DNA of 64,000 bases from Cenarchaeum sp. (GTDB taxonomy: Archaea; Thermoproteota; Nitrososphaeria; Nitrososphaerales; Nitrosopumilaceae). The position numbers were made by a program, and so were the translations under genes. Numbering within the stretch: the stretch's first letter is position 1; each line of letters begins with the position of its first letter. This document shows positions 1-64,000 of this stretch, one piece after another. The stretch is from assembly GCA_965242695.1 (NCBI GenBank), contig CBDESU010000001.1, positions 800,001 through 864,000 on the forward strand, in the 5' to 3' direction. The notes below the pieces were generated by a model. It was not told where the DNA came from and ran no database searches. It saw only the letters and a program-made list of their open reading frames with translations.

Positions 1-19
1 AGGATCAGACGCGGCCGCC

Positions 20-796
20 GTGCTGTGGGACGCGGCCGCGGTCGCAATGGTGTGGGCGGCATCCATACGCGACCATGCGGCATGGATGGAAGTCAGGGGG
101 GCGTGGGCTACCATGGCAGAGGCTGTCGATGCAATGAGGACCGGAGCCGAGGAGTGCGGGCGGGCAGTAGATGCGCAGGGCATGGTGGACGCGGTCGCAC
201 TCGGCCGGGCCGGCGAGTCGCTCGGCCGGGCCGGCGCAATGATCGAGCGGGCCGCCGATGCGTTCGGCAGGTCGTCCGAACTGTGCGAGGCCGTTGGAGC
301 AAGGCAGAAGCGCGCAGGCGAGGCGCACGCGCGGGCGTCGAACATGGAGAACAGCGCGGATGCGTGCAGGATGGCGGCAATGTCGTACGAGCGCGCCGAC
401 TCGACGGCCAAGATGGTGGCCAAGGTGCGCGCCATTGCGGGAGGGCTGGCGAGGGAGGCCGGGGACATGGCGGCGGAGGCCGCAAGCGAGCATGAGGGGT
501 CTGGGCGCCGGATGCGGCGCGGCGAACGGAGCGGGCTGGCCGCCGTCCAGGCCGACATGTGGGAGGACACCAAGGACATGCGGGCAAACTCGGCCGAGAT
601 GCTCCGGCAGTCGTCGGAGGCCGTGAAGGTGGCGGCGCGGATTCGGGCGGTGGCTGGAATGGCGGCCGAGCGGCTGGCGGGAAGGGCGGCCATGGCATGC
701 AGGGACGGCGCCGCCGACGCGCAAGAGGCCGCTGCGGCATGGAGGGGTGCAGTGGCCGATGCCAACAGGGCGGATGCAGAGGGGGGAGGGAGGTAG
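20..796 (+). CDS. Ala/Trp-rich helical protein, family H subtype A (true start probably upstream of the window)
   Basis: Colinear with 894..1739 (VLWxAAAxAMxW, GMVD, LAAVQADMWED, AAxAWR); homology continues to the window edge. Confidence 0.7.
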   Translation: MLWDAAAVAMVWAASIRDHAAWMEVRGAWATMAEAVDAMRTGAEECGRAVDAQGMVDAVALGRAGESLGRAGAMIERAADAFGRSSELCEAVGARQKRAGEAHARASNMENSADACRMAAMSYERADSTAKMVAKVRAIAGGLAREAGDMAAEAASEHEGSGRRMRRGERSGLAAVQADMWEDTKDMRANSAEMLRQSSEAVKVAARIRAVAGMAAERLAGRAAMACRDGAADAQEAAAAWRGAVADANRADAEGGGR

Positions 797-859
797 CGGC
801 CTCGCCGCGGCCGCGCCCGTGGACTGCACGCGTGCCATGCGCAGCCGGGCATCCGATAG

Positions 860-871
860 AACGGCATAAAG
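860..871 (+). promoter_or_regulatory. Family H promoter (BRE/TATA-like AACGGCATAAAG)
   Basis: Same 12-mer at about 2279, 17217, 43536 and 44414, and a variant at 13905, each starting 34-37 nt before a start codon. Confidence 0.7.
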
Positions 872-893
872 GCGGCCCGGCGTGCCGCGCGGC

Positions 894-1739
894 ATGGGCG
901 GCGCGAGACCGGATGCGGAGGCGGCCAGCGTCCTGTGGACCGCGGCCGCCGATGCAATGCTATGGACGGCAATGATACGCGAGCACGCATCCTGGACGGA
1001 GCTCAAGGGGGCGTGGGCTGCAAAGTCCGAGGCCGTCGACGCCATGAAGGCCGGCTCTGAGGAGTGCGGCAGTGCCGTCGATGCGCAGGGCGTGGTCGAC
1101 GTCGGCGCGCTCGGCCGGGCCGCCGAGGCCCTGAGGCATGCCGCAGCCACGGCGGGCCGGGCCGCCAAGTCGTTCGACAGGGCGTCCGTTCTCTGCAAGG
1201 CGGCGGGAACAGAACTGAGGCGGGCCGGCGATGCGTACGCGCGGGCGCTCGACAGGGTGCGCGCCGCGGACATGCACGGCATGGCCGCAATGTCGCACGA
1301 CCGCGCCGTCGAGACGGACAGGATGGCGTCAAACGCGCGCGGCATTGCGGCGGGCCTTGCTCACGAGGCCGACGGGATGGCGGCGCTGGCGGCCGGATGG
1401 GCGGGTGCGGGGCAGCGGCGGTGGAGCGGCGACCGCGGCGGACTGGCGGCAGTGCAGGCCGACATGTGGGAGGACGCCAAGGAGATGCGCGCAGGCGCGG
1501 AAGAGATGAAGAGGAGCGCGCAAGAGGCCGAGCGGCTGGCGGTCAAGGTGCGTGGTGTGGCGGCAGGGGCGGCCGAGCGGTCTGCTGCAAGGGCTGCCGC
1601 CGCGGCGCGCGATGGACTTGCCGGACCTGACGCGCCAGAGGCCGCAGAGGCGTGGAGGAAGGCCATGTCCGAGGCCCATGCGGCCGATGACCAGGCCGCC
1701 GGGCGGACGAAGGAGGAGGAGGAGGAGGGGGAAGCGTAG
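894..1739 (+). CDS. Ala/Trp-rich helical protein, family H subtype A
   Basis: ATG 894 follows AACGGCATAAAG at 860-871; paralogue of 20..796 and 44451; acidic tail EEEEEGEA. Confidence 0.75.
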   Translation: MGGARPDAEAASVLWTAAADAMLWTAMIREHASWTELKGAWAAKSEAVDAMKAGSEECGSAVDAQGVVDVGALGRAAEALRHAAATAGRAAKSFDRASVLCKAAGTELRRAGDAYARALDRVRAADMHGMAAMSHDRAVETDRMASNARGIAAGLAHEADGMAALAAGWAGAGQRRWSGDRGGLAAVQADMWEDAKEMRAGAEEMKRSAQEAERLAVKVRGVAAGAAERSAARAAAAARDGLAGPDAPEAAEAWRKAMSEAHAADDQAAGRTKEEEEEGEA

Positions 1740-1789
1740 CGGATGCGGGCTGCGATGGCGGCGGGGGCGGCGGCGGCGCGGCCGGCCGC

Positions 1790-2131
1790 CAGCTGCCGAT
1801 AGCAAGGGTGCGGCAGGCCGAAACTATCCGGCGTATCCAGAGCGCCCAGAACGTCGAGCATCCCGGACGCGTCCACGGCGGCCCCTGCCAGATGCGCGAC
1901 GGCGGCCGCCCGGTCGTCGCCCGTGCGGCCGTACAGCGACGCGACGATGCTCGCCCGCTCGTACTCGGCTGGCGTTTTGCCGACGCGCCCGCCGGTCTGC
2001 CCTGCCACCCTGTCGATCCGGTTCGACACGGCCGGATCGGAATTGCCCGCTGCATCAATGCCGAGGGCGGGGCCGGCGCTGCCGCCGACGGCGCCTCAGA
2101 CGATCAGGGCTAGCACGACCGCCACGTTCAC
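1790..2131 (-). pseudogene. Possible remnant of a membrane/secreted protein gene
   Basis: Frame reads VNVAVVLALIV*GAVGG...SNRIDRVAG...MLDVLGALD with an internal stop; T-rich box at about 2175. Confidence 0.25.
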
Positions 2132-2313
2132 GCCTTCACACCGTCGACTACCACGCGTCCATAGGCAGGGCGCATAAAAAAACGGCCGAGGGACTGTGCG
2201 CAATCCGGATCGGCCGCCGATGCCGCCCCGGATTCGACAATCGGGCGCACTGGGGCGATGCGGACGCGCGCCGCACCGAACGGCATAAAGGCGGGCGCGC
2301 GAGGCGCAGCGGC

Positions 2314-3138
2314 GTGGAGAGTAGCGGCCGGAACGAGCACAAGGCGGAGGACGTATGGGCCGCGGCCGGAATGGAGCACGCAAGGGCCGCGGCCATGCAC
2401 CAGTGCGCCACGCTCGATGCCTGCCGCCACTCGTGGGCGGCAAGGGTGGACGGCGGCGGCGCGCTGGGGGATGCGGCCGGCGCAAACGGCAGGATCGTGG
2501 GCGGGGAGGGCAACACGGTCAGCAGGAGCGCGATAGCCGAGACCGGCGCGGCGATGCAGCGGGCCGTGGACGCGCTGGACAGGGCCGCCGTAGAGTTCGG
2601 CCTGGCGGCCAGGCTGTCCGGCATGTCCGCCGACGGGTGGCGCATGGCCGAGAATGCCTTTGCCCGCGCTGGGAACGGCGAGTGGAGGCGGATTGCGCGC
2701 GGGCGATCGAGCGAGGCCCGAAAGATGGCAAAGACGCTCAACACATGGGCGGAAAGGTCGCGCTCGGCGGCCGGCACGCTCGGGCAGTCGGCGCGCGGGT
2801 GGGTGGACGACACGGCCGACTGGGAGGATGGCGCCGAGATGGAAGGCGGCGCAGGCAGGTGGATGGAAAGGCAGGGCCAACTGCAGGCCGTTGCCGACAG
2901 GGAGCGGGGGCATGCGGAGGAGATGGCGCGGGAGACGAACGGGGCCGCGCGGGTGGCCGCCGAAGACCTGGCGCGGATCGCGATCGAGGCCGGGCGTCGC
3001 ACGGCCAGTGTGGAGTGGGCGGATGCGGCTGCGCGCGCCGAGGATAGAGGCCGTGCCGGAACGGGCGCGCTGCGCGAGGCCGCGGACGCGCTCAAGGATG
3101 CGATGGATGCGGCCCGGCAGGCCGAAAGGGGCCGGTAG
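2314..3138 (+). CDS. Ala/Trp-rich helical protein, family H subtype B1
   Basis: GTG 2314 after the AACGGCATAAAG box; closely colinear with 17251..18060 (DVWAAAGMEHARAAA). Confidence 0.75.
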   Translation: MESSGRNEHKAEDVWAAAGMEHARAAAMHQCATLDACRHSWAARVDGGGALGDAAGANGRIVGGEGNTVSRSAIAETGAAMQRAVDALDRAAVEFGLAARLSGMSADGWRMAENAFARAGNGEWRRIARGRSSEARKMAKTLNTWAERSRSAAGTLGQSARGWVDDTADWEDGAEMEGGAGRWMERQGQLQAVADRERGHAEEMARETNGAARVAAEDLARIAIEAGRRTASVEWADAAARAEDRGRAGTGALREAADALKDAMDAARQAERGR

Positions 3139-3154
3139 GCGGGGGCGATTTGGC

Positions 3155-3964
3155 GTGGGCAGGGGCGACGGCAGGACGGAGGGCGGCGACGGCGAGGACG
3201 ACGTGGCGGACGTGTGGGGCGCGGCCGGAATGGAGCATGCAAGGGCCGCGTCTGCCCGCCAGTGCGCGGCCATCGATGCGTGCCGGCTTGCATGGGAGGC
3301 GGAGGCCGAGTCGGGCAGCGCGCTGCGCGAGCTGGTGGGCGCAAACGACGAGATTGTCGCCGGCCCAGGCGGGAGCATACGCAGGGGGCCGATCGCGGAT
3401 GCGGCCGCCGCGCTGCGGCGTACCATAGATGCGATCGAGCGGGCCGCCGTAGAGTTCAGCCAGGCCTCAAAGCTGTCCGATGCTGCGGCGGACGGATGGG
3501 AGCGGGCCGCCAAGGCGCTTGGCACGGCGGGGCTGGCCGACAGGGCCGGCGCCGCGCGCTCGCGCGCCGGCGAGGCGCGCGAGATGGCGCGCGGAATGGA
3601 CGGGCATGCGAAGCGGTCCCGCGCGTCGGCCGCAACGTTCGGGCAGGCGGCGGACAAGTGGGTGGCGAACTCGGCCGAATGGGAGGACGGGGACGTGGTG
3701 GCCAGCGGCACCGACGGCTGGAAGGAAAGGCGCGGCGGGGCGCTGGATATAGCGGAAGGCAGGCGGAAAATGGCCGAGGAGATGGAGGAGCGCACGCGGA
3801 ACGCGGCGCGGATGGCCGAGGAAGAGTCTGCGCAGCTGAACGCCAATGCGGAGGTGCTCACGGCCGCGGCAGTTGCCTGGCTGGAGGGGCGGGACGAGCC
3901 GGAGGCGAAGGCGGCGCTCAAGGAGGGGATGGCGGCGGCCGTGCGGGCCGCGCGGGACAGGTAG
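3155..3964 (+). CDS. Ala/Trp-rich helical protein, family H subtype B2
   Basis: Colinear with 18068..18880 (VWxAAGMExARAASARQCAAIDAC); start inferred by comparison. Confidence 0.72.
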   Translation: MGRGDGRTEGGDGEDDVADVWGAAGMEHARAASARQCAAIDACRLAWEAEAESGSALRELVGANDEIVAGPGGSIRRGPIADAAAALRRTIDAIERAAVEFSQASKLSDAAADGWERAAKALGTAGLADRAGAARSRAGEAREMARGMDGHAKRSRASAATFGQAADKWVANSAEWEDGDVVASGTDGWKERRGGALDIAEGRRKMAEEMEERTRNAARMAEEESAQLNANAEVLTAAAVAWLEGRDEPEAKAALKEGMAAAVRAARDR

Positions 3965-4209
3965 CGTGGCGCCACATGAGGCCTTGGCGGACGGTCCCGT
4001 ATTCGCCGCGCGCCGGCCGGCTGTATCGCCTCGCCGCCTTGATGGGCATGGACGACTTGAACGCATGGCGGCACCGGCGATCGCCGTCTGCCCCGCCATT
4101 GCCTGCATTAGTGCGGTTGCCATTCTCCATGCCCTGGTTCGGGGCAGAGGCCGAGGCGTCTGAATGGCGACCCGTCAAAAAGTTGCCCTGAGGGTACGAG
4201 CGTACGGGC

Positions 4210-4672
4210 ATGGCCGCGGGCGGCCGTATGGCCTCGTTCGCCGCCGTCGTGCCGCCGGTGGATGCCGCATCCCTTGCGGCCCAGGCCGAGGTCGCCGAGT
4301 GCCTGGCTGTCGAGGCAAGCGGCTGGCAGGCGCGTGGGCGCCAGACGTGGGCAGTCGCGCGGGCACGCGCCGCCAGCGTACGTGGTCGGACTGGAGCGCA
4401 TGATCGCGGCCGGGACGGACAGCGCGCATGCGATGGATGCCTGGGCGGATGCCGTCGGGCAGGCGGCGGCCGTCGGGCAGGCGGCGGCCGGCGAGGCGGT
4501 ACTCGGGGACGCGGAGCGCACCATGGCGGATGCAAGGGCGGCCGCACACGAGGCCATTGCATCGATTCAGGCCGGGCAGCGCGTCGTGGCGACCGACCGG
4601 CAGGTCCCGAGCATTGCCACGGGGAGCAGGCTGGCCCCCGTGCTGTCCGGCGAGGGGACGGAGTGCTATTGA
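4210..4672 (+). pseudogene. Frameshifted Ala-rich hypothetical gene
   Basis: Protein-like sequence switches from the 4210 frame to the 4262 frame near 4360. Confidence 0.3.
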
Positions 4673-4732
4673 CGGGCACGGGGCAGCCCGACACGTTTAT
4701 GACTTCTAGGGGGCCGCCTGCGGCGACTGGAT

Positions 4733-4987
4733 ATGGGCATCCTGACCATCTGCGTCTTTGTCGTCGGCGCCGTGATCGGGCATCTTTATGTCACGTCCCA
4801 TATCCTGGGCTATTTTGGGATCATAACAGATGCCGTCGACTGTGGTTCTATAGACGATCCGGCGTGGAGCGACCAGTGCGGCCAAGGAAACGCGATTACG
4901 CGCATGCTCATCCCCATCATCGTTCCGGTGTTGACGGGCGCGATACTTGCATCCGTCGCTCGCATGCTTACCGGGCGGAGACTATGA
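4733..4987 (+). CDS. Small 2-TM membrane protein with a Cys-x10-Cys loop
   Basis: Two hydrophobic segments flank DCGSIDDPAWSDQC; TTTAT box at about 4697; paralogue at 19226. Confidence 0.65.
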   Translation: MGILTICVFVVGAVIGHLYVTSHILGYFGIITDAVDCGSIDDPAWSDQCGQGNAITRMLIPIIVPVLTGAILASVARMLTGRRL

Positions 4988-5077
4988 GCAAGGCAAGGCG
5001 ACCGACAGGGGTGGCGCACGGCGCTGTAGCGCGGGCGGACATGGCGGGCGCCGCTCTGATACACTAGGCAAGCTACG

Positions 5078-5800
5078 ATGTGGTTGACACCCGAAGACGC
5101 CGCGCCGAGGCAGTTTGGACTCTACGTTGAGACCGTGCTGGACGACCGGGAAACATGCCACGCGATCAGGGATGTCGACAGACCTGCTCGCCGAGTACGG
5201 CGAGGTCGGCGTCGACCCCGGGTTCAAGCCGGCCAAGTACAGGGTAGCAAGGCCGACTGCTACGGGGCGCAGGGATGAGGCCTACACGGTAAACGTGTAC
5301 CCGTCGGGCAAGGTCGTGTGCCGGGGGGCAAAGTCTGTCGAGAGGGCCCGCACGGACGTGAGGATGGTTCTGCATAGGCTCGGCGTGCCGGAGGGGGGAA
5401 CCACGGCGATGCGGAGGGGGCCGCAGCCGTGCGGTACGTGGTGATGTCGGGATGCATCTTTGGCGAATGACGTGCACAGGGCCATACCAAAGCTCAGGGA
5501 GAGGTACGAGGTGACGCTCGACTCGGAGGTGTTCTCGGGGTATGTGGGGTCGAGGGGTTTGGAGGGGAAGAGGATGGAGGCGTCTCCGTCCAGGTATTCG
5601 CGCCTGATATGGGCGATGCGGATACGGCGTGCGAAGGCGGAAGGATGCCGCTGCTGTGCAGGGGGCCGACCGTGCGGGAGGTGAGCAGGGTCGTCGGCGA
5701 CATGTACAGGGCGATTGTACAGTCCGACCGCAGGCCGGGCGGGGAGGGAGCCGGTGATGCGGCGGACCGCAGGGACGACATGCGGCCGCCGAGCGTATAA
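5078..5800 (+). pseudogene. Divergent TATA-binding-protein (TBP)-like gene with several frameshifts
   Basis: VNVYPSGKVVCRGAKSVERA resembles TBP LIFxSGKxVCxGAKS; a second repeat (YVVMSG...LDSEVFSG...LLCRGPTVREVSRVV) is spread over different frames. Confidence 0.55.
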
Positions 5801-5824
5801 GAAGCGCCACCTGAACGGTCCAGT

Positions 5825-6712
5825 ATGGCGGGCGGACCGCAGGCGCGGCCCGACAGTAGCAGCAGGAGGAAGAGCATGGCGGACGACAATGCGGCAATGT
5901 ACGCGTACGCGGCGGCCGTAAAGTCACTGTCGCGCCTGGTCGAGAGGTCGGAAGTAGCCGTGGATGCATGGTCGACACTGGCCAAGTCGACGTTCGACAC
6001 CGGCCTGCGCAAGGCCGCCAACGCCGCATCGGAAAGCAGCGCCGAGCGAAAGGGGGCCTGCGAGACCCTGCTGGAAGGGTGCCGGCTTGACGGCGATGGC
6101 CTGTACGAGGTGTTTCCGGGCATGTGGACCGGCGAGATTGCCGCGGGGGCCGAGGGCATGGCAGCCCTGGCCAGCCGCGCAGCGGCCAGGTGGTCTGCGA
6201 GGGGCGCGCTGCTCTCGGCGTCGACCGAGCCGCCCGTGCTCGCAGAGATGTCGGTCTCGAAGGCCTGGCGGGGGTTTGCCAAAAAGGTGGCGGCCGCGGA
6301 GAGGGCGGCGGAGGGAACCGAACTCGAGGCAAGGCCGGTCGACGAGCTGGCGGCCGCGGCGGCGCGCGGGGCAGAGCGCTTGGCGCGGGCGAGGGGTCCA
6401 TTTAGCGTAGAGGAGGTTGACGCCGCTGCCGGCGTGGACGGCCATGGGGGCGGTACGGGCGGGTTGGCTGATGTGGTTGCGGCGACGGCAGGGAGGCGGG
6501 CGGCCGCTGATGCGAGGGATCGTGCGGCAAGGGAGGCGGCGGAGTCGAAGGCGTTGTTGCGGGACGCTGTAGACGTGTGGATGGAGGCGTCTGCGGAATG
6601 GGCAAGGGCGCGCGACAGGGCCGCGAGAGAGGGCGACAAGGAGGTCGCCAGCATGGCGGATGAGCAGGCCGCATACGCCGGCAAGAATGCCGCTCGCCTG
6701 CGGACTGCCTAG
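5825..6712 (+). CDS. Ala-rich helical protein, family D
   Basis: TATAAG at about 5796; shares AAxKSLxRLV, CxLD, PGxW, AGAEGMAALA and ARLRTA with 6783 and 26366. Confidence 0.72.
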   Translation: MAGGPQARPDSSSRRKSMADDNAAMYAYAAAVKSLSRLVERSEVAVDAWSTLAKSTFDTGLRKAANAASESSAERKGACETLLEGCRLDGDGLYEVFPGMWTGEIAAGAEGMAALASRAAARWSARGALLSASTEPPVLAEMSVSKAWRGFAKKVAAAERAAEGTELEARPVDELAAAAARGAERLARARGPFSVEEVDAAAGVDGHGGGTGGLADVVAATAGRRAAADARDRAAREAAESKALLRDAVDVWMEASAEWARARDRAAREGDKEVASMADEQAAYAGKNAARLRTA

Positions 6713-6782
6713 CATCGCTCCGCGTCCAGGCCGGCCGCCATACGCCGCGAGCGATTAAAAATCGCAGTGCGGGCGGCCATGT

Positions 6783-7661
6783 ATGGCTGGAAGGACGTCG
6801 GCGGGGCGGCGCGGGCGCCGGCAGCAGAGGAAGAGGCCGGCACACGACAGGGCGGTGGCTAGGCACAGCGCGGCCGCAAAGTCGCTGATCCGCCTGGTCA
6901 GGATGGCTAGAACCGCCGCATCCATGTGGTCGCACATGGACGAGCTTGCGATTGACGAGGCAGGCCGCGAGGCGGCGGTAAAAATGTCGACGGGCAGCGC
7001 AGACCGCAGGGAGATGGCCGAGGGCCTGCTGAAGGCGTGTTGCCTTGATGTCACGGGCAGCTACGAGATGGTTCCGGGCGTGTGGCGGGACGATATTGCG
7101 GCGGGGGCCGAGGGCATGGCGGCCCTGGCCAACATGGCCGCGGCGAGGTGGTGCGCGAACGGGGGCATGGCGAGCGCGTCGACGGCGAGCGTTGTGTTTG
7201 CCGAGCTGTCGGCATCGGGCGCATGGACGGACTTTGCCGCAAAGGTGGCCGCCGCCGAGCGCGCGGCGCTCGGAACCGCGCTGGATGCAAGGCCGGTGGC
7301 CGAGCGGGCCGCGGCGGCGGCAAGGCACGCCGAACGATCCGTGCCGACGCTGCCGCGGGAGGAGAGCGTGGGCGGCGGGGCGGCAGCGGCTGTTGGCGCA
7401 ATGGGGACGGGGGCGTCGAGCGGGCGGGCCGCAGAGGCTGGCAGGCGGGCCGCGGCCGCCGTGCGGGATCTATCGGTCGGGGCCGTCGAGAGGGCCGCAA
7501 TGGCGCGGCGCGATGCGGCCGGCGTGTGGGCGGAATCTTCCGCACTGTGGTCGAGGGTGCGCAGGGATGCCGCAAGGGAGGGCGATGCGGCCGCTGAGGC
7601 TCTGGCCAGCGTGCAGGCAAGGACGGCTAAAGAGCATGCGACGCGCCTGAGGACTGCCTAG
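6783..7661 (+). CDS. Ala-rich helical protein, family D
   Basis: ATTAAAAA at about 6754; colinear with 26366..27241. Confidence 0.75.
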   Translation: MAGRTSAGRRGRRQQRKRPAHDRAVARHSAAAKSLIRLVRMARTAASMWSHMDELAIDEAGREAAVKMSTGSADRREMAEGLLKACCLDVTGSYEMVPGVWRDDIAAGAEGMAALANMAAARWCANGGMASASTASVVFAELSASGAWTDFAAKVAAAERAALGTALDARPVAERAAAAARHAERSVPTLPREESVGGGAAAAVGAMGTGASSGRAAEAGRRAAAAVRDLSVGAVERAAMARRDAAGVWAESSALWSRVRRDAAREGDAAAEALASVQARTAKEHATRLRTA

Positions 7662-8028
7662 CCGGATTGCCGCGGCGGCTGATTGGCGGCCAGCTTGGGA
7701 GCTGGCGGCAGGAGCGGCGGTGTCGCGGTTATGGCGCCTGCCGGTACGACGATCTTGGCCCGGCCGCGCCTTATATACGGCCCTGATATTGCCGCCAATG
7801 AATGATCCACGTGATAACGCGGACGAGGCGCGCCGCCGGATGCCGCTCGGTCGAGTGCCGCGCAGACGCCGCGCGGCGTACCCGGCGCAGGATCGGCGCC
7901 GATCTAGGGAAGCGCGCCATTGCGGCGGCGCACGCGAGGGCGCGGCGCTCCGCCCGCAGGGGCGGGGAGGCCGGGTGGTGCAGGCGCATCCGCCCTCGGC
8001 CCGCCCACTCGGGCACATGCGGCCGCCC

Positions 8029-8040
8029 GCCAGCCTTATA
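8029..8040 (+). promoter_or_regulatory. Family Z promoter GCCAG(C/T)CTTATA
   Basis: Recurs about 25 nt before the ATG at about 9401, 10194, 12880, 27485, 37226, 45288 and 46077, and on the minus strand at about 37619-37630. Confidence 0.75.
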
Positions 8041-8064
8041 GCCGGCAACCCAAGACGCGCCGCG

Positions 8065-8760
8065 ATGTCGGATCGCGCCACCTGCAGGGTATGCGGACGC
8101 GACTTTGCGCCGTACGGCCGCCGCCGCCGCGTCTACTGCAAGAAGTGCGCCGCAAAGGCCGACAAGGCGATCGTCCTGGACCCGGTCGTGAAATGCAGGG
8201 AATGCGGCCGCAAGTTTTCCGCGCCCAGCCGATCGTTCCGCCACTGCTCCGATGCCTGCCGCGCAGAAGGCGCGCGGCGCTACAACCGCGAGTACATGCG
8301 CAGGTACCTGACCGACCCCCAGAAGCGCGCCACGGCCCTGGCGCGCAACAGGGCATCGGCGGCGGCGCGCGCGGCCCGCAAGAGGGGCGGGAGGCCGCCG
8401 CAGAAGCAGGCGCTGCCCCGCGCGGACCCGAACGCCGAGCCGTCCGTGTGCGGGCTGTGCGGCCGCACGTTCGTGCAGTACGGCCGCGGCGTCCACGCCC
8501 ACTGCAAGCGGTGCACGGCCAGGGCCGATCGGGAGGTCGACAAGCCGCCGCACACAAAGTGCAAGGAATGCGGCAAGGCGCTCACCACGACCAGCCGCCG
8601 AGTCCGCTACTGCTCAAAGGCGTGCAGCGCCGAGGGCCTGCGGCGCAGCCGCCGCGAGAGCAGGCGCAGGATCAAGGCCGATCCGGAGAAGGGCGCCCTG
8701 GCGGCGGCGCACAGGCGGGCGCGGAATGCCGCCCGCGGGGGCAAGGATGCGGGAGGGTGA
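8065..8760 (+). CDS. Basic tandem zinc-finger protein, family Z
   Basis: Two units of CxxC..CxxC plus CxxC..CSxxC; GCCAGCCTTATA at 8029-8040. Confidence 0.8.
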   Translation: MSDRATCRVCGRDFAPYGRRRRVYCKKCAAKADKAIVLDPVVKCRECGRKFSAPSRSFRHCSDACRAEGARRYNREYMRRYLTDPQKRATALARNRASAAARAARKRGGRPPQKQALPRADPNAEPSVCGLCGRTFVQYGRGVHAHCKRCTARADREVDKPPHTKCKECGKALTTTSRRVRYCSKACSAEGLRRSRRESRRRIKADPEKGALAAAHRRARNAARGGKDAGG

Positions 8761-8861
8761 TGCGGGCGGCGCCCGCGGATCGCATCTTCCGCCCGCGCCT
8801 TCCGACAGGGCCAAAAACGGCCCTGTGCGCCTGCTCGCAATGGCGGATCGGCACGGCGGGG

Positions 8862-9330
8862 ATGCGCCCAAGCTGGGAGGAGGCTGGAGATGAGCGTCAT
8901 GGGTGCGATCAGCACCAGTCTCCACTGCGCGTCGCAACTGCTCAGGCCGTACTTGGATGCCCAGAGGGCCGTCGAGTCGCGCGGCGGCTGCGTGGAACGG
9001 CCGGACGAGGCCAAGAGCCTCCTGGCAGTGCTCAACCCGTTGAGCTACCACCTCAGGGGCAAGACCTACTTTGCCCTGGGCGTCAACGGCGAGGAAATGT
9101 CCGAGTTTCTGCGCCTCCGCACCGCGAAGGCTGGCCGGACGTAAGAGAAGGCATACTGTCCATCGAGGCCAGGCTCGGGGATGGCGCGGGCGGCCGGGCT
9201 GTGCTATCCGGCGAGGACCTGTCGATCCTCGGCGGCGTATCCGATGCCCTTGACAGCGTGTGCGCGTCCCTGTTCAGCGAGATGCGCGGGCGATGCGCTC
9301 CCGCTGCGTGGGATGCGCTATCCGCGAGCG
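8862..9330 (+). pseudogene. Frameshifted hypothetical gene between Z copies
   Basis: MSVMGAISTSLH...EFLRLR continues in another frame as EGWPDVREGILSIEARL...SLFSEMRG. Confidence 0.4.
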
Positions 9331-9436
9331 GATCGGCAGGGCCGAGTAGCCAGTGGCCGAAATCCCGGGCGGCCGGCGGCGCGCCCCGCAGGGCCGGCTA
9401 GCCAGCCTTATATCCGTCAACTCGATGCGCGGCGCG

Positions 9437-10135
9437 ATGCCGGGGCCCGCCGCATGCCTGCTGTGCGGGCGCATCTTTGAGCGGCATGGACGCGGCGGCC
9501 TGCGCGCGTACTGCAAGCGGTGCACCGCCAGGGCCGACAGGGAGATCGCCGTGAGGCCTGTCGTGCAATGCGGGGAGTGCGGCAGCGAGTTTTCCGCGCC
9601 CCGCCGATCGTTCCGCTACTGCTCCGATGCCTGCCGCACCGAGGCCGCGCGCCGCCGCAACCTCGAGCACCAGCGCAAGTACATGGCCGACCCCGAGAAG
9701 CGCGCCATAACCGCGGCGCGGGCGAGGGCCGCAGCGGCGGCCCGCGCGGCCCGCAAGGGGGGAGGGGGGCCGCCGCCGCGGCGGCGGCCGCCTCGCGCGG
9801 ACTCGAGCGCCGAGCCGTCCGTATGCCGGCTGTGCGGGCGCAGCTTTGGGCAGCACGGCCGCGGCCTGCGCGCGTACTGCAAGCGGTGCACCGCCAGGGC
9901 CGACAGGGAGGCGGGCAGGACGCTGCGCGCAAAGTGCAAGGAGTGCGGCAAGGCGTTTTCCACTGCCCGCCGCTCCGTACGCTACTGCTCGGACGGGTGC
10001 AGCGCCGAGGGCCTGCGGCGCAGCTACCGCGAGAGCAAGCGCAGGATCAAGGCCGATCCGGAAAAGCGCGCCCTGGCCGCGGCGCAGGGGAGGGCATGGA
10101 GCGCGGCCCACAGGGGCAGGAAGGCGGGAGGGTGA
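9437..10135 (+). CDS. Basic tandem zinc-finger protein, family Z
   Basis: 16 conserved Cys, RYCSDxC, DPEKRA; conserved promoter. Confidence 0.8.
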   Translation: MPGPAACLLCGRIFERHGRGGLRAYCKRCTARADREIAVRPVVQCGECGSEFSAPRRSFRYCSDACRTEAARRRNLEHQRKYMADPEKRAITAARARAAAAARAARKGGGGPPPRRRPPRADSSAEPSVCRLCGRSFGQHGRGLRAYCKRCTARADREAGRTLRAKCKECGKAFSTARRSVRYCSDGCSAEGLRRSYRESKRRIKADPEKRALAAAQGRAWSAAHRGRKAGG

Positions 10136-10229
10136 CGCGGGCGGCGCCCGCGGATCGCATCCTCGGCCGGCGTACGCGCCCGGCGGCCGGCCCGCCAGCC
10201 TTATAGCCGCGCATTTGATGCGCGGCGCG

Positions 10230-10931
10230 ATGGGGGAGCGGATCGCATGCAAGATGTGCGGGCGCGGCTTTGAGCAGTACGGCAGCGGCCGCCGCGCCTT
10301 CTGCAGGGAGTGCACGGCCAGGGCCGACAGGGAGATCGCCGCAAGGCCCGCCGTGAAGTGCAGGGAGTGCGGCAGCGAGTTTTCCGCGCCCAGCCGATCG
10401 TTCCGCTACTGCTCCGATGCCTGCCGCACCGAGTTTGTGCGGCGCTACAACCGCGAGTACCAGCGCAGGTACCTGGCCGATCCCGAGAAGCGCGCCGTGG
10501 CACTGGCGCGCACAAGGGCATCGGCCGCGGCCCGCGCGGCCCGCAAGAGGGGCGGGAGGCCGCCGCGGCCGCTGCCGCCGCAGCGGCCGGTGCGCGCGGA
10601 CCCGAGCGCCGAGCCGTCAGTGTGCGGGCTGTGCGGGAGCGGCTTTGCGCCGTACGGACATACCCACCACGCCTACTGCAAGAAATGCACCGCCAGGGCC
10701 GATCGGGAGATCGCCAGGACGCTGCGCGCAGACTGCAAGGCGTGCGGCAGGGCGTTTTCCGCGACCAACCGCAACGTCCGCTACTGCTCAGCGGCCTGCC
10801 GCGCAGACGGCGTGCGGCGCAGCCACCTCGAGAGCAGGCGCAGGATCGAGTCCGATCCCGAAAAGAGCGCCCTGGCGGCGGCGCAGAGGAGGGCATGCAG
10901 CGCCGCCCGCAGGGGCGATGCGGGCAGGTGA
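10230..10931 (+). CDS. Basic tandem zinc-finger protein, family Z
   Basis: Same architecture; promoter at about 10194-10205. Confidence 0.8.
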   Translation: MGERIACKMCGRGFEQYGSGRRAFCRECTARADREIAARPAVKCRECGSEFSAPSRSFRYCSDACRTEFVRRYNREYQRRYLADPEKRAVALARTRASAAARAARKRGGRPPRPLPPQRPVRADPSAEPSVCGLCGSGFAPYGHTHHAYCKKCTARADREIARTLRADCKACGRAFSATNRNVRYCSAACRADGVRRSHLESRRRIESDPEKSALAAAQRRACSAARRGDAGR

Positions 10932-11009
10932 TGCGGCATCGCCCGTTCCCCGCGCGCGTCCCGGGGCCGGCCCGCCGGCCCTGCCGCCCGCAATTCCAAG
11001 AGGGGCGCG

Positions 11010-11726
11010 GCGGCGGCCGGGCGGACCGAGTGCCTGCTGTGCGGCCGCGCCCTTGCGCGGCGGGGCCGCGGCGGCGGCCGCCCGCACTGCAGGGAGTGCG
11101 CGGCCAGGGACGGCAAAAAGGCCTCCCGGACGCCGCGCATTGACTGCAAGGAGTGCGGCAAGGGGTTTGCCGCGGCCAGCCGCCTCGTCCGCTACTGCTC
11201 GGACGAGTGCCGCGCCGCCAGCGTGCGCCGATACAATCGGGAATACCAGCGCAGGTACCTGGCCGACCCGGAGAAGCGCGCCCTGGCCACGGCGCGCAAC
11301 AGGGCATCGGCCGCGGCCCGCGCGGCCCGCAAGAGGGGCGGGAGGCCGCCGCTGCCGCTGCCGCCGCGGCGCGCGGACCCGAACGCCGAGCCGTCCACAT
11401 GCAGGCTGTGCGGGAGCGGCTTTGCGCCGTACGGCCATACCCACCACGCCTACTGCAGGCGGTGCGCGGCCAAGGCCGATCGGGAGATCGCCAGGACGCT
11501 GCGCGCAAGATGCAAGGCGTGCGGCGGCAGGTTTTCCACGTCCAACCGCCTCGTCCGCTACTGCTCGGACGAGTGCCGCGCCGAGGGCCTGCGGCGCAGC
11601 CGCATCAAGAGCGCCCTCAAGCGCATGGCCGGCCCAGGGAAGCGCGCCGTCGAGGCGGCGCAGGCGAGGGAGCGGCGCGCCGCCAGCAGGCCAAAGAGGC
11701 GTGGCGGCGCGGCCCGCGCCGCCTGA
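11010..11726 (+). pseudogene. Family Z copy with intact frame but no ATG or TATA box
   Basis: All four fingers are open; the ATG position reads GCG and the promoter reads GCCGGCCCTGCC. Confidence 0.6.
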
Positions 11727-12083
11727 TCGCATCCCCGGCCCGCGCGTCCGTAGACATTCAGGTCTCCAGCGTCAACTTCGCCCTATCCGCCCTAGGCGAG
11801 CGCGTCGTTTGCCAGAGACCGGAATGTGCACGGAGCATGGCCGGGGGGCAGGCCGGCGCGGCTCGACACGGCGCTGATGCGCTCAGTGCCAGTGCGATCG
11901 ACTCCATGCAGGTGCCAAGCCGGCATGGCTACGGCTGCGACTACAAGCGGCAGGGCAAGGCTTTTCAACGCCCTTCTTCGCCCGCCCACACTTCATACGC
12001 CTGCACCGGCGAAGCGCCGTAGGACAACCGCACAACAGGTCAGAGGCAGGCGCGGATGTCGAGGCGCGCCGGAAAGCTGGAGA

Positions 12084-12656
12084 TCACGGTTCGGCCGTAT
12101 TGGCCGGCAGGGGGCGGGCGTCGGCCCTGATCTTGTCCTGTATATCAATATAGAACACGTCATCCTCGCCATTGCCAGCTGGTATGTACCTGAAGCCAAG
12201 GTTGCGATAGAATCGCATGGTGTCGGGATCGTCGAGGGGGTTGAGCATGACGATACGGCATCCGATCCTCTCCGACAGGCGCATCGCCTCTTCGATCGAC
12301 CACAGCAAAAGCCTGGTGGCCACCCCCTGCCGCTCGTGGTCCTTGTCCGTGGCAAGGTAGCCGACGAGGAGTGCGGGGATGTTGCCGTAGCCCATCCCCT
12401 GCAGGGCAGGGTCGCGGCCGGGGCGCAGGTGCGCCGCCGCGACAGAGATGTAGCCGAGCGTGGCCCCCTCGTCGCCAATATACCGCCATGTTCGGTTCAG
12501 GCCCTCTTCCATGTCACTATAGGAAGTGACCCTGTAGTAGTCGTTGAACTCGGGATTTCGGCAATTAAAGTTTGGGTCGGGATCAGTGCCGGCGCGCACC
12601 AGAGAAATCTCGGGACTCTTTCGCTGCTCGCCTGCGGCGCCTTTCAACCTCTTCAT
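12084..12656 (-). CDS. GNAT acetyltransferase toxin (TacT/AtaT-like)
   Basis: FNCRNPEFNDY, IPALLVGYLATD, RQGVATRLL, IGCRIVML, RFYRNLGF. Confidence 0.8.
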   Translation of the reverse strand: MKRLKGAAGEQRKSPEISLVRAGTDPDPNFNCRNPEFNDYYRVTSYSDMEEGLNRTWRYIGDEGATLGYISVAAAHLRPGRDPALQGMGYGNIPALLVGYLATDKDHERQGVATRLLLWSIEEAMRLSERIGCRIVMLNPLDDPDTMRFYRNLGFRYIPAGNGEDDVFYIDIQDKIRADARPLPANTAEP

Positions 12657-12798
12657 GATCGATCTCCTTCATGTACTTGGCCTGCTCCCTGGCCATCCGG
12701 AGGGTGCGCCTCATCTCGGGCGTAGGGCCCTCCCTCAGCTGCTCTATGACCATTGCCCACTGCCGATCGCTGAGCGGCTTGACCTCCCTCATCATCAA
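12583..12798 (-). CDS. Putative antitoxin (similar to the DUF1778 C-terminal helix)
   Basis: LSDRQWAMVIEQLREGPTPEMRR; directly upstream of and overlapping the GNAT gene; TATATA at about 12820. Confidence 0.6.
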   Translation of the reverse strand: MMMREVKPLSDRQWAMVIEQLREGPTPEMRRTLRMAREQAKYMKEIDHEEVERRRRRAAKESRDFSGARRH

Positions 12799-12915
12799 AA
12801 AGTGGCGGATACCGGTTGGATATATACCCTTCGCGTAGGCGTGAGAAAAGTCGGTGCGTCCCAGGCGGTCGGCCGGCCCGCCAGTCTTATATCGATGAGA
12901 TCGGCACCAGGAGCG

Positions 12916-13614
12916 ATGTCGGGGCCGGCTGCCGTATGCATCCTATGCGGCGCAAGCTTTGCGCCGTACGGCCGCGGCGCCCGCACTTTTTGCAGGCGGT
13001 GCGCGGCAAGGGCCGACAGGGAGGCCGGCAGGGCGCTGCACATGGACTGCAAGGCGTGCGGCAAGAGGTTTTCAGCGCCGCGCCGATCCGCCCGCTACTG
13101 CTCGGACGAGTGCCGCGCCGAGGGCGCGCGCCGCCGCAACCGCGAGCACCAGCGCAAGTACGTGGCCGACCCCGAGAAGCGCGCCATAACGGCGGCGCGA
13201 AACAGGGCCATCGCGGCGGCCCGCAGGGCCCGCGACAGGGGCGGGAGGCCGCCGCAGCGGCAGGCGCCGCCGCGAGCGGACCCTGACGCCGAGCCGTCCG
13301 TATGCAGGCTGTGCGGGCGCACATTTGCGCAGTACGGCCGCAGTAACCGGCACGCCTACTGCAGGCGGTGCACGGCAAGGGCCGACAGGGAGGTGGGCAG
13401 GACGTTGCGCTCAAAGTGCGCGGGGTGCGGCGGCAGGTTTTCCACGACCAGCCTCGCCGTGCGCTACTGCTCGGACGAGTGCCGCGCAGACGGCGCGCTG
13501 CGCAGCCAGCGCAAGAGCGATCTCAGGCTCAAGGCCGATCCCGGGAGGCGCGCCCTCGCGGAGGCGCAGAAAAGGGCGCTGAGGACCGCCCGCATGGGCG
13601 GGGAGGAGCGGTGA
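12916..13614 (+). CDS. Basic tandem zinc-finger protein, family Z
   Basis: Same architecture; GCCAGTCTTATA at about 12880. Confidence 0.8.
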   Translation: MSGPAAVCILCGASFAPYGRGARTFCRRCAARADREAGRALHMDCKACGKRFSAPRRSARYCSDECRAEGARRRNREHQRKYVADPEKRAITAARNRAIAAARRARDRGGRPPQRQAPPRADPDAEPSVCRLCGRTFAQYGRSNRHAYCRRCTARADREVGRTLRSKCAGCGGRFSTTSLAVRYCSDECRADGALRSQRKSDLRLKADPGRRALAEAQKRALRTARMGGEER

Positions 13615-13639
13615 TGCAGCCGCGGCCTCCGCTGCCGCC

Positions 13640-13830
13640 GCCGGGCTGATCGCCGGGGCGCCCGCCGCGCGGTGCGGGGAATGCGGCGGGGAGTCTTCCG
13701 CGCCGGGCCGATCATTCGGCCGCCGCCCCGAGCGCGCCGTGCGGCCTGCGAATCGCCGCGGCCGCGGGCACCGGCGCGGGTGCGCGGCCGGGCCGCTCGG
13801 CGCACATTTCTGGCCGGCGAGCTGCAAGGC
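13640..13830 (+). pseudogene. Degenerate family Z fragment
   Basis: CGECGGESSAPGRSF matches CxECGSEFSAPxRSF. Confidence 0.4.
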
Positions 13831-13938
13831 GCGGGCGGCGGAGGAGGGGAGGGTGGGCGGGGATCTGCGGCAGCCGCGGCGACGGCCTGGCGGGGGAAGA
13901 TCGGCCGGCATAAATAGACGTGGGGCGATCCTGCCTGC

Positions 13939-14739
13939 GTGGAATTCGGCGCGGACGACACGGATACGGCCTATGTGTGGACGGCCGCGGCCGCGGCAAG
14001 GGCGTGGGCCGCGTCGGCGCACCACCTTGCCGCATGGGAGTCGTGGCAGATCGCATGGATGGCCATGGCCGAGTCGTCCGAGGCCGGCCGGAACGCGGCC
14101 GCCGCGGGGGTCGAGGCCGTCGGCAGGGGCGGCCGGATGGACGGGGCGGCGCTCGGGCGCGGCGCATCGGGTCTCGAGGAGGCCGTGCAGGCGCACCTGC
14201 GCGCAGAGGCCGCGTTTGGCAGGTCGGCCGCGCAGGCCAGATCGTCGACTGCGGAGTGGGAGATTGCGGCCGGCGCGCACTCCATGGCCGGCGATGCGGA
14301 GAATGCGGCGATGGTGCGCAGGCATGCCGACAACTCGCGCGCAGTCGCTGATGCGGCGGGCAAGTGGGCGACGCGGGCCGGCCGCGCCGCGGACACCGCC
14401 AAAGGGGCGATGCGCAAGTGGAGGGAGTTTGAGGCCGCGCGGTCGGGTGGCGGGGCATGGGGAGGCGACCGGGCCGCATGGATCGACGCGCAGGCCCGGA
14501 TACGCGACGAAGCCGAGCGCAGCAGGAAAAAGTGGCTGGGCAGGGCCAAGACGGCCAAGGAGTCGGTGCGGACGGCGGCCGAGCACGTGCAGCGGTACGC
14601 GGACATAGTCGAGGAGGCCTCTGCGGCGATCGACCGTTCGGATGCGCCCCTGCCGGCGGCGCGCGATGCCATGGACGCGTGGAAGGCGGCCGTGGAGGCG
14701 GCCCGGCAGGCGGTCGCCGCGTGGCGCGCGCGCGAGTGA
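13939..14739 (+). CDS. Ala/Trp-rich helical protein, family H subtype C
   Basis: CGGCATAAAT box at about 13906; VWTAAAAARAW, GRMD; paralogue at 43570. Confidence 0.72.
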   Translation: MEFGADDTDTAYVWTAAAAARAWAASAHHLAAWESWQIAWMAMAESSEAGRNAAAAGVEAVGRGGRMDGAALGRGASGLEEAVQAHLRAEAAFGRSAAQARSSTAEWEIAAGAHSMAGDAENAAMVRRHADNSRAVADAAGKWATRAGRAADTAKGAMRKWREFEAARSGGGAWGGDRAAWIDAQARIRDEAERSRKKWLGRAKTAKESVRTAAEHVQRYADIVEEASAAIDRSDAPLPAARDAMDAWKAAVEAARQAVAAWRARE

Positions 14740-15069
14740 TCTGCGCGCGGCGGCGGCGGGGACGGCGGCCGTCCATGAGGCGCGCGCCTCGGCGGCGATA
14801 GCTTGACGGCGCGCCGTCGCGCGGCGCCCAACCGCCGCGCATTCTGGCCGACAATCCCTGTCGACCCAGCGTGCCGGCTGCCGTCAATGACGCCGGCCGC
14901 ACCTGCCATTCTCGCCACGCCCGGGCCATCGATCGCCGCCCCCGTCATGGCTGGAAGCCGCGCGTGCGGCGGCAATGCGGCCGTCAAGAGCGCCGGCAAG
15001 CGGCTCGACCCTCAGGCCGCAGCGCCGCCGGGCAGGATTGACTCCTCGTTCAGCGATGCAAAAGGAGGC

Positions 15070-15312
15070 CTGCGCGCCGGCAGGCATCGGCGGCCTACCC
15101 GCCGCCTTTTGTAGGCCAGCCGCCTGCGGCGGCCTCCCTGCGCGGCCCGGCACTCTCCAGGCATACCCTGCGGCCCCTGCCGCCGCCACTGCGGGGGCCG
15201 GAACGGCGGCATACGATGCGCCTTTTTCGGGCCGTGGCGGGCGTGAACGCTCGCATCTCCGGCACCGGCTGCGCCCCGGGCGCACCGGTGCGCGCATCGC
15301 ATGCCGGAGGCT
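15070..15312 (+). repeat. Direct repeat of about 245 bp, copy 1
   Basis: Aligns with about 16940-17183 (gccgccttttgtaggccagccgcctgcggcggcctccctg ... gcgtgaacgctcgcatctccggcaccggctgcgccccgggcgc). Confidence 0.85.
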
Positions 15313-15380
15313 AGAATATGTGCGAAGAGGTTTGCACCCGCATGCCAAACTGTCATGTATCCTAGAAGTCGGGCCGCCCC

Positions 15381-16116
15381 GTGTACTACATGTTTGTGGA
15401 CGAGTCTGGAAACCCTCGAGCCGCCGGAACCGTTGCGCGCGATAGCGGCGTCTACATACAGAGTGGAGTGATCGTGCACGGCGATCGCGTGCACGCCGCC
15501 AGGGCGGCCATAGACAGGGCCAAGTGCGAGCTCTTCAGGGGCAACGATCCCGCGAAAGTGGAGTTGCACGGGTATGAAATATGGAGGAATAGGGGCCGGT
15601 TTGCGTCAGACCTGCGCATTCCTGATCAAGAGAAAAAACTCGAGATATTTGCAAGAACGTCCCAAGCGATTGCAGAGTCTGGCTCCGTTCTGCTCAACGT
15701 TATCGTATGGAAGAACCGCGTTTCCTCGGGGCAACGCAGCCTGCTCGGCCCCCGTGGAGGTTGCTCACGGAGCGCTTCGATCAATACCTGGCCACCTGTG
15801 GCGGCGGCGAGGCCGGCAGCATTATTGCCGACGCCAGTAGCCGCGGCACAGAGACAAAGAAAGGGATGCGGTGCAGAAAACGTGCAATAGCATAGGGCGA
15901 TGCAAGTCTCGTCCTCCGTTGGTCCTGAAGGACATCCGCTTTGTAGACTCGCTCAGCGAGCCACTGGTGCAGGCCGCAGACATGGTAGCGTACATAATCC
16001 ACAAGCACTGCCGCGGAGATGTCTTGTTTGGGAGGTGGTTCAACGCCCTTGCCCCTTGCATGTGGCATCACGGCGGTAGAATCGAGGGGTTTGGAATAAG
16101 CTGCTACCCGCCTTGA
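15381..16116 (+). pseudogene. DUF3800-family (RNase H-like fold) gene with two frameshifts
   Basis: MFVDESG, ELHG, IIAD and VDS..LVQAADMVAY motifs spread over three frames. Confidence 0.75.
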
Positions 16117-16939
16117 AGATACGCGGGGACGACAGTGGCGCCGGATCCCCAAGCCGCCGTCCCACCGGCTTGGGTCTGCCCCGATGCCACCGGGAACGAC
16201 GGTCGTGCGATCTCACTCTTGCGCCGCCCCTGGGTACTGCCCCTTCGCAGATCCCTGCCCGTGCCCCACAGCGGTGCCATATAAACAATTCCTGCCGCGC
16301 TCGCACTTGGGCCACCAAGACGGCGGCTGCCGCCGGCCGAGGCGCGGTGCGCCGCCGTAGTGCAGCGGGGGCGGGCGGGCGGGCGGGCGGGCGGGCGCGG
16401 ATTCCAGTGCCGGCGCGGCCTTCCTGCATGGCGGAGAGGTGGAGGACAGGCTGCGGGCGGGGGCGGACGCGCCGCCTGTCCTAGTCCATGCTAGCGGAGC
16501 ACGACGGGTGGCCCTGCCGCAGCGGGCGCTGCCGGTAGCGGCTCCCACCTGTCTCACCCATGCTCGTGGAGCGGGCGGGCTGGGCGGCGAGAATGGGGCA
16601 GGGTGATGCGGGTCAAGGCGGGCGGGCGGACGCCGCCCGCCGCATCCCGGGGCGGTTTTGCAACTGAGACGGCTGTCAAGGTGCATCCTGCGGACCGCAG
16701 CCAGCGGGCGGCTTGAGGGATCGGGGCGGCGAGCGATCATGGGCCCGCCGCGCCCTGTCACAAGGCATCTGCCGGCAAAAGTCCCTTGCGGCCGCGACAT
16801 TCAATCCTGCCGGCCTGCGGGCCGGCGCGGCTGTCCAGGGCGCCCGCCTTCAAGCGGCCCCGACTCGATCCCGTCCCCTGCAAACGCCTCGCAGTCTGCC
16901 AGGCCGGCTCGGGCGGGAGCATACTCGCCGTGCTGCGCG

Positions 16940-17183
16940 TGCGCCCAGGCCAGCGTCGGAGGCCTGCCGGCCGCCTTTTGTAGGCCAGCCGCCTGCGGCG
17001 GCCTCCCTGTACAGCCAGGCGCTCTCCCGGCACACCCTGCGGCCCCTGCCGCCGCCACTGCGGGGGGACGGCAATGGCGGCATACGATGCGCCTTTTTCG
17101 GGATATGGCGGGCGTGAACGCTCGCATCTCCGGCACCGGCTGCGCCCCGGGCGCCCCGCTGCGCGCATCGCCTGCCGGAGGCC
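16940..17183 (+). repeat. Direct repeat of about 245 bp, copy 2
   Basis: Aligns with 15070-15312. Confidence 0.85.
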
Positions 17184-17250
17184 TGAGTGCGCGCGGCCCG
17201 CGCGCCGCCCGCACCGAACGGCATAAAGGCGGGCGCATGCGCCGCGGCGC

Positions 17251-18060
17251 GTGGAAAAGGGCGGCCGGAACGAGGGCACGGCCGCGGACGTCTGGGCTGC
17301 GGCGGGAATGGAGCATGCAAGGGCCGCCGCGCTGCACCGGTGCGCGGCGCTCGATGCATGCCTCCACTCGTGGGCGGCAAGGGTGGACGGCAGCGGCGCG
17401 CTGGGGGACGCGGCGGACGCGCGCGGCAGGATCGTGGGCGGGGAAGGGAACACGGTCAGCAGGAGCGCGATAGCGGCGACCGGGGCCGCGATGCAGCGGG
17501 ACGTAGACGCGCTGCACAGGGCAGCCGTAGAGTTCGGCCTGGCGGCCAGGCTGTCCGGCATGGCCGCCGACGGGTGGGACATGGCCGAGAAGGCCTTTGC
17601 CCGCGCGGGGAACGGCGAGTGGAGGCGCATCGCGCGCGAGCGGTCGGGCGAGGGCCGAAAGATGGCCGGGACGCTGGGCGCATGGGCGGAAAGGTCGCGC
17701 TCGACGGCCGGCACGCTCGGGCAGTCGGCAGGCGAATGGGTGGCCGGCACGGCCGACTGGCCGGATGGCGCCGTGATGGAAGGCGGCCGCGGCAGGTGGA
17801 CGGACGGGCAGGGCGAGCTGCAGGCCGCCGCCGCTAGGGAGCGGGGGCACGCAGAGGAGATGGTGCGGCAGACGCATGCGGCCGCGCGGGTGGCCGCCGG
17901 CGACCTGGAGCGGATCACACTCGAGGCCGGGCGGCGCACGGCCGCGCTTGGATGGGTTGCCTCGGCCGCCGACCGTGCGGAATCGGCCGAGCTGAGCGAG
18001 GCCGCAGCGGCGCTCGGGGAGGGGATGGAGGCGGGCCGGCAGGCTGAAAAGGGCCGATAG
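17251..18060 (+). CDS. Ala/Trp-rich helical protein, family H subtype B1
   Basis: Paralogue of 2314..3138 with the same promoter. Confidence 0.75.
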   Translation: MEKGGRNEGTAADVWAAAGMEHARAAALHRCAALDACLHSWAARVDGSGALGDAADARGRIVGGEGNTVSRSAIAATGAAMQRDVDALHRAAVEFGLAARLSGMAADGWDMAEKAFARAGNGEWRRIARERSGEGRKMAGTLGAWAERSRSTAGTLGQSAGEWVAGTADWPDGAVMEGGRGRWTDGQGELQAAAARERGHAEEMVRQTHAAARVAAGDLERITLEAGRRTAALGWVASAADRAESAELSEAAAALGEGMEAGRQAEKGR

Positions 18061-18067
18061 GGGGCGC

Positions 18068-18880
18068 ATGGGCGTGGGCTGGGGCGTAGGCGGCCGGACG
18101 GCGGACGAGGACGACGGCGCGGCGGGCGTGTGGTCCGCGGCGGGGATGGAGCAGGCAAGGGCCGCGTCCGCGCGCCAGTGCGCGGCCATCGATGCGTGCC
18201 GGCATGCATGGACGGCGGAGGCCGAGTCGGGGACCGCCTTGCTGGAGGTGGTGCGGGCAAACGACGGGATCGTGGCGGGGCCCGGCGGGGGCGTGCGCCG
18301 CGGGCCGATCGCGGATGCGGCCGCCGCGCTGCGGCGGAGCATAGACGCGATGGAGCGGGCCGCCGTGGAGTTCAGCCAGGCCTCCAAGCTGTCCGACGTG
18401 GCGGCCGACGGGTGGGGCAGGGCAGCGGAGGCGTTCGGCAGGGCGGGGACGATCGATCGGGTACGGGCCGCGCGCGACCGCGCGGACGAGGCGCGCAAGA
18501 TGGCGCGCGGGATGGAGGGGCATGCGGCGCGGTCCCGCGCGTCGGCCGCCTCGTTCGAGGAGGCGGCGAACGGATGGGTGGCAAGGTCGGCAGAGTGGGA
18601 GGACGGCGACACGGTGGTCCGCGGCAGCGACGGGTGGCCGGAAAGGCGCGACAGGGCGCAGGGCGTGGCGGAGGGGAGGCGGGCAAGGGCCGAGGACATG
18701 GAGCAGCGCACGCTGGCGGCGGCGCGGCTGGCCGAGGCAGAGTCGGCGCACCTGGCGGCCGGCACCAAGAGCCTCACGGCGGGGGCCGTGGCACTGCTGG
18801 AGAATCTGCAAGCGCCCGAGGCGGCCGCTGCGCTGAGGGACGGAATGGAGGCGGCCGCTAGGGCCGTGCGGGACAGGTAG
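18068..18880 (+). CDS. Ala/Trp-rich helical protein, family H subtype B2
   Basis: Paralogue of 3155..3964 in the same gene order. Confidence 0.75.
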   Translation: MGVGWGVGGRTADEDDGAAGVWSAAGMEQARAASARQCAAIDACRHAWTAEAESGTALLEVVRANDGIVAGPGGGVRRGPIADAAAALRRSIDAMERAAVEFSQASKLSDVAADGWGRAAEAFGRAGTIDRVRAARDRADEARKMARGMEGHAARSRASAASFEEAANGWVARSAEWEDGDTVVRGSDGWPERRDRAQGVAEGRRARAEDMEQRTLAAARLAEAESAHLAAGTKSLTAGAVALLENLQAPEAAAALRDGMEAAARAVRDR

Positions 18881-19225
18881 CAGGGCTGCGGCATGCCGGC
18901 CTTGGGACGGCAGCCGTACATCCGTCGCGCGCGCCTGCCAATGCCGCCGCGCCGCCCTGGTGGACACGGACGACCTTGGAAGGGCGATGCCGCCGGCGGT
19001 TGCCGCCAGCCTCTCCGCCGCCTGCATTGGCGCAGCGCGTGCCGTTTCCATGCGCCGGGCTCGGGCGCGGATGCCGGGGCGCCTGGACGGCGGTCCGCCA
19101 AGAAGTTGCACGTATGGTGCGGGCGTGCGGGCGCGGCCGCGGGCCGCCATGCCCCTCATATGCCGCCGTGCCGCATCTGGCATGCTTGTTACTGACCCCT
19201 AGGCGGTTCGCGCGGTGACTGGGGC

Positions 19226-19477
19226 ATGGGCAAGCGCATTGCAGCCGCCACTGCCGCGGGCGTCGTAGTCGGAACGCTTCTCATCCCACATGTCGCCGAT
19301 TTTGTCGAGCCCATGCCGGCGGTTGCCGATTGCGGCCTCGTAGACGATGCCAAATAGCGTGATACTTGCATCCGCGATAGAACGGTTATGCGCACGCTCA
19401 TCATTGTTATGGTTCCGACATTGACGGCCGGGATCTTTGCATCCTACTTTGTCGCACATGCAAAACGATCGCCGTGA
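19226..19477 (+). pseudogene. Paralogue of the 4733 membrane protein with an internal TAG
   Basis: MGKRIAAA...ADCGLVDDAK*RDTC...LIIVMVPTLTAGIFAS; TAG at 19355 aligns with Trp in the paralogue. Confidence 0.65.
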
Positions 19478-20283
19478 ATGACGCAGGGAGACCGACAGAG
19501 CCATTCGCACTGCCGTCGGGCTGCATGGCGCGTGCGCGATTGCACGGTGCAGGTGCAGCTGCGCTGCGCCCATCGGACGCATGGCAGTTGGCAGTTCGTG
19601 CCTTGGATGCGGTAGCAGGGGGCAGCATGCCAAGTGCTGGGCGGGCGGCACGGAGCGGGGCCATGAGCCGCCCGCCCTGCTCCCCGCATGATCGCGGCAG
19701 ACTGCAGGGGGGTGGCGGGCATGGCGGCACCGCCCGTCCCCTGCTGCTCGGCGCTGCCATGCCGTCCGTCGTCGATGCGATCGCCTGCACGATCGCCGAC
19801 CGGCGGAACGGTGGGAGCGCGGGAGCCGCCCGGCGGCCCGCAGCGGCTCGACATCGCACCAGAGGCGGCCGTACCCATACGTGCGGTGCAGAGGCCAAGG
19901 CGCATCGCACACGTGGACGGGGGCAGCGCGACCCTGTTCGGCGGCCACGGATGGCCGGCAGCATTAAGCCGCATGTGCCGCGCCGTGCGCTAGGGGGGGG
20001 GGGGGTGAGCGGGCGCCTCGCCCAAGGTGCATCCGCGCGTCGTCTTTATGCCGCTTCTTGCGGCCGAGCCGGGCGATGCGGGCGGCGGCGACAGGGAGTC
20101 GGCAGAGGCGGGAGCGGAGGCGGCGGCAGAATGCGGCACCCGGCACGCAGGTGCGTCCTGCAAGCCTTTCCCGCTGGCACGGCAGGGCGCCCGAGGCCGC
20201 CAGGCGAGTCGCATTCCACTCCGAATGACGTCCTTAACCTACCTTCCCGGCACTTAAATAGGGCATTTCGGCGCCCCCGCCCG

Positions 20284-22083
20284 TTGGCCCGCAAAAGTGG
20301 ATGGCTCGACCGCGTCTCGCTGCGGATGCTCGGCAGCCAGTGGGCCTTTGTGTTCAGCCTGTTCTACGACCTTGAAGAGGCCGGCGCCCGCCTGGACCCG
20401 CTCATCCGAAGGTACCTCCCGATCGCCATCGCAACGTGCCTAGAGCTGTTCTACCGCCAGGTCGGGCAGCGCCTGTTCAATGCCAGCGCCCACATGCACA
20501 CCCCCATCAACATCAGCATCACGCTAGCCCGCATGGACGAGTTCCGGCGCGTCCTGGGCCTCTTTACGCAGGCCGACCTGTTCTGGCACAACCGCAGGGT
20601 CCAGGGCGTCGACGACATAAGGTCGATCCAGGAAGATCTCGGCATGGAGAGCGTGTTCAAGGACGACCCAAGGCTGCTCGACGTGTCGCACCGGATGTTC
20701 GGGGTGCGCAACGACAACGCGCACGGGGCCGGCGCCGGGCGGTACGACGTGCACCTGTTCCTGTGGGCGCTGCGCAGGCACCTTGAAAAGGTCCTCGGGC
20801 AGCTGCCTCCCCTGCGAGCCGTCTTTTGGCTGATCGGCGCGGGCAGGGCCGACCGGCGCGGCGACCGGGATGCCGCCCTCGGGCTCTGCCGCAAGGCGGC
20901 CGAGGAGGCAGACGCCGCGGCCGCTGCCGGCGCCGACCCGTCGGCGTGCCACGTGATCGCCGGCAAGGCGGCAGAGTGGTCGGGCGATCCAAAAGAGGCC
21001 GAATCGCGGTACGAAAAGGCGATTGCGGCGGATTCCGGCAACGCAAACGCGCACGCCGCCATGGGGTGCATGCTAGCGCAGTCCGGCAGCGCGGACGGGG
21101 CGCTAGCCGAGTACGACAGGGCCGTCGAGATCGAGCCGGGCTACGCGAGCGCGCACATGGGCAGGGGACACGTCCTTGCGCGCCTCGGCCGGGAGGGCGA
21201 GGCCCTTGAATGCTACCGGCGGGCGGCCGAGGCGGACCCCATGGATGCCGAGGCGCACATTGCGGCCGGCGCCGTCCACGAGTCGCAGGGCCGGCCGGCC
21301 GAGGCCCTTGAAAGCTACCGGCGGGCGGCCGAGGCGGATCCAACGGAAGCAGAGGCAGAGATTGCCGCCGGCAGGGTGCACATGTCGCAGGGCCGGGCGG
21401 CCGAGGCCCTTGAAAGCTACCGGCGGGCGGCCGAGGCGGACCCGTCGCACAGCAAAACGTACATTGCCGCCGGCCGGGTGCACATGTCGCAGGGCCGGGC
21501 GGCCGAGGCCCTTGAAAGCTACCGGAAGGCGGCAGAGGCGGATCCAAAGGATGCCGAGGCGCACATTGCCGCCGGCCGGGTGCACATGTCGCAGGGCCGG
21601 GCGGCCGAGGCCCTTGAAAGCTACCGGAAGGCGGCCGAGGCGGATCCAAAGGATGCCGAGGCGCACATTGCCGCCGGCGCCGTTCACGAGTCGCAGGGCC
21701 GGGCGGCCGAGGCCCTTGAAAGCTACCGGAAGGCGGCCGAGGCGGATCCAAAGGATGCCGAGGCGCACATTGCCGCCGGCGCCGTTCACGAGTCGCAGGG
21801 CCGGGCGGCCGAGGCCCTTGAAAGCTACCGGAAGGCGGCCGAGGCGGATCCAAAGGATGCCGAGGCGCACATTGCCGCCGGCGCCGTTCACGAGTCGCAG
21901 GGCCGGGCGGCCGAGGCCCTTGAAAGCTACCGGAAGGCGGCGGAGGCACTCGACAAGAGGCAGGGCGGCGCAGCCGAATCCATGCAGGACAGCAGCGCCG
22001 CTCCCGATCCGGCCGGCACAAGGGATGCGGCCGGCCTCGCGCTGGATCGGCTGCGTAAAAGGCAGGGCCGGCTCCGCGCATGA
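20284..22083 (+). CDS. HEPN-domain plus TPR-repeat protein
   Basis: TTAAATA at 20254, TTG at 20284; CLELFYR...RNDNAH (Rx4H motif); about 11 TPRs of 34 aa. Confidence 0.75.
   Translation: MARKSGWLDRVSLRMLGSQWAFVFSLFYDLEEAGARLDPLIRRYLPIAIATCLELFYRQVGQRLFNASAHMHTPINISITLARMDEFRRVLGLFTQADLFWHNRRVQGVDDIRSIQEDLGMESVFKDDPRLLDVSHRMFGVRNDNAHGAGAGRYDVHLFLWALRRHLEKVLGQLPPLRAVFWLIGAGRADRRGDRDAALGLCRKAAEEADAAAAAGADPSACHVIAGKAAEWSGDPKEAESRYEKAIAADSGNANAHAAMGCMLAQSGSADGALAEYDRAVEIEPGYASAHMGRGHVLARLGREGEALECYRRAAEADPMDAEAHIAAGAVHESQGRPAEALESYRRAAEADPTEAEAEIAAGRVHMSQGRAAEALESYRRAAEADPSHSKTYIAAGRVHMSQGRAAEALESYRKAAEADPKDAEAHIAAGRVHMSQGRAAEALESYRKAAEADPKDAEAHIAAGAVHESQGRAAEALESYRKAAEADPKDAEAHIAAGAVHESQGRAAEALESYRKAAEADPKDAEAHIAAGAVHESQGRAAEALESYRKAAEALDKRQGGAAESMQDSSAAPDPAGTRDAAGLALDRLRKRQGRLRA
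21199..21950 (+). repeat. Tandem 102-bp TPR-coding repeats (about 7.5 units)
   Basis: gaggcccttgaa(a/t)gctaccgg at 21199, 21301, 21403, 21505, 21607, 21709, 21811 and 21913. Confidence 0.95.
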
Positions 22084-22374
22084 GCTCAGGTCCCCTACCT
22101 GTGTGACGCCTAGGCCGGCGTGGACCTGCCGGCATCTTGGCGGCGTACCGCATGGCATGCGCTCCGTCTAGGACGACAGGCAATGCCGGGCGATCGCCGA
22201 GTGGTTTGCATGAGGGCGGTGCAGGAGGGGCCGGATGCGGACACACTGCCGACGGACATGGGCTGGCGGCGCCGCACGGCGCCGGCCTGGGCGTCGTTCT
22301 GCGCCAGCATGATGCTTGATGGCGGCTGTTTGGCAGCGGAAACGACGGCTAGGAATGGGCGTTTGGCGGATCGG

Positions 22375-24993
22375 TCAAACCCCAGTCGGGGACGGGTCGT
22401 GGACCCCCGTCCCCTGGTACTGCGGCAGGTCTAGCCGAGTCGTCTTGGCGCCATGAACCCGGACTTCCGGGTCATCGGACTTGCAGGGGGGCGGTACGGA
22501 CGGCTTGATCGGCACATGCCAGTTGCCAGGCCTTCGCCTTCGCCTCTGCGGGGTGCCGCATCGCCGCATGCTCGGCGGCGGAGGCTTCGGAGGGTGCCGC
22601 AGCCTGGCGGGTGCAGGACGCGGCGCACGCAGCAATCGCGGCATCGACCGGCGGCTGTCGGCGCGGAGGCGGATCGATGGAGCTGCCTGGGACGGAGCGG
22701 CCCTGCTCCAGTGGGCTTGCGATGCCGTTCGTGGCATTACTCGAGGGGCTTGCGGGGACTGCCGGGCATGCAGGGCGATTGCAACGGCCACGGCCTCTTG
22801 GATCCTCGCATCCGCGGCCGCGGCCTCCACGGCCTTGGCCGCCTCCGCGGCCGCCCTGATGCTCGCATCCGCGGCCGCGGCCTCCACGGCCCTGGCCGCC
22901 TCCGCGGCCGCCCTGATGCTCGCCTCCGCGGCCGCCCTGATGCTCGCATCCGCGGCCGCGGCCTCCACGGCCCTGGCCGCCTCCGCGGCCGCCCTGATGC
23001 TCGCATCCGCGGCCGCGGCCTCCACGGCCCTGGCCGCCTCCGCGGCCGCCCTGATGCTCGCATCCGCGGCCGCGGCCTCCACGGCCCTGGCCGCCTCCGC
23101 GGCCGCCCTGATGCTCGCATCCGCGGCCGCGGCCTCCACGGCCCTGGCCGCCTCCGCGGCCGCCCTGATGCTCGCATCCGCGGCCGCGGCATCCGCGGCC
23201 GCCCCTTTACCCCCGCTGCCGCCGCCCGCCCGGGCCGCCGCGATGCACTCGGGCGGCATCGGGCCGTCGAGGGGGCCCCTCCCAGGCCTTGCCGGCTTCC
23301 CGGCGCCACCCCACCGGTTCGGCGCGACCTGCCCGACCTTGAATATGTCGGCCGGGTCGGCGCCGCGGGCGAGCGCGACGAACGCCTCGTCGAGCGGAAT
23401 GCCCTGCTTGTCGCACGTGAGTATGAACGAGAGTATGACCGAGAACACCCTTGCCCCCTCGACGGTGCGGAGCTGGTAGCGCACGTTGCGCTGCGCGACG
23501 GGCACGCGCCGCACGTCGCTCTCGCCGGGGTTGTTCGTCGGCGGCATGTCCTTGAACATCAGGAACGTGACCAGGTTCTTGGCCGCGTTCTCTATCTCGA
23601 CGCGCGACGGGTGGCCCTCTGGCAGGCGCCCCGCTATGTCCAGCGCCCTCTGGACTATGGAGTCGCGCTCCTCCTCGGGCGCCGTGTCCATCCCGCTTAC
23701 GCGCTCGTACAGGGAGCAGAACTCGTGGTACGCCAACCTGACGGCGGGATCGTCGCTCACGATGGCGGCCTTCTTGAAGTTGTTGATGACATGGCGCCAG
23801 CACCGCTGGATCTCGCCGAGGATGATCTCGTACACCTTGTAGCCGTCGACGACGCCTGCCAGCTGGCGCGCGAACGCAAACTCCTCGTCGAATATGCCCT
23901 TGCCGCGCGAGGGGCGCGCCACGACCATGGCCGCGCACGCCACCGTGAGCAGCCACAGGTAGCCCTGCCTGCCGAACATGCGCATCGTCGTCTCGTCAAA
24001 GTGGCCCCATCCCGTGGATGTGAGCAGCCTTTCAAGGTGCTTCATGAACGGCTCGAGGATGCGCGCGGCCGCCCTGCGCCCGTTCCACAGCGCCGAGGCG
24101 CACGCCGACGTCCCGAGCAGGCTCTCCAGGTAGCGCGACAGCTTGCGGTCCGTCGCGGCAAGCGCGTACAGGACGAGCATCTTTGAGAGCATGACGGGGC
24201 CGAACCAGGTGCCCTTCAGGTCCGGCGCGTCCGGCGCGCGCGACCACTCGTGGCACTTTGAGCACCACAACCTGCAGACGATCAGCTGCCACACGTGGAC
24301 GCGCCCGTCGTCCTCGCCGATCTCGACGAACGTCTTCGACTCGGGCTGCTTGGCCTGGTGGGCGTACGTGGCGCGGCCGCAGTGCAGGCACTCGAAGATG
24401 GGGTAGCGGACGACCTTTTCGGGCTTTAGGCGGTGCGAGGCGCCGGGGTGGCCCATGGGAGGGCCCAGCGCCGCATCGGGCTTGGGGCGCCCGCACGACT
24501 CCGCCTGCTCCCTGTCGAACGCCTTGGCCAGCGGGTTGTACAGGGACGGCATGCCGCGCCGGCTGTTGGGCGTCTCGTAGTACTCGAGCCTCTTCTTGAG
24601 CTTGCGCACCAGCGCCTCCAGCTCGGCCAGCTTGGCAAGGTCCTTGGGGTTGTGGTTGCCCTTTATGGCGTCGATCTGCCACTTGATCGCGTCGAGATCC
24701 CGCGACATGTCGTCTGCCGTGCGCAGGTGCCCGGCGCCGGCCTTCGCGAGCTCGACGGCCATCTCCATGAACCTGCCGGCATCTTCCGTCCTGGCAATGT
24801 CCGCCCGGACCTTGTAGTCCTCAAACTCTGCCTTGAGCCTGTGGACCAGGCGGATCAGACTTGCGATCTCGGCGCGCAGCAGGGCCTTTTCCCTCCCATG
24901 CGCATCCGGCTCGAGCCGTATCCGGGTGACGGCAGGGCAGCAGGCGCACATGACGTCTATGCTCCTCCCGCCGTCCTTGTCGACATGTGGCAC
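22375..24993 (-). CDS. IS66 transposase (TnpC-like) with a long Ala-rich repeat tail; start uncertain
   Basis: Coiled coil, NS..PS, GHPG, CxxC..CxxC, HFDET, YLW, VVDGYKVY, QRCWRH, PTNNxGExDVR. Confidence 0.88.
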   Translation of the reverse strand: MPHVDKDGGRSIDVMCACCPAVTRIRLEPDAHGREKALLRAEIASLIRLVHRLKAEFEDYKVRADIARTEDAGRFMEMAVELAKAGAGHLRTADDMSRDLDAIKWQIDAIKGNHNPKDLAKLAELEALVRKLKKRLEYYETPNSRRGMPSLYNPLAKAFDREQAESCGRPKPDAALGPPMGHPGASHRLKPEKVVRYPIFECLHCGRATYAHQAKQPESKTFVEIGEDDGRVHVWQLIVCRLWCSKCHEWSRAPDAPDLKGTWFGPVMLSKMLVLYALAATDRKLSRYLESLLGTSACASALWNGRRAAARILEPFMKHLERLLTSTGWGHFDETTMRMFGRQGYLWLLTVACAAMVVARPSRGKGIFDEEFAFARQLAGVVDGYKVYEIILGEIQRCWRHVINNFKKAAIVSDDPAVRLAYHEFCSLYERVSGMDTAPEEERDSIVQRALDIAGRLPEGHPSRVEIENAAKNLVTFLMFKDMPPTNNPGESDVRRVPVAQRNVRYQLRTVEGARVFSVILSFILTCDKQGIPLDEAFVALARGADPADIFKVGQVAPNRWGGAGKPARPGRGPLDGPMPPECIAAARAGGGSGGKGAAADAAAADASIRAAAEAARAVEAAAADASIRAAAEAARAVEAAAADASIRAAAEAARAVEAAAADASIRAAAEAARAVEAAAADASIRAAAEASIRAAAEAARAVEAAAADASIRAAAEAAKAVEAAAADARIQEAVAVAIALHARQSPQAPRVMPRTASQAHWSRAAPSQAAPSIRLRADSRRSMPRLLRAPRPAPARLRHPPKPPPPSMRRCGTPQRRRRRPGNWHVPIKPSVPPPCKSDDPEVRVHGAKTTRLDLPQYQGTGVHDPSPTGV
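22805..23202 (-). repeat. 57-bp tandem repeat encoding AAEAARAVEAAAADASIRA (about 6-7 units)
   Basis: Near-identical units visible directly; one partial 27-bp unit. Confidence 0.92.
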
Positions 24994-25398
24994 GCCCGCC
25001 TCTCTCCCCCTCTCGACCCGTCCGGCCGCGCTCCGCTTATCATCTGCTGTGTAAACAATTCTTAACAATCTTGTAAAAAACCTGTGACTTGCCCTCCCGG
25101 GAGGCGCCGCCGAGGGCGGCCGCGCGCGGCCACATGGCCGCCGCCGTGCGCGGCTCCTGCCGGCAGCAGCGGCAGCAGGCTCAAGAACGCCGGCTCGGGG
25201 GCCGCGCGGCCACATGGCCGCCGTCACGCGGCCTCAAGATGCCGGCGGAACGGGCCATGCCCTGGCATGCGCACTAGGCAGAGGGGCGGCGGCACGCCTA
25301 GGGAGGGGCATGCGGATGGGGGGGACCTGAGCTCATGCGGCTCCGCGATGCGGGCGACATGACAAGGTATATTAAGAACACAGGTAGGGGTCGCGGCA

Positions 25399-25596
25399 AT
25401 GGCAGGAAAGGATGACGCGACACAGATGGCGCCAATGACCGCGGAGGAAAAGGCCGAGTTTGACAAGGAGCGCGAGGATCAGCGCCGCCGACTCCGCGAG
25501 CGGTTCGAGAGGAGACTCGACGAACGCATCGATCAGCGCATCGATCAGAGCATCAAGCAGTGCATCAACGACCGGATATACTCGGTCTGGGACTAG
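25399..25596 (+). CDS. Small charged coiled-coil hypothetical protein
   Basis: TATATTAA at about 25368; RLDERIDQRIDQSI repeat. Confidence 0.55.
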   Translation: MAGKDDATQMAPMTAEEKAEFDKEREDQRRRLRERFERRLDERIDQRIDQSIKQCINDRIYSVWD

Positions 25597-25729
25597 GCCG
25601 CCGCGGGGTGGCCCCTCCCCTGTTTTCCATGGCTGGTGCGCCGTGGGTACAAGGCCGGTTTTTTTTTGCGGGCGACGGGTAGCCCTGCGCCGGACACGCC
25701 CTGCGACCCGGCGGGCCGCCGCCCCGTTG

Positions 25730-26215
25730 CCAATCGCAGATCGACCACACATCTCCGCGGATGCTCGGCGGCGGGGCGGGTCGTGCGATCTGCATGCGGC
25801 GCGGCCGGCCGACGCCGTTGAAAGCTGCCGGCGGGCGCAGGGACGAGAACGGCACCGCAAGCGTGTACCCGTCGGGCAAGGTCGCATGCTTGGGGGCAAA
25901 GTAGGTCGAGATGGCGGGCACGACGTGCACAGGCCGCACCGCCGCTGCGGGAGCGGTACGAGGTGGCGCCAGGCTCGGGGGTGTTCTCGGGGTGCCCTGT
26001 GGGGTCGAGGGGAGTAGTGGGACGGGGGATGGCGGCGGGGACGGCGAGGATGCCGCGTATCCGTCCACGTGTTTGCGCCGGGCGGCGCGGGAACGGGCGG
26101 GGGGGGGGGGGGGCGTGAGCAGGAGGACGCCGCCTCTGTGCAGGGGGCCGACCGTAGACGACATGCGCGCAGTCGTCGGCGACGCGTACAGGATGGCTAT
26201 AGGGGCCAGCGAAGG
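25730..26215 (+). pseudogene. Second decayed TBP-like gene
   Basis: DNA matches the 5078 copy (cgtgtacccgtcgggcaaggtcg, ggtacgaggtg, gtgttctcgggg, ctgtgcagggggccgaccgt); stop after GAK. Confidence 0.55.
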
Positions 26216-26365
26216 GCCGGAAACGGGATGCGGCGGCGCCCGAATCGACGATGCGGCAGGCGGCCGACCCCGTGCGCCGGTTCCCGCATAATGCATGGGC
26301 ATACAGGGCCCTGCCAGAGCCGGCAGTCTGCGATCGTATAAAAAACGCCGCAAGCGCGGCCCCGC

Positions 26366-27241
26366 ATGCCTGGCAGGCCGTCGGCGAGGCGGGAGCGCCG
26401 GCAGAACTGGCAGGCGTACGGCAGGGCGGCGGCCAAGTACACGGCGGCCGCAAAGTCGCTGATCCGCCTCGTAGAGTCGGCAAGGGGCGCCGCATCCGCA
26501 TGGTATGGCATGGACGAGCCTGCAATCGGCGGGGCCGCCCGCAAGGCGGCGGCCCAAATGTCGGCAGGCAGCGCGGACCGCAGGGATGCGGCCGAGAATC
26601 TGCTGAAGCTGTGCCGCCTTGACAGGGCGGGCCGCATCGAGATGCTTCCCGGCGTATGGAGGAGCGAGGTTGCGGCGGGGGCCGTGGGCATGGCGGCCCT
26701 GGCCAACATGGCCGCGGCCAGGTGGTCTGCAAGCGGCGCGCTGTCGAGCACGCCGGCGGCGCATGTAGTGCTTGCCGAGATGTCGGCATCGGATGCGTGG
26801 ATGGACTTTGCCGCGAGGGTGTATGCCGCCGAGCGCGCGGCCGTCGGGACGGCGCTGGAGGCGAGGCCGGCGGAGGAGCGCGCGGCCGAGGCGGCAAGGA
26901 ACGCCGAGCGGTCCGTGCCGACGCTGCCGCTGGAGGAATCCGAGGGGGGCGGCGGGGCGGCAGTCGGGGCGACGGGTGCAATGGGGCCGGGGGCGTCCGG
27001 CGGGCGGGCCGCGGAGGAGGGCGAGCGGGCCGCGGAGGAGGTGAGGAGGATTGCGGCGGGGGCGGATGCGAGGACGGCGGCGATGCGGCGCGAGGCGGCG
27101 AGCGTGTGGGCGGAGGCATCCGAGCTGTGGTCAAGGGTGCGCGAGGAGGCCGCGAGGGACGGCTACGCGTCCGCCGTCGCACTGGCCGCCGTGCAGGCAA
27201 AGACGGCAAAGGAGAATGCGGCGCGCCTGGGGGCCGCATAG
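26366..27241 (+). CDS. Ala-rich helical protein, family D
   Basis: TATAAAAA at about 26337; paralogue of 6783. Confidence 0.75.
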   Translation: MPGRPSARRERRQNWQAYGRAAAKYTAAAKSLIRLVESARGAASAWYGMDEPAIGGAARKAAAQMSAGSADRRDAAENLLKLCRLDRAGRIEMLPGVWRSEVAAGAVGMAALANMAAARWSASGALSSTPAAHVVLAEMSASDAWMDFAARVYAAERAAVGTALEARPAEERAAEAARNAERSVPTLPLEESEGGGGAAVGATGAMGPGASGGRAAEEGERAAEEVRRIAAGADARTAAMRREAASVWAEASELWSRVREEAARDGYASAVALAAVQAKTAKENAARLGAA

Positions 27242-27520
27242 CCGGATGCACTGCGCGCTTGGCCGCGGGGCACGGGCGCTGCATCGCCGGCGCGCACGGG
27301 GCGATCGAAAAGGCGCACGGGTGCGATTCCGCGGCGGCCGAACGAGGCGGCGGGCGTGCGGGGCGCTGCCGGCGGGCGCGGACGGCTTGAGGCCATGGTC
27401 CCCGCCGGGGAGGGGGGGGGGCGCCGCTGGCGACGGCGCGCATGGTGCAGCATGGCGGCCCCGATGTGCACGCGGCGCGCCACGGCCAATCTTATAGCAC
27501 GGCGCCCGCGGCGCGGCGCA

Positions 27521-28246
27521 ATGGCGGTGTCCTCGGCATGCGCGCTGTGCGGCCGCGCGTTCGAGCATCGCGGCCATTCTAGACACGCCTTCTGCAAGCA
27601 CTGTAGGGCCAAGGCCGACAGAAAGGTCGGCAGGGCGCGGATCGTCAAGTGCGGGGAGTGCGGCAGGCCGTTCTCTGCGACGGCCAGCAGGGCCCGCTAC
27701 TGCTCCGATCCGTGCCGCTCGGAGGCCCTGCGCAGGTACAACCGAGAGTACATGCGGCGGTACGTGGCAGACCCCGAGAAGCGCGCCATCTGCGCGGCGC
27801 GCACAAGGGCATCCGCGGCCGCCCGCAGGGCAAGGGCCAGGGAGGACAAGGAGGGGCGGGGGCAACAGGGGCCCCGGCGGCAGGCCGGCCCAGGCGCAGC
27901 GAGCCGGCCGCGCGCCGCGCCGTCCGGCACGGGCGTATGCGCGCTGTGCGGCCGCGCGTTCGCGCAGTACGGCCGTACGGCCCATTCCTACTGCAAGCGA
28001 TGCACGACAAAGGCCGACAGGGAGATCGCCAGGGTGCTGCGCGTGGACTGCAGGGAGTGCGGCAAGGAGTTCTCGACGACCAATCGAATCGTCCGCTACT
28101 GCTCGGATGCATGCCGCGCAGCCGGCAAGGCTCGCGGCAAGCGCGAGAGCAACCGCGAGCGCATGGCCGACCCCGAGAAGCGCGACCTAGCGGCGGCGCG
28201 CATCAGGGCGGGAAAGGCCGCCCGCGGCGGCGGCGCACGCGGGTGA
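27521..28246 (+). CDS. Basic tandem zinc-finger protein, family Z
   Basis: Same architecture; GCCAATCTTATA promoter. Confidence 0.8.
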   Translation: MAVSSACALCGRAFEHRGHSRHAFCKHCRAKADRKVGRARIVKCGECGRPFSATASRARYCSDPCRSEALRRYNREYMRRYVADPEKRAICAARTRASAAARRARAREDKEGRGQQGPRRQAGPGAASRPRAAPSGTGVCALCGRAFAQYGRTAHSYCKRCTTKADREIARVLRVDCRECGKEFSTTNRIVRYCSDACRAAGKARGKRESNRERMADPEKRDLAAARIRAGKAARGGGARG

Positions 28247-28352
28247 TGCGCGCGCCGGCGCGCCTCGGGACGCCTCTTCCGCAAGAGCCCGCCTCGGGTC
28301 CGCACCAGCCAATCTTGTAGGCGAATTAAATGCGCGGCGCAACGGAGAGGGG

Positions 28353-28450
28353 GATGGGCCTGCCGCCTGCATGCTGTGCGGCAGCGCGTTCGCGCAGTAC
28401 GGCCGCATGCCTAACGCCGGCAGGTGCAGATCTTGTGGGGCCGGTAGGCG
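28353..28450 (+). pseudogene. 5' fragment of family Z
   Basis: GPAACMLCGSAFAQYGR; mutated promoter GCCAATCTTGTA at about 28308. Confidence 0.5.
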
Positions 28451-29026
28451 CCTCGGCCTGTCCGACGCGCACTTTCCAATGCCCATGGTGGCGAGGGCAC
28501 CCGTCCGCGGGCCTGCAGGGGTGCAGGGATCACGGGGCGAGCGGGGCCTGCGCCCTCTCCTCCGCCACATGCGCCCGCCGCGGGTCGCCTCGGCCTGCCG
28601 ACCTGTCCCCCACAGGCGCAGTCCGGCGGGGAGGCGGGATGAACCACTTTTGGGATGCCGCAAGGCGCCGCCGCCGCCAGCACATTAAATAATACGGGGG
28701 GGGGGGGGGGGGGCGCCGCCAACGGAGCAGAGGCAAATTGAACCGTCATAGGGTCTCACCGGATCGACTGCGATCGCCGTTGCCGGCTGCGGGCGGGCAC
28801 CGAGAGGGGGGGGGGGGGTGGCGGATGCGGCAACCGTCCGAAATGCCCCCGCCAGCCTAGGGGCATCGGCGCGGCATCAACACGCGGCTCGGCATGCCGC
28901 CGCGCGCCGCGCCTTGGCGCCCTTGCAGTAGCCGCCCTGGCGATCGCACTGGCCGCCACGCTGCCGCAGTCGGCTGTCTGGGACGGCGATGCCGGCGACG
29001 GCAGTAGCAGCCAGCCAGTCCTGCAC

Positions 29027-32000
29027 ATGGACCGCGCCGCCCATGATGCCCTTACGTGGCCCGTGCCGTTGCAGCTGCTGCCGGCAGCGCATGCAAACCA
29101 CCCGGCCGCGTATGGGGACTACTACTGGCCGTGCGCCTGGTATCCACATGAAAGCGGCCGGTCAGGCGCACAACACTCGCCCCGCCTGGACTTTCAGGAC
29201 ACGCCCGACGACACGTACAAGATCGGCGACACTATCAACATCCGGAGTGATACTAGCCAAGGGCCAAAGAATCCCTCGGCCGTCTATCCCCACACGCGGC
29301 TTGCACTCGAGACGGGGGACGTCGACCGGTTTGCCGTCTACCAGAGGGAGAATGGCATATCGCAGGTCTACTACAGGTACACCGTCCAGCCTGGCGACTA
29401 TTCCGACGATCTGGACTACAGGGCGCCCACTGGTGCAGAGTGGGGCGGAGCGATGCACTGGGGGGAGCCCCGGGGGGAATACCGAAACAAAAACATAGAG
29501 CAGCATGACGACACTGAGGCTGTCAACTGCTGGCTGTCGACTCCAGGCACCAACGACTACAGGGGCGTCGACTCGCTTTCGGTAGGACACACCGTTATAG
29601 TCGACGGCATCATTCCGCGCGTCGAGAACGTCACAATGGCAAGCGGCGCGTACGGGGCCGGCTCGCAGCTCAACGTCACCGTCAGCTTTGCCGAGCCGGT
29701 CGTCGCGTACGGGCTGCCGCCGTCGCTGGTCCTTGCGCTTGACGGCGGGAACAGGACGATCCCGTACCTGGATGGCAACGAGACGAGCTCGCTCGTATTC
29801 AGCTATGCGGTGGAGCCGAACGACCTTGCCGACGGCCTCGAGTACGCTGGAACGGGGGCCCTCGTCCCTGCGGCCGGCGGCACCCTGACGGACTATGCCG
29901 GCAACAACGCAAGCCTGGCGCTGCCCGAGCCCGGCTCGCCCGGCTCGCTCGGCGCCACCTCAAACGTCAGCATAACTGCCGCATCGGGAGAGGTGGATGC
30001 GGTCGGCTCGCCCCTGCCCAACGGCACGTATCCCGCGGGATACCGGATTGAAATCGCAGTCAACTTTACCGAGCCCGTCGTATACTCGGGCGCGGCTCCG
30101 CCGTCGCTGGTACTCGACTTCAGCGGCTCTAACCGGACGGCCTCGTACGCGTCGGGCAACGACACGCGGTCACTCGTGTTCGCATACGCGGTGCAGTCCG
30201 GCGACCCGCAGGTCGCACGCCTGGACTATGCGGGGGCAAGCGCGCTGCAGGCCGGCTCTGGCCTGAGCGACAGGGCCGGCGATGCAGTCGATACCGTCCT
30301 GCCCTGGCAGAGCGGGGCAGGGCAGCTCGGCAGCTCGCGGAGCATCGCAATAGACACGGAGTCCGCCGCATACGTCACGGCGGTCGGCTCGCCCGGCGGC
30401 GACACTGCGTACAAGCTCAACGACACCGTCCGCATCGCCGTCGACTTTTCCGCCCCCGTCGCCGTCGCGGGCGCGCCGTCGCTCGCGCTTGCGACCGATC
30501 CGCCGCGAAGCGCCTCGTACGCGGGCGGCAGCGGCACCGGCACCATAGAGTTCAACTATACGGTGCGGCAGGGCGATGCGGCCGCCGGCCTGGACTATGC
30601 CGGCGTCCGGGCCCTGTCCCTGGAGGGCGGCGCGTCGATACGCCTTGACGCGCAGGGAGGCAGCGGCGCAAGCGCCCTCTTGGCCCTGCCGGCGCCAGGC
30701 GGGCCGGGCTCGCTCGGCCACGCCAGGGACATTGCAATAGACGGCGCCGCTCCGAATGTGACGGGCGTCGCGCCTGCGAGCCCCGACGGCACGTACGGCA
30801 CGGGGCGCATCGTCTCCATCGCCGTGGCCTTTGACGAGCCCGTATTCGTCGAGGGCGAGCCCGCGCTGAGGCTGGCGACCGTGCCGCCGCGCAGCGCCTC
30901 GTACGCGGGCGGCAGCGGCACGGCAGAGCTGGCGTTCTGGTATGCGGTGCAGCCGGGAGACTCGGCGCCCCGCCTGGGATACGCGGGCGAGGGCGCGCTC
31001 GACCTGGGCGGCGGCGCCTCGTCGATCTCGATCCGAGATGCCGCCGGCAACGCCGCAAACCTGACCCTGCCCGCCCCCGGTTCGAACCGCTCGCTGGACG
31101 CCTCGGCAAGCATCGACGTGCACGGGCACGAGGCGCCGATGATTGCCGCGGCGGCCGGCCGCGCCGGCAGCGATTCGCCCAACGGCGCGGTGGCCTTTGA
31201 GCTGGGCGGCACCACGTACGCCGCCGTCGCAGCGTCTCATTACGCCGCCAATGATCTAACTGGTGCTGGTGGCGGCGGCGTGCAGCTGTTCCGCGTGGAC
31301 GGCAGCGGCGCGCTGGCCGCCGCCGGCGTGATCAGAGACGATCAGGGTGCGCCAGGCCTTGCAGTAGTAGTCGATATCGATGCGCTCACCGTGGGCGACA
31401 CCACATACCTCGCCACGTCGTCATGGGATGCACACGGCGTGCAGCTGATCCTTGTGGACAGCAGCGGATCCCTCTCGGCGGGGGCGCGGGCGGAGAACGG
31501 CCAAAACGGCTTCGACGCGCTCTACGGATCGGAGGGTGTCGACATCTTTGCCATGAACGGCACCGTATACGTCCTTGCCACGTCGAGCAATGCGGGGGAC
31601 GGCGGCGTGCAGCTGATCCGCGTGGACGGCAGCAGCCTGGAGCGCGCATACTCGCTCAAAACGTCCAACGCCAGCGCGCTCGTGCAGGCCGGTGCCTTGC
31701 CCAGCAGTGGCGCACTGGCACTGAATGGCGCTAGTGGAGTGGACGTGTTCGAGATGGCCGGCGACGGCAGCGGCGGCGCGTCCGGCAACCGCACCTACGC
31801 CGTCGTCGCCTCGACGGAAGGGTGGGGCGGGATGGGCGCCGTGCAGCTGATCCGCGTTCATGAAAACGCCACGCTGGAGCCGGCCGACTCGCTGCGCAAG
31901 GTCAACAACACCGATCTGGAACTGCAGGGCGCCAAAGGCATAGACGCGTTCAAGACTGCCGGAGGAAGCACGTTCGCCATCGTGGCCGGGTACGCCGACA

Positions 32001-35000
32001 ACGGCGTGCAGCTCGTCCGCGTGCACGAAAACGGCACGCTGGGGGCGGCAGGCTGGCTCCGCGACACTACCGCCCTGACCCTAGAAAAGCCCAGGGCGGT
32101 CCGCGCGTTTGACATGGGCAACCGCACGTACGCATTAGTGACCTCTGAAATCGACGACGGCGTGCAGCTCGTCCGCGTGCACGAAAACGGCACGCTCTCC
32201 CCGGCCGGGATGGTCGTCAAGGGCCCTGGACTCAGCCTCAACACGGCCCACGGCGGCATCGACGTGTTTGCTGCGGGCAACCACACGTACGCCATCGTGA
32301 CCTCCCAGGACAGAGTCGCCTACATAACCAGCACTCCTCATAACAACCTCAGAGGAGAAGTCCAGGTGATCCTGCTCTCGCCGGCGTCCGTGGAGAGCGT
32401 ATCGACATCCCTGCCCGACGACGGCGAGTACGGGGAGGGTCACCGGTTCAACGTCACCGTCGGCTTTGACGCTCCGGTGTCTGTCTCGGATCCGCCGCCC
32501 TCGCTGGTGCTCTCGCTAGGCGGGGGCGGTGGCGCAAACGGCGCTGTGACCAGACTTGCCGCGGAATACCTGGACGGCGACGGGACGGACTCGCTCGTGT
32601 TCAACTACACGGTGGGGCCCGGAGACGAGGCGTCCGGCGCCCTGCGCCACGCGAGCGCCGGCTCGATGGCGGTGCTCGGCGACGTGGCGGACGCGCGGGG
32701 AAAGGGCCCCTCGAACAGGCTGGTGATGCCGCCGTCCCAGGGCGACGTGGTCGTGGATCTGTTCGACCCCGGGCGGGGCCCCGCGGCCGCCGACCTGGAT
32801 CTGCCGGGACCGCAAACCCTCTTGCAGAACGTCGTACTCGACGGCGCCGCGCCGCGCGTGGTCGGCATCACAGAGGCGGATCCAAAGGGAGCCGCGTACG
32901 TGAAGGACGACTCGATCGGGATCGCGATCACATTCCACGAGCCCGTCGTGATCTCGGCAGGGGCCTCTCCCTCGCTCCGCCTTGCGCTCGGCGGGGGCGC
33001 CACGGCCGAGGCCGGGTTCGACCGCCTGTCCGTCGGCAACCGCACGCTCGTCTTTGCCTATGCGGTGGAGGACGGCGACATGGCGGATCTCCTCGACTAC
33101 GACGGCGCCGGGGCCCTGTCGCTCCCCGGCGGCGGGACCGTGGCGGATGCGGTCGGCAATCCTGCCGACTTGACCCTTCCCTTTTCCGAGGGGCGGGGGC
33201 TGCTCGCCGCGGCCGGGATCGAAATCGACACCGAGCCGCCGCGCGTCGCGTCCGTGTCCTCGCCCGACAGGAGCGACATGTACGTGGCGGATGCAAAGAT
33301 CAACATTACCGTGACCTTTGGCGAGGACGTCTACGTGACGGGGACGCCGATGCTGGCCCTCTCGACGAGCCCCGCCAGGAGCGCATCGTACGTCGGGGAT
33401 GTGGACGGGGATGCCGATCTCGAGTTCCTCTACACGGTGCAGCCAGGCGATGCCGCAAATCCCTTGGACTACGCGAACCGTAGCGCGCTGATGCTTAGCG
33501 GCGGAACCATACGGGACAAGGCCGGCAACGCTGCCGTACGCGAGCTGCCCCCGAGCGGAGGTTCGGACTCGCTCGCGGCCTCGGGGATTGAAATCGACGC
33601 CGTGGCGCCCGAGGTGGTGCTGCCGGCCGAGGCCGAGTTTCGGGACCGCATACGCGTCACGTTCGACGGGTCCGTCTCGTCCGGCAGTACGAAAGCCTCG
33701 GCCGGCTGGTCGATATCGGGGCCGAGCGCGGAGGGCTTGTCCATAGCGGATCTTGACCCGATCCGGCCGAACGAGCCGCTCACCGAGATCGTGCTCGTAC
33801 TCGACGGCCACCTACCCGACACGGCCCCGAACATCGCACTTTCCTACAACGCCAGCGCCGGCGGCATTGCGGACAAGGCCGGCAACCGGCTGCAGGACCT
33901 GGTTGGAATCGACGTGGCCGACCGCATGCGGCCAGAGTTCGTCGAGGCGCTGATCACGGGGCCGCGCGAGGTCACGATCGACTACACCGAGCCGGTCGCC
34001 GCCTCGCCTGGCGCCTACTCTGACCTTGACATCGGGGGAGTCGTGCGAGCGCTGGAGCCGCACGACACTGCGGCCCTCCGCCAGCATGTGCTCGGCTTTG
34101 TCGGCGCCGAGGCGCCCATCCCGGAGCCGCCCAGTACAATAACGATAGACGGGCGCGCCGTGCTCGACGAGGCCGATCCCTCGAACCCGCTCGGCAACGT
34201 CTCCGACACCGTGGAGATCCGCGACGGGCGGGTGCTGGAAGTGCACTCGTCGAGGATCACCGACCCCGACACGGCCGTCATTACGTACACCAGAAACGCC
34301 GCGGCGCCTCGGGACGCCTACTCGTCGCTCGTGGTCGCCGGGCAGCCTAGGAACATAACGGATCTGGACGGAGCCGGCGGCGACGGGCACTTCCACACGA
34401 TCACATTCTCGCCCGGCGGCGCGCCGCCGAACGCTACCGGCAGCGTCGACATCAACGGCTCTGCCGTCGTGTCACCGTCGAAGCCCGGCATGCGGCTCGG
34501 CGATGCCGCGATTACGGCCGCGCTTGCAGACGGCCAGTCCCCCTCTGCGCTCAGCGCCGCGGCCGTCTCGCTCGACACCATACGGATCTCATTCGACGAG
34601 GCCATACTGGCACCGGGCACGAGCGCCGCCGGCTGGTCGGTGTCGGGCGGCGATGCGGCCGGCCTTGCAGTCGCATCGAGCCGGGATGCCTCGGATCCGT
34701 CAAACACGCTCACGCTGACCCTCGACGGCCCGCTGCCAGACACCGCGCCGGACTCGATAACCCTTTCGTACCACCCTGCCGCCGGCAGCGTAGAGGATGC
34801 GGCAGGCAACGCGCTTGTCGCCTCGTCGATTGCCGTCGCCGACGGCATCGCCCCCGCCATCAGGTCTGCCGTCTTTTCGGGGCCCAACGAGGCCGAAGTA
34901 CGATACACAGAGCCCGTGTGGGCCTCGCCCGGCGCGTACGCATCCGTCGCGCTGGACTCGGGCGGGGATCCGCGCCCCGTCACGGATCTTGAGGGAAACG

Positions 35001-37144
35001 GGACGGACATGCACACGGTATCGTTCGACGGCAATCCCGTGGGCCTGGACGAGACCGGCTCGCTAGAGGTGGACGCGGCGGCCATTCGGGATGAGGCCAC
35101 GCTCCCGCTCGGCGAGGACGGCCCGATCGAGCTGGGCGACACCCAGCCGCCGTCGGTCAGAAGCGCCACGGCCGTCTCGCTCGACACCATACGGGTCGTA
35201 TTCGACGAGCCCGTGCTGGACCCGGGCACGGGCGCCGGCGGGTGGTCCGTATCGGGCGGCGATGCGGCCGGCATTGCAGTCGCCTCTAGCCCGGATATCG
35301 CGGCGCCGTCGGGCATGCTCACGCTGGCCCTGGGCGGCCAGCTGCCGGATACGGCGCCGGATGGGGTATTGCTCGTGTACGATCCGGCCGCCGGCAGCAT
35401 AGAGGACAGGGCCGGCAACGCGCTTGCCGCCTCGTCGACTGCCGTCGCCGACGGGATCGCCCCCTCGATCGCATCGGCCTTTGTCGCGGGGCCCAGCGAG
35501 GCCGAGGTACGGTATACGGAGCCCGTGTGGGCCTCGCCCGGCGCGTACGCATCCGTATCGCTGTCCTCGGGCGGGGATCCTCGCCCCGTTGAGGGGCTGG
35601 AGGGGAACGGGACTGCGGCGCACACCGTCTCGTTTGGGGGCGAGGCTGTCGGGCAGGGGACGACCGGCTCGCTCGTGATGGATGCGACGGCGGTGCGGGA
35701 TGCGGCCATGCTGCCGATCGGCTCGGACGCCGTGCTCAGGGTCGGACTGGCAGGCGAGGCGCCTGCGGTGGTGCAGCCAGGCGAGGCCACTGCCAAAGCG
35801 GTGTTTGCGGCCCGCAACACCGTATCCATAGCGTACTCTGCGCCGCTGGGCCCCCCGGCGGGCCACTCCGGCCCCGTGTACACCGAGGTTGCGATCAGCG
35901 GGCAGGGCGGAGGCGCCCGCCCCGTGTCGGGCGTAGAGGGGCTGGGAACCGCAATGCACACGGTCGCGTTCGGCGGGGCCGGCGTGAACGGGAGCCAGAC
36001 GGGGACGATCGTACTTGCAGTCGGACTAGAGGGGGCGGCCGGCGGCGACAATGGCGACCGGCCGCGGTTCGCGGCAGGCGCGATACCAGTGGCGTCGGGC
36101 AGGACAATTCAGACAGTCCTGCTCTCGCAGCCGCAGCAGGGGTCGCAAATGCCGGTCCGGATCGAGCCCGACGGCTTTACCCGGACGGTCGACGGGACGG
36201 CGGCCGGCAGTTCGGCGCGCCTTACCATCAACGTGACGGGCCTGGCCCAGCCATCGGCCGATCCGGGCACGGCCGTGTTCCCCGCAGAGGCAGTCACGCT
36301 GGCCGCCTCTTTCGCCCGGGTGACGTTCCCGCCAGGCGTGACCGCAACGTCCGTCCCCGCCGGCGGCGCAATCTCGCTGTACGTGGACGCCGTCCCAGCC
36401 GAGAACGCCACCTCTGCCCTGGGCTATCCTGCCGCAGGCGGGCTCGTCCTGCGGACGATCGTAGAGGTCGGAGGCGACACGGCGCCCGTCCTGTTCGACA
36501 GGCCCGTCCGAATATCCCTGGACGGCCAGGCCGGCGGCCGCGCGTTCTACATCGAGGGCGGCGCCACGGGCGGCACGATCGAGCCGATCGACCTGGCATG
36601 CGCGGCCGACGACACGGAGCGGGTCCACCGCCAGCTTGACGGCACGGGCGAGTGCCGGATCGAATCGGGCGACGACATGGTCATCCACACGTACCACCTG
36701 ACGCGGTTCGGCACCGTCGCATCCGATCGCGGCACGCCGCCTCCCGTCGTCCATACGTGCTCGATGCGCCTAGCCGCGGCCGACCTGGCCGTGGGCGCGA
36801 CCGCGGGCGCCTATTCCAAGGCGGTCCAACAGGCCGTGGTCAACTCTGGCTCGCAGCCGTTCGACCGCGTCGCGCTCGATGCGACCCCGTGGTACATCGA
36901 CCCCGTCTCGGACATGCCGGGCACGGATGCGCCGTCCCTGCCGGCCTCGCTTACAGTGACGAGCGATGCGGAGCAGGGCGGGCAGTTTGCGCCGCTGCCG
37001 GGCGCCGTCGCGGACGGGCTCGGCGGCGGGCAGGAGGAGGCACTGTGGCTTGCGATCAACCTGACGGGGCACGCCCAGGTGAACGGCACCCGGCTTGTGC
37101 AGGATGTCGCGTACACGGCCGAGTGCGGCGGCCCGCCGGGCTGA
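29027..37144 (+). CDS. Giant cell-surface protein (Ig-like repeats, beta-propeller-like repeats); in-frame signal-like segment upstream at about 28910-28980
   Basis: 2705-aa ORF; repeats F.EPV...P.L.L...L.F.YTVQPGD...LDY...D.AGN.A.L.LP; GVQLxRV repeats; internal duplication about 34530-35100 vs 35150-35720. Confidence 0.85.
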   Translation: MDRAAHDALTWPVPLQLLPAAHANHPAAYGDYYWPCAWYPHESGRSGAQHSPRLDFQDTPDDTYKIGDTINIRSDTSQGPKNPSAVYPHTRLALETGDVDRFAVYQRENGISQVYYRYTVQPGDYSDDLDYRAPTGAEWGGAMHWGEPRGEYRNKNIEQHDDTEAVNCWLSTPGTNDYRGVDSLSVGHTVIVDGIIPRVENVTMASGAYGAGSQLNVTVSFAEPVVAYGLPPSLVLALDGGNRTIPYLDGNETSSLVFSYAVEPNDLADGLEYAGTGALVPAAGGTLTDYAGNNASLALPEPGSPGSLGATSNVSITAASGEVDAVGSPLPNGTYPAGYRIEIAVNFTEPVVYSGAAPPSLVLDFSGSNRTASYASGNDTRSLVFAYAVQSGDPQVARLDYAGASALQAGSGLSDRAGDAVDTVLPWQSGAGQLGSSRSIAIDTESAAYVTAVGSPGGDTAYKLNDTVRIAVDFSAPVAVAGAPSLALATDPPRSASYAGGSGTGTIEFNYTVRQGDAAAGLDYAGVRALSLEGGASIRLDAQGGSGASALLALPAPGGPGSLGHARDIAIDGAAPNVTGVAPASPDGTYGTGRIVSIAVAFDEPVFVEGEPALRLATVPPRSASYAGGSGTAELAFWYAVQPGDSAPRLGYAGEGALDLGGGASSISIRDAAGNAANLTLPAPGSNRSLDASASIDVHGHEAPMIAAAAGRAGSDSPNGAVAFELGGTTYAAVAASHYAANDLTGAGGGGVQLFRVDGSGALAAAGVIRDDQGAPGLAVVVDIDALTVGDTTYLATSSWDAHGVQLILVDSSGSLSAGARAENGQNGFDALYGSEGVDIFAMNGTVYVLATSSNAGDGGVQLIRVDGSSLERAYSLKTSNASALVQAGALPSSGALALNGASGVDVFEMAGDGSGGASGNRTYAVVASTEGWGGMGAVQLIRVHENATLEPADSLRKVNNTDLELQGAKGIDAFKTAGGSTFAIVAGYADNGVQLVRVHENGTLGAAGWLRDTTALTLEKPRAVRAFDMGNRTYALVTSEIDDGVQLVRVHENGTLSPAGMVVKGPGLSLNTAHGGIDVFAAGNHTYAIVTSQDRVAYITSTPHNNLRGEVQVILLSPASVESVSTSLPDDGEYGEGHRFNVTVGFDAPVSVSDPPPSLVLSLGGGGGANGAVTRLAAEYLDGDGTDSLVFNYTVGPGDEASGALRHASAGSMAVLGDVADARGKGPSNRLVMPPSQGDVVVDLFDPGRGPAAADLDLPGPQTLLQNVVLDGAAPRVVGITEADPKGAAYVKDDSIGIAITFHEPVVISAGASPSLRLALGGGATAEAGFDRLSVGNRTLVFAYAVEDGDMADLLDYDGAGALSLPGGGTVADAVGNPADLTLPFSEGRGLLAAAGIEIDTEPPRVASVSSPDRSDMYVADAKINITVTFGEDVYVTGTPMLALSTSPARSASYVGDVDGDADLEFLYTVQPGDAANPLDYANRSALMLSGGTIRDKAGNAAVRELPPSGGSDSLAASGIEIDAVAPEVVLPAEAEFRDRIRVTFDGSVSSGSTKASAGWSISGPSAEGLSIADLDPIRPNEPLTEIVLVLDGHLPDTAPNIALSYNASAGGIADKAGNRLQDLVGIDVADRMRPEFVEALITGPREVTIDYTEPVAASPGAYSDLDIGGVVRALEPHDTAALRQHVLGFVGAEAPIPEPPSTITIDGRAVLDEADPSNPLGNVSDTVEIRDGRVLEVHSSRITDPDTAVITYTRNAAAPRDAYSSLVVAGQPRNITDLDGAGGDGHFHTITFSPGGAPPNATGSVDINGSAVVSPSKPGMRLGDAAITAALADGQSPSALSAAAVSLDTIRISFDEAILAPGTSAAGWSVSGGDAAGLAVASSRDASDPSNTLTLTLDGPLPDTAPDSITLSYHPAAGSVEDAAGNALVASSIAVADGIAPAIRSAVFSGPNEAEVRYTEPVWASPGAYASVALDSGGDPRPVTDLEGNGTDMHTVSFDGNPVGLDETGSLEVDAAAIRDEATLPLGEDGPIELGDTQPPSVRSATAVSLDTIRVVFDEPVLDPGTGAGGWSVSGGDAAGIAVASSPDIAAPSGMLTLALGGQLPDTAPDGVLLVYDPAAGSIEDRAGNALAASSTAVADGIAPSIASAFVAGPSEAEVRYTEPVWASPGAYASVSLSSGGDPRPVEGLEGNGTAAHTVSFGGEAVGQGTTGSLVMDATAVRDAAMLPIGSDAVLRVGLAGEAPAVVQPGEATAKAVFAARNTVSIAYSAPLGPPAGHSGPVYTEVAISGQGGGARPVSGVEGLGTAMHTVAFGGAGVNGSQTGTIVLAVGLEGAAGGDNGDRPRFAAGAIPVASGRTIQTVLLSQPQQGSQMPVRIEPDGFTRTVDGTAAGSSARLTINVTGLAQPSADPGTAVFPAEAVTLAASFARVTFPPGVTATSVPAGGAISLYVDAVPAENATSALGYPAAGGLVLRTIVEVGGDTAPVLFDRPVRISLDGQAGGRAFYIEGGATGGTIEPIDLACAADDTERVHRQLDGTGECRIESGDDMVIHTYHLTRFGTVASDRGTPPPVVHTCSMRLAAADLAVGATAGAYSKAVQQAVVNSGSQPFDRVALDATPWYIDPVSDMPGTDAPSLPASLTVTSDAEQGGQFAPLPGAVADGLGGGQEEALWLAINLTGHAQVNGTRLVQDVAYTAECGGPPG

Positions 37145-37261
37145 TCCCCCGCGCGCAGCCGGCGCGGGCCGGATATGGGCTGCGCGGCCGCGCCCCTGCG
37201 CCGCACGGCGGCCCATGCGGCGCCCGCCAGTCTTATAGGATGCCTCCCGTTGCGCGACGCA

Positions 37262-37352
37262 ATGGCAGAGCCTGCCTCCTGCAAGCTGTGCGGCCGCGCC
37301 CTTGCACTGCCCGCCCCGTCGCTCGTACTGCGGGCAGTGCAGGGCCAGGGCC
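37262..37352 (+). pseudogene. Truncated family Z copy (forward)
   Basis: GCCAGTCTTATA promoter; MAEPASCKLCGR..., then YCGQCRARA after a frameshift. Confidence 0.6.
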
Positions 37353-37594
37353 CTGCGCTGGTACTCGCGGTTGTAGCGCCGTGTAGACTCGGCGCGGCAC
37401 TCTTTTGAGCAGTAGCGGGCGATCCTGCTCATCGTGGTGAACCTCTTGCCGCACTCCTTGCACCTTGCGCGCAGCTTTTCGGCGATCGCCCTGTCGGCCT
37501 TGGCGGTGCACCGCTTGCAGTAGATGCGGCGCTCGTCGCGCCCGCGCTGCCCAAGGCTGCGCCCGCACAGGCTGCAGGCGGTCCGGCCCGCCAT
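37353..37594 (-). pseudogene. Truncated family Z copy (reverse)
   Basis: Promoter at 37619-37630; MAGRTACSLCG...RYCSKEC...NREYQR ends at the junction. Confidence 0.65.
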
Positions 37595-37861
37595 CGCCCC
37601 GTGCCCTGAATTGCGGGCTATAAGGCTGGCGGGAGCCGCAGCGCCGGCGCGTGCGCCCCGCCGGATCGGTCCGGACTCGGCATGCCTGCACGGGATCGAC
37701 TCGTCGCGCACGGCGCCTTCCCGGGCCGTCCCTCCGCACGCGCGCGCCGGATGCGGGCGGGCGCGGCGCCGCGCATGCCGGAGCCCGTCCCGGGCGCGTG
37801 CGGCAGCGCGGCGGCCGGGCGTCCGCAGCCGCCCGGGCCGCCAGCGGGGGAGCCAGCCCCC

Positions 37862-38170
37862 TCAGCCGCGCCGCCTGCGCTGCGCGAACCCTGCGCGGCG
37901 GCGCGGGGGGATCCGCACCTTGGCGACCCTTGCCGAGGCCGCGGCCGCCCTGGCCGACGCATCGGCCACGGCGCGCAGGCCGGCCTCTTGCCGACTGCGC
38001 AGGATGCCGCCGGGGCCGTCCGCAGCGGCGGTAGCCGGAACGGATGCGGACTCTACGGCGCTTACGACGACCTCTGCAGCGGCGGCCACGGCCTCGGTGG
38101 CCGCCTCGACGGCCGCCGTCGCAGCGGATACGGCCGCATCGACCGCAGCCGCGCTGTTCTGTGGTTTCAT
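37862..38170 (-). CDS. Small Ala/Val-rich hypothetical protein
   Basis: CTTATA about 25 nt upstream of the ATG. Confidence 0.4.
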   Translation of the reverse strand: MKPQNSAAAVDAAVSAATAAVEAATEAVAAAAEVVVSAVESASVPATAAADGPGGILRSRQEAGLRAVADASARAAAASARVAKVRIPPRRRAGFAQRRRRG

Positions 38171-38875
38171 AAAAAGCGGCGGGCCCGCTGCCTATAAGGA
38201 GTTCCTATACAATGTTCAGCTTGGGCGCCATGATGGCACGGCCTGACATGTACCGAGGTAGGAGCGGCAGGCGGGCGTCGGGCGCCTAGACATGCGGCGT
38301 AGTGAGGGCAGGGGCGACGCGTCCCTGTAGGCCATTGGACCTCCTGCGGAGGGTGGGTTGGGGGAGGAGGGACACTGTCGGCACGCGCGTCCTCCCTGTA
38401 AAACACCCTTTCGTTCAGGTACCGCGTTGCATAACCAAGTGTTGACGCCTACGGCATAGTGGCACGTAGGCGTCAAGATGGCCCTTATGCAACACGGTAC
38501 GTTCATGAGCAGCAACCCGTGAGGCCTGTAGTCTGATGCCGGGCAGGCGGCGATCGACATGCCTGCCGAACTGCCGCACGGCGTGGCACGGGCCACTGCA
38601 TAGGGCCTTTGGCCGGGATACTTGACCCGATATGGAACTGGCACCGGCGGCGGGGGCCGTCCAGGCACCGTCACTTGCACTATGCATGCCCGTCCATGCC
38701 TGCCACTAGTTGCGCTCGGCCGCTACCGTACGGCTTCGTCCCCCTGCCTCGCGTCAGTGACGTGTGATTGGGCGCATCACAGCCGTCAAACGATGCACCG
38801 GGCGTAGATTTAATTGGCCCTTTGGTCTACATTTCTCAACACGGGGGGCAAGGTCCCGTATGGGGTGTGGCTTAC

Positions 38876-39130
38876 ATGCGCGAGACTACTTGTGTGGTGA
38901 TCGTGGCCGAAAAAGCCGATCATGGAGAGTGGACCGCTCTTCAGGCCGGCTCCGAGATCGAAAGCCCTAAGGTGAACGTCGCTCTCAAGGCCGACAGGGA
39001 GAGGTGGGCGGCCAAGATCGGGGCCCGCGAGCGCGCTAACGTGCACGCTGGCGGATCGCTGGACTCCGTGGCGCCCACAGCAGGATGGGTTGCGGTCGCA
39101 CGCATCACGGGAGGCGACCTACAGAGATGA
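38876..39130 (+). CDS. Hypothetical ORF or remnant overlapping the R-M start (ATGA)
   Basis: ATGA coupling only. Confidence 0.25.
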   Translation: MRETTCVVIVAEKADHGEWTALQAGSEIESPKVNVALKADRERWAAKIGARERANVHAGGSLDSVAPTAGWVAVARITGGDLQR

Positions 39131-40260
39131 GTGCCATGAATTGGGCCGAGATACGCGCACGCGCCGCTAGGTTTGCAAACGATTGGAAGGGCGCCTCGTA
39201 CGAGAGGGGTGAGGCGCAGTCGTTCTACGACGATTTTTTCCGCGTCTTTGGAAGGGATCGGCGCCTCGTTGCGGCCTTTGAGAGACAGGTCAAGAGGCTG
39301 GACACGGCGAAGTCTGGGTTCATTGACCTCTTGTGGCCGGGCGTACTCATTGCCGAGCACAAGAGCGCCGGCTACGACTTAGACAAGGCGATGAGGCAGG
39401 CCGAGGAGTACGTCGTCTCTCTGCCCGAGCCAGAGTTCCCGCGGTATCTCCTCGCATGTGACTTTGAGCAGTTCTTACTCGTCGACTTGGAAAAGCGCAC
39501 CGAGAGTAGGTTTCCACTTTCCGATCTGCCGGATCACGTGGGCGAGTTTGCGTTCATGGCCGGAAGGGGGCCCCCTCCCCGGTCCGGTGCGGAAAGGCCC
39601 GTTGACATAAGGGCATCCGCAATGATGGGAGAGATATTCACAATGTTGAGCCACCAAGGGTACTACTCGCCTCATGTGGAGCAGTTCCTAGTTCGCCTCG
39701 CATTTTGTATGTTTGCTGAGGATACAGGAATATTCGACAAGGGGATATTCGAGGCGTACGTCCGAACGCGCACCTTGCCGGATGGCTCCGATCTCGGCCC
39801 ACGCCTTGTCAATCTCTTCGAGGTGCTCGACACGCCGGGGGCCAGCCGCCAGGGCAACCTTGACGACGACCTCAAGGCGTTTCCATACGTGGACGGGGGG
39901 CTTTTTGCAGGGCAGATTGCGATTCCGGCATGCGACGCAGATCTGCGCCGCCTAGTCCCGAGGTCGTGCGAGTTCGACTGGTCCCGCGTATCTCCTGTGA
40001 TCTTTGGCAATCTCTTCCAAGGCGTCATGGATCCCGTTGAAAAGCACAGGGAAGGGGCCCACTACACGACAGAGCGGAACATTATGCGAGTGATTGGGCC
40101 TCTCTTTCTCGATGAACTAAAGGCAGATGCCAATGCTCTACTCTCGGACGACTTTGGCAATCTCTTCCAAGGGGGGGGGGGGGGGGGGGGGGGGAGGAGT
40201 GGCCCTACTTCTCATAAAAAAGAGATCGAGCGGTTTCAAGGCCGATTGTCGGAACTAAAG
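39127..40260 (+). pseudogene. MmeI-like Type IIL/IIG restriction-modification enzyme, 5' part (IS-interrupted)
   Basis: MNWAEIRARA, GFIDLLWPG.LIAEHKS (PD-ExK), FAEDTGIF, FPYVDGGLF, GAHYT. Confidence 0.88.
40171..40194 (+). repeat. Poly-G tract (G24) inside the R-M gene
   Basis: 24 G counted; in frame, encoding Gly8. Confidence 0.85.
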
Positions 40261-41726
40261 TAGTAAACGAGTTAGGGAATGAGAGTATACGGGGACAAAT
40301 CTTGGTTGTAGCGGCCAATAGACGGCAATTTTGGCGTCAACGAGGCAAAAAACCGCCCGAATGTCGCCAAACGGGCAGGGGCCACCAATTTTATGGCGCA
40401 GGAACATTTTGGGGTGACACTGCAGGGGAAATCGACCTGAAATTGGCAGGAAGGTTCGGGGCCGCGGGCCCGCCGCGCGTCCCGCGGCGGCGCGTGTGAT
40501 GCCAGCGCGCGGATCAGTTGTAGTACGGAGAGTGCACGACCTTTTTTTCCACCCTGACGGTGCAGCGGCGCGGCCTCGGCCTGTTCTTGTCCCTTGCATA
40601 CGAGGCGATCGGCACGATCAGGGCGTCGTCGCTCAGCAGAACCTTGCGCACGCCCTTCTTCAGGGCTTCGGTGTCGGCAAACGCGATGTTGGCAATCGCC
40701 TTGCGTATCACGCGCCACTGGATCTCGATCGAGTTGAGCTCGGGCGTGTACGGCGGCAGGTACACGAGGACCAGGCGGCCGCCGAACTCTTCCTCCAGGC
40801 TCTCAATGTTGCCTGCATGGTGGGCCGATGCGTTGTCGAGGATCGCCATGACCCACTCCCTGCGGGCCAGCTGCTTGCGCAGGAACCACTCGATGGCTTC
40901 GCTGTTGATCTTGTCAAAGAACTCTATGTCCAGCTCCCCGTCGTACAGGGCGCCGAGCATGTGGGTCCTCTTGCGGGACAGCGTGACGGGCGCAAACCGC
41001 GTCTTTCCGGTCGGGTACCAGCCGCGCTGCATGTTCCACCCCGCGATGAGCGAGGCCGAGTCGATCATGCAAACCGAGCAGCCCTTCCGCCACCCCCTCA
41101 TGGCGGCGACCCTGCGCTTGAACCTGGCCATTTCCTTCTTGGTGGCCGCCTTGGGGTGCCGCGGCCGCGGAACCCTGCTGGACAGCCCGATGCGGTGCAG
41201 CAACAGCTGCATCCCGCGCACGCCGTAGTCCACCTTGAACTCCCTCTTGACGACGGGAATCAGACGCCGCGCCGTCCACGCGTCGCCCGAATAGCCGTGC
41301 TTGGCGGGGCCCTCCTCGACTATCTCGTACAGCTTCCTGCACTGGTCGTCGTCAAGGCGGCACCTTGCGCCCTGCCTCTTCTTGAGGTCTAGGGCTGAGG
41401 GGCCCTCGCGCGCAACGGCCAGCAGCCAACGGTGCACGGTCGAGTATGGTACCTCTAGCTCGGCCGCAATGGCCGGAATCTCCATGCCCTTCTTGCGTTT
41501 TATGCATGCCTTGATGCGGTCTGCCTTTGTCCTGTTGGTTTCCTTCTTGAGCATCTTCTTTAGCTTGCCCACGGGATAGTTGATCAAAAGCTTTCCGCCC
41601 TTGGGTATCTCCTTACTTATTCTCATTGCCCGGCAGCGATCTACACCGTGTTTTTAATGTATGCCGCCCCGGCAGGCCACGGCCACCTGCCCCCCTGCAT
41701 TCTCTCATCTTTAGACTCGTTTACTA
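40261..41726 (-). mobile_element. IS630-family insertion sequence
   Basis: TIR tagtaaacgagt... / ...actcgtttacta (12 bp perfect, about 25 bp imperfect); removal rejoins LSELK to LLDPACGSG. Confidence 0.9.
40514..41626 (-). CDS. IS630 transposase (HTH plus DDE)
   Basis: STVHRW HTH, WTARRL, ILDNASAH, YLPPYTPELNSIEIQW. Confidence 0.9.
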   Translation of the reverse strand: MRISKEIPKGGKLLINYPVGKLKKMLKKETNRTKADRIKACIKRKKGMEIPAIAAELEVPYSTVHRWLLAVAREGPSALDLKKRQGARCRLDDDQCRKLYEIVEEGPAKHGYSGDAWTARRLIPVVKREFKVDYGVRGMQLLLHRIGLSSRVPRPRHPKAATKKEMARFKRRVAAMRGWRKGCSVCMIDSASLIAGWNMQRGWYPTGKTRFAPVTLSRKRTHMLGALYDGELDIEFFDKINSEAIEWFLRKQLARREWVMAILDNASAHHAGNIESLEEEFGGRLVLVYLPPYTPELNSIEIQWRVIRKAIANIAFADTEALKKGVRKVLLSDDALIVPIASYARDKNRPRPRRCTVRVEKKVVHSPYYN

Positions 41727-41728
41727 AG

Positions 41729-43381
41729 CTACTCGATCCGGCATGTGGGTCTGGAAATTTTCTGATCATAGCATACCGCGAGATCCGGCGGCTCGAGCTG
41801 CGCGTTATTGCCACTCTGCATGATGTCAAAGACCAGCGGCTTGATGTTTCATCTCTCTCAAAGGTTGACGTAAGCCAGTTCTTTGGAATAGAGAAGAACG
41901 AGTTCTCGGCCCGCATAGCAGAGGTGGGTATGTGGATGATGGATCACCTCATGAACCGCGAGCTCGGCGACATGTTCGGACATGCGTACAGCCGAATACC
42001 GATCCGCAAGTCGCCGAGCATCACCATCGCCGACGCATTGGAAGATGATTGGGGGGCGGTGCTGCCGCCGGAGCTCTGCTCGTACGTGCTGGGCAATCCG
42101 CCGTTCGGCGGCGCCAAGGTCATGACAAAAGCACAACGCGCCCAAATCCGCAGCATCGCTTCCGCGGGTAGGGGCGAGCGTAGCGGCATTCTAGACTACG
42201 TGTCCGGTTGGTTTATCATGGCATCTCGCTATGCAAAAGGGTCAACCCGTATCGGCCTCGTTGCGACTAGCAGTATCGCACAGGGCGAACAGGTGTCGCA
42301 GCTGTGGCCCACAGTGCTAGGATCTGGCCTTGATATCGTCTTTGCCCACCAGCAGTTCAAGTGGGGATCGGATGCTAAGGGCAAGGCGGCCGTATCAGTA
42401 GTCATAGTGGGGATGGCAAGAGATGCCGGTGGCGAGAAGAGGCGGCTATACTACCACGGAGGCGGCACTACCGCGCTGGAAGAAAATCCGATGCATATAT
42501 CTCCATATTTGATAGGCTCTGCGAAACCCCTCCCGTTAGTAGCTAGCGCCATAACAACACTCAACGGCTTGCCGCCCATGGAGATGGGATCAAAAGCGAT
42601 CGATGGTGGATACTATATACTCAGCGACAAGGAAAGGAAAGAGTTTCTAGAAAAGGAGCCCCAGGCGGAGGAGTTCATTCGACCATTTATTGGCACCCGC
42701 GAGTTTCTTAATAGTGTGGGAAGGTGGATATTTGCACTCCACAATGCCGAGCCGGATCGCCTGCGCTCCATGCCCGAGACAATGAAGCTCGTGCATGCAG
42801 TAAGAAAATTCCGCTTGGCGAGCCGGAGCGGTCCAACACGTGATCTTGCCGCGACGCCGACGAGGTACCACCTCAATGTGCTGCCCGACGCGCAGTTCTT
42901 GGTCATTCCCCGCATCAACGTCGAGCGCCGTGAGTACCTGCCCGTCGGCTACTTGGAGCCGCCGACCATACCGAGCGATTCGGTCATGGTAGTGAGGGGG
43001 GCTAGCCTCGGTCTGTTTGGACTCGTGTCGTCGTCGATGCACATGACATGGCTTAGGAGAATAGGCGGGAGGCTAGGCGACGGGCTAAGGTACTCAAAGG
43101 AGATTGTGTACAACACCTTTCCGGTCCCGTGTCCTGATCTGAGGCCACTCGAGGCCGCGGCGCGCGGCGTACTGGCGGCGCGCGCAAGGCACCACGGCTC
43201 GACGCTTGCCGACCTGTACGACCCCGATGCGATGCCGGCCGACCTGCGCAGGGCCCACCGTGCGCTGGACAGGAGGGTCGATCGGCTGTACCGGCGCGAG
43301 CCGTTCAGGACGGACATGGACAGGCTCGAGTTTCTGCTCGACAGGTACGAGAAGATGGCGGGGCGGGGCGGGGGCGGCTAG
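41729..43381 (+). pseudogene. MmeI-like R-M enzyme, 3' part (N6-adenine MTase plus target recognition domain)
   Basis: LDPACGSGNF, GNPPF, SIAQGEQV, ERREYLPVG, VYNTFP, TLADLYDP. Confidence 0.88.
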
Positions 43382-43569
43382 CCGCGCCCTTTGGCCGGGC
43401 GGCATTCGATTCCGCCGCGGCGCGGCAGGCAGCGGCGCGGGATGCGCCGTGTCGGAGGTGCCAGGGCGCAGAGCGGGCCGCGGCAGGAGGAACGCCGGTC
43501 TGCTCCAAGGGGGCGGCGGCCCGACCGCGCCGCAAAACGGCATAAAGCGGCGGGAACGGGCCGGCCGGC

Positions 43570-44380
43570 ATGGGCGCGGCCGGCGGACCGGATGCCGGAT
43601 CGGCGGCTGCGCGCGTGTGGGCCGCGGCGGCCGCTGCAAGGGCGTGGACCGCCGCCGTGTACAACCTGGCCGCATGGGGATCGTACCGGCAGGGATGGGA
43701 TGCCATGGCCGAGTCGGCGGCGGCCGGCCGCAACGCGGCCGCTGCCTGCGGCGAGGCCGTGGGAAGGGACGGCCGGATGGACAGTGCGGCCCTTGAGAAT
43801 ACGGCGTCTACGCTCAAGGCCGCGGCGCGGGCGCAGCGGCGCGCAGGGGCCGCGTTTAGGGCGGCGGCCGCGCACGCGAGGTCGTCGGCGGCCGGGCAAA
43901 AGCGGGCGGCGGCGGCCGCGTATGCGATGGCGAACGGCTCGTAGGGCCGGCGAGCGTTCCGCGGGCGGGCCGCGCAGGCGCGCAGGATGGCGCGGGCGGC
44001 GGGCAGGCGGGCCGAAGGCGGACACTGACGCGAAGACGACCCGAACGGCGTCGCGCATGTGGAAGAAAAACGCGGCCCGGTGGGCGGACGGGGGCGCATG
44101 GCCGGGCGGCAGGGCCGCATGGGCCGACAGACGGGCCGCGATACGCGCCGACGCCGAGCGCGATCGCGCAATGTGGTCGGGCAAGGCGGAAGGTGCGAAC
44201 AGTACGGCACGGGCGGCGGCCGGCGGCATGCGGCAGTGCGCGGACGCGGCCGCAAGCGCCGCCGATGCGGCGGGGCTGCCCGGCGCGGCTCCGCCCGGCG
44301 CGCAAGGGGCCGCGGCGGCGTGGGAGGAGGCCATGGAGTCGGCCTGGCGCGCGGCCGCCGCGTGCCGGCCCGCCGAGCGA
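43570..44380 (+). pseudogene. Family H subtype C paralogue, disrupted
   Basis: Homology to 13939 continues past TAG 43942 and a frameshift near 44015 (GGAWPGGRAAW...AWEEAME). Confidence 0.65.
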
Positions 44381-44450
44381 TTGGAACAGGGCGGCCCGGC
44401 GCGCGGCGGATGGAACGGCATAAAGGCGCCGCGCGGCGGCGCCGCGGCGG

Positions 44451-45300
44451 ATGGGGGCGGAACCGGCCGATGCGGCCGTGCTGTGGGAGGCGGCCGCCGA
44501 TGCCATGTCGTGGACGGCGGCCATGCGCGCTCACGACTCGCTGGCGGAGTGCCGGAAGGGATGGGCGGCAAGGGTCGAGTTCGGCGATGCGATGAAGGGG
44601 GCCGCGGAGAAGTGCGGGCGGATCGTCGACGGACGGGGGATGGTGGACACCGCCTCGATCGGGCTGGCGGGGGATGCGATGAGGAGGGCCGCGGACCCGC
44701 TGGTGCGGGCGTCCAGGGCGTTTGCGCGGTCGTCCCGGCTCGACAAGGCGGCGGGGGCCGAGCTGGACCGGGCGTCCAGGGCGTACGGGCGGGCGGAGGA
44801 CCCGGAATACGCCGCGGCCGTGGCCGAGCGGGCCGCCCGCTCGCGCGCGCGACCATGCGCTGTCTTCGGCGGGGATGGCGAAGACCTCGCTGGACAGGGC
44901 CGAGTCGCTCGTGCGCGATGCGGCAAAGCTGGCGGCCGCCGCCGCGGCCAAGCAGCCGCCGCCCGGGCCCGCTCGGCGGTCGGACCTCGCCGAGATGTCG
45001 TCGCCGCAGGCCGACATGTGGGAGGGCGCAAAGCAGGATCGCCTAGAGTCTGTGGTAGCGCTCGGCAGGATGGACGAGGCCGTGCAGGCGACGGCGCGGA
45101 TACGGCAGCTTACGGCAAGGGCGGCCGAGATGTCGGCGGCGCGGGCGGCCGCGGCGGCGGCGCGGGGGCGGGGCAGTCCGGACGTGGAAAGGGCGGCCGC
45201 GGCGTGGAGGAGGGCCGTGGCAAAGGCGCACGGCGTGGAGGACAGATCGCGGCGGCGGGATGCGAATCGGGCCGCACAGGCAGGCCCGCCAGTCTTATAA
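44451..45300 (+). pseudogene. Family H subtype A paralogue, frameshifted at a (CG)n run near 44843
   Basis: N-half VLWEAAADAMSW; C-half QADMWE...AAAAWRRA in another frame. Confidence 0.65.
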
Positions 45301-45323
45301 CGCGCCGCGGGTTGCGCGGCGCG

Positions 45324-46022
45324 ATGTCGGGGCAGGCTGCCGCCTGCAGGATGTGCGGCGCGGGCTTTGCGCGGTACGGCCGCGGCGCCGGCGCCCTCTG
45401 CAAGCGGTGCGCGGCAAAGGCCGGCAGGGAGGCGGGCAGGGCGCTGCGCGCAAGCTGCAAGGCGTGCGGCAAGGGGTTTGCCGCGTCCACCCGCTCCGCC
45501 CGCTACTGCTCGGCCGAGTGCCGCGCAGACGGCGCGCGCCGCCGCAACCGCGAGCACCAGCGCAAGTACATGGCAGACCCGGCGAGGCGCGCCCTGGCCA
45601 TGGCGCGAATGAGGGTCGCCGCGGCGGCCCGCGCGACCCGCGAGAGGGGCGGGAGGCCGCCGCGGCGGCAGGCGCCTCCCCGCGTGGACCCGAACGCCGC
45701 GCCGTCCGTGTGCAGGCTGTGCGGGCGCGGCTTTGCGCAGTACGGCGGCAGCAACCGGCACGCCTACTGCAGGCGGTGCACGGCAAAGGCCGACAGGGAG
45801 ATGGGCAGGACGCTGCGCGCAAGCTGCAAGGCGTGCGGCAAGAAGTTCTCGACGGCCAGCCGCGCCGTGCGCTACTGCTCGGCCGAGTGCCGCGCCGAGG
45901 GCCTGCGGAGCAGCCGCCGGGGAAGCGACAGGAGGCTCAAGACCGATACGAAGAAGCGCGCCACGGCGGGGGCCCGAAAGGGGGCGCGCAGCGCCGCCCG
46001 CAGGGGCGGGGCGGGCCGGTGA
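45324..46022 (+). CDS. Basic tandem zinc-finger protein, family Z
   Basis: Same architecture; promoter at about 45288-45299. Confidence 0.8.
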   Translation: MSGQAAACRMCGAGFARYGRGAGALCKRCAAKAGREAGRALRASCKACGKGFAASTRSARYCSAECRADGARRRNREHQRKYMADPARRALAMARMRVAAAARATRERGGRPPRRQAPPRVDPNAAPSVCRLCGRGFAQYGGSNRHAYCRRCTAKADREMGRTLRASCKACGKKFSTASRAVRYCSAECRAEGLRSSRRGSDRRLKTDTKKRATAGARKGARSAARRGGAGR

Positions 46023-46112
46023 CGCGGGCGGCGCATGCGGGCCGCCCCCTCCGCCGGCGCGCGCACCGGCCGGCCCGCCAGCCTTATATCTGCATATTCG
46101 ATGCGCGGCGCG

Positions 46113-46811
46113 ATGGCCGGCCCGACCGCATGCCGTACGTGCGGGCGCGGCCTCGAGCGGCACGGCGGCCGCAGCCGCGCCTTCTGCAAGGAGTGCGCGG
46201 CAAGGGCCGACAGGGAGATCGCCAGGAAGCCGCGCGTCAAGTGCAAGGAGTGCGGCAAGAGGTTTACCGCTGCGAGCAGGATCGTCCGTTACTGCTCGAG
46301 GGGGTGCCGCGCCGAGTTCGCGCGCCGCTACAACCGCGAGTACCAGCGAAAGCTGCTGGCCGACCCGGAAAAGCGAGCCATAATCCTGGCGCGCACAAGG
46401 GCATCGGCCGCGGCGCGAAGGGCGCGAAAGAGGGGCGGGAGGCCGCCGCAGCAGCAGCCGCCGATGCGCGTGGACCCGAACGCCGAGCCGTCCGTGTGCA
46501 GGCTGTGCGGGCGCAGCTTTGCGCAGTACGGGCGCACCAACCGCCACGTCTACTGCAGGCAGTGCACCGCAAGGGCCGACAGGGAGATCGCCAGGAATCT
46601 GCGCGTAAGGTGCAAGGAGTGCGGCAAGGCGTTCACCACGACCAAGCGCTCGGTCCGCTACTGCTCGGACGAGTGCAGCGCCGAGGGCGTTCGGCGCAGC
46701 CGCCGCAGGAGCAACGCTAGGCGCACGACCGACCCAGAGAGGCACGCCGCCAGGGCGGCGTACATGAGGGCGCGCAGCGCCGCCCGCGGGGGCAGGGAAC
46801 CGGGAGGATGA
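46113..46811 (+). CDS. Basic tandem zinc-finger protein, family Z
   Basis: Same architecture; promoter at about 46077-46088. Confidence 0.8.
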   Translation: MAGPTACRTCGRGLERHGGRSRAFCKECAARADREIARKPRVKCKECGKRFTAASRIVRYCSRGCRAEFARRYNREYQRKLLADPEKRAIILARTRASAAARRARKRGGRPPQQQPPMRVDPNAEPSVCRLCGRSFAQYGRTNRHVYCRQCTARADREIARNLRVRCKECGKAFTTTKRSVRYCSDECSAEGVRRSRRRSNARRTTDPERHAARAAYMRARSAARGGREPGG

Positions 46812-47112
46812 CGCGGGCGGCGCCCGTGGCATGCACTTCGCCAGGCCGAGCCCCCCGGAGGGCCGGATGCCGCCCGCAGGCCGGCCGATATCAGGCTGCC
46901 GGCGGCGGCGCGTGCGGGAGCGGCCGGATGCCGCCGGCCGTGCCTGCGGGCTAGGCGGCCATTGAAAACTCGCGGCCGCACGCCCGGCAGCGCAGGGCCG
47001 GCCCCTGCCCGGCCCCCGGCGCGGCGTTTCCGCCGTCGGTGCGCGCAAACCTGCGCCCACCGCACGAGGGGCATACGGGGCACGCCCTGCCGGCCCCGGC
47101 CATGCCACCGCC

Positions 47113-47652
47113 TCACGCCTCGGCCGGGACGGTGTCCGACTTTGACACGGCGGCGACCCTCTCGGCCCCTCCGATCTCGCGCATGTACCCGGCGACGGCG
47201 CGCGGGACTAGCCGCTCCCAAGAGCCGTCGCCGCGCGCCATCATCTCCCTGATGCCCGACCCGACGTACCGCGAGCGCTCGACCATCCGCGGCCGGTCGA
47301 CCCTCGCGCCGGCGCCGGAGAGCAGCAGGGCCACGTACGGGTTGCCGCTGAGCACGGCGCCAAACGGCGGCAGGGCCGACCGCAGGTGCGCGGCCCACGC
47401 CGCGTTGTCGGGCCTGTCGTCGATCGGCAGCACGATGCACCGCGACAGCGCCCCGTCCGGCCCCTCGTCCGCAAGGGCCCTGCGGACCATCTCTACGCGC
47501 TCGCCGGCCGTGAACGGGTCCCTCGGCAGGTAGTTGTACTGCGCGCTAGCCACGGCGACCACGGCCTCGTCGTACATGGACAGGGCCTGGCCTACCAGGT
47601 CCAGGTGCCCGAGGTGGAACGGCTGGAAGCGCCCGACGACAAGGCCCCTCAT
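47113..47652 (-). CDS. nadM: Nicotinamide-nucleotide adenylyltransferase (archaeal NadM)
   Basis: MRGLVVGRFQPFHLGH, DPFTAGER, SGNP, GSGIRE, WERLVP. Confidence 0.92.
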   Translation of the reverse strand: MRGLVVGRFQPFHLGHLDLVGQALSMYDEAVVAVASAQYNYLPRDPFTAGERVEMVRRALADEGPDGALSRCIVLPIDDRPDNAAWAAHLRSALPPFGAVLSGNPYVALLLSGAGARVDRPRMVERSRYVGSGIREMMARGDGSWERLVPRAVAGYMREIGGAERVAAVSKSDTVPAEA

Positions 47653-47680
47653 GCGGCCGCCGCGGCGGGCGGCGATTTAA

Positions 47681-48658
47681 CTATGGCGGGCCGCCGCCCG
47701 GCGGGACCAGCCTGCCGCTCCCCGCTATCCTGGTCGTGCCCGACTCTGGGCGCAGCACGACGGCCCTGTACGGGGCGGCCCATGCGGCGGGCTTTTCCAA
47801 GGCGATCCCGAGGCGACCGTCCCCCACGGACGCGATGCGCGCGGCCTTGACCTGCATGCCGATGCCTACCAGGCACCCCTGGCCGGCACCCATCGGCCCC
47901 TTGTAGAACGGGCTCGGCGCGTACTCTAGGGACACCTCTTGGCCGGCCGGGACGACCGCGCACCCGCCCTCGCCGCCGCGCCCGGCGACCACGTCGCCGC
48001 GCGATACGTCGTCGGGCCGCACCCCCTTGAGGGACAGCCCGACGCGCGCCGGAAACCGCGCCTCGTCGACGGGATCGTCGTGCATCTGGATGGACTTTAC
48101 GACGGCCTCTGCGCCGGACGGCTGTATCGACACCTCCTGGTACTTGTGGACGGTCCCGGCCTCGACCCTGCCGAGCGCGACCGTGCCGACCCCCTTTACG
48201 TCAAAGCAGTGGTCAATGGCGACGCGCAGGGGATCGTCCCTTTCCGCGCCCCCGCCGCCGAGCGGCCCGAGGGCATCGGCGGCCTCGCGCAACCCGTCGG
48301 GCCCCGCCCGGGCGTACCCCTCGAGGACCGTTCCCCGCACGAGCGCATCGAGCCTGCCCTCGTCTATCTCGTACGAGTGGCCGAGGACCCCGCCGCGCAT
48401 GCCGAGCATGTCGAGCGCGACGGCCTGCTCGCCGGTAAACCTGTCAAGGGACGCGACGTGGAACACGGCGTACTCGGCCATGCCGATCGCCTGTACGAGC
48501 GGCTGTATCCTGTCCGGAAACCCGCTCGGCGCGACGTACGTTCGCAGGACGCCGCCGCCCTTGCGGTCGTACAGCGCAAGGTCGCTTGTGGTCCCCCTCT
48601 TGCCGAGCTGCGATGCCACCTCTTGGTCGCCGAGGACGGCGATGTTTACAGAGTCCGT
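47681..48658 (-). CDS. SelB-like / EF-Tu domain protein lacking a canonical G1 motif
   Basis: GKRGTTSDL, IDHCFDVKGVGTVALG, VKSIQMHD, RVGLSLKG, DDVSRGD; frame open upstream to ACG 48658. Confidence 0.85.
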   Translation of the reverse strand, partial: TDSVNIAVLGDQEVASQLGKRGTTSDLALYDRKGGGVLRTYVAPSGFPDRIQPLVQAIGMAEYAVFHVASLDRFTGEQAVALDMLGMRGGVLGHSYEIDEGRLDALVRGTVLEGYARAGPDGLREAADALGPLGGGGAERDDPLRVAIDHCFDVKGVGTVALGRVEAGTVHKYQEVSIQPSGAEAVVKSIQMHDDPVDEARFPARVGLSLKGVRPDDVSRGDVVAGRGGEGGCAVVPAGQEVSLEYAPSPFYKGPMGAGQGCLVGIGMQVKAARIASVGDGRLGIALEKPAAWAAPYRAVVLRPESGTTRIAGSGRLVPPGGGPP

Positions 48659-49259
48659 GCGGCGCTGTGCGCGCGCGGCAATTTAACGGTGATCCGCCGG
48701 CCTGGGCGTGCATTCGTCCATGTGACGCCGTCCACTTTACGGCGCCGGGCGCCGCGGAAGGTGCTCTTGGAGGGCCGTGGGGGTGAGGGCTGTGCAGATG
48801 TGCCGAAAGCGGCGGAAGGCCGCGCCCGGCGTGCAGTGCGGCCAGTACGGGGGCGGGCGGGGCCGAAGCGGCGCCACCGCCTCGACTCTGCGCCTATTCC
48901 CCTTCGGCTCAGTCTTCGCACAACTTTGTCCCTCTGCCGCCCAGGTTTTCTCATAGGCGCGCCCGGCGCGCCGGCCTGGCGGGCCAGCCGGAGGGTGATC
49001 CTTGTCGACGGCCCGCTCCGTACCCCGTGCCCCCTACCCCCTACCCTCATGGCCGGCGTGGCTGCATTGGGAGGAGTGGGGGGAGGGAGAGTTCTGCGCC
49101 CGTCCACAGGGCGGTTTTACTGGCGGGGGGGGGGGGGGGGGGGCGCGGTACCCTCATATACCCTAGATCGGGCGCGCCGTCCTGAAAATGCACAAGAGAA
49201 ATGCGCCGATGGCCGGCCGACTCGCCGCGGTGCAGATTGCGGGGGGGGGGGGGTGAGCA

Positions 49260-52200
49260 GTGACCGCCACAGGCGGGCATGCGCCCTGCCGCTTCAACGC
49301 AATGGCGATTGTGGCCGTGGCCGTACTGGGAGCTGCCGTGGCCATGGCGGTGCCGGACCACATCGCAGGCGAGGCGTTCGCGCAGTCGGCCGACGGCGCG
49401 CCGGAGTGCCCGTCGGCTGCGGCCGGCGACGAGTGCGAGTACCACGTCACGGAGGCGCTCGCAATACGGGACATACTGCCGGAAATAGTGCGGATCGATC
49501 CTGACACGGGGTATGTATACGTCTCTACTAGGCCCAAGCAGGGCGCAATGGATCTCAACTATTCGTACCTCAACGTCTACAACAGCTCGGCCAACGGATA
49601 CCTTCCGATCGCAGAGTTCAAGTTCGACACTGGAATAAACACCCGCATAGAGGGCTTTGAGATCAACAACCGGACAAACGAGCTCCATGTGGTTCACCTG
49701 TGGGGCATGCATGATGCGTCCGAGGGGTGGACTGGAGAAGGGTGGGATGTGAGGGGCAAGGCCAACCTGACGACGATCGACCTCGACACGCACCAGATGA
49801 CAAAGACGATCCGGCTCGGCTATACGGAGAGCCCTGCCGTAACCAGCGCGCACAATTCGTTCTGGTACCAGACCGATCGGTTCTTCATGCACGACATTGC
49901 GCTCGACACGGTGCGGGATCTGGCGTACATTGGCGCCGAGCGCGCGCCCATCCTGGTAGTGGACACGAACACGACCACGCTCCTGCCCTCGAGGGTGGAT
50001 CGGGGCGGCACATCAGACCCTGGCGACGGGTGGAACGCATTCGCAGAGGGCACAATCTCCATGTCCATGGCGGTCGATGAGGACTCTGGAATCGTATATG
50101 CCGGCGTCGTCGTCGGCGACAAGCTGGACGAAACCGGAGGCACATGGGGGATCGCGGCGCTCAACTTTACGGACCCGAGCGGGAATCCGACGACAAACTA
50201 CACCAGCATGCACTTTTTGGGGCTGCTGTCAAACCCGCCCCCCAATACTGGAAAGTGCTTCAACAAACCTGGAACGCCTCACAACGAAACCAACTACTAC
50301 ACCTACCCTTGTTACGAATTTGTGCGCGTCGAGGCGTTGCATTTTGACGGGGGCAACAACAAGCTGTTCGCGCTATACGAAAACCACACCGTATGGGCGG
50401 TCGAACTAGACGAAAGCGGACGCCCCCAGAGCATGGAGGAGTTGGACGTGCGGGCAGGCGATCCCCGCCATGGCCACAATCCGATTCGCGACATCGCCCT
50501 CGACTCCCAGAGGGGCCTGCTGTACACCTCGCTGTACGACTATACCGACCCGCGCGTGGTCGTAATGGACTCTGCGACCCATGCCCGCGTGGGCGTCGCC
50601 TCGACGACGAGCCAGACCGCCGAAATGGGGATCAACCCTGCCAACGGGGCCGTCTACGTGCTACCTGATTGGGCGCTCGGGGCATATGTCATCGAGGGCG
50701 AGCCAAAGTCCGACCTACAGAGGAGGATAGACGACGCGTCCGACGGCGACACGATCGTCGTCGAGCCGGGCATCTACGACGACACGGTTCTCGACATTTA
50801 CAAGCCGCTGACCCTGACGACGGCATCCGGACAGCCCGGCGCCGCAAAGTTCACGGGGTACTCGCGCATCGAGGTAGAGGCAGACGACGTGACCGTCAGG
50901 GGCATCTCGTTTGAGAATACCGACTGCATGCCCGGCTTTGGCGGGTCGCTCATAGAGATAAGGACGCACCACGACGTGACTCGAAACAGAGTCACGATCG
51001 AAAACAACGCGTTCCGCGACACGTGCCACGCGGCAATCCAAAAGGAGGGCCGCGGCAACCTGGTGGACATCAACATACGGGACAACACGTTCATCAACAT
51101 CGGACTAAAGGTCCCGCCGGGCTGGACCGAGCCGCTCGACACGGGGGGCGAGAACGAGTTCCAGATCATGCACGGCGCGATCGGGCTCGCGCACCACCCG
51201 AACCAGAACACTGTCGGCGGCGAGATCTCGGGCAACTTCATCAACGGCACAAGCGCGGCCGGCATACGGGTGTTCAACGCGCACGACATGGCGATTACCG
51301 ACAACTACATTGCAAACACGCCGGCTAGCGCCATCGGGCTGGCGCACAACCCGCAGGACGTCCAGGTTCTCCGCAACACCATCGTCAACGCCAACAGCGA
51401 ACCCGACCTGGACTACCTTGCCGGCATCGAGGGCAGCGGCGATGCGGACTACTGGCGCTTTTTCGGAAAACCCGCGATACTGGACGGCATCGACCCCACG
51501 CCGCAGGACCACCCGACGTACGGCGACGGACTGCCGGCGCCGGACGCCGCAATCAACGTGTGGTCCGACGGCCAGAACATCAGGGTAGAGGAAAACACCA
51601 TACGAGGCAGCGACGGGGCCTTTACCGTGTGCACCGGCGTGTGCGCGTTCGAGAGCGACGGGCTCGTGCGCGGGGGGAACAGAAACATACCGCTCGACAC
51701 AAACATTGACGGCGCCAACATCGTGTTCCGAAGCAACGTCGTATACGCGCACAACGGTACGGACAACAACGGCGTGCTGATCCGGAGCAATGTAACGCAG
51801 GGAACGCTAGATGCGACGGACAACAGCTTCCCCGGGTATTCGGCCGCATCGGACGTTCCCGTCCTGGGGGCCATGGACCTGGGGTCTAGCGTATTGGCGC
51901 AGGCTGTTCCGGACGGCGAGGACGCGCAGTGCCCGTCGTCTGCGGACGCGGACAGCTGCACGTACCACGCGACGGGGTCGTTTACGGCGGGCGACGTCTC
52001 GCCGGCCACCGTGAGGATCGACCACGAGCGCGGGATCGCCTACGTGGCGAGCAAGATCAACGCGGGGGCATCGAACCCCGAAGAGGTCGTCCTGCTCGCA
52101 TACGAGATCGACGCCGCCCGCGGGTACCCGCTCGTCAAGGCGTTCGATCCTGTGGGCACGCACTATCCGCGCGTCCCGGCCATGGAGATCGACGTAGAGA

Positions 52201-55200
52201 ACCGCGCCCTCTACGTCGTCCACTCGTACAACCACTCGTACAGGATAGGCGAGGCGTACCTGGGCAGCCACGACGCAGATGCCCACCTTGCAAAGATCGA
52301 CCTGGACACCATGGAGATCGAGTGGTCGACGCCGATGCTCAACCACACCAACCGGAACGGCGATGTCAACACCCGCTACGACCTGTTCGACATCGCGCTG
52401 GATCCGGCAAACGAGGCGGCGTTCATAATGACAGAGGGGCACCGCCCTGACAACGAGAACGACAGGAATGCAAGCCCCGTCCTGGTCGTAAGCACGAACA
52501 ACGGGACGGTCCACCCCGCCATCTTCCATGACGAGAGGCACCCGTACAACTACACGCAGGATCCGGCCGCCGTCCTGGCGGTCGCCAACCCGAGCGCGAT
52601 GGCAGCCAACCTGACGGACAGCCACACCGCGTACGTCGTCGGGCGCATCGGCACTTTTGCCGACCCCCACTGGGGGATAGCGACGGTCTCCTTCGAGGGC
52701 CCGAACGGCGAGGTGCATCCCGACTACGAGGTGCACGACTTTGTCACCCTGATCGACAACCCCGCCAGCCACCACAACTACCACACGTACCGCAACGGGC
52801 ACGAGTCGTACAACTCCGTCCTGGCCAGGGATGTGATCCTGGACGACGAGAACAACCTCCTGTTCGTCCTGATGCGCAACCAGACCATGTTCAAGTACGA
52901 CCTGAGCACTAATACGACGCTGATCGGGGGCGACACGATAGGGCTGCCGCGCAACCCCGAGACGGTGGCCAACCTGCCCGGCACCATCACCGGCATCGGC
53001 CTGGATGCAAAGAACGGCATGCTGTACGCGGTAAGCAACGACTGGCAGAGGCCGTCCGTGTACGCGATCCGCACCAGCGACATGGCAGTAGTGGGCGAGT
53101 CGTCCCTGAACGACCAGATGATCGCAATTTCAGTCGACCAGGGCAACGGCACCGTGTACGCCTCGCCCTCTTGGACGCCGTCCGTGTACGTGATCGACCC
53201 GCTGCCGCGCACCGGCCTGCAGAACCTGATAGACGCCGCGGCGCCTGGATCCGTCGTGACAATACCCGACGGGACGTACGACGACACGGTCCTGGTGATC
53301 GACAAGCCGCTGACCCTCACGTCGACGACGGGCGAGGCGGGGCCCGCCATGTTCACGGGACACTCCCGCATACAGGTGCAGTCGGACGACGTCGCGATAC
53401 GGGGCCTGTCGTTCGAGGATACGGACTGCATGCCGGGCCTGTCGTACAACCATATCGGCATACACAACAAGGCGGCTCGCTCTGGCATCACAATAGAGGA
53501 CAACCGCTTTGCCGACACGTGCCACGCCGCCGTGCAGACAAAGGGCGCCAACACGCTAGAGGACGTAAAGGTGCGCTTCAACGAGCTCGTGAATGTGGGC
53601 ACAAAGATCGCGCCGGGCAAGGCCGAGCCGCTCAACACGGGCGGCGAGGACGAGTGGCTGTACACGCACGGCGGGATCGGACTGTCGTACCACCCGGGCC
53701 AGGGCGAGGTGAGGAACGCCGAAATCTCCTACAACGACATTCGGGGGACGAGCTCGGCCGGCATCCGCGTGTTCAACCCCGACGACGTCCGGATCGTCGG
53801 AAACACCATACGGGACACGCCAGAGGCCGGCATTGCGCTCGCGCACAACAGAAACTACGACGCGTCCGACGTGCTGATCAGGGCAAACACGCTGACCGAC
53901 ACGAACACCGAGCCGGACATGGACTACCTCGACGGGGTGGAGGGCAGCGGCGAGCTCTCGTACTACACGGCGGTCGGGCTCCTCGGCAGGGCCTCGCTCA
54001 CGGGACCGGGACAGTCGCCGCACTACGAAAAGCCGACGCCGAGCGCGGCCATAAAGGTGTGGGCCAACCTGGAGAACGTGACCGTAACGGACAACACGAT
54101 CAGGGGCAGCGGCGGCGCGTTCGTCGCATGCGCCGGAACGTGCGCCACCGAGAGCGACGGCGTGATCCACACCGGACCCGACAACCGCGACCGGTGGAAG
54201 GTCCGCAACATACTGCTCCCCGCGTACGACGACAGCGGCTTTGGGAGCTACAGCATCAACGTGACCGCAAACAACTTTGCGTTCAACTGGAACGCGATAT
54301 CGGGCGACAACGGCCGGAACGGCGCCGACCTGATCGCCAACAACGCGACCGGCGTCCTTGACGCGACAAACAACTACTATCCGGGGATGATCGCACCGGG
54401 ACAGATACGCAGCCCCGACACGGTCGACTATTCCACGACGGCGCGGGCCGTCGCCAGCGTCTCGCCGGCATCCGCCGGCGTGCAGGGAATCGGCGATGCG
54501 CTTGAAATTGCGGTCGCATTCAACAAGGACACCGTAGTGGACACGCTGCACGGAAAGCCGTCGCTCCTCCTGTCCACGGGACCAGAGACCGGCACGGGCA
54601 CCGCCGAGTACAGGGGCGCCTCGGCCGATGCCCTCAGCTTTGCGTACACGGTAAGGGAGGGCGACCTGCTCGGCTCGGACATGCTGGTCCGCATGGACCT
54701 CGACGGGGCCCTGATCGACGCCGAGCCGAACCCCGATGCCGTGCTGGAGCTGCCCGCCATAAGCCGCGTTCCGACAATCGACAGTATGCGCCCGTACGTC
54801 GTGAATGTCACGACGACGACGCAGGCCGGATCGTACTATCCGGGCAGCGCGATCGAGATTGTGGCGGCGTTCAGCGAGGATGTGGCCGTGTCCGGCGCAC
54901 CAACCCTCCCCCTTGCGACCGACCTGCCTGGCTCGGCCGCGTTGTACTCGGGCGGGAACGGCACGAGCCTCATCGCATTCAAGTACACGGTGCAGGGCGG
55001 CGACACGGCCGACCCGCTAACGAACGCGGCCGCGGATATAATCCTCGCCGGCGGCGCCTCGATCAGGGACATGGCCGGCAACGATGCGGCGCCGGGGCTG
55101 CCCGGCGCGGGGACGGGCGCATCGCTTGCCGAGACGAGCGGCGGCCAAATCGTCATACTCGACAGGGATACGACAGAGACGGCAGCCGAGGCGGTATTCT

Positions 55201-58200
55201 CGGCAAGGAATACCATCCGCATCGACTATACGGCGCCGCTCGGCCCACCGAGCGACTACACGGGCGACGTGTACGGCGCGATCGAGCTCTCCGGCGGGAC
55301 GACCGCATCGCCGACTGACGTGGACGGCCTGGGGACGGCAACGCACACGGTGCGGTTTGGCGGGCCCGGCGTCTCGCGCAGCGACACGGGCACGATCGCG
55401 CTAAACACAGACCTGGAGGGGCGCAGCGCCGGCGGCACGCCGCAGACGTTTACGGACGATACGATACCGGTGAGGGCCGGCACGTTCGCCGTAACGGTGG
55501 CGCCAACGGGCGATGCGCCCGTCGTGGTCATCGAGCGGGACGGCTTTGTCCGCCAGGTCAACGTCGTTGACGGCGGAGACACGGTGCGCCCGGCCGTCAA
55601 CGTCTCGTCGCTCGCCGAGGTACCACTCGAGGAGAACGGGACGAACACGGTGAGGCTTCCCGGCACGGATACAGTCGCCATAGTCGCATCGTTTGCCGAG
55701 GTCCACTTCCCGCCAAACGTCACGGCCACGATGGTTCCCGCAGACGGCCTGCTAGAGCTGTACGTCTCGCCCGACAGGCCGACCGTTCAGGAGGTCGCCG
55801 AGGCGCTCGGCGATGATACCCCCTCGGGCCTAGAGGTGCAGCAGGTCGTAGAGGTCGGCGACAGCGAGGCCAGGATCGTATTCGACCTGCCGGTCCGCAT
55901 CGTGCTCGACGGGCAGGCCGGCGGCAGCGCGTTCTACGTGAACACATCGGACGGGGCAATCGTGCCGATTATGACCGTATGCGAGGCCGACGACACGGCC
56001 GCAGTGCACGCGCAGCTTGGCGGGTCGGGCGAGTGCCAGCGCGACTCTGGCGGCGACAAGGTCATACACACGTACCATCTGACAAAGTTTGGGACGGCCC
56101 GTGCCGCCTCTGCCCTCGAGGACATGGTCTCGGCGGCCCCGCCGGGCGGCACCGTCCAGGTGCAGCCGGGCGAGTACAGCGCCGCCGTCCTGATAGTCGA
56201 CAAGCCGCTGACGATAGAGGCGGCCGATCCGGACGACCGGCCGGTCTTTACCGGCTACTCGCACATCATAGTCGAGCCGGCCGCCGCGGGCCCCATAACA
56301 ATCCGCAACCTCGCGTTCATGAACACGACGCACACGTCGGGAGCGGGCGGCCTGGCCTCGATAACCGTCCTGTCCAAGACCGGCTCAGCCGCCGGCGCCG
56401 CGCCGGTCACAATAGAGGGCAACACGTTCCGCGACACGTGCGACAGCGGCATCCGCGCGGCGGCCGACGCCGGCGCCCCGCCGATAGCGGATCTGACCAT
56501 ATCCGGCAACAGGTTCTACGACATCGGGTCAAACTCGGCCGGCTGCATGTCCCCGTCGGCCCCAGACAGGGCCGACGCCATAGTGGCCGGGAGGCACGGG
56601 CCATTCACGGCCGGCACGACCGAGCTGGCAAACGCCACAATACGCGACAACTACATCTTCGGGACGACATACACGGGGATGAGGGTGGCAGGCGCCGACG
56701 GCCTCGTCATAGAGGGCAACCACATCGAGGGCGTGCCCGACGACGGCGTACGGATACTCCCGTCTAGGAACGTCGACGTCCGCAGCAACACCATAATCGG
56801 CGCCAACGGCGCGCCGCACGCGCCGGCGGACGGCGCGCCGGCGCACGAAGGCCTGGCCGGAGCGGCGATCGAGGTGTGGTCCGGCTCTGACGATGTGGTC
56901 GTCGCGCTCAACCGCATATCGGGCAGCGCCGGCGCGCTTGCCGTGTGCGCCGGCACGTGCGATCCGGGGGCGGACGCGGCCGACGGGACGGGAGGCGATC
57001 CGGTCCCGGTCGGCAGGGCGCAGCTCGGCTCGCCCGACGGCGCAAACGACGTGCGGTTCAGCCACAATACAATCGACGCGACAAACACGGCGCCGCTCGT
57101 GGCAAACAGCGCGGGCGGCACGCTCGCCGCCCGCAGCAACTACTATCCGGGACACGCGGCATCCGTGGCGGCCGGCACCGGCATGGCGGCAGCGTCCGGC
57201 GCGAGCGTAGAGTACGCGCCGGCGATCGACGACGGCGGCCCCGTCAGGGTCGGCGTCATTGTGGCCGACGCGCCGGGATCGCCCGTGCGCTCGATAGACG
57301 CGGCAGTGGCGGCCGGATTCGCAGCCGGGTCGTCCGCATACAACGAGGGACAGGCGCGCATGGGCGGGCTGGTCGGGATCGAGCCCGTTCCGTACTCGGT
57401 CGCATCGCCCGACATGGCCGACTCTGCAGCGCACGCGGCGGCACTCGAAGCGCTGCGCACGGGCGCAAACGACGACGACCGGATGCGCCCCGTCCTGGAA
57501 AACTCGATAGCCCGGGCGATCGCGCTGTACGACGGGAACGCGACGGGCGGCCTTGCGGCGATAAGCGCCATGGAGGCCGAGTACGGCCACTATCCGTTCG
57601 CAACATCCCGGAACGGGACCCTGGTCGCCCACGGCGCAAACCCCTCGCTCGTCGGGCGGGCCGACGTCGTGCTCGGCATTGCGGGCGGCGCCGATGGCCT
57701 GCGCGCGCTATACGACTTTGGCGACGGGACAGCATCGACGGGAATCGAGGGGTACCCCAACGCCAGTTGGAAGTGGTGGACGTACGAGTTTGCAAACCCG
57801 GCGGCCGGAGGCGAGATGCAGTCCAAGCGCTCGATCATCGTCCTGCACAACGGCCCTGACGGCGAGGCCGGCACGGCCGACGACCTGGTGTTCGGGGCCG
57901 GCCACTACCCGCCGGGCGCGCCGTCGCACCTGCTCGTGGCCGCCGGCGATGCGGCGGCCGCGGCCGACCCGGCGGGCGGCTCTGGTATAGTCGTCTCGCC
58001 GACCTCGACGGCCACGGCGCCGACGCGGCTCGCCTCCGCGGCCGACTCGCTCTTCCGCCTCGCCCCGCCGGACGGCACGGCCGCCGGCGTGCTTGCGGGC
58101 CTGCTCGGCGCCGACACGTCAAGGGTCGTCGTCCTAAACGACAGCGCATCGCTGCAGAGCATGAGCATGGCAGCCGCCCTTGCATCCCCGTCGTCGGACG

Positions 58201-59249
58201 CATCGGCCGGCGGCAGGACGGTACAGGTCGTCTCGTACGACTCTGCATCCGAGGATGAAAGCTGGGCCGCCGCCGCAATGGAGGCCGTAAACGCGGCCGT
58301 CGGAGGCGGCGCGCAGGCCAACGACACGGCGGTAGTCTACACGGGCAGGGCCGGCGCGTTTGCGGCCCTTGCAGGGACGGAGGCGGCCGGCAGCGCGAGT
58401 CCGGACGCGAGCTGGTACGCCACGGGCGAGCTGGCCAGGGCCGAGCTCGGCATGCCGCCGCCCGGCCTTGCGAGGGCGACAGGGCTTGCGGTGGTATCGC
58501 AGCACGCGGCGCCGAGCGCTGCAATCGACGCGCGGCTGATGGCTGCAATATCCGCCGTCGTATTGGACGACTCTACGAGGGGCCCCGCATACGCGGCGTA
58601 CGACGCGGCGTTCCTGCTTGGCCGCTCGATCGCCGCCGCGGGCTCGACCGCGCCGCGGGACGCCGCCCCGGCCGACGTGGCCGCCAAGTTGCCAGAGGTC
58701 GCGCGCAAGTACGACGGCTCGGCCCTGGGCGGGAGGCTCGTCCTGGATGCCAACGGCGACCTTGCCATGCCGGCAAGGTACGCCGTCTCGGCCGTCGGCG
58801 CCGACGGCTCGTGGAGCCGCATCGGCGAGCCGCGCGAGGGGGCCGGGACGTGCAGCATCGAGCTTGAAAAGGCCGCTACGGACTTTGGCCCGCTAATGCC
58901 AGGCCAGCGCTCGAGGGCCGACACGCAGACGGTGCTCAACAGCGGCACCATGGCGTACGGCGACGCAGGAGTGGCCGTCTCGGCCGGCATGTGGGAGTAC
59001 AGATCTGCCGCTGCCAACGCCACCGCCCCGCCGACGACGGCGCTAGACCGAGGCCTTACGATGTACCGCATGGTGCAGGGTGCAGGCGCCGAGTACGCCG
59101 GCCTCGAGGCCTCGACCGCGCTGCCCGGCTCGTCGCTCGGCCCCGGCGAGGAGGTCGCAGTGCAGTTTGTCGTCGACCTCTCGTCGATGCCGGCGCTCGC
59201 CGCCGGCACGATGTCGCAGACCATAGCGTACTCTGTCTCGTGCAACTAG
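49260..59249 (+). CDS. Giant secreted/surface protein: 2x(beta-propeller plus beta-helix), Ig-like domains, third beta-helix, solute-binding-like region with Cache-like insert
   Basis: 3329 aa; signal-like MAIVAVAVLGAAVAMA; duplicated blocks from about 49390 and 51910; I..N.I repeats; AHGANPSLVG...YEFANP...KRS. Confidence 0.85.
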   Translation: MTATGGHAPCRFNAMAIVAVAVLGAAVAMAVPDHIAGEAFAQSADGAPECPSAAAGDECEYHVTEALAIRDILPEIVRIDPDTGYVYVSTRPKQGAMDLNYSYLNVYNSSANGYLPIAEFKFDTGINTRIEGFEINNRTNELHVVHLWGMHDASEGWTGEGWDVRGKANLTTIDLDTHQMTKTIRLGYTESPAVTSAHNSFWYQTDRFFMHDIALDTVRDLAYIGAERAPILVVDTNTTTLLPSRVDRGGTSDPGDGWNAFAEGTISMSMAVDEDSGIVYAGVVVGDKLDETGGTWGIAALNFTDPSGNPTTNYTSMHFLGLLSNPPPNTGKCFNKPGTPHNETNYYTYPCYEFVRVEALHFDGGNNKLFALYENHTVWAVELDESGRPQSMEELDVRAGDPRHGHNPIRDIALDSQRGLLYTSLYDYTDPRVVVMDSATHARVGVASTTSQTAEMGINPANGAVYVLPDWALGAYVIEGEPKSDLQRRIDDASDGDTIVVEPGIYDDTVLDIYKPLTLTTASGQPGAAKFTGYSRIEVEADDVTVRGISFENTDCMPGFGGSLIEIRTHHDVTRNRVTIENNAFRDTCHAAIQKEGRGNLVDINIRDNTFINIGLKVPPGWTEPLDTGGENEFQIMHGAIGLAHHPNQNTVGGEISGNFINGTSAAGIRVFNAHDMAITDNYIANTPASAIGLAHNPQDVQVLRNTIVNANSEPDLDYLAGIEGSGDADYWRFFGKPAILDGIDPTPQDHPTYGDGLPAPDAAINVWSDGQNIRVEENTIRGSDGAFTVCTGVCAFESDGLVRGGNRNIPLDTNIDGANIVFRSNVVYAHNGTDNNGVLIRSNVTQGTLDATDNSFPGYSAASDVPVLGAMDLGSSVLAQAVPDGEDAQCPSSADADSCTYHATGSFTAGDVSPATVRIDHERGIAYVASKINAGASNPEEVVLLAYEIDAARGYPLVKAFDPVGTHYPRVPAMEIDVENRALYVVHSYNHSYRIGEAYLGSHDADAHLAKIDLDTMEIEWSTPMLNHTNRNGDVNTRYDLFDIALDPANEAAFIMTEGHRPDNENDRNASPVLVVSTNNGTVHPAIFHDERHPYNYTQDPAAVLAVANPSAMAANLTDSHTAYVVGRIGTFADPHWGIATVSFEGPNGEVHPDYEVHDFVTLIDNPASHHNYHTYRNGHESYNSVLARDVILDDENNLLFVLMRNQTMFKYDLSTNTTLIGGDTIGLPRNPETVANLPGTITGIGLDAKNGMLYAVSNDWQRPSVYAIRTSDMAVVGESSLNDQMIAISVDQGNGTVYASPSWTPSVYVIDPLPRTGLQNLIDAAAPGSVVTIPDGTYDDTVLVIDKPLTLTSTTGEAGPAMFTGHSRIQVQSDDVAIRGLSFEDTDCMPGLSYNHIGIHNKAARSGITIEDNRFADTCHAAVQTKGANTLEDVKVRFNELVNVGTKIAPGKAEPLNTGGEDEWLYTHGGIGLSYHPGQGEVRNAEISYNDIRGTSSAGIRVFNPDDVRIVGNTIRDTPEAGIALAHNRNYDASDVLIRANTLTDTNTEPDMDYLDGVEGSGELSYYTAVGLLGRASLTGPGQSPHYEKPTPSAAIKVWANLENVTVTDNTIRGSGGAFVACAGTCATESDGVIHTGPDNRDRWKVRNILLPAYDDSGFGSYSINVTANNFAFNWNAISGDNGRNGADLIANNATGVLDATNNYYPGMIAPGQIRSPDTVDYSTTARAVASVSPASAGVQGIGDALEIAVAFNKDTVVDTLHGKPSLLLSTGPETGTGTAEYRGASADALSFAYTVREGDLLGSDMLVRMDLDGALIDAEPNPDAVLELPAISRVPTIDSMRPYVVNVTTTTQAGSYYPGSAIEIVAAFSEDVAVSGAPTLPLATDLPGSAALYSGGNGTSLIAFKYTVQGGDTADPLTNAAADIILAGGASIRDMAGNDAAPGLPGAGTGASLAETSGGQIVILDRDTTETAAEAVFSARNTIRIDYTAPLGPPSDYTGDVYGAIELSGGTTASPTDVDGLGTATHTVRFGGPGVSRSDTGTIALNTDLEGRSAGGTPQTFTDDTIPVRAGTFAVTVAPTGDAPVVVIERDGFVRQVNVVDGGDTVRPAVNVSSLAEVPLEENGTNTVRLPGTDTVAIVASFAEVHFPPNVTATMVPADGLLELYVSPDRPTVQEVAEALGDDTPSGLEVQQVVEVGDSEARIVFDLPVRIVLDGQAGGSAFYVNTSDGAIVPIMTVCEADDTAAVHAQLGGSGECQRDSGGDKVIHTYHLTKFGTARAASALEDMVSAAPPGGTVQVQPGEYSAAVLIVDKPLTIEAADPDDRPVFTGYSHIIVEPAAAGPITIRNLAFMNTTHTSGAGGLASITVLSKTGSAAGAAPVTIEGNTFRDTCDSGIRAAADAGAPPIADLTISGNRFYDIGSNSAGCMSPSAPDRADAIVAGRHGPFTAGTTELANATIRDNYIFGTTYTGMRVAGADGLVIEGNHIEGVPDDGVRILPSRNVDVRSNTIIGANGAPHAPADGAPAHEGLAGAAIEVWSGSDDVVVALNRISGSAGALAVCAGTCDPGADAADGTGGDPVPVGRAQLGSPDGANDVRFSHNTIDATNTAPLVANSAGGTLAARSNYYPGHAASVAAGTGMAAASGASVEYAPAIDDGGPVRVGVIVADAPGSPVRSIDAAVAAGFAAGSSAYNEGQARMGGLVGIEPVPYSVASPDMADSAAHAAALEALRTGANDDDRMRPVLENSIARAIALYDGNATGGLAAISAMEAEYGHYPFATSRNGTLVAHGANPSLVGRADVVLGIAGGADGLRALYDFGDGTASTGIEGYPNASWKWWTYEFANPAAGGEMQSKRSIIVLHNGPDGEAGTADDLVFGAGHYPPGAPSHLLVAAGDAAAAADPAGGSGIVVSPTSTATAPTRLASAADSLFRLAPPDGTAAGVLAGLLGADTSRVVVLNDSASLQSMSMAAALASPSSDASAGGRTVQVVSYDSASEDESWAAAAMEAVNAAVGGGAQANDTAVVYTGRAGAFAALAGTEAAGSASPDASWYATGELARAELGMPPPGLARATGLAVVSQHAAPSAAIDARLMAAISAVVLDDSTRGPAYAAYDAAFLLGRSIAAAGSTAPRDAAPADVAAKLPEVARKYDGSALGGRLVLDANGDLAMPARYAVSAVGADGSWSRIGEPREGAGTCSIELEKAATDFGPLMPGQRSRADTQTVLNSGTMAYGDAGVAVSAGMWEYRSAAANATAPPTTALDRGLTMYRMVQGAGAEYAGLEASTALPGSSLGPGEEVAVQFVVDLSSMPALAAGTMSQTIAYSVSCN

Positions 59250-59391
59250 GCGACGCGGCCCGGGGCGGCGCAAACTGCGTCCCCTGCCGGCTCTGTATCA
59301 CCCCTTCAGAGAAGCGGCTGCGCCTCAGCACTGAGCCGCCCTTTTTTCCCGATCCGCCGCAGCTCCGTACATGTGCATGAACGGGCGCCGG

Positions 59392-59530
59392 CTAGGGGAA
59401 CTCTAGTACCTCCGCGCAGCTTGCGAACCTGTTGTTTTCAGGCCTTGCCTCGGCCTCCCTGTACTTTGGCACCGTCTGGCCGTGCGCTCCGTACAGGCCG
59501 AGCGCGCCGTCCGGGCGGGGCCTGCCGCCG
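59392..59530 (-). repeat. Duplicated 3' end of the hydrolase gene (matches about 61306-61447)
   Basis: cctccctgtactttggcaccgtctggccgtgcgc and gtccgggcggggcctgccgccg are shared. Confidence 0.88.
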
Positions 59531-59674
59531 AGAGGTCTGCCGCGCAGTCTGACTCGGCGGACGGCGCCTGCAGGCCCTGCCGTCCGCCCTATGCCGTCCG
59601 CAAGCCGCCGATCTGCGCGCCATACGCGCGGCGCGCACGCCAAGTTTTTAACGGCGAGCCTTGGCGCCGCTCTT

Positions 59675-60607
59675 GTGCGACTCCTCGCTAGCGCCGAGCG
59701 CGTGCCCTCCCGCCGCAGGTCGAAGCCGCCCGCCGCATCCGGCCTGCCGGCGGCGCAGCGGGCCGCGGCGCCCTTTGTCCCTCCGATCAAGACCCAGGGC
59801 ATAAAGACCAAGCTGGTCGACTTCATCCTGGGCAATGTCGACTGGGACGGATTTGCGGGGCAGGGCGGCAGGTGGATAGAGCCGTTTCTGGGCTCCGGCG
59901 TCGTGCTGTTCAACGCGCGCCCGCGAATGGCGCGCTCGGGAGACGCAAACGTCCACATAGTCGACTTTTACACCGGTATCCAGAGCGGGCGCATCACTTC
60001 GGCCGCCGTCCGGACGTTCCTAGAGCGGGAGGGCGGAAAGCTCGGCCGGATTGGCGACTCCTACTACTACGAGGTGCGCGACAGGTTCAACAGCGGCGGC
60101 GAGCCGCTCGACTTTCTGTTCTTGAACAGGGCCAGCTTCAACGGCCTGATGAGGTTCAACTCGAGGGGATGCTACAACGTTCCGTTCTGCAAAAAGACCT
60201 GGCGGTTCACAAAATCGTACGTGACAAAGATCGTCAACCAGGTCGGGCGGACGGCCGGCATACTGGGCGGATCCGGATGGTTGGTAGAGGCCGGCGACTG
60301 GCGGGGCGCCGTCGAGTCGGCCGGAAGGCGCGACTTTCTGTACCTGGACCCTCCGTACAACGGGCGAAGCGCGAACTACTACGACACCTGGGGCGACGGA
60401 GACATGCGGAGGCTCTCGGACGCGATCTCGGCGACAAGGTCGAAGTTTGCCATGTCCATCTGGTACCGCAACAGGTACCGCGTCAACGACGACATAGGGC
60501 GCTACTTTGCTGGATTCAACATCAAAAAGCACCGGCACTTTTACCACCTGGGATCGAAGGAGTCGCTCCGCAACGAGATGATCGAGGCGTTGATCACCAA
60601 CTATTGA
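59675..60607 (+). CDS. Dam-family N6-adenine DNA methyltransferase, M.EcoRV-like; start uncertain
   Basis: FVPPIKTQGIKTKL, IEPFLGSG, FNGLMRFN, YNVPF, YLDPPY. Confidence 0.92.
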   Translation: MRLLASAERVPSRRRSKPPAASGLPAAQRAAAPFVPPIKTQGIKTKLVDFILGNVDWDGFAGQGGRWIEPFLGSGVVLFNARPRMARSGDANVHIVDFYTGIQSGRITSAAVRTFLEREGGKLGRIGDSYYYEVRDRFNSGGEPLDFLFLNRASFNGLMRFNSRGCYNVPFCKKTWRFTKSYVTKIVNQVGRTAGILGGSGWLVEAGDWRGAVESAGRRDFLYLDPPYNGRSANYYDTWGDGDMRRLSDAISATRSKFAMSIWYRNRYRVNDDIGRYFAGFNIKKHRHFYHLGSKESLRNEMIEALITNY

Positions 60608-61260
60608 CGGCGCATCCTACCTCGGCGCGGATGCCCTTTCGAGTAGCTGCGCCAGTAACTCTCGAAGTCCTCGTTGTCTGTGAACTCTGGTTCGTGACTC
60701 TGCAGCCTTTTGAGCGACGTTATTCCTCCTATGTTCGCAGTGTCTCCCGACCCGGATGATCGGCCGGCAAATTGCCACTTTTGCCCTACACATATGTCTT
60801 TTATGTCCACCATGCTGGGTGACGCCTCGTGTGGACGCCACTCGTACACCACTGCAATGATCCAGTGCTCTGCGTAGTCGTTGTAGCATCGCGTTCCACG
60901 GCAGAGTTTTTTAGAGTCGGGTTCTAGGAAGTAACCGTTGTACGTGCCCAGCGTCATCGTGCTTATCCTGTCGCCCTTGATCACGCGTGCGGACTTTACT
61001 TCAATTGCCAGCAGCTTGCCATCCTGCCAAAGATCGGCATCGGGATACCCTCTTCCGAACGACTCGTTGACTACAAGCTCGCACCCGGTTCGCCCTGCCC
61101 ACGAGGCTATTTTTTCCAGCACCAGTGACTGGAGCAGCTCCGTGACTACCCTAGACTCTGCGGGAATCCTAGTGACGGCGCCGCCCACATGCAGAACGCC
61201 CTCTATGTCCCATACGGTGCCGGCTAGCGCGCCCTCGAGCTCGCTGCGCATGTCGAGCAT
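60601..61260 (-). CDS. Type II restriction endonuclease, EcoRV family
   Basis: YPD...LAIEVK, TLGTY, Y.EHWII, KWQFAG..GSGDTANIG parallel EcoRV motifs; adjacent cognate MTase. Confidence 0.85.
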   Translation of the reverse strand: MLDMRSELEGALAGTVWDIEGVLHVGGAVTRIPAESRVVTELLQSLVLEKIASWAGRTGCELVVNESFGRGYPDADLWQDGKLLAIEVKSARVIKGDRISTMTLGTYNGYFLEPDSKKLCRGTRCYNDYAEHWIIAVVYEWRPHEASPSMVDIKDICVGQKWQFAGRSSGSGDTANIGGITSLKRLQSHEPEFTDNEDFESYWRSYSKGHPRRGRMRRQ

Positions 61261-61305
61261 GCCGGGGCGGGCGGCCGCCCCTATTTGACTTGATGCGCCG
61301 CGGAC

Positions 61306-62244
61306 CTAGGGAAACGCATCGAGGACGGCCGCGTAGCTCGCAAACCTGTGGTTCTCGGGCCTTACCTCGACCTCCCTGTACTTTGGCACCGTCTGGCCGT
61401 GCGCACCGTACAGGCCGAGCGGGTCGTCCGGGCGGGGCCTGCCGCCGGCCTCTTCCCCCCCGCCGCCGGCCCCGGCATCCCCGGCCGCCTCGAGCAGGAC
61501 CTCGTCGGTCGGCGCGTAGTGGCTCGTGACGGAGGAGCGGACCGCCGCCGAGAGGGCCGCCGCGTAGTCCGACCCTGCGGACGGGGCGGACGCCGGCACG
61601 GATGCGCCGAACAGGTGGACCGACTCTACGGGGGGGCGGGCCCTGCCGCCGCCCCTGGCCAGATCGGCCAGGGCGCTGAATATGACGTGCGAGCCGAGCG
61701 AGTGGCCGATCAGCCGCACGCGCATCGAGGGGCTCGGCACCCTGATCGCCCGCACAAACGCGGCCAGGCGCGGCCCGTTCTGCTCGGCTATCCGCACGGC
61801 AGCCTCCGCCGCGCGGGCCCTCCTCGCGGGGGACGTCGCCGAGGCCCCCGAGGTGTTCGAGTCGTAGCTGTACCCGACGACGGGGTGGCCGTACCCGAGC
61901 TCGCGGAGGCGGTCCTTTGCGATCGCAAACTTGCGCGCCGCATCCGACGTGGTGTTGCGCATGCCGTGGACCATTACGACGAGCTCGGGCGAGCCTGCAA
62001 GCCCGTCAAAGTACGACTTTGGGTACAGGCGGTACGGCGGCCGGGCCTTGCCTGCGGCCGGTGCGGTCCCGCCGCCCTTGCCTGCGCCCCGCTTCCGGCG
62101 CACGTCGCCGCCCTCCCATCCGGCGACCGGCTCGCCCGTGGACAGGTCGTACGCGCCCCTTGTCGTTATGCGCGGAAACCTGGCGCCGGCGACGACGGGC
62201 ACGGCCGACGCGGCGGCCCTGTACTGCGCGCCTCCTGCCGTCAT
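61306..62244 (-). CDS. Alpha/beta hydrolase
   Basis: MVHG, IGHSLG nucleophile elbow, SVHLFGA, terminal His; ATGA overlap with the metG stop. Confidence 0.85.
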   Translation of the reverse strand: MTAGGAQYRAAASAVPVVAGARFPRITTRGAYDLSTGEPVAGWEGGDVRRKRGAGKGGGTAPAAGKARPPYRLYPKSYFDGLAGSPELVVMVHGMRNTTSDAARKFAIAKDRLRELGYGHPVVGYSYDSNTSGASATSPARRARAAEAAVRIAEQNGPRLAAFVRAIRVPSPSMRVRLIGHSLGSHVIFSALADLARGGGRARPPVESVHLFGASVPASAPSAGSDYAAALSAAVRSSVTSHYAPTDEVLLEAAGDAGAGGGGEEAGGRPRPDDPLGLYGAHGQTVPKYREVEVRPENHRFASYAAVLDAFP

Positions 62245-63950
62245 GCCCGCCCCGCCCCCTTGGATGCGCCGCCGGCCCCGGCCAGCGCGCCCCTGCGCCG
62301 CTCGATGTCCGCCGCGTCGATCTTTGCAAACAGCGGCCCGGCCTCGCCGAGGCGGTGGCCCGGCCGGATGGCCATCTCGGACATCTCGTCCCATGCATGC
62401 GAGCCGGGCCCCCCCTTTTCCCCGCCTGCCAGCCCGAGCTGCCCCCACATGGCCTCGGAGGCGGCCGGCAGGAACGGGTGCAGGGCGAGCGACATGCTCC
62501 TCACCGCGTTGACGGACGTGTACACGCACGCGGCGGCCCCGTCGCCTCCCTTCCACGGCTCGCTGTGCTGAAAGTACCTGTTGAACGATGCCGAGAATTC
62601 AAGGACCGCCTTGAGGGCCTTGTCGAGGCGGTTCTCGGCGAGCGGCCGGCCGACGTCCCCGGCCAGGGCCGCTATCCGCCGCTCGGCGTCCCTGTCGGCC
62701 TCGCCCGCAATGCCGGGCTCGGGCACCTCGCCGCCGTGCCTCCGGCACGCGAACCCGACGGCCCTGTTGACGAGGTTTCCGACGTTGCCGATCAGGTCAG
62801 AGTTCACGCGCGCCGCAAAGTCGGCCCAGTCGAAGTTGAGGTCGTCCTGCGAGTACGGGCTTATCAGGAGCAGGTAGAACCGCAGGTAGTCGGCGGGGTA
62901 CGCCTCGAGGAACTCGCGCAGCCCGATGTACCAGCCGCGGCTCTTCGATATCTTCCTCGACTCGAGCGTCAGGTGGCCCCTCGTCGGCATGTAGTCGGGG
63001 AGCTTGAACCGGCGGCCGAGGCCCATGCGCATCGCCGGCAGGAACAGGTAGTGGTGGTACACGATGTCCTTGCCGATAAAGTGGTACACGTCGGCGTCGT
63101 TCCAGAACCGCTCGGCGTCGATGCCCCTGCCCTCCAGGAACTCGGCCGCCGCCGAGATGTACGACAGGTGGTTGTCGAACCAGCCGTACAGGACCTTTGG
63201 ATCCCCGCCCTCGGCCCCGCCGGCGGCCGGCGGGACCGGCACGCCCCAAGACATGTCCCGCGTAATGTCCCAGTCGGACAGGCCGCCGCGTATCCAGTTG
63301 AGCACGTACCTCTTTACGTCGGGCTGCAGGCCGGCGCTGCCCTCGAGCCACTCGGACAGCTCGCCGGCGAACCCGCCGAGCCTGAAGAAGTAGTGGCGCG
63401 AGCTGCGCTTGACCGGCGCGGCGCCGCAGATCGAGCAGCGCGGCGAGGCGATCTCGTCGGGTATGCGGCCGCACGACTCGCACAGGTCCGAGTACTGGTC
63501 CTCGGCGCCGCACGACGGGCAGGTGCCGCGCACGTACCGGTCGGGCAGGAACATGCCGTCGGCCTCGCAGTACGGCTGGACCACATCGGACTCGTAGATG
63601 TGGCCGGCAGCGAGCAGCTCGTCGAACGCGCGGCGGGCGAACTCGACGGCCCGCGGCGAGCTCGTCGCCCCAAAGTGGTCGAACGAGACCCCGAGCGCCT
63701 CAAAGTCCTCCTTGTCCCGCCTGTTCCAGTGCTCCACGTACTCGGCCGGCGTCTTGCCCTCCCTCTCGGACTGGATGAGTATGGGCGTGCCAAAGTCGTC
63801 GGACGCGCAGATGTAGTACGCCTCGACGCCCTTCATGCGTAGGAACCTTGCCGTGACGTCGGCCGGCAGGTACGTCGAGGCGACGTGCCCCAGGTGTATC
63901 TCGCCGTTGGCGTACGGCAGGGCGCTCGTAATGACGGCCTTGTCCCTCAC
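62241..63950 (-). CDS. metG: Methionyl-tRNA synthetase
   Basis: ITSALPYANG.IHLGH, zinc knuckles, FIGKDI, KISKS. Confidence 0.97.
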   Translation of the reverse strand: MRDKAVITSALPYANGEIHLGHVASTYLPADVTARFLRMKGVEAYYICASDDFGTPILIQSEREGKTPAEYVEHWNRRDKEDFEALGVSFDHFGATSSPRAVEFARRAFDELLAAGHIYESDVVQPYCEADGMFLPDRYVRGTCPSCGAEDQYSDLCESCGRIPDEIASPRCSICGAAPVKRSSRHYFFRLGGFAGELSEWLEGSAGLQPDVKRYVLNWIRGGLSDWDITRDMSWGVPVPPAAGGAEGGDPKVLYGWFDNHLSYISAAAEFLEGRGIDAERFWNDADVYHFIGKDIVYHHYLFLPAMRMGLGRRFKLPDYMPTRGHLTLESRKISKSRGWYIGLREFLEAYPADYLRFYLLLISPYSQDDLNFDWADFAARVNSDLIGNVGNLVNRAVGFACRRHGGEVPEPGIAGEADRDAERRIAALAGDVGRPLAENRLDKALKAVLEFSASFNRYFQHSEPWKGGDGAAACVYTSVNAVRSMSLALHPFLPAASEAMWGQLGLAGGEKGGPGSHAWDEMSEMAIRPGHRLGEAGPLFAKIDAADIERRRGALAGAGGASKGAGRA

Positions 63951-64000
63951 GGCAAGGAGCCGGCGCGCGGGGTAAAAAGTCTAGCGGCGGGGCGCCTCGG

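What the first reader, a model, noticed from the sequence alone, without database searches (positions are those of the whole stretch)
1..46811. Recurring multi-gene module: helical paralogues, TBP-like gene and zinc-finger arrays
Seen: the order H-family genes, small 2-TM gene, TBP-like gene, D-family gene(s), Z-finger genes occurs at 0-13.6 kb and again at 17.2-28.5 kb. H plus Z genes recur at 43.5-46.8 kb, almost all on the + strand. Copies are clearly diverged, yet most frames and promoters are intact. I recognise none of H, D or Z as a named family. Inference: a lineage-specific expanded system, such as a diversified DNA-binding/regulatory or effector repertoire, or the remains of a repeatedly integrated element. 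This is the best candidate for an undescribed system here.
Basis: partly seen in the sequence, partly recalled or inferred. Interest (0 to 1): 0.85.

Follow-up and report, generated by a model that had tools for sequence, protein, structure and literature searches.

The report
Orphan gene families in symbiont island
A sponge-dwelling ammonia-oxidising archaeon carries, in an insertion hot spot between two core genes, arrays of three uncharacterised gene families (helical proteins and very basic zinc-ribbon proteins) that look functional but do not form a fixed multi-gene system.

Summary
The window (G000:C1:800001-864000; 3.9-Mb, 68% G+C archaeon with amoA, held by sponge metagenomes) contains three paralogue families. 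H is Ala-rich, soluble and about 270 aa. D is about 290 aa. Z is about 235 aa, net charge +31 to +47, with two repeats of eight invariant cysteines. There is also a 2-TM gene and a 90-aa single-repeat TBP-like gene. The 'recurring module' is one diverged segmental duplication (76-80% DNA identity). Its second copy is decaying: the 2-TM and TBP-like copies carry stops, and a TPR gene and an IS66 transposase are inserted. At 43.6-45.3 kb the H copies are frameshifted. D and the TBP-like gene exist only here. H and Z were found only in this genome and one congener, where Z expanded independently. The region fills a hot spot between two core genes that are 205 bp apart in a 2.0-Mb congener. All three families are under purifying selection (omega 0.28-0.39) and have family-specific TATA promoters. 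None matches a characterised family. Z resembles a non-catalytic zinc-ribbon module of phage 'HNH endonuclease' proteins and probably binds nucleic acid. Structure, complex and expression tests were unavailable.

The parts
1..796 (+). H1a, Ala-rich helical paralogue (gene starts 14 nt before the window, at G000 C1 799987)
   Evidence: 51% aa identity to H1b; CGGCATAAAG 23 nt before its start
894..1739 (+). H1b
   Evidence: own TATA element 23 nt upstream
2314..3138 (+). H2a, first gene of the H2a-H2b pair
   Evidence: 74% aa identity to 17251-18060; TATA 24 nt upstream
3155..3964 (+). H2b, 16 nt behind H2a with no TATA of its own (probably co-transcribed)
   Evidence: 71% aa identity to 18068-18880
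4382..4672 (+). small ORF (96 aa), uncertain gene, unique in the genome
4733..4987 (+). 2-TM protein, 84 aa
   Evidence: hydropathy peaks at residues 1-19 and 58-76; no Pfam family
5172..5444 (+). single-repeat TBP-like protein, 90 aa
   Evidence: PF00352 27.0 bits (cut-off 22.9), residues 28-69 on profile positions 39-81 of 85; shares the SGK-VC-GAKS motif with both repeats of the genome's two canonical TBPs
5609..5800 (+). small ORF (63 aa), uncertain gene, with a counterpart at 26124-26219
5825..6712 (+). D1
   Evidence: own TATA (cgtATAAgaa)
6783..7661 (+). D2
   Evidence: 66% aa identity to D3
8065..8760 (+). Z1 (start corrected to 25 nt after the CCAGCCTTATA element)
8890..9144 (+). short copy of a 13-member small-ORF family (S84), function unknown
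9437..10135 (+). Z2 (start corrected)
10230..10931 (+). Z3 (start corrected)
10932..11726 (+). Z3b: full-length Z reading frame in frame behind the Z3 stop codon, with TATA box and start codon lost
12084..12656 (-). GNAT acetyltransferase inserted within the Z array
12916..13614 (+). Z4
13939..14739 (+). H3
17251..18060 (+). H2a' (duplicate of H2a)
18068..18880 (+). H2b' (duplicate of H2b)
19289..19444 (+). remnant of the 2-TM gene with an in-frame stop
   Evidence: tblastn 35% identity over 52 residues, stop inside
20326..22083 (+). TPR protein with 7.5 near-identical 102-bp repeats, inserted in the duplicate
22375..24993 (-). IS66-family transposase, inserted in the duplicate
25797..25922 (+). 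remnant of the TBP-like gene with an in-frame stop
   Evidence: 62% identity over 42 residues, stop inside
26366..27241 (+). D3
27521..28246 (+). Z5
37343..37657 (-). inverted fragment of a Z gene (N-terminal third) with its TATA element, just behind the 2705-aa gene
43570..44381 (+). H3-like copy, frameshifted
   Evidence: matches split over two frames, stops inside
44451..45300 (+). H1-like copy, frameshifted
45324..46022 (+). Z6 (start corrected)
46113..46811 (+). Z7 (start corrected)
47113..48619 (-). right-hand core anchor of the island (cytidylyltransferase-like gene and EF-Tu-domain-2 gene)

Best explanation
Window 1-46.8 kb is the larger part of a roughly 67-kb lineage-specific flexible island. 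It fills an insertion hot spot between two core genes of a sponge-associated ammonia-oxidising archaeon. Its cargo is dominated by three orphan multigene families that grow by tandem and segmental duplication and lose copies again (birth and death). The 'recurring module' is one such segmental duplication: an ancestral block H2a-H2b / 2-TM / TBP-like / D / Z was copied once. The copy is now 76-80% identical and partly decayed. The genes are real and selected. Each duplication unit carries its own family-specific TATA promoter at a fixed 23-25 nt from the start codon, which implies near-leaderless mRNAs. H, D and Z are not an obligate system, because H and Z arrays also exist on their own and D is confined to this locus. 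Inferred function: Z proteins are very basic and have two repeats, each with two Cys4 zinc sites followed by an Arg-rich helix. They probably bind nucleic acid, most likely DNA, as a diversified set of regulators or silencers. The zinc ligands and basic helices are fixed while the loops between ligands vary. H and D are soluble all-helical proteins of unknown role. The adjacent, probably co-transcribed H2a/H2b pair may form a heteromer. Shown: anatomy, duplication history, distribution, selection and promoters. Inferred: nucleic-acid binding by Z, helical fold and pairing of H and D.
For: Families and coordinates. Segmental duplication: (80% over 2.0 kb, 76% over 0.9 kb). Decay of the copy: two in-frame stops; TPR and IS66 inserted. 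Unlinked H-only and Z-only arrays. D has 3 copies, all in the window. Distribution: H in 2 of 61 genomes, D in 1 of 61. Z matched in 4 of 61 at E<=0.001, but only G000 (22 places) and G004 (15) are full-length; the other two are about 20-bit matches. Large collections: Z 118 unnamed proteins, H 14, D 8 of 1.84 billion representatives. Hot spot: synteny on both flanks with G004, 67.5 kb against 11.5 kb between the anchors. The anchors are 205 bp apart in G001 and about 4.9 kb apart in G002. Z copies group by genome (support 94/90). Selection: omega is 0.29-0.39 for H, 0.28 for D and 0.28-0.31 for Z, against 0.22-0.48 in five other paralogue families of the genome. Third codon positions change most in H and D. 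Promoters: 17 of 52 genome-wide CGGCATAAA[GT] sites precede called H genes, mostly at 23-24 nt; 10 of 19 Z-motif sites lie at called Z genes and 2 more at Z copies; same elements in G004. Z chemistry: 16 invariant Cys, net charge +31 to +47, match to an internal part of phrog_1271 at E 1.1e-15. H and D: no hydrophobic segment, 58-63% helix-forming residues. The locus is 97-100% identical in contigs of sponge metagenome runs from 4 studies.
Against: No fold, complex or expression data could be obtained (no RNA holder listed), so every functional statement is inference. Nei-Gojobori dN/dS for some Z pairs is near 1 (0.5-1.05) and Z changes equally at all three codon positions. This could mean diversifying or relaxed selection rather than simple purifying selection. 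H and Z do co-occur: both are present in G000 and G004, both are missing from the three other congeners, and they are interleaved or adjacent in both genomes. A looser functional link is therefore not excluded. An H2b-like protein and two Z proteins in the metagenome hits share the same longest-contig length, 5121 bp, which hints at adjacency in a third organism. The phrog match is only to a zinc-ribbon part, and its annotation ('HNH endonuclease') is untested.
Confidence: 0.62

Rival explanations
1. H, D and Z (with the 2-TM and TBP-like genes) are parts of one functional system, for example a defence or regulatory module in which Z recognises nucleic acid and H/D act as partners or effectors.
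For: The same order is kept in both copies of the duplication. H and Z are both present in G000 and G004 and both missing from G001-G003. They are interleaved in G004 C2 2295-2340k and adjacent at 2414-2416k. The island also carries restriction-modification genes, a TPR protein next to a weak PIN-domain match (E 0.003, below the cut-off), an IrrE-like peptidase and AAA_14/DUF4143 ATPases.
Against: H-only and Z-only arrays exist. D, the TBP-like gene and the 2-TM gene are absent from G004. In the second copy two of the five gene kinds are already pseudogenes while H, D and Z stay intact. None of the 10 proteins scanned matched PADLOC. The shared presence in two sister genomes is a single evolutionary event.
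Confidence: 0.15
2. The region is what remains of repeatedly integrated mobile elements or proviruses, and H, D and Z are their cargo genes.
For: The locus is an insertion hot spot. It holds IS66 and IS630 transposases. The Z-type zinc ribbon resembles phage protein families, and a 78-aa viral protein has two such ribbons.
Against: The window has no tRNA gene. No integrase or capsid/terminase family was found among the ORFs scanned. tblastn of Z against 50,697 phage records gave nothing. D has no relative in the viral contigs and Z only one at 28% identity. G+C and the TATA promoter architecture are those of the host genome. Copies are spread over about 1.6 Mb of contig C1 in tandem arrays, not as repeated whole elements.
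Confidence: 0.1
3. H, D or Z are secreted effectors aimed at the sponge host, for example basic zinc-finger proteins acting in host nuclei.
For: The organism lives in sponges. Its genome is full of TPR proteins (115) and giant surface proteins (105). Sponge-associated Thaumarchaeota are reported to encode eukaryotic-like proteins (PMC7848895, passages read).
Against: No signal-peptide-like or transmembrane segment in H, D or Z (and the sequences). No secretion-system genes were seen next to them.
Confidence: 0.05
4. The H and D 'genes' are not functional: they are chance ORFs or decaying duplicates in very G+C-rich DNA.
For: At 70% G+C, long ORFs occur in all six frames (369 ORFs of 70 aa or more). 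H and D are 25-30% alanine. Several copies are broken.
Against: omega is 0.28-0.39. The third codon position changes most in the called frame. A conserved TATA element lies at a fixed distance in two species. Frames are intact in 7 of 9 H, 3 of 3 D and 7 of 8 full-length Z copies in the window.
Confidence: 0.05

Closest known systems
Flexible genomic islands and lineage-specific multigene families of host-associated prokaryotes (general kind; sponge-associated Thaumarchaeota described in PMC7848895, passages read)
   Same: An insertion hot spot between conserved core genes. The cargo is orphan paralogue arrays, IS elements, restriction-modification genes and TPR proteins, and differs between congeners.
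   Different: The H, D and Z families are not mentioned in the passages I read. The word 'zinc' does not occur in PMC7848895. My search for Cenarchaeum / zinc finger / gene family expansion / sponge symbiont listed nothing relevant among the 12 titles shown of 705 papers. Supplementary tables were closed.
Zinc-ribbon module of phage proteins grouped as phrog_1271 ('HNH endonuclease') and small two-ribbon viral proteins
   Same: One Z repeat (residues 6-93) aligns to profile positions 175-259 of 361 at E 1.1e-15. A 78-aa viral-contig protein carries two C-x2-C-G-x2-F...YCS-x2-C ribbons like the second ribbon of each Z repeat.
   Different: Z has no HNH domain (no Pfam HNH match). It doubles the unit, adds a first C-x2-C-x14-C-x2-C site and an Arg-rich helix, and is a chromosomal tandem-array family. 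tblastn against phage genomes found nothing.
TRASH / FCS / YacG-type Cys4 zinc ribbons (definition recalled, not from a call)
   Same: The ligand pattern C-x2-C-x13-C-x3-C with a YCS-x2-C knuckle. There is a weak profile match to the gyrase inhibitor YacG (E 0.29).
   Different: No significant match to any Pfam model of these families. The spacing is shorter than the 19-22 residues I recall for TRASH.
Monopartite TBP-domain proteins of Archaea (halobacterial TbpA and others; PMC3597702, abstract and passages read)
   Same: A free-standing protein with one TBP repeat that is most similar to the organism's own TBPs.
   Different: In the passages read they were reported from Euryarchaea ('Thaumarchaeota' has 0 occurrences in that paper). 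Here only the C-terminal half of the repeat is recognisably TBP-like. The gene is unique to this genome and its one duplicate is a pseudogene.
Tandem arrays of rapidly evolving zinc-finger genes in animals (KRAB zinc-finger proteins; analogy recalled)
   Same: Tandem, lineage-specific expansion of multi-zinc-site basic proteins with fixed ligands and variable inter-ligand residues.
   Different: A different fold class: all-Cys ribbons, with no His ligands and no KRAB domain. The PDB profile matches to C2H2 fingers rest only on the KCKECGKAF knuckle. No target or repressor function is known.

Membership tests
TATA-binding protein, Pfam PF00352 (for 5172-5444) | Score above the Pfam gathering threshold | tested here: met
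   27.0 bits against a cut-off of 22.9, E 4e-6
TATA-binding protein (canonical) | Two tandem TBP repeats in a protein of about 180 aa | tested here: not met
   90 aa with one matched stretch. NCBIfam TBP models score at most 22.6 bits against cut-offs of 181-347. The genome has two canonical TBPs elsewhere.
Monopartite TBP-domain proteins | A single TBP-fold domain standing alone | tested here: inconclusive
   Single domain by sequence.
C2H2 zinc fingers (for Z) | Cys2-His2 ligand set | tested here: not met
   All 16 conserved ligands are Cys and there is no conserved His. The PDB matches are to the CxxC knuckle only.
Phage HNH endonucleases (phrog_1271) | HNH catalytic motif | tested here: not met
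   The match covers only profile positions 175-259 of 361. No HNH family was found in the Pfam scan at E up to 1.
Ecl1 (PF12855) and NinG (PF05766) | Score above the Pfam gathering threshold | tested here: not met
   Ecl1 24.1 bits against 28.3; NinG 21.4 against 25.4
TRASH/FCS/YacG-type zinc ribbon | C-x2-C ... C-x3-C ligand pattern with an FCS/YCS knuckle (definition recalled) | tested here: inconclusive
   The pattern is present in the second ribbon of each repeat. No significant model match. YacG E 0.29.
Known anti-phage defence systems (PADLOC-DB 2.0) | Match to any of the 5027 models | tested here: not met
   0 families for 10 of 10 proteins scanned (H x3, D x2, Z, TBP-like, 2-TM, two small ORFs) at E up to 0.1
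WXG100 / ESX-type helical hairpin proteins (considered for H because of a W-E-D-G motif in H2; lead recalled) | Match to the family model | tested here: not met
   No such Pfam family among the weak hits of 31 of 31 H members at E up to 1. H is about 270 aa, not about 100.
Integrated provirus or integrative element | Integrase, attachment repeats or a tRNA target, virion genes | tested here: not met
   No tRNA in the window. No integrase or virion family among the ORFs scanned. Only IS transposases were found. Not every small ORF was scanned.

The most novel reading that the evidence does not exclude
The Z arrays are an archaeal counterpart of fast-evolving zinc-finger gene clusters. On this reading they form a birth-and-death repertoire of sequence-specific DNA (or RNA) binders that recognises and silences invading or selfish DNA in a genome swollen with IS elements and duplications. 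The H (and D) helical proteins would act as their partners. The repertoire would have expanded independently in two sister species.
Probability: 0.1. Interest if true: 0.75.

Novelty: new member of a known kind. Interest (0 to 1): 0.35.

Why it matters
It documents how a sponge-associated ammonia oxidiser has roughly doubled its genome relative to a 2.0-Mb congener. Insertion hot spots between core genes have filled with tandemly duplicating orphan families, giant surface-protein genes, TPR genes, IS elements and restriction systems. H (about 30 copies), Z (about 17) and D (3) are undescribed protein families under selection. They are therefore concrete candidates for symbiosis- or genome-conflict-related functions. 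The family-specific promoters at fixed spacing give a clean handle for expression studies. As a candidate 'new system' the finding is weaker than it first looked, because the recurring gene order is one duplication event.

Tried and rejected
I retried Z after twenty other calls, as the message allowed.

A complex prediction of H2a with H2b was not available.

The ESM Atlas did not hold H2b. It gave no usable answer for the stored homologue P0120 and did not hold P0119.

No RNA holder was listed among the sequencing runs, so expression could not be examined. Contigs laid on 1-20 kb are fragmented at the repeats and showed only that the locus exists at 97-100% identity in several runs.

Profile searches against PDB sequences gave only noise for H (best E 0.23) and D (best E 0.13), and knuckle-level matches for Z.

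H against D by hhalign gave probability 0.3% and 0.1%. No internal repeat was found in H.

Pfam on all 31 H members gave no recurring family.

Z relatives were not found in the species genome collection. Neither D nor Z relatives were found in JGI metagenome contigs. The tool notes that records of the window's own or very near genomes may be left out.

A search for longer, fused Z forms found one 561-aa protein without Pfam domains.

Association of H/Z clusters with giant surface-protein genes: 5 of 12 H clusters, 3 of 7 Z clusters and 8 of 16 combined lie within 2.5 kb of one. The permutation p values are 0.20, 0.28 and 0.04, and such genes cover 18% of the contig. I treat this as not established.

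The first codon-model run timed out and the next printed nothing. I repeated it with fixed trees.

In G003 the two anchor genes lie 14 kb apart, but with other core genes between them in a rearranged order. I do not count this as an island.

Supplementary files of the papers were closed. Their tables of symbiont-specific orthogroups might mention these families.

Full report
WHAT THE WINDOW IS. The window is G000:C1:800001-864000 of a 3,887,671-bp genome in two contigs, 96% complete. G+C is 68%. The genome has an archaeal amoA gene (394 bits), and its relatives of the same family are mostly 1-2-Mb genomes. The runs that hold this DNA are labelled sponge metagenome or carry coded organism names, and come from four studies. 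So this is a G+C-rich, sponge-associated ammonia-oxidising archaeon. G+C values of 47-67% have been reported for sponge-associated Thaumarchaeota (PMC7848895, passages read).

GENE CALLS. At this G+C, ORFs abound in all six frames: 369 ORFs of 70 aa or more. I therefore called genes with a codon model trained on the genome's own long ORFs.

THE OBSERVATION. All-vs-all BLASTP of the called proteins and alignments confirm three paralogue families.
- H: about 270 aa, 25-30% Ala, pI about 5-7, with subtypes H1, H2a/H2b and H3.
- D: about 290 aa.
- Z: about 235 aa.

Between H2b and D1 lie an 84-aa protein with two hydrophobic segments and a 90-aa protein that matches Pfam TBP above the gathering score (27.0 against 22.9 bits, one repeat only). 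The 90-aa protein shares the SGK-VC-GAKS-helix motif with both repeats of the genome's two canonical TBPs.

H and D are not detectably related (hhalign probability 0.3% and 0.1%). H has no internal repeat.

THE 'RECURRING MODULE' IS ONE SEGMENTAL DUPLICATION. Self-BLASTN aligns 2271-4247 with 17209-19169 (80%), 5469-5710 with 25922-26192 (65%) and 6747-7667 with 26330-27247 (76%).
- In the second copy H2a', H2b', D3 and Z5 are intact.
- The 2-TM copy (19289-19444) and the TBP-like copy (25797-25922) each carry an in-frame stop.
- A TPR gene and an IS66-family transposase have been inserted between them.
- At 43.6-45.3 kb an H3-like and an H1-like copy are split over two frames, followed by two intact Z genes.
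- One Z unit (10932-11726) lies in frame directly behind the Z3 stop codon and has lost both the TATA box and the start codon.
- An inverted Z fragment lies at 37343-37657.

ARE THE GENES REAL? Yes.
- In H and D the third codon position of the called frame changes most between paralogues.
- With a codon model that accounts for the extreme codon bias (GY+F3X4 on fixed trees), omega is 0.29-0.39 for H, 0.28 for D and 0.28-0.31 for Z. Five other paralogue families of the same genome give 0.22-0.48.
- The higher Nei-Gojobori ratios (0.5 for H and D, 0.5-1.05 for Z) probably reflect the G+C-rich third positions. Z does change about equally at all three codon positions, so some relaxation or diversification is likely.
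- Each family has its own TATA-type element at a fixed distance. H starts 23-24 nt after CGGCATAAAG. D starts behind cgtATAAAAa-like boxes. Every promoter-bearing Z starts exactly 25 nt after CCAGYCTTATA. This corrected five of my Z start calls.
- H2b and H2b' lack a box and follow H2a and H2a' by 16 and 7 nt, so they are probably co-transcribed.
- The same elements at the same spacing precede H and Z genes in the congener G004.

DISTRIBUTION. Within the genome (six-frame HMM searches; neighbourhoods):
- H has about 30 copies, all on contig C1. They include H-only arrays at 1037-1049k (8 genes) and 1685-1696k.
- Z has 17 called copies. They include Z-only arrays at 872-881k, singletons at 273k, 942k and 1120k, and two copies on C2.
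- D has three copies, all in the window. The TBP-like gene has only its pseudogene copy.

Z is the eighth largest paralogue cluster of a genome that also has 115 TPR proteins and 105 giant surface proteins.

Among 61 related genomes, H occurs in 2 (G000 and G004) and D in 1. Z gave matches in 4, of which only G000 and G004 are full-length; the other two are about 20-bit matches. The genus's 2.0-, 3.2- and 1.8-Mb members have none.

In the large protein collections Z has 118 relatives, H 14, and D 8 representative clusters, all unnamed and almost all from metagenome assemblies.

The 11 full-length G004 Z copies used in the tree form one clade (support 94/90) that is sister to one G000 copy. So the arrays expanded separately in each species, or were homogenised within each.

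THE LOCUS IS AN INSERTION HOT SPOT. Both flanks are syntenic with G004, in inverted orientation. G000 767-779.6k corresponds to G004 2594.7-2582.6k, and G000 847.1-871.4k corresponds to G004 2571.1-2556.7k. Between the anchors G000 has 67.5 kb and G004 has 11.5 kb, including five Z genes. In the 2.0-Mb congener G001 the anchor genes are 205 bp apart. In G002 they are about 4.9 kb apart. In G003 the region is rearranged. A second G000-specific insertion (window 49.3-61.3 kb: a 3315-aa beta-helix protein, a Dam-type methyltransferase and an EcoRV-like nuclease) is missing from G004.

WHAT THE PROTEINS MAY DO. None of H, D or Z reaches the threshold of any Pfam, NCBIfam or PADLOC model.
- Z has two repeats. 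Each has the ligand pattern C-x2-C-x14-C-x2-C followed by C-x2-C-x13-C-x3-C, then an Arg-rich segment (RRxNREYQRRYxADPEKRA).
- All 16 Cys are conserved in 47 sequences, 12 of them invariant and 4 in at least 90%. The residues between ligands vary most. Net charge is +31 to +47.
- One repeat matches an internal, non-catalytic part of phrog_1271 ('HNH endonuclease') at E 1.1e-15, and several PHROGs of unknown function. A 78-aa viral-contig protein has two ribbons of the second type.
- No fusion to a catalytic domain was found.

I infer nucleic-acid binding, most likely DNA. This is inference from composition and from the phage-module resemblance.

H and D have no hydrophobic segment and 58-63% helix-forming residues. 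I infer soluble helical proteins. Their role is unknown.

VERDICT. The interpretation as a lineage-specific expansion stands. What remains open is a looser H-Z connection:
- the shared presence and absence of H and Z within the genus;
- their interleaving in both genomes;
- a possible shared 5121-bp contig in a third organism.

That connection, and the function of the Z repertoire, are the parts worth following up once folding and expression data can be had.

Noticed in passing
window 39136-43381: An MmeI-like type IIL restriction-modification gene is split by an IS630-type (DDE_3) transposase gene on the opposite strand. The N-terminal and helicase-spacer domains lie at 39136-40263, the transposase at 40514-41626, and the methyltransferase, target-recognition and C-terminal domains at 41657-43381. 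The 1113-bp transposase gene occurs in three 100% identical copies in the genome.
   Followed up: partly
window 49302-61260: A 3315-aa beta-helix protein, a Dam-type methyltransferase (59702-60607) and an overlapping, convergent EcoRV-like nuclease (60601-61260) form a 12-kb block. The block is absent from the syntenic position in congener G004.
   Followed up: partly
whole genome G000, contig C1: 48 genes of the giant surface-protein family (1000 aa or more) cover 18% of contig C1. TPR proteins form a cluster of 115 members. Many other tandem paralogue arrays exist. The genome is about twice the size of its 2.0-Mb congener.
   Followed up: partly
window 10929-11040: Z3 and the following Z unit are in the same frame and separated by a single stop codon. 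The spacer has lost the TATA box and ATG that the other Z spacers keep. Fused double-Z proteins exist in metagenomes (P0005, 453 aa; P0141, 561 aa).
   Followed up: partly
window 21187-21947 and 22801-23200: The TPR gene holds 7.5 copies of a 102-bp (34-aa) unit at 91% identity. The IS66-family transposase gene holds 57/81-bp tandem repeats.
   Followed up: no
window 15068-15311 and 16937-17182: 246-bp direct repeats (89% identity) flank about 1.6 kb that contains a remnant of a DUF3800 gene at 15919-16116.
   Followed up: no
G000 C1 881831-883174, 940210-941496, 967369-968706: Members of a 13-copy AAA_14/DUF4143 ATPase family lie within one or two genes of Z or H genes at three places. This may be chance within flexible regions.
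   Followed up: no
G000 C1 792690-796901 (locus L033): A gene pair is tandemly repeated just upstream of the window and recurs about 15 times in the genome: a TPR-containing protein of about 470 aa plus a 202-aa protein with a weak PIN-domain match.
   Followed up: no
G000 C1 2204083-2204886 and C2 6252-7055: ORFs with identical scores sit near the end of contig C1 and the start of contig C2. This suggests that the two contigs end in the same repeat.
   Followed up: no
G000 C1 77169-78890 and 1039492-1041342: Two H genes encode double-length proteins (573 and 616 aa), each with two H-type units in tandem.
   Followed up: no

Follow-up and report, generated by a model that had tools for sequence, protein, structure and literature searches.

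Part of a lineage-specific protein family is encoded between positions 8029 and 13830. Its members are small zinc-finger (ZnF) proteins of about 231 aa that are extremely basic, have no enzymatic domain and probably bind nucleic acid. The host is a high-GC Nitrosopumilaceae archaeon near Cenarchaeum, ammonia-oxidising and sponge-associated. Among the 401 Nitrosopumilaceae genomes searched, the family is present in two, which represent sister species. Family members also occur in approximately 120 metagenome protein clusters.

Gene copies and fragments

Copies in the whole stretch of DNA analysed (64 kb, the window) were located by a six-frame scan for CxxC-x8-20-CxxC together with open reading frame read-outs. 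The interval 8029-13830 comprises five tandem genes of about 231 aa, all on the + strand and each coding for two units, which confirms the tandem arrangement of the original prediction. Its estimate of about 12 copies in the window comes down to 11 loci, namely eight two-unit genes and three fragments. The whole genome harbors approximately 18 copies. The reading frames have a GC3 of 0.87-0.94, and 121 database homologues were found at E<=1e-3; two 8-Cys units are present in 91 of the best 120 of these 121. The pattern is therefore not a product of chance.

ZnF gene 1 (8065..8760, + strand) encodes 231 aa with two 8-Cys units (HMM E 7e-113). Gene 2 (9437..10135, +; 232 aa) had its start placed by the rule of TATA plus 24 nt. 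Gene 3 (10230..10931, +; 233 aa) ends with the stop codon TGA at 10929-10931, and gene 4 (10932..11726, +) follows immediately and in frame. Both units of gene 4 are intact from about 11013. Its TATA box is lost, and no ATG, GTG or TTG precedes the first finger. Gene 4 is probably a pseudogene, or is expressed via read-through only. Gene 5 (12916..13614, +; 232 aa) is the last of the tandem group. Gene 6 (27521..28246, +) encodes 241 aa with a longer linker; an Ala-rich family-A gene (26366-27241) is located directly upstream. Gene 8 (45324..46022, +; 232 aa) shares one open frame with an upstream Ala-rich family-B ORF (from 44451), despite which it has its own TATA box and ATG. Gene 9 (46113..46811, +; 232 aa) was the source of the structure models.

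The first fragment (28368..28436, +; HMM E 3.8e-4) consists of a first finger alone, followed by unrelated sequence. The other two are arranged head-to-head: one (37262..37303, +) retains the promoter element and the first 14 codons alone, and its partner (37349..37594, -; HMM E 1.8e-27) retains the promoter element and one unit up to RRYNREYQRR, with unrelated sequence after it.

Promoter elements

A BRE/TATA-like element, CCGCCAGCCTTATA, is located at 8027..8040 (+) and ends 24 nt ahead of the gene 1 ATG. Further copies occur on the + strand at 9399-9412, 10192-10205, 12878-12891, 37224-37237, 45286-45299 and 46075-46088, and on the - strand at 37619-37632. A weaker version (27483-27496) precedes the gene at 27521. 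In 25 of 27 ZnF genes from the two species, TTATA is positioned at -29..-25 with CCGCCAG ahead of it, while the sequence upstream of the element is not conserved. The geometry of TATA, 23/24 nt and ATG was also found at seven non-ZnF sites of the genome. In archaea, the centre of the TATA box is about 26-27 nt before the transcription start. The fixed distance of 24 nt between BRE/TATA and ATG thus implies leaderless transcripts. Each ZnF gene would be transcribed separately into an mRNA whose predicted first nucleotides are the start codon.

Protein architecture

One unit consists of a Cys4 finger, a short helix, a second Cys4 finger and an Arg-rich helical hairpin, and each protein contains two units. 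In an alignment of the eight full window copies, the first copy shares 55-66% identity with the others. All 16 cysteines are invariant in these eight copies, as they are across 72 aligned family sequences, so that the predicted fixed Cys spacing is borne out: CxxC-x13/14-CxxC-x15-CxxC-x13-CSxxC per unit. Both fingers of a unit are of the type CxxCGxxF..YC[S/K]xxC. The ADRE and DPEKR motifs, the RGGRPP linker and the quoted loop strings were likewise recovered in the alignment. Net charges of +30 to +58 and pI values of 10.4-11.8 were calculated for 15 of 15 full copies, with an arginine content of 18-25%. Four zinc ions are probably bound through the 16 invariant cysteines.

AF2 models of gene 9 reached a pLDDT of 83 for the whole protein and 86 for a single unit. 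In finger 1, C7/C10 lie within a hairpin (5-14) and C25/C28 at the start of a helix (26-38). In finger 2, C44/C47 lie within a hairpin (41-52) and C61/C65 at the start of the helix 63-83, which together with 85-106 forms the helical hairpin. With a knuckle in a hairpin and a helix beginning at the second Cys pair, the modelled fingers are treble-clef-like, in agreement with the original prediction. The models place DPEKR at the turn between the two helices of the hairpin and not, as had been proposed, at the end of the unit.

A flexible linker rich in Arg and Pro connects the two units and would make the protein a covalent pseudo-dimer. The linker reads [KR]RGGRPP in six of the eight window copies. 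The AT-hook consensus is an RGRP core with basic flanks, which binds the minor groove of AT-rich DNA. Those six linkers have in common with it a GRP tripeptide, which lies in a basic, Pro-rich stretch. However, the context is GGRPP instead of RGRP, and the motif is missing in about half of the family. GRP in this context, found in 54 homologues (best 120 of 121), is the sole basis of an AT-hook reading. No AT_hook family was among the matches in Pfam scans, its model being very short.

Relation to known families and folds

No window copy reached a curated cut-off of Pfam or NCBIfam. The best scores below cut-off were obtained for Ecl1 (25.1 bits vs 28.3) and NinG (22 bits vs 25.4). The DUF2116 and YacG models did not match the window copies, PADLOC gave no match for ZnF copies, and Pfam HNH matched none of them. 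The predicted lack of a catalytic domain holds in these searches, and an HNH core is retained in no ZnF copy of either species' genome.

The phage profile phrog_1271 ('HNH endonuclease') was matched by 8/8 window copies with a best E of 5.4e-17, a value that the Cys/Arg-rich composition of the proteins may have helped; phrog_15471 was matched as well. The first listed window copy aligns to positions 174-261 of phrog_1271. Copies of the own genome fall within 91-308, mostly 173-260, with one extending to 277; position 308 is reached by one copy only across a stop codon. True HNH genes of the same genome cover positions 255-315, which leaves the HNH core uncovered by the ZnF copies. Judged by these phage HNH/NinG-type profiles, the ZnF unit corresponds to the stretch immediately before the HNH core, on its N-terminal side, and the nuclease domain is absent. 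Phage NinG/Rap-like and other HNH endonucleases (PF05766 NinG; phrog_1271, phrog_15471) have in common with the ZnF proteins a Cys4 finger, CxxCGxxF..[YF]CSxxC, followed by basic helices, which in the endonucleases is N-terminal. The ZnF copies differ in lacking the HNH core and in matching upstream of, or barely into, positions 255-315. Moreover, they carry the module twice, each time with an additional finger in front. In a set of 141 distant representatives, there are 40 with a NinG match and at least 9 with Pfam HNH. Among 72 family members, 14 reach E<=0.01 against NinG, at its N-terminal positions of about 5-59, and 28 do so against MYND. Distant relatives, unlike the window copies, pass the models of DUF2116 ('probable treble clef'), Ecl1 and MYND; the NCBIfam YacG match of a distant relative scored 66 bits against a cut-off of 79.

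Structure comparison, proposed as a check with the original prediction, returned no Foldseek match to a solved structure at E<=0.001, and all VIA Z-scores were <5. The FCS finger of L3MBTL2 (2w0t) aligned over 35 columns (rmsd 2.9, Foldseek probability 0.51; VIA Z 2.5, not significant). YacG was matched as 4tma_K over 40 columns (rmsd 3.0, probability 0.60, E above 1) and as 4tma_I, in which 45/47 residues were aligned to the second finger and the next helix (VIA Z 3.4, rmsd 5.2). A Pyrococcus 70S ribosomal protein gave 39 columns (rmsd 3.3, probability 0.57, far below significance), and VIA listed weak rows to ribosomal and spliceosomal zinc proteins. In the modelled ZnF proteins, as in treble-clef fingers of the FCS, YacG, DUF2116, Ecl1 and MYND type, the zinc knuckle is part of a beta-hairpin and the second pair of ligands lies where a helix begins; YCSxxC is common to both. 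However, none of these fingers is known with finger, helix, finger and helical hairpin twice, and no window protein scores above cut-off with any of their models.

An identity as C2H2 zinc fingers was rejected. C2H2 fingers draw two His ligands from the C-terminal end of the helix, whereas 16/16 ligand positions are Cys in the ZnF proteins and the second pair is at the helix start. The C2H2 knuckle 'KCKECGKAF' is literally common to both and accounts for the top PDB sequence and Foldseek rows. The PDB profile matches cover the knuckle CKECGKAF alone, each PDB stretch has an individual E-value above 1, and Foldseek E-values are 9e-3 or worse (TM about 0.1). Tandem amplification, multi-finger basic proteins and rapid lineage-specific turnover, as in KRAB-ZNF, PRDM9 and Zif268, are at most convergence.

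Selection and turnover

The whole-gene ML omega is 0.363, about seven times that of a housekeeping gene. For the inter-knuckle loops, omega was estimated at 0.57 (F1), 0.23 (F2), 0.34 (F3) and 0.20 (F4), compared with 0.37-0.70 for the helices. The loops do differ between copies, as originally described; however, they vary no more than the helices do, and they are not the specially variable part. In the set of 27 genes, 37% of sites are at omega 0.12, while omega = 1 is an adequate fit for about 54% of codons; constraint is therefore weak over much of the protein. Model M2a is preferred to M1a in the full set of 27 (2dlnL 39.4; omega 2.2 at 8% of sites) and for the 12 genes of genome G004 (2dlnL 16.7), both obtained with fixed branch lengths on a long tree of 15 substitutions per codon. 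Recombination inflates positive-selection tests of this kind. The window's own clade (n=8) yielded no positive selection (2dlnL 0.18). Of the 11 sites with a posterior >0.8 for omega>1, two are located in loops and most in the hairpin helices. The recurrent fast sites 91/95 and 217/221 correspond to the last helix of each unit.

Genome G000 has 15 copies with an intact open frame, and G004 has 12. The copies cluster by species, and the suggested check for gene conversion identified gene 3 as a mosaic between genes 2 and 4. Clustering by species together with mosaic copies indicates that the family evolves by birth-and-death with gene conversion.

Possible functions

Nucleic-acid binding, with DNA favoured, is the most probable activity of the ZnF proteins. 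It is plausible in view of the net charge and of the position of the module beside HNH cores in relatives. DNA is favoured because phage and bacterial HNH/NinG-type endonucleases carry the finger-plus-helix module immediately before their catalytic core, on its N-terminal side. The module would represent the targeting part of these enzymes; in the ZnF proteins it occurs alone. However, structure does not point to DNA in particular: the nearest fingers include protein binders (YacG, MYND) as well as RNA binders (FCS, ribosomal proteins). Candidate roles are regulation, a nucleoid or silencing function, and a part in conflicts with mobile DNA.

A role in RNA binding, for instance as RNA chaperones or as basic zinc proteins associated with ribosomes or RNA, is unlikely. 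The high arginine content suits RNA as well as DNA, and the local fold likeness to the L3MBTL2 FCS finger and the Pyrococcus ribosomal protein, with the weak VIA rows, points in this direction; however, all these fold matches are far below significance, and the relatives that stand out most clearly by profile are fusions with DNA nucleases. Moreover, a core RNA function is not expected in just two of 401 genomes, nor with such a fast turnover. The proposal that the loops set a paralogue-specific DNA or RNA specificity and owe their diversity to positive selection, in the manner of TAL effectors or KRAB zinc fingers, appears quite unlikely. It would account for loops that differ between copies of a tandemly amplified, species-specific family, and it gains from the M2a results for the 27 and the 12 G004 genes. 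Against it stand a loop omega no higher than that of the helices, the two loop sites among 11 candidates, recurrent sites on the last helix and the null result in the window clade. The M2a values themselves come from fixed branch lengths on a long tree, and mosaic copies attest recombination.

YacG- or MYND-like modules that bind proteins, as inhibitors or adaptors, perhaps acting on restriction/defence enzymes or on the adjoining Ala-rich proteins, are a very unlikely reading. It draws on the weak YacG fold matches, the 28 MYND-matching members, the restriction-modification neighbourhood and the recurrent position behind Ala-rich genes in both species. However, the net charge is unusual for a specific protein inhibitor, PADLOC found nothing, the YacG similarity is not significant, and the distant relative's YacG match stays below its cut-off. 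YacG is a gyrase inhibitor, and gyrase is not known to be typical of this archaeal group, which counts further against a YacG-like activity. That the genes are non-functional relics, i.e. the amplified and decaying DNA-binding part of a former selfish gene of the HNH homing-endonuclease type, is scarcely credible. The module common to HNH/NinG-type proteins, the sites at omega 1, the promoterless copy, the three fragments and the IS-rich setting would fit decay, but not the invariant cysteines in 72 sequences, the strongly constrained 37% of sites or the intact frames. Promoter element and spacing are kept in 25/27 genes while the upstream sequence diverges, and neither genome has a copy with an HNH core.

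Genomic setting, host and habitat

The ZnF genes sit in a plastic island among restriction-modification genes, IS elements and other expanded families. Together with the fast turnover, this setting hints, if weakly, at involvement in genetic conflict or host adaptation. An archaeal counterpart of the eukaryotic KRAB-ZNF or the TAL-effector principle, i.e. a tandemly amplified, species-specific, fast-turnover set of DNA-binding ZnF proteins with their own strong promoters, used by a symbiotic archaeon in genetic conflict, is a long shot. If it existed, the proteins would silence or mark invading mobile DNA and viruses in IS- and RM-rich islands. In a bolder version, released ZnF proteins would act on the chromatin of the sponge host. 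The diversifying face would then be the last helix of each unit (91/95, 217/221), not the finger loops.

The closest named relatives of the host's MetRS belong to Cenarchaeum MAGs (71% and 67%). At least half of the sampled words were present in 10 run rows from four studies, and five of the ten were labelled sponge metagenome; the listed runs included no RNA run. The location of ZnF genes directly behind Ala-rich genes recurs in both species.

Gene organization and protein scaffold

The zinc-finger (ZnF) genes of the window encode a real, lineage-specific family without a name. Scanning all six frames for pairs of CxxC knuckles and reading out the ORFs placed five genes in the interval 8029-13830, all head-to-tail on the forward strand: gene 1 (8065-8760), gene 2 (9437-10135), gene 3 (10230-10931), gene 4 (10932/11013-11726) and gene 5 (12916-13614). 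The same approach located three genes outside this interval at 27521-28246, 45324-46022 and 46113-46811. Fragments are present at 28368-28436 (+), 37262-37303 (+) and 37349-37594 (-). The original prediction of about 12 copies is close to the 11 loci counted, eight of them full and three fragmentary. The full copies share 55-66% identity with the first copy over 231 aligned positions, and all 16 cysteines are invariant. Each half of the protein follows the pattern CxxC-x13/14-CxxC, (A)ADRE, 15 residues in total up to the following CxxC, x13, CSxxC and RRYNREYQRRYxADPEKRA..., and the linker between the two units reads [KR]RGGRPP in six of the eight copies. The GC3 of 0.87-0.94 resembles that of other genes in this genome (68% GC), and the reading frame is correct. 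Coordinates, cysteine alignment and GC3 confirm the genes as originally described, apart from the assignment of the unit end to DPEKR, which instead forms a turn linking two helices. Between 37224 and 37632, just behind a giant ORF ending at 37144, two truncated genes stand head-to-head, each with a promoter element. The pair looks like a rearrangement scar between inverted copies.

Predicted structure

AlphaFold2 modeled the whole protein from 72 homologues with a mean pLDDT of 83 and a pTM of 0.39, which suggests two well-defined units whose mutual position is not fixed. A single unit, modeled from 40 sequences, reached a pLDDT of 86. In each unit, C7/C10 of the first finger are placed in a hairpin, with C25/C28 at the initial turn of helix 26-38. 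In the second finger, C44/C47 occupy another hairpin and C61/C65 the initial turn of helix 63-83; this helix and helix 85-106 form a pair joined by the DPEKR turn. The placement of cysteines on hairpins and helix starts predicts that both fingers are treble-clef-like; both carry the signature CxxCGxxF..YC[S/K]xxC. Treble-clef Cys4 fingers, from which the family is built, are already known.

Fold searches of the PDB with the whole protein and the single unit yielded no Foldseek match at E ≤ 0.001 and only Z values below 5 in VIA (wide search and re-ranking), a negative result that does not in itself indicate a new fold. The best local superpositions, with a probability of 0.5-0.6 and E > 0.1, are leads only. 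They comprise the FCS finger of L3MBTL2 (rmsd 2.9, 35 columns), YacG (rmsd 3.0, 40 columns), a Pyrococcus ribosomal protein and a DUF1470 protein. C2H2 arrays, the top PDB sequence-profile matches, were rejected as homologues, since only the knuckle CKECGKAF is common and the E-value per stretch exceeds 1.

Relation to HNH and NinG-type nucleases

All window copies stay below the curated cut-offs of Pfam and NCBIfam; Ecl1 (25.1 vs 28.3 bits) and NinG (22 vs 25.4 bits) come nearest. Among 72 family members at E ≤ 0.01, Ecl1 was touched by 65, MYND by 28 and NinG by 14. In PHROGs, two profiles are matched by all eight window copies: phrog_1271, an HNH endonuclease by annotation (best E 5.4e-17), and phrog_15471. 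The first listed copy aligns to positions 174-261 of phrog_1271. When the genome was scanned with this profile, the ZnF copies fell within positions 91-308, mostly 173-260, while true HNH genes occupied positions 255-315; the single ZnF match extending to position 308 crosses a stop codon. The ZnF unit thus represents the stretch just N-terminal to the nuclease core, with the core itself missing. Among 141 distant representatives, NinG was matched by 40 and DUF2116 ("probable treble clef") by 24, and the Pfam HNH domain (E ≤ 1e-4) is present in at least nine. The family is most closely related to zinc modules of HNH/NinG-type nucleases. A fused form was also considered and rejected: the search for longer relatives gave a single protein, an over-called ORF that extends through the promoter region. 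Together with the missing HNH core and a PADLOC search that gave no match for the ZnF proteins, this upholds the earlier view that no catalytic domain is present. Possibly, the unit is a portable module that HNH nucleases use for DNA targeting, open to study alone.

The 15 full copies encode extremely basic, putative four-zinc proteins with 18-25% arginine, net charges from +30 to +58 and pI values of 10.4-11.8. This charge and the nuclease-linked relatives argue for nucleic-acid binding, with DNA favored. The family is probably nucleic-acid-binding, putatively DNA-binding, and of fast turnover. If they bind DNA, the proteins would add a new class to the chromatin or regulatory proteins of archaea and provide a rare prokaryotic example of a tandemly expanding zinc-finger repertoire.

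Evolution and selection

The tree and the selection analyses comprised 27 genes, 15 from the window's own genome and 12 from a sister species. Copies group mainly by species, which argues for expansion or homogenisation after the species split. The original prediction proposed to test the loops for gene conversion; the paralogues include mosaic copies. In nearest-neighbor windows, gene 3 is nearest to gene 2, next to gene 4 (0.85-0.90 identity) and then to gene 2 again. Decayed copies are present in the window, and together with the mosaics they point to birth-and-death evolution with gene conversion.

Nei-Gojobori counts gave pN/pS ratios of 0.7-1.2. An omega near 1 was rejected, as the methionyl-tRNA synthetase (MetRS) control between the two species yielded 0.26 by the same count and 0.05 by maximum likelihood (ML); the counts of the ZnF genes are inflated because GC3 is about 0.9. 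The ML estimate of omega (GY+F3X4) is 0.363 for the family, whereas MetRS from six related genomes gave 0.050. Relative to synonymous change, the family changes about seven times faster than the housekeeping gene.

Region-wise ML estimates of omega for the finger loops are 0.57, 0.23, 0.34 and 0.20 for fingers 1 to 4. The helices behind fingers 1 and 3 show 0.37 and 0.52, respectively, and the hairpin helices 0.40-0.70, with the highest values in unit 2. Hence, apart from the cysteines, constraint is strongest in the loops of fingers 2 and 4, and only the loop of finger 1 lies above the mean. The loops had been put forward as the specially variable part of the protein. Their omega is no higher than that of the rest and well below 1, so that variation does not exceed the neutral level. 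A variable-loop specificity repertoire is not supported by these selection tests.

Site-class models were calculated with custom code that reproduced the iqtree likelihood. With the caveats of fixed branch lengths, a long tree (15 substitutions per codon) and evident recombination, M2a was favored over M1a for the 27 genes (2dlnL 39.4), assigning omega values of 0.12 to 37% of sites, 1 to 54% and 2.2 to 8%. The signal comes from the genes of the sister species (2dlnL 16.7) and is absent from the window's own clade of eight genes (2dlnL 0.18). Naive empirical Bayes posteriors above 0.8 were obtained at sites 50, 90, 91, 95, 179, 192, 200, 212, 217, 221 and 228. Sites 91/95 and 217/221 come up again in the sister-species subset. 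They are equivalent position pairs, one helical turn apart, in the last helix of units 1 and 2. The boldest reading is a conflict-driven, putatively DNA-binding repertoire, in which the last helix of each unit would form the variable face.

Promoters and the state of gene 4

The element CCGCCAG[C/T]CTTATA precedes every intact copy, and TTATA occupies positions -29 to -25 from the start codon in 25 of the 27 genes of both species. Sequences farther upstream are unrelated between copies. Each gene is predicted to be its own transcription unit. In archaea, the TATA box is centred about 26-27 nt upstream of the transcription start. Allowing up to two mismatches, CCGCCAGCCTTATA occurs at 35 sites on both contigs of the genome; 17 of them are followed by an ATG 23-24 nt behind, and seven of these 17 belong to non-ZnF genes. 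TATA plus 24 nt may therefore be the general BRE/TATA geometry of the organism, a pattern that suggests leaderless mRNAs. In gene 4 (11013), CCCTGCC replaces TATA and GCG replaces ATG. The gene retains all 16 cysteines and lies in frame behind the TGA of gene 3 (junction 10929-11013). It is probably dead (a pseudogene) or made as a read-through product only.

Surroundings of the arrays

The arrays sit in a plastic region. Each is preceded by alanine-rich ORFs of two families of about 270-295 aa, A and B, neither of which has a Pfam or NCBIfam match. Members of family A start at 5825, 6783 and 26366 (spans 5825-7661 and 26366-27241), those of family B at 20, 882, 13939, 17251, 18068 and 44451 (spans 20-1739, 13939-14739, 17251-18880 and 44451-45299). 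Family B accounts for 32 HMM hits in the window's own genome, on the larger contig, and for seven in loci around the arrays of the sister species. An alanine-rich member ends directly upstream of a ZnF gene start at 7661/8065, 27241/27521 and 45299/45324, and at 7081/7499 in locus L093 of the sister species. Just upstream of the alanine-rich genes, a TBP fragment (5115-5444) covers half of the domain only (Pfam TBP, 26.5 bits, profile positions 39-81 of 85).

Other neighbors comprise a GNAT gene (12084-12656, -), a DUF3800 gene (15381-16116), a TPR protein (19474-22083) and an IS66-family ORF (22375-25227, -). Probable surface proteins are encoded by two giant ORFs, one of about 2700 aa with Big_5 (29027-37144) and one of about 3330 aa with right-handed beta-helix/NosD/chondroitinase-B-like domains (49260-59249). 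A DDE_3/IS630-like transposase gene on the opposite strand (40514-41626) interrupts an MmeI-type (type IIG) restriction-modification gene (39085-43381), dividing it into an N-terminal/helicase part (39085-40263) and a methyltransferase-TRD-C part (41648-43381). A D12-class adenine methyltransferase (59432-60607, +) and a convergent EcoRV-like endonuclease (60601-61260, -) probably form a type II restriction-modification pair. Neither an Rfam family nor a tRNA was detected in the window. The region is not one mobile element, because housekeeping genes (47113-48619, MetRS) are interspersed.

Distribution and host

The window spans positions 800001-864000 of the larger contig in a genome of two contigs (2.21 and 1.68 Mb). 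An HMM built from the eight window copies matches 23 ORFs of the window's own genome, 15 of them full-length, and the copy number is about 18. Most lie at 807-881 kb of the larger contig, others at 273, 942 and 1120 kb. Five of 61 related genomes match at E ≤ 1e-3. Matches are strong only in the window's own genome (22) and the sister species (15), and reach E-values of about 1e-4 only in the remaining three. Among the 401 genomes of the taxonomic family searched, matches at E ≤ 1e-5 were found in these two alone. The sister species belongs to the same genus, and its MetRS is 88% identical. About 8 kb separate the MetRS gene of this species from one of its arrays, which makes the island syntenic between the two. 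The window MetRS (62241-63950, -) matches only Nitrosopumilaceae and other Nitrososphaerota, with two "Cenarchaeum sp." MAGs as best named relatives (71% and 67% identity).

A large protein collection yielded 121 clusters at E ≤ 1e-3. The best 120 of the 121 all derive from metagenome assemblies and none is named; two 8-Cys units are present in 91 of them, one in 25 and none in four. An exhaustive search of representatives returned 1944 proteins at E ≤ 1e-3, only 28 of which reached E ≤ 1e-30. Distant representatives, e.g. P0133 and P0135, are multi-repeat proteins made from the same finger; E-values of the multi-finger relatives range from 1e-38 to 1e-20. No relative was found in a GTDB contig scan, among IMG/VR viral contigs or by tblastn in a phage collection, and JGI metagenomes gave a single weak partial match (L099, 38% over 64 residues). 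The full-text literature searched, which excludes subscription journals, gave no description of the family. New with respect to the libraries and literature searched are the ZnF unit, its duplication, the stand-alone form, the amplification and the limitation to two sponge-associated archaeal species.

Ten run rows from four studies share half or more of the words sampled from the array; five of the ten are labelled sponge metagenome and none is recorded as RNA. Contigs of four runs contain the array stretch with few differences. Short-read contigs end inside the repeats, and many joints with short sides in the four-run contigs are most likely paralogue cross-matches. Sponge-associated Thaumarchaeota are described in an excerpt of PMC7848895 as often having raised GC (47-67%), restriction-modification systems and eukaryote-like proteins. 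The window fits the picture given in that excerpt.

The second contig harbors two three-finger variants. At 1053850-1055418, two divergent members adjoin each other, each consisting of a unit, an extra CRTCGKKF..YCSEEC finger and a hairpin.
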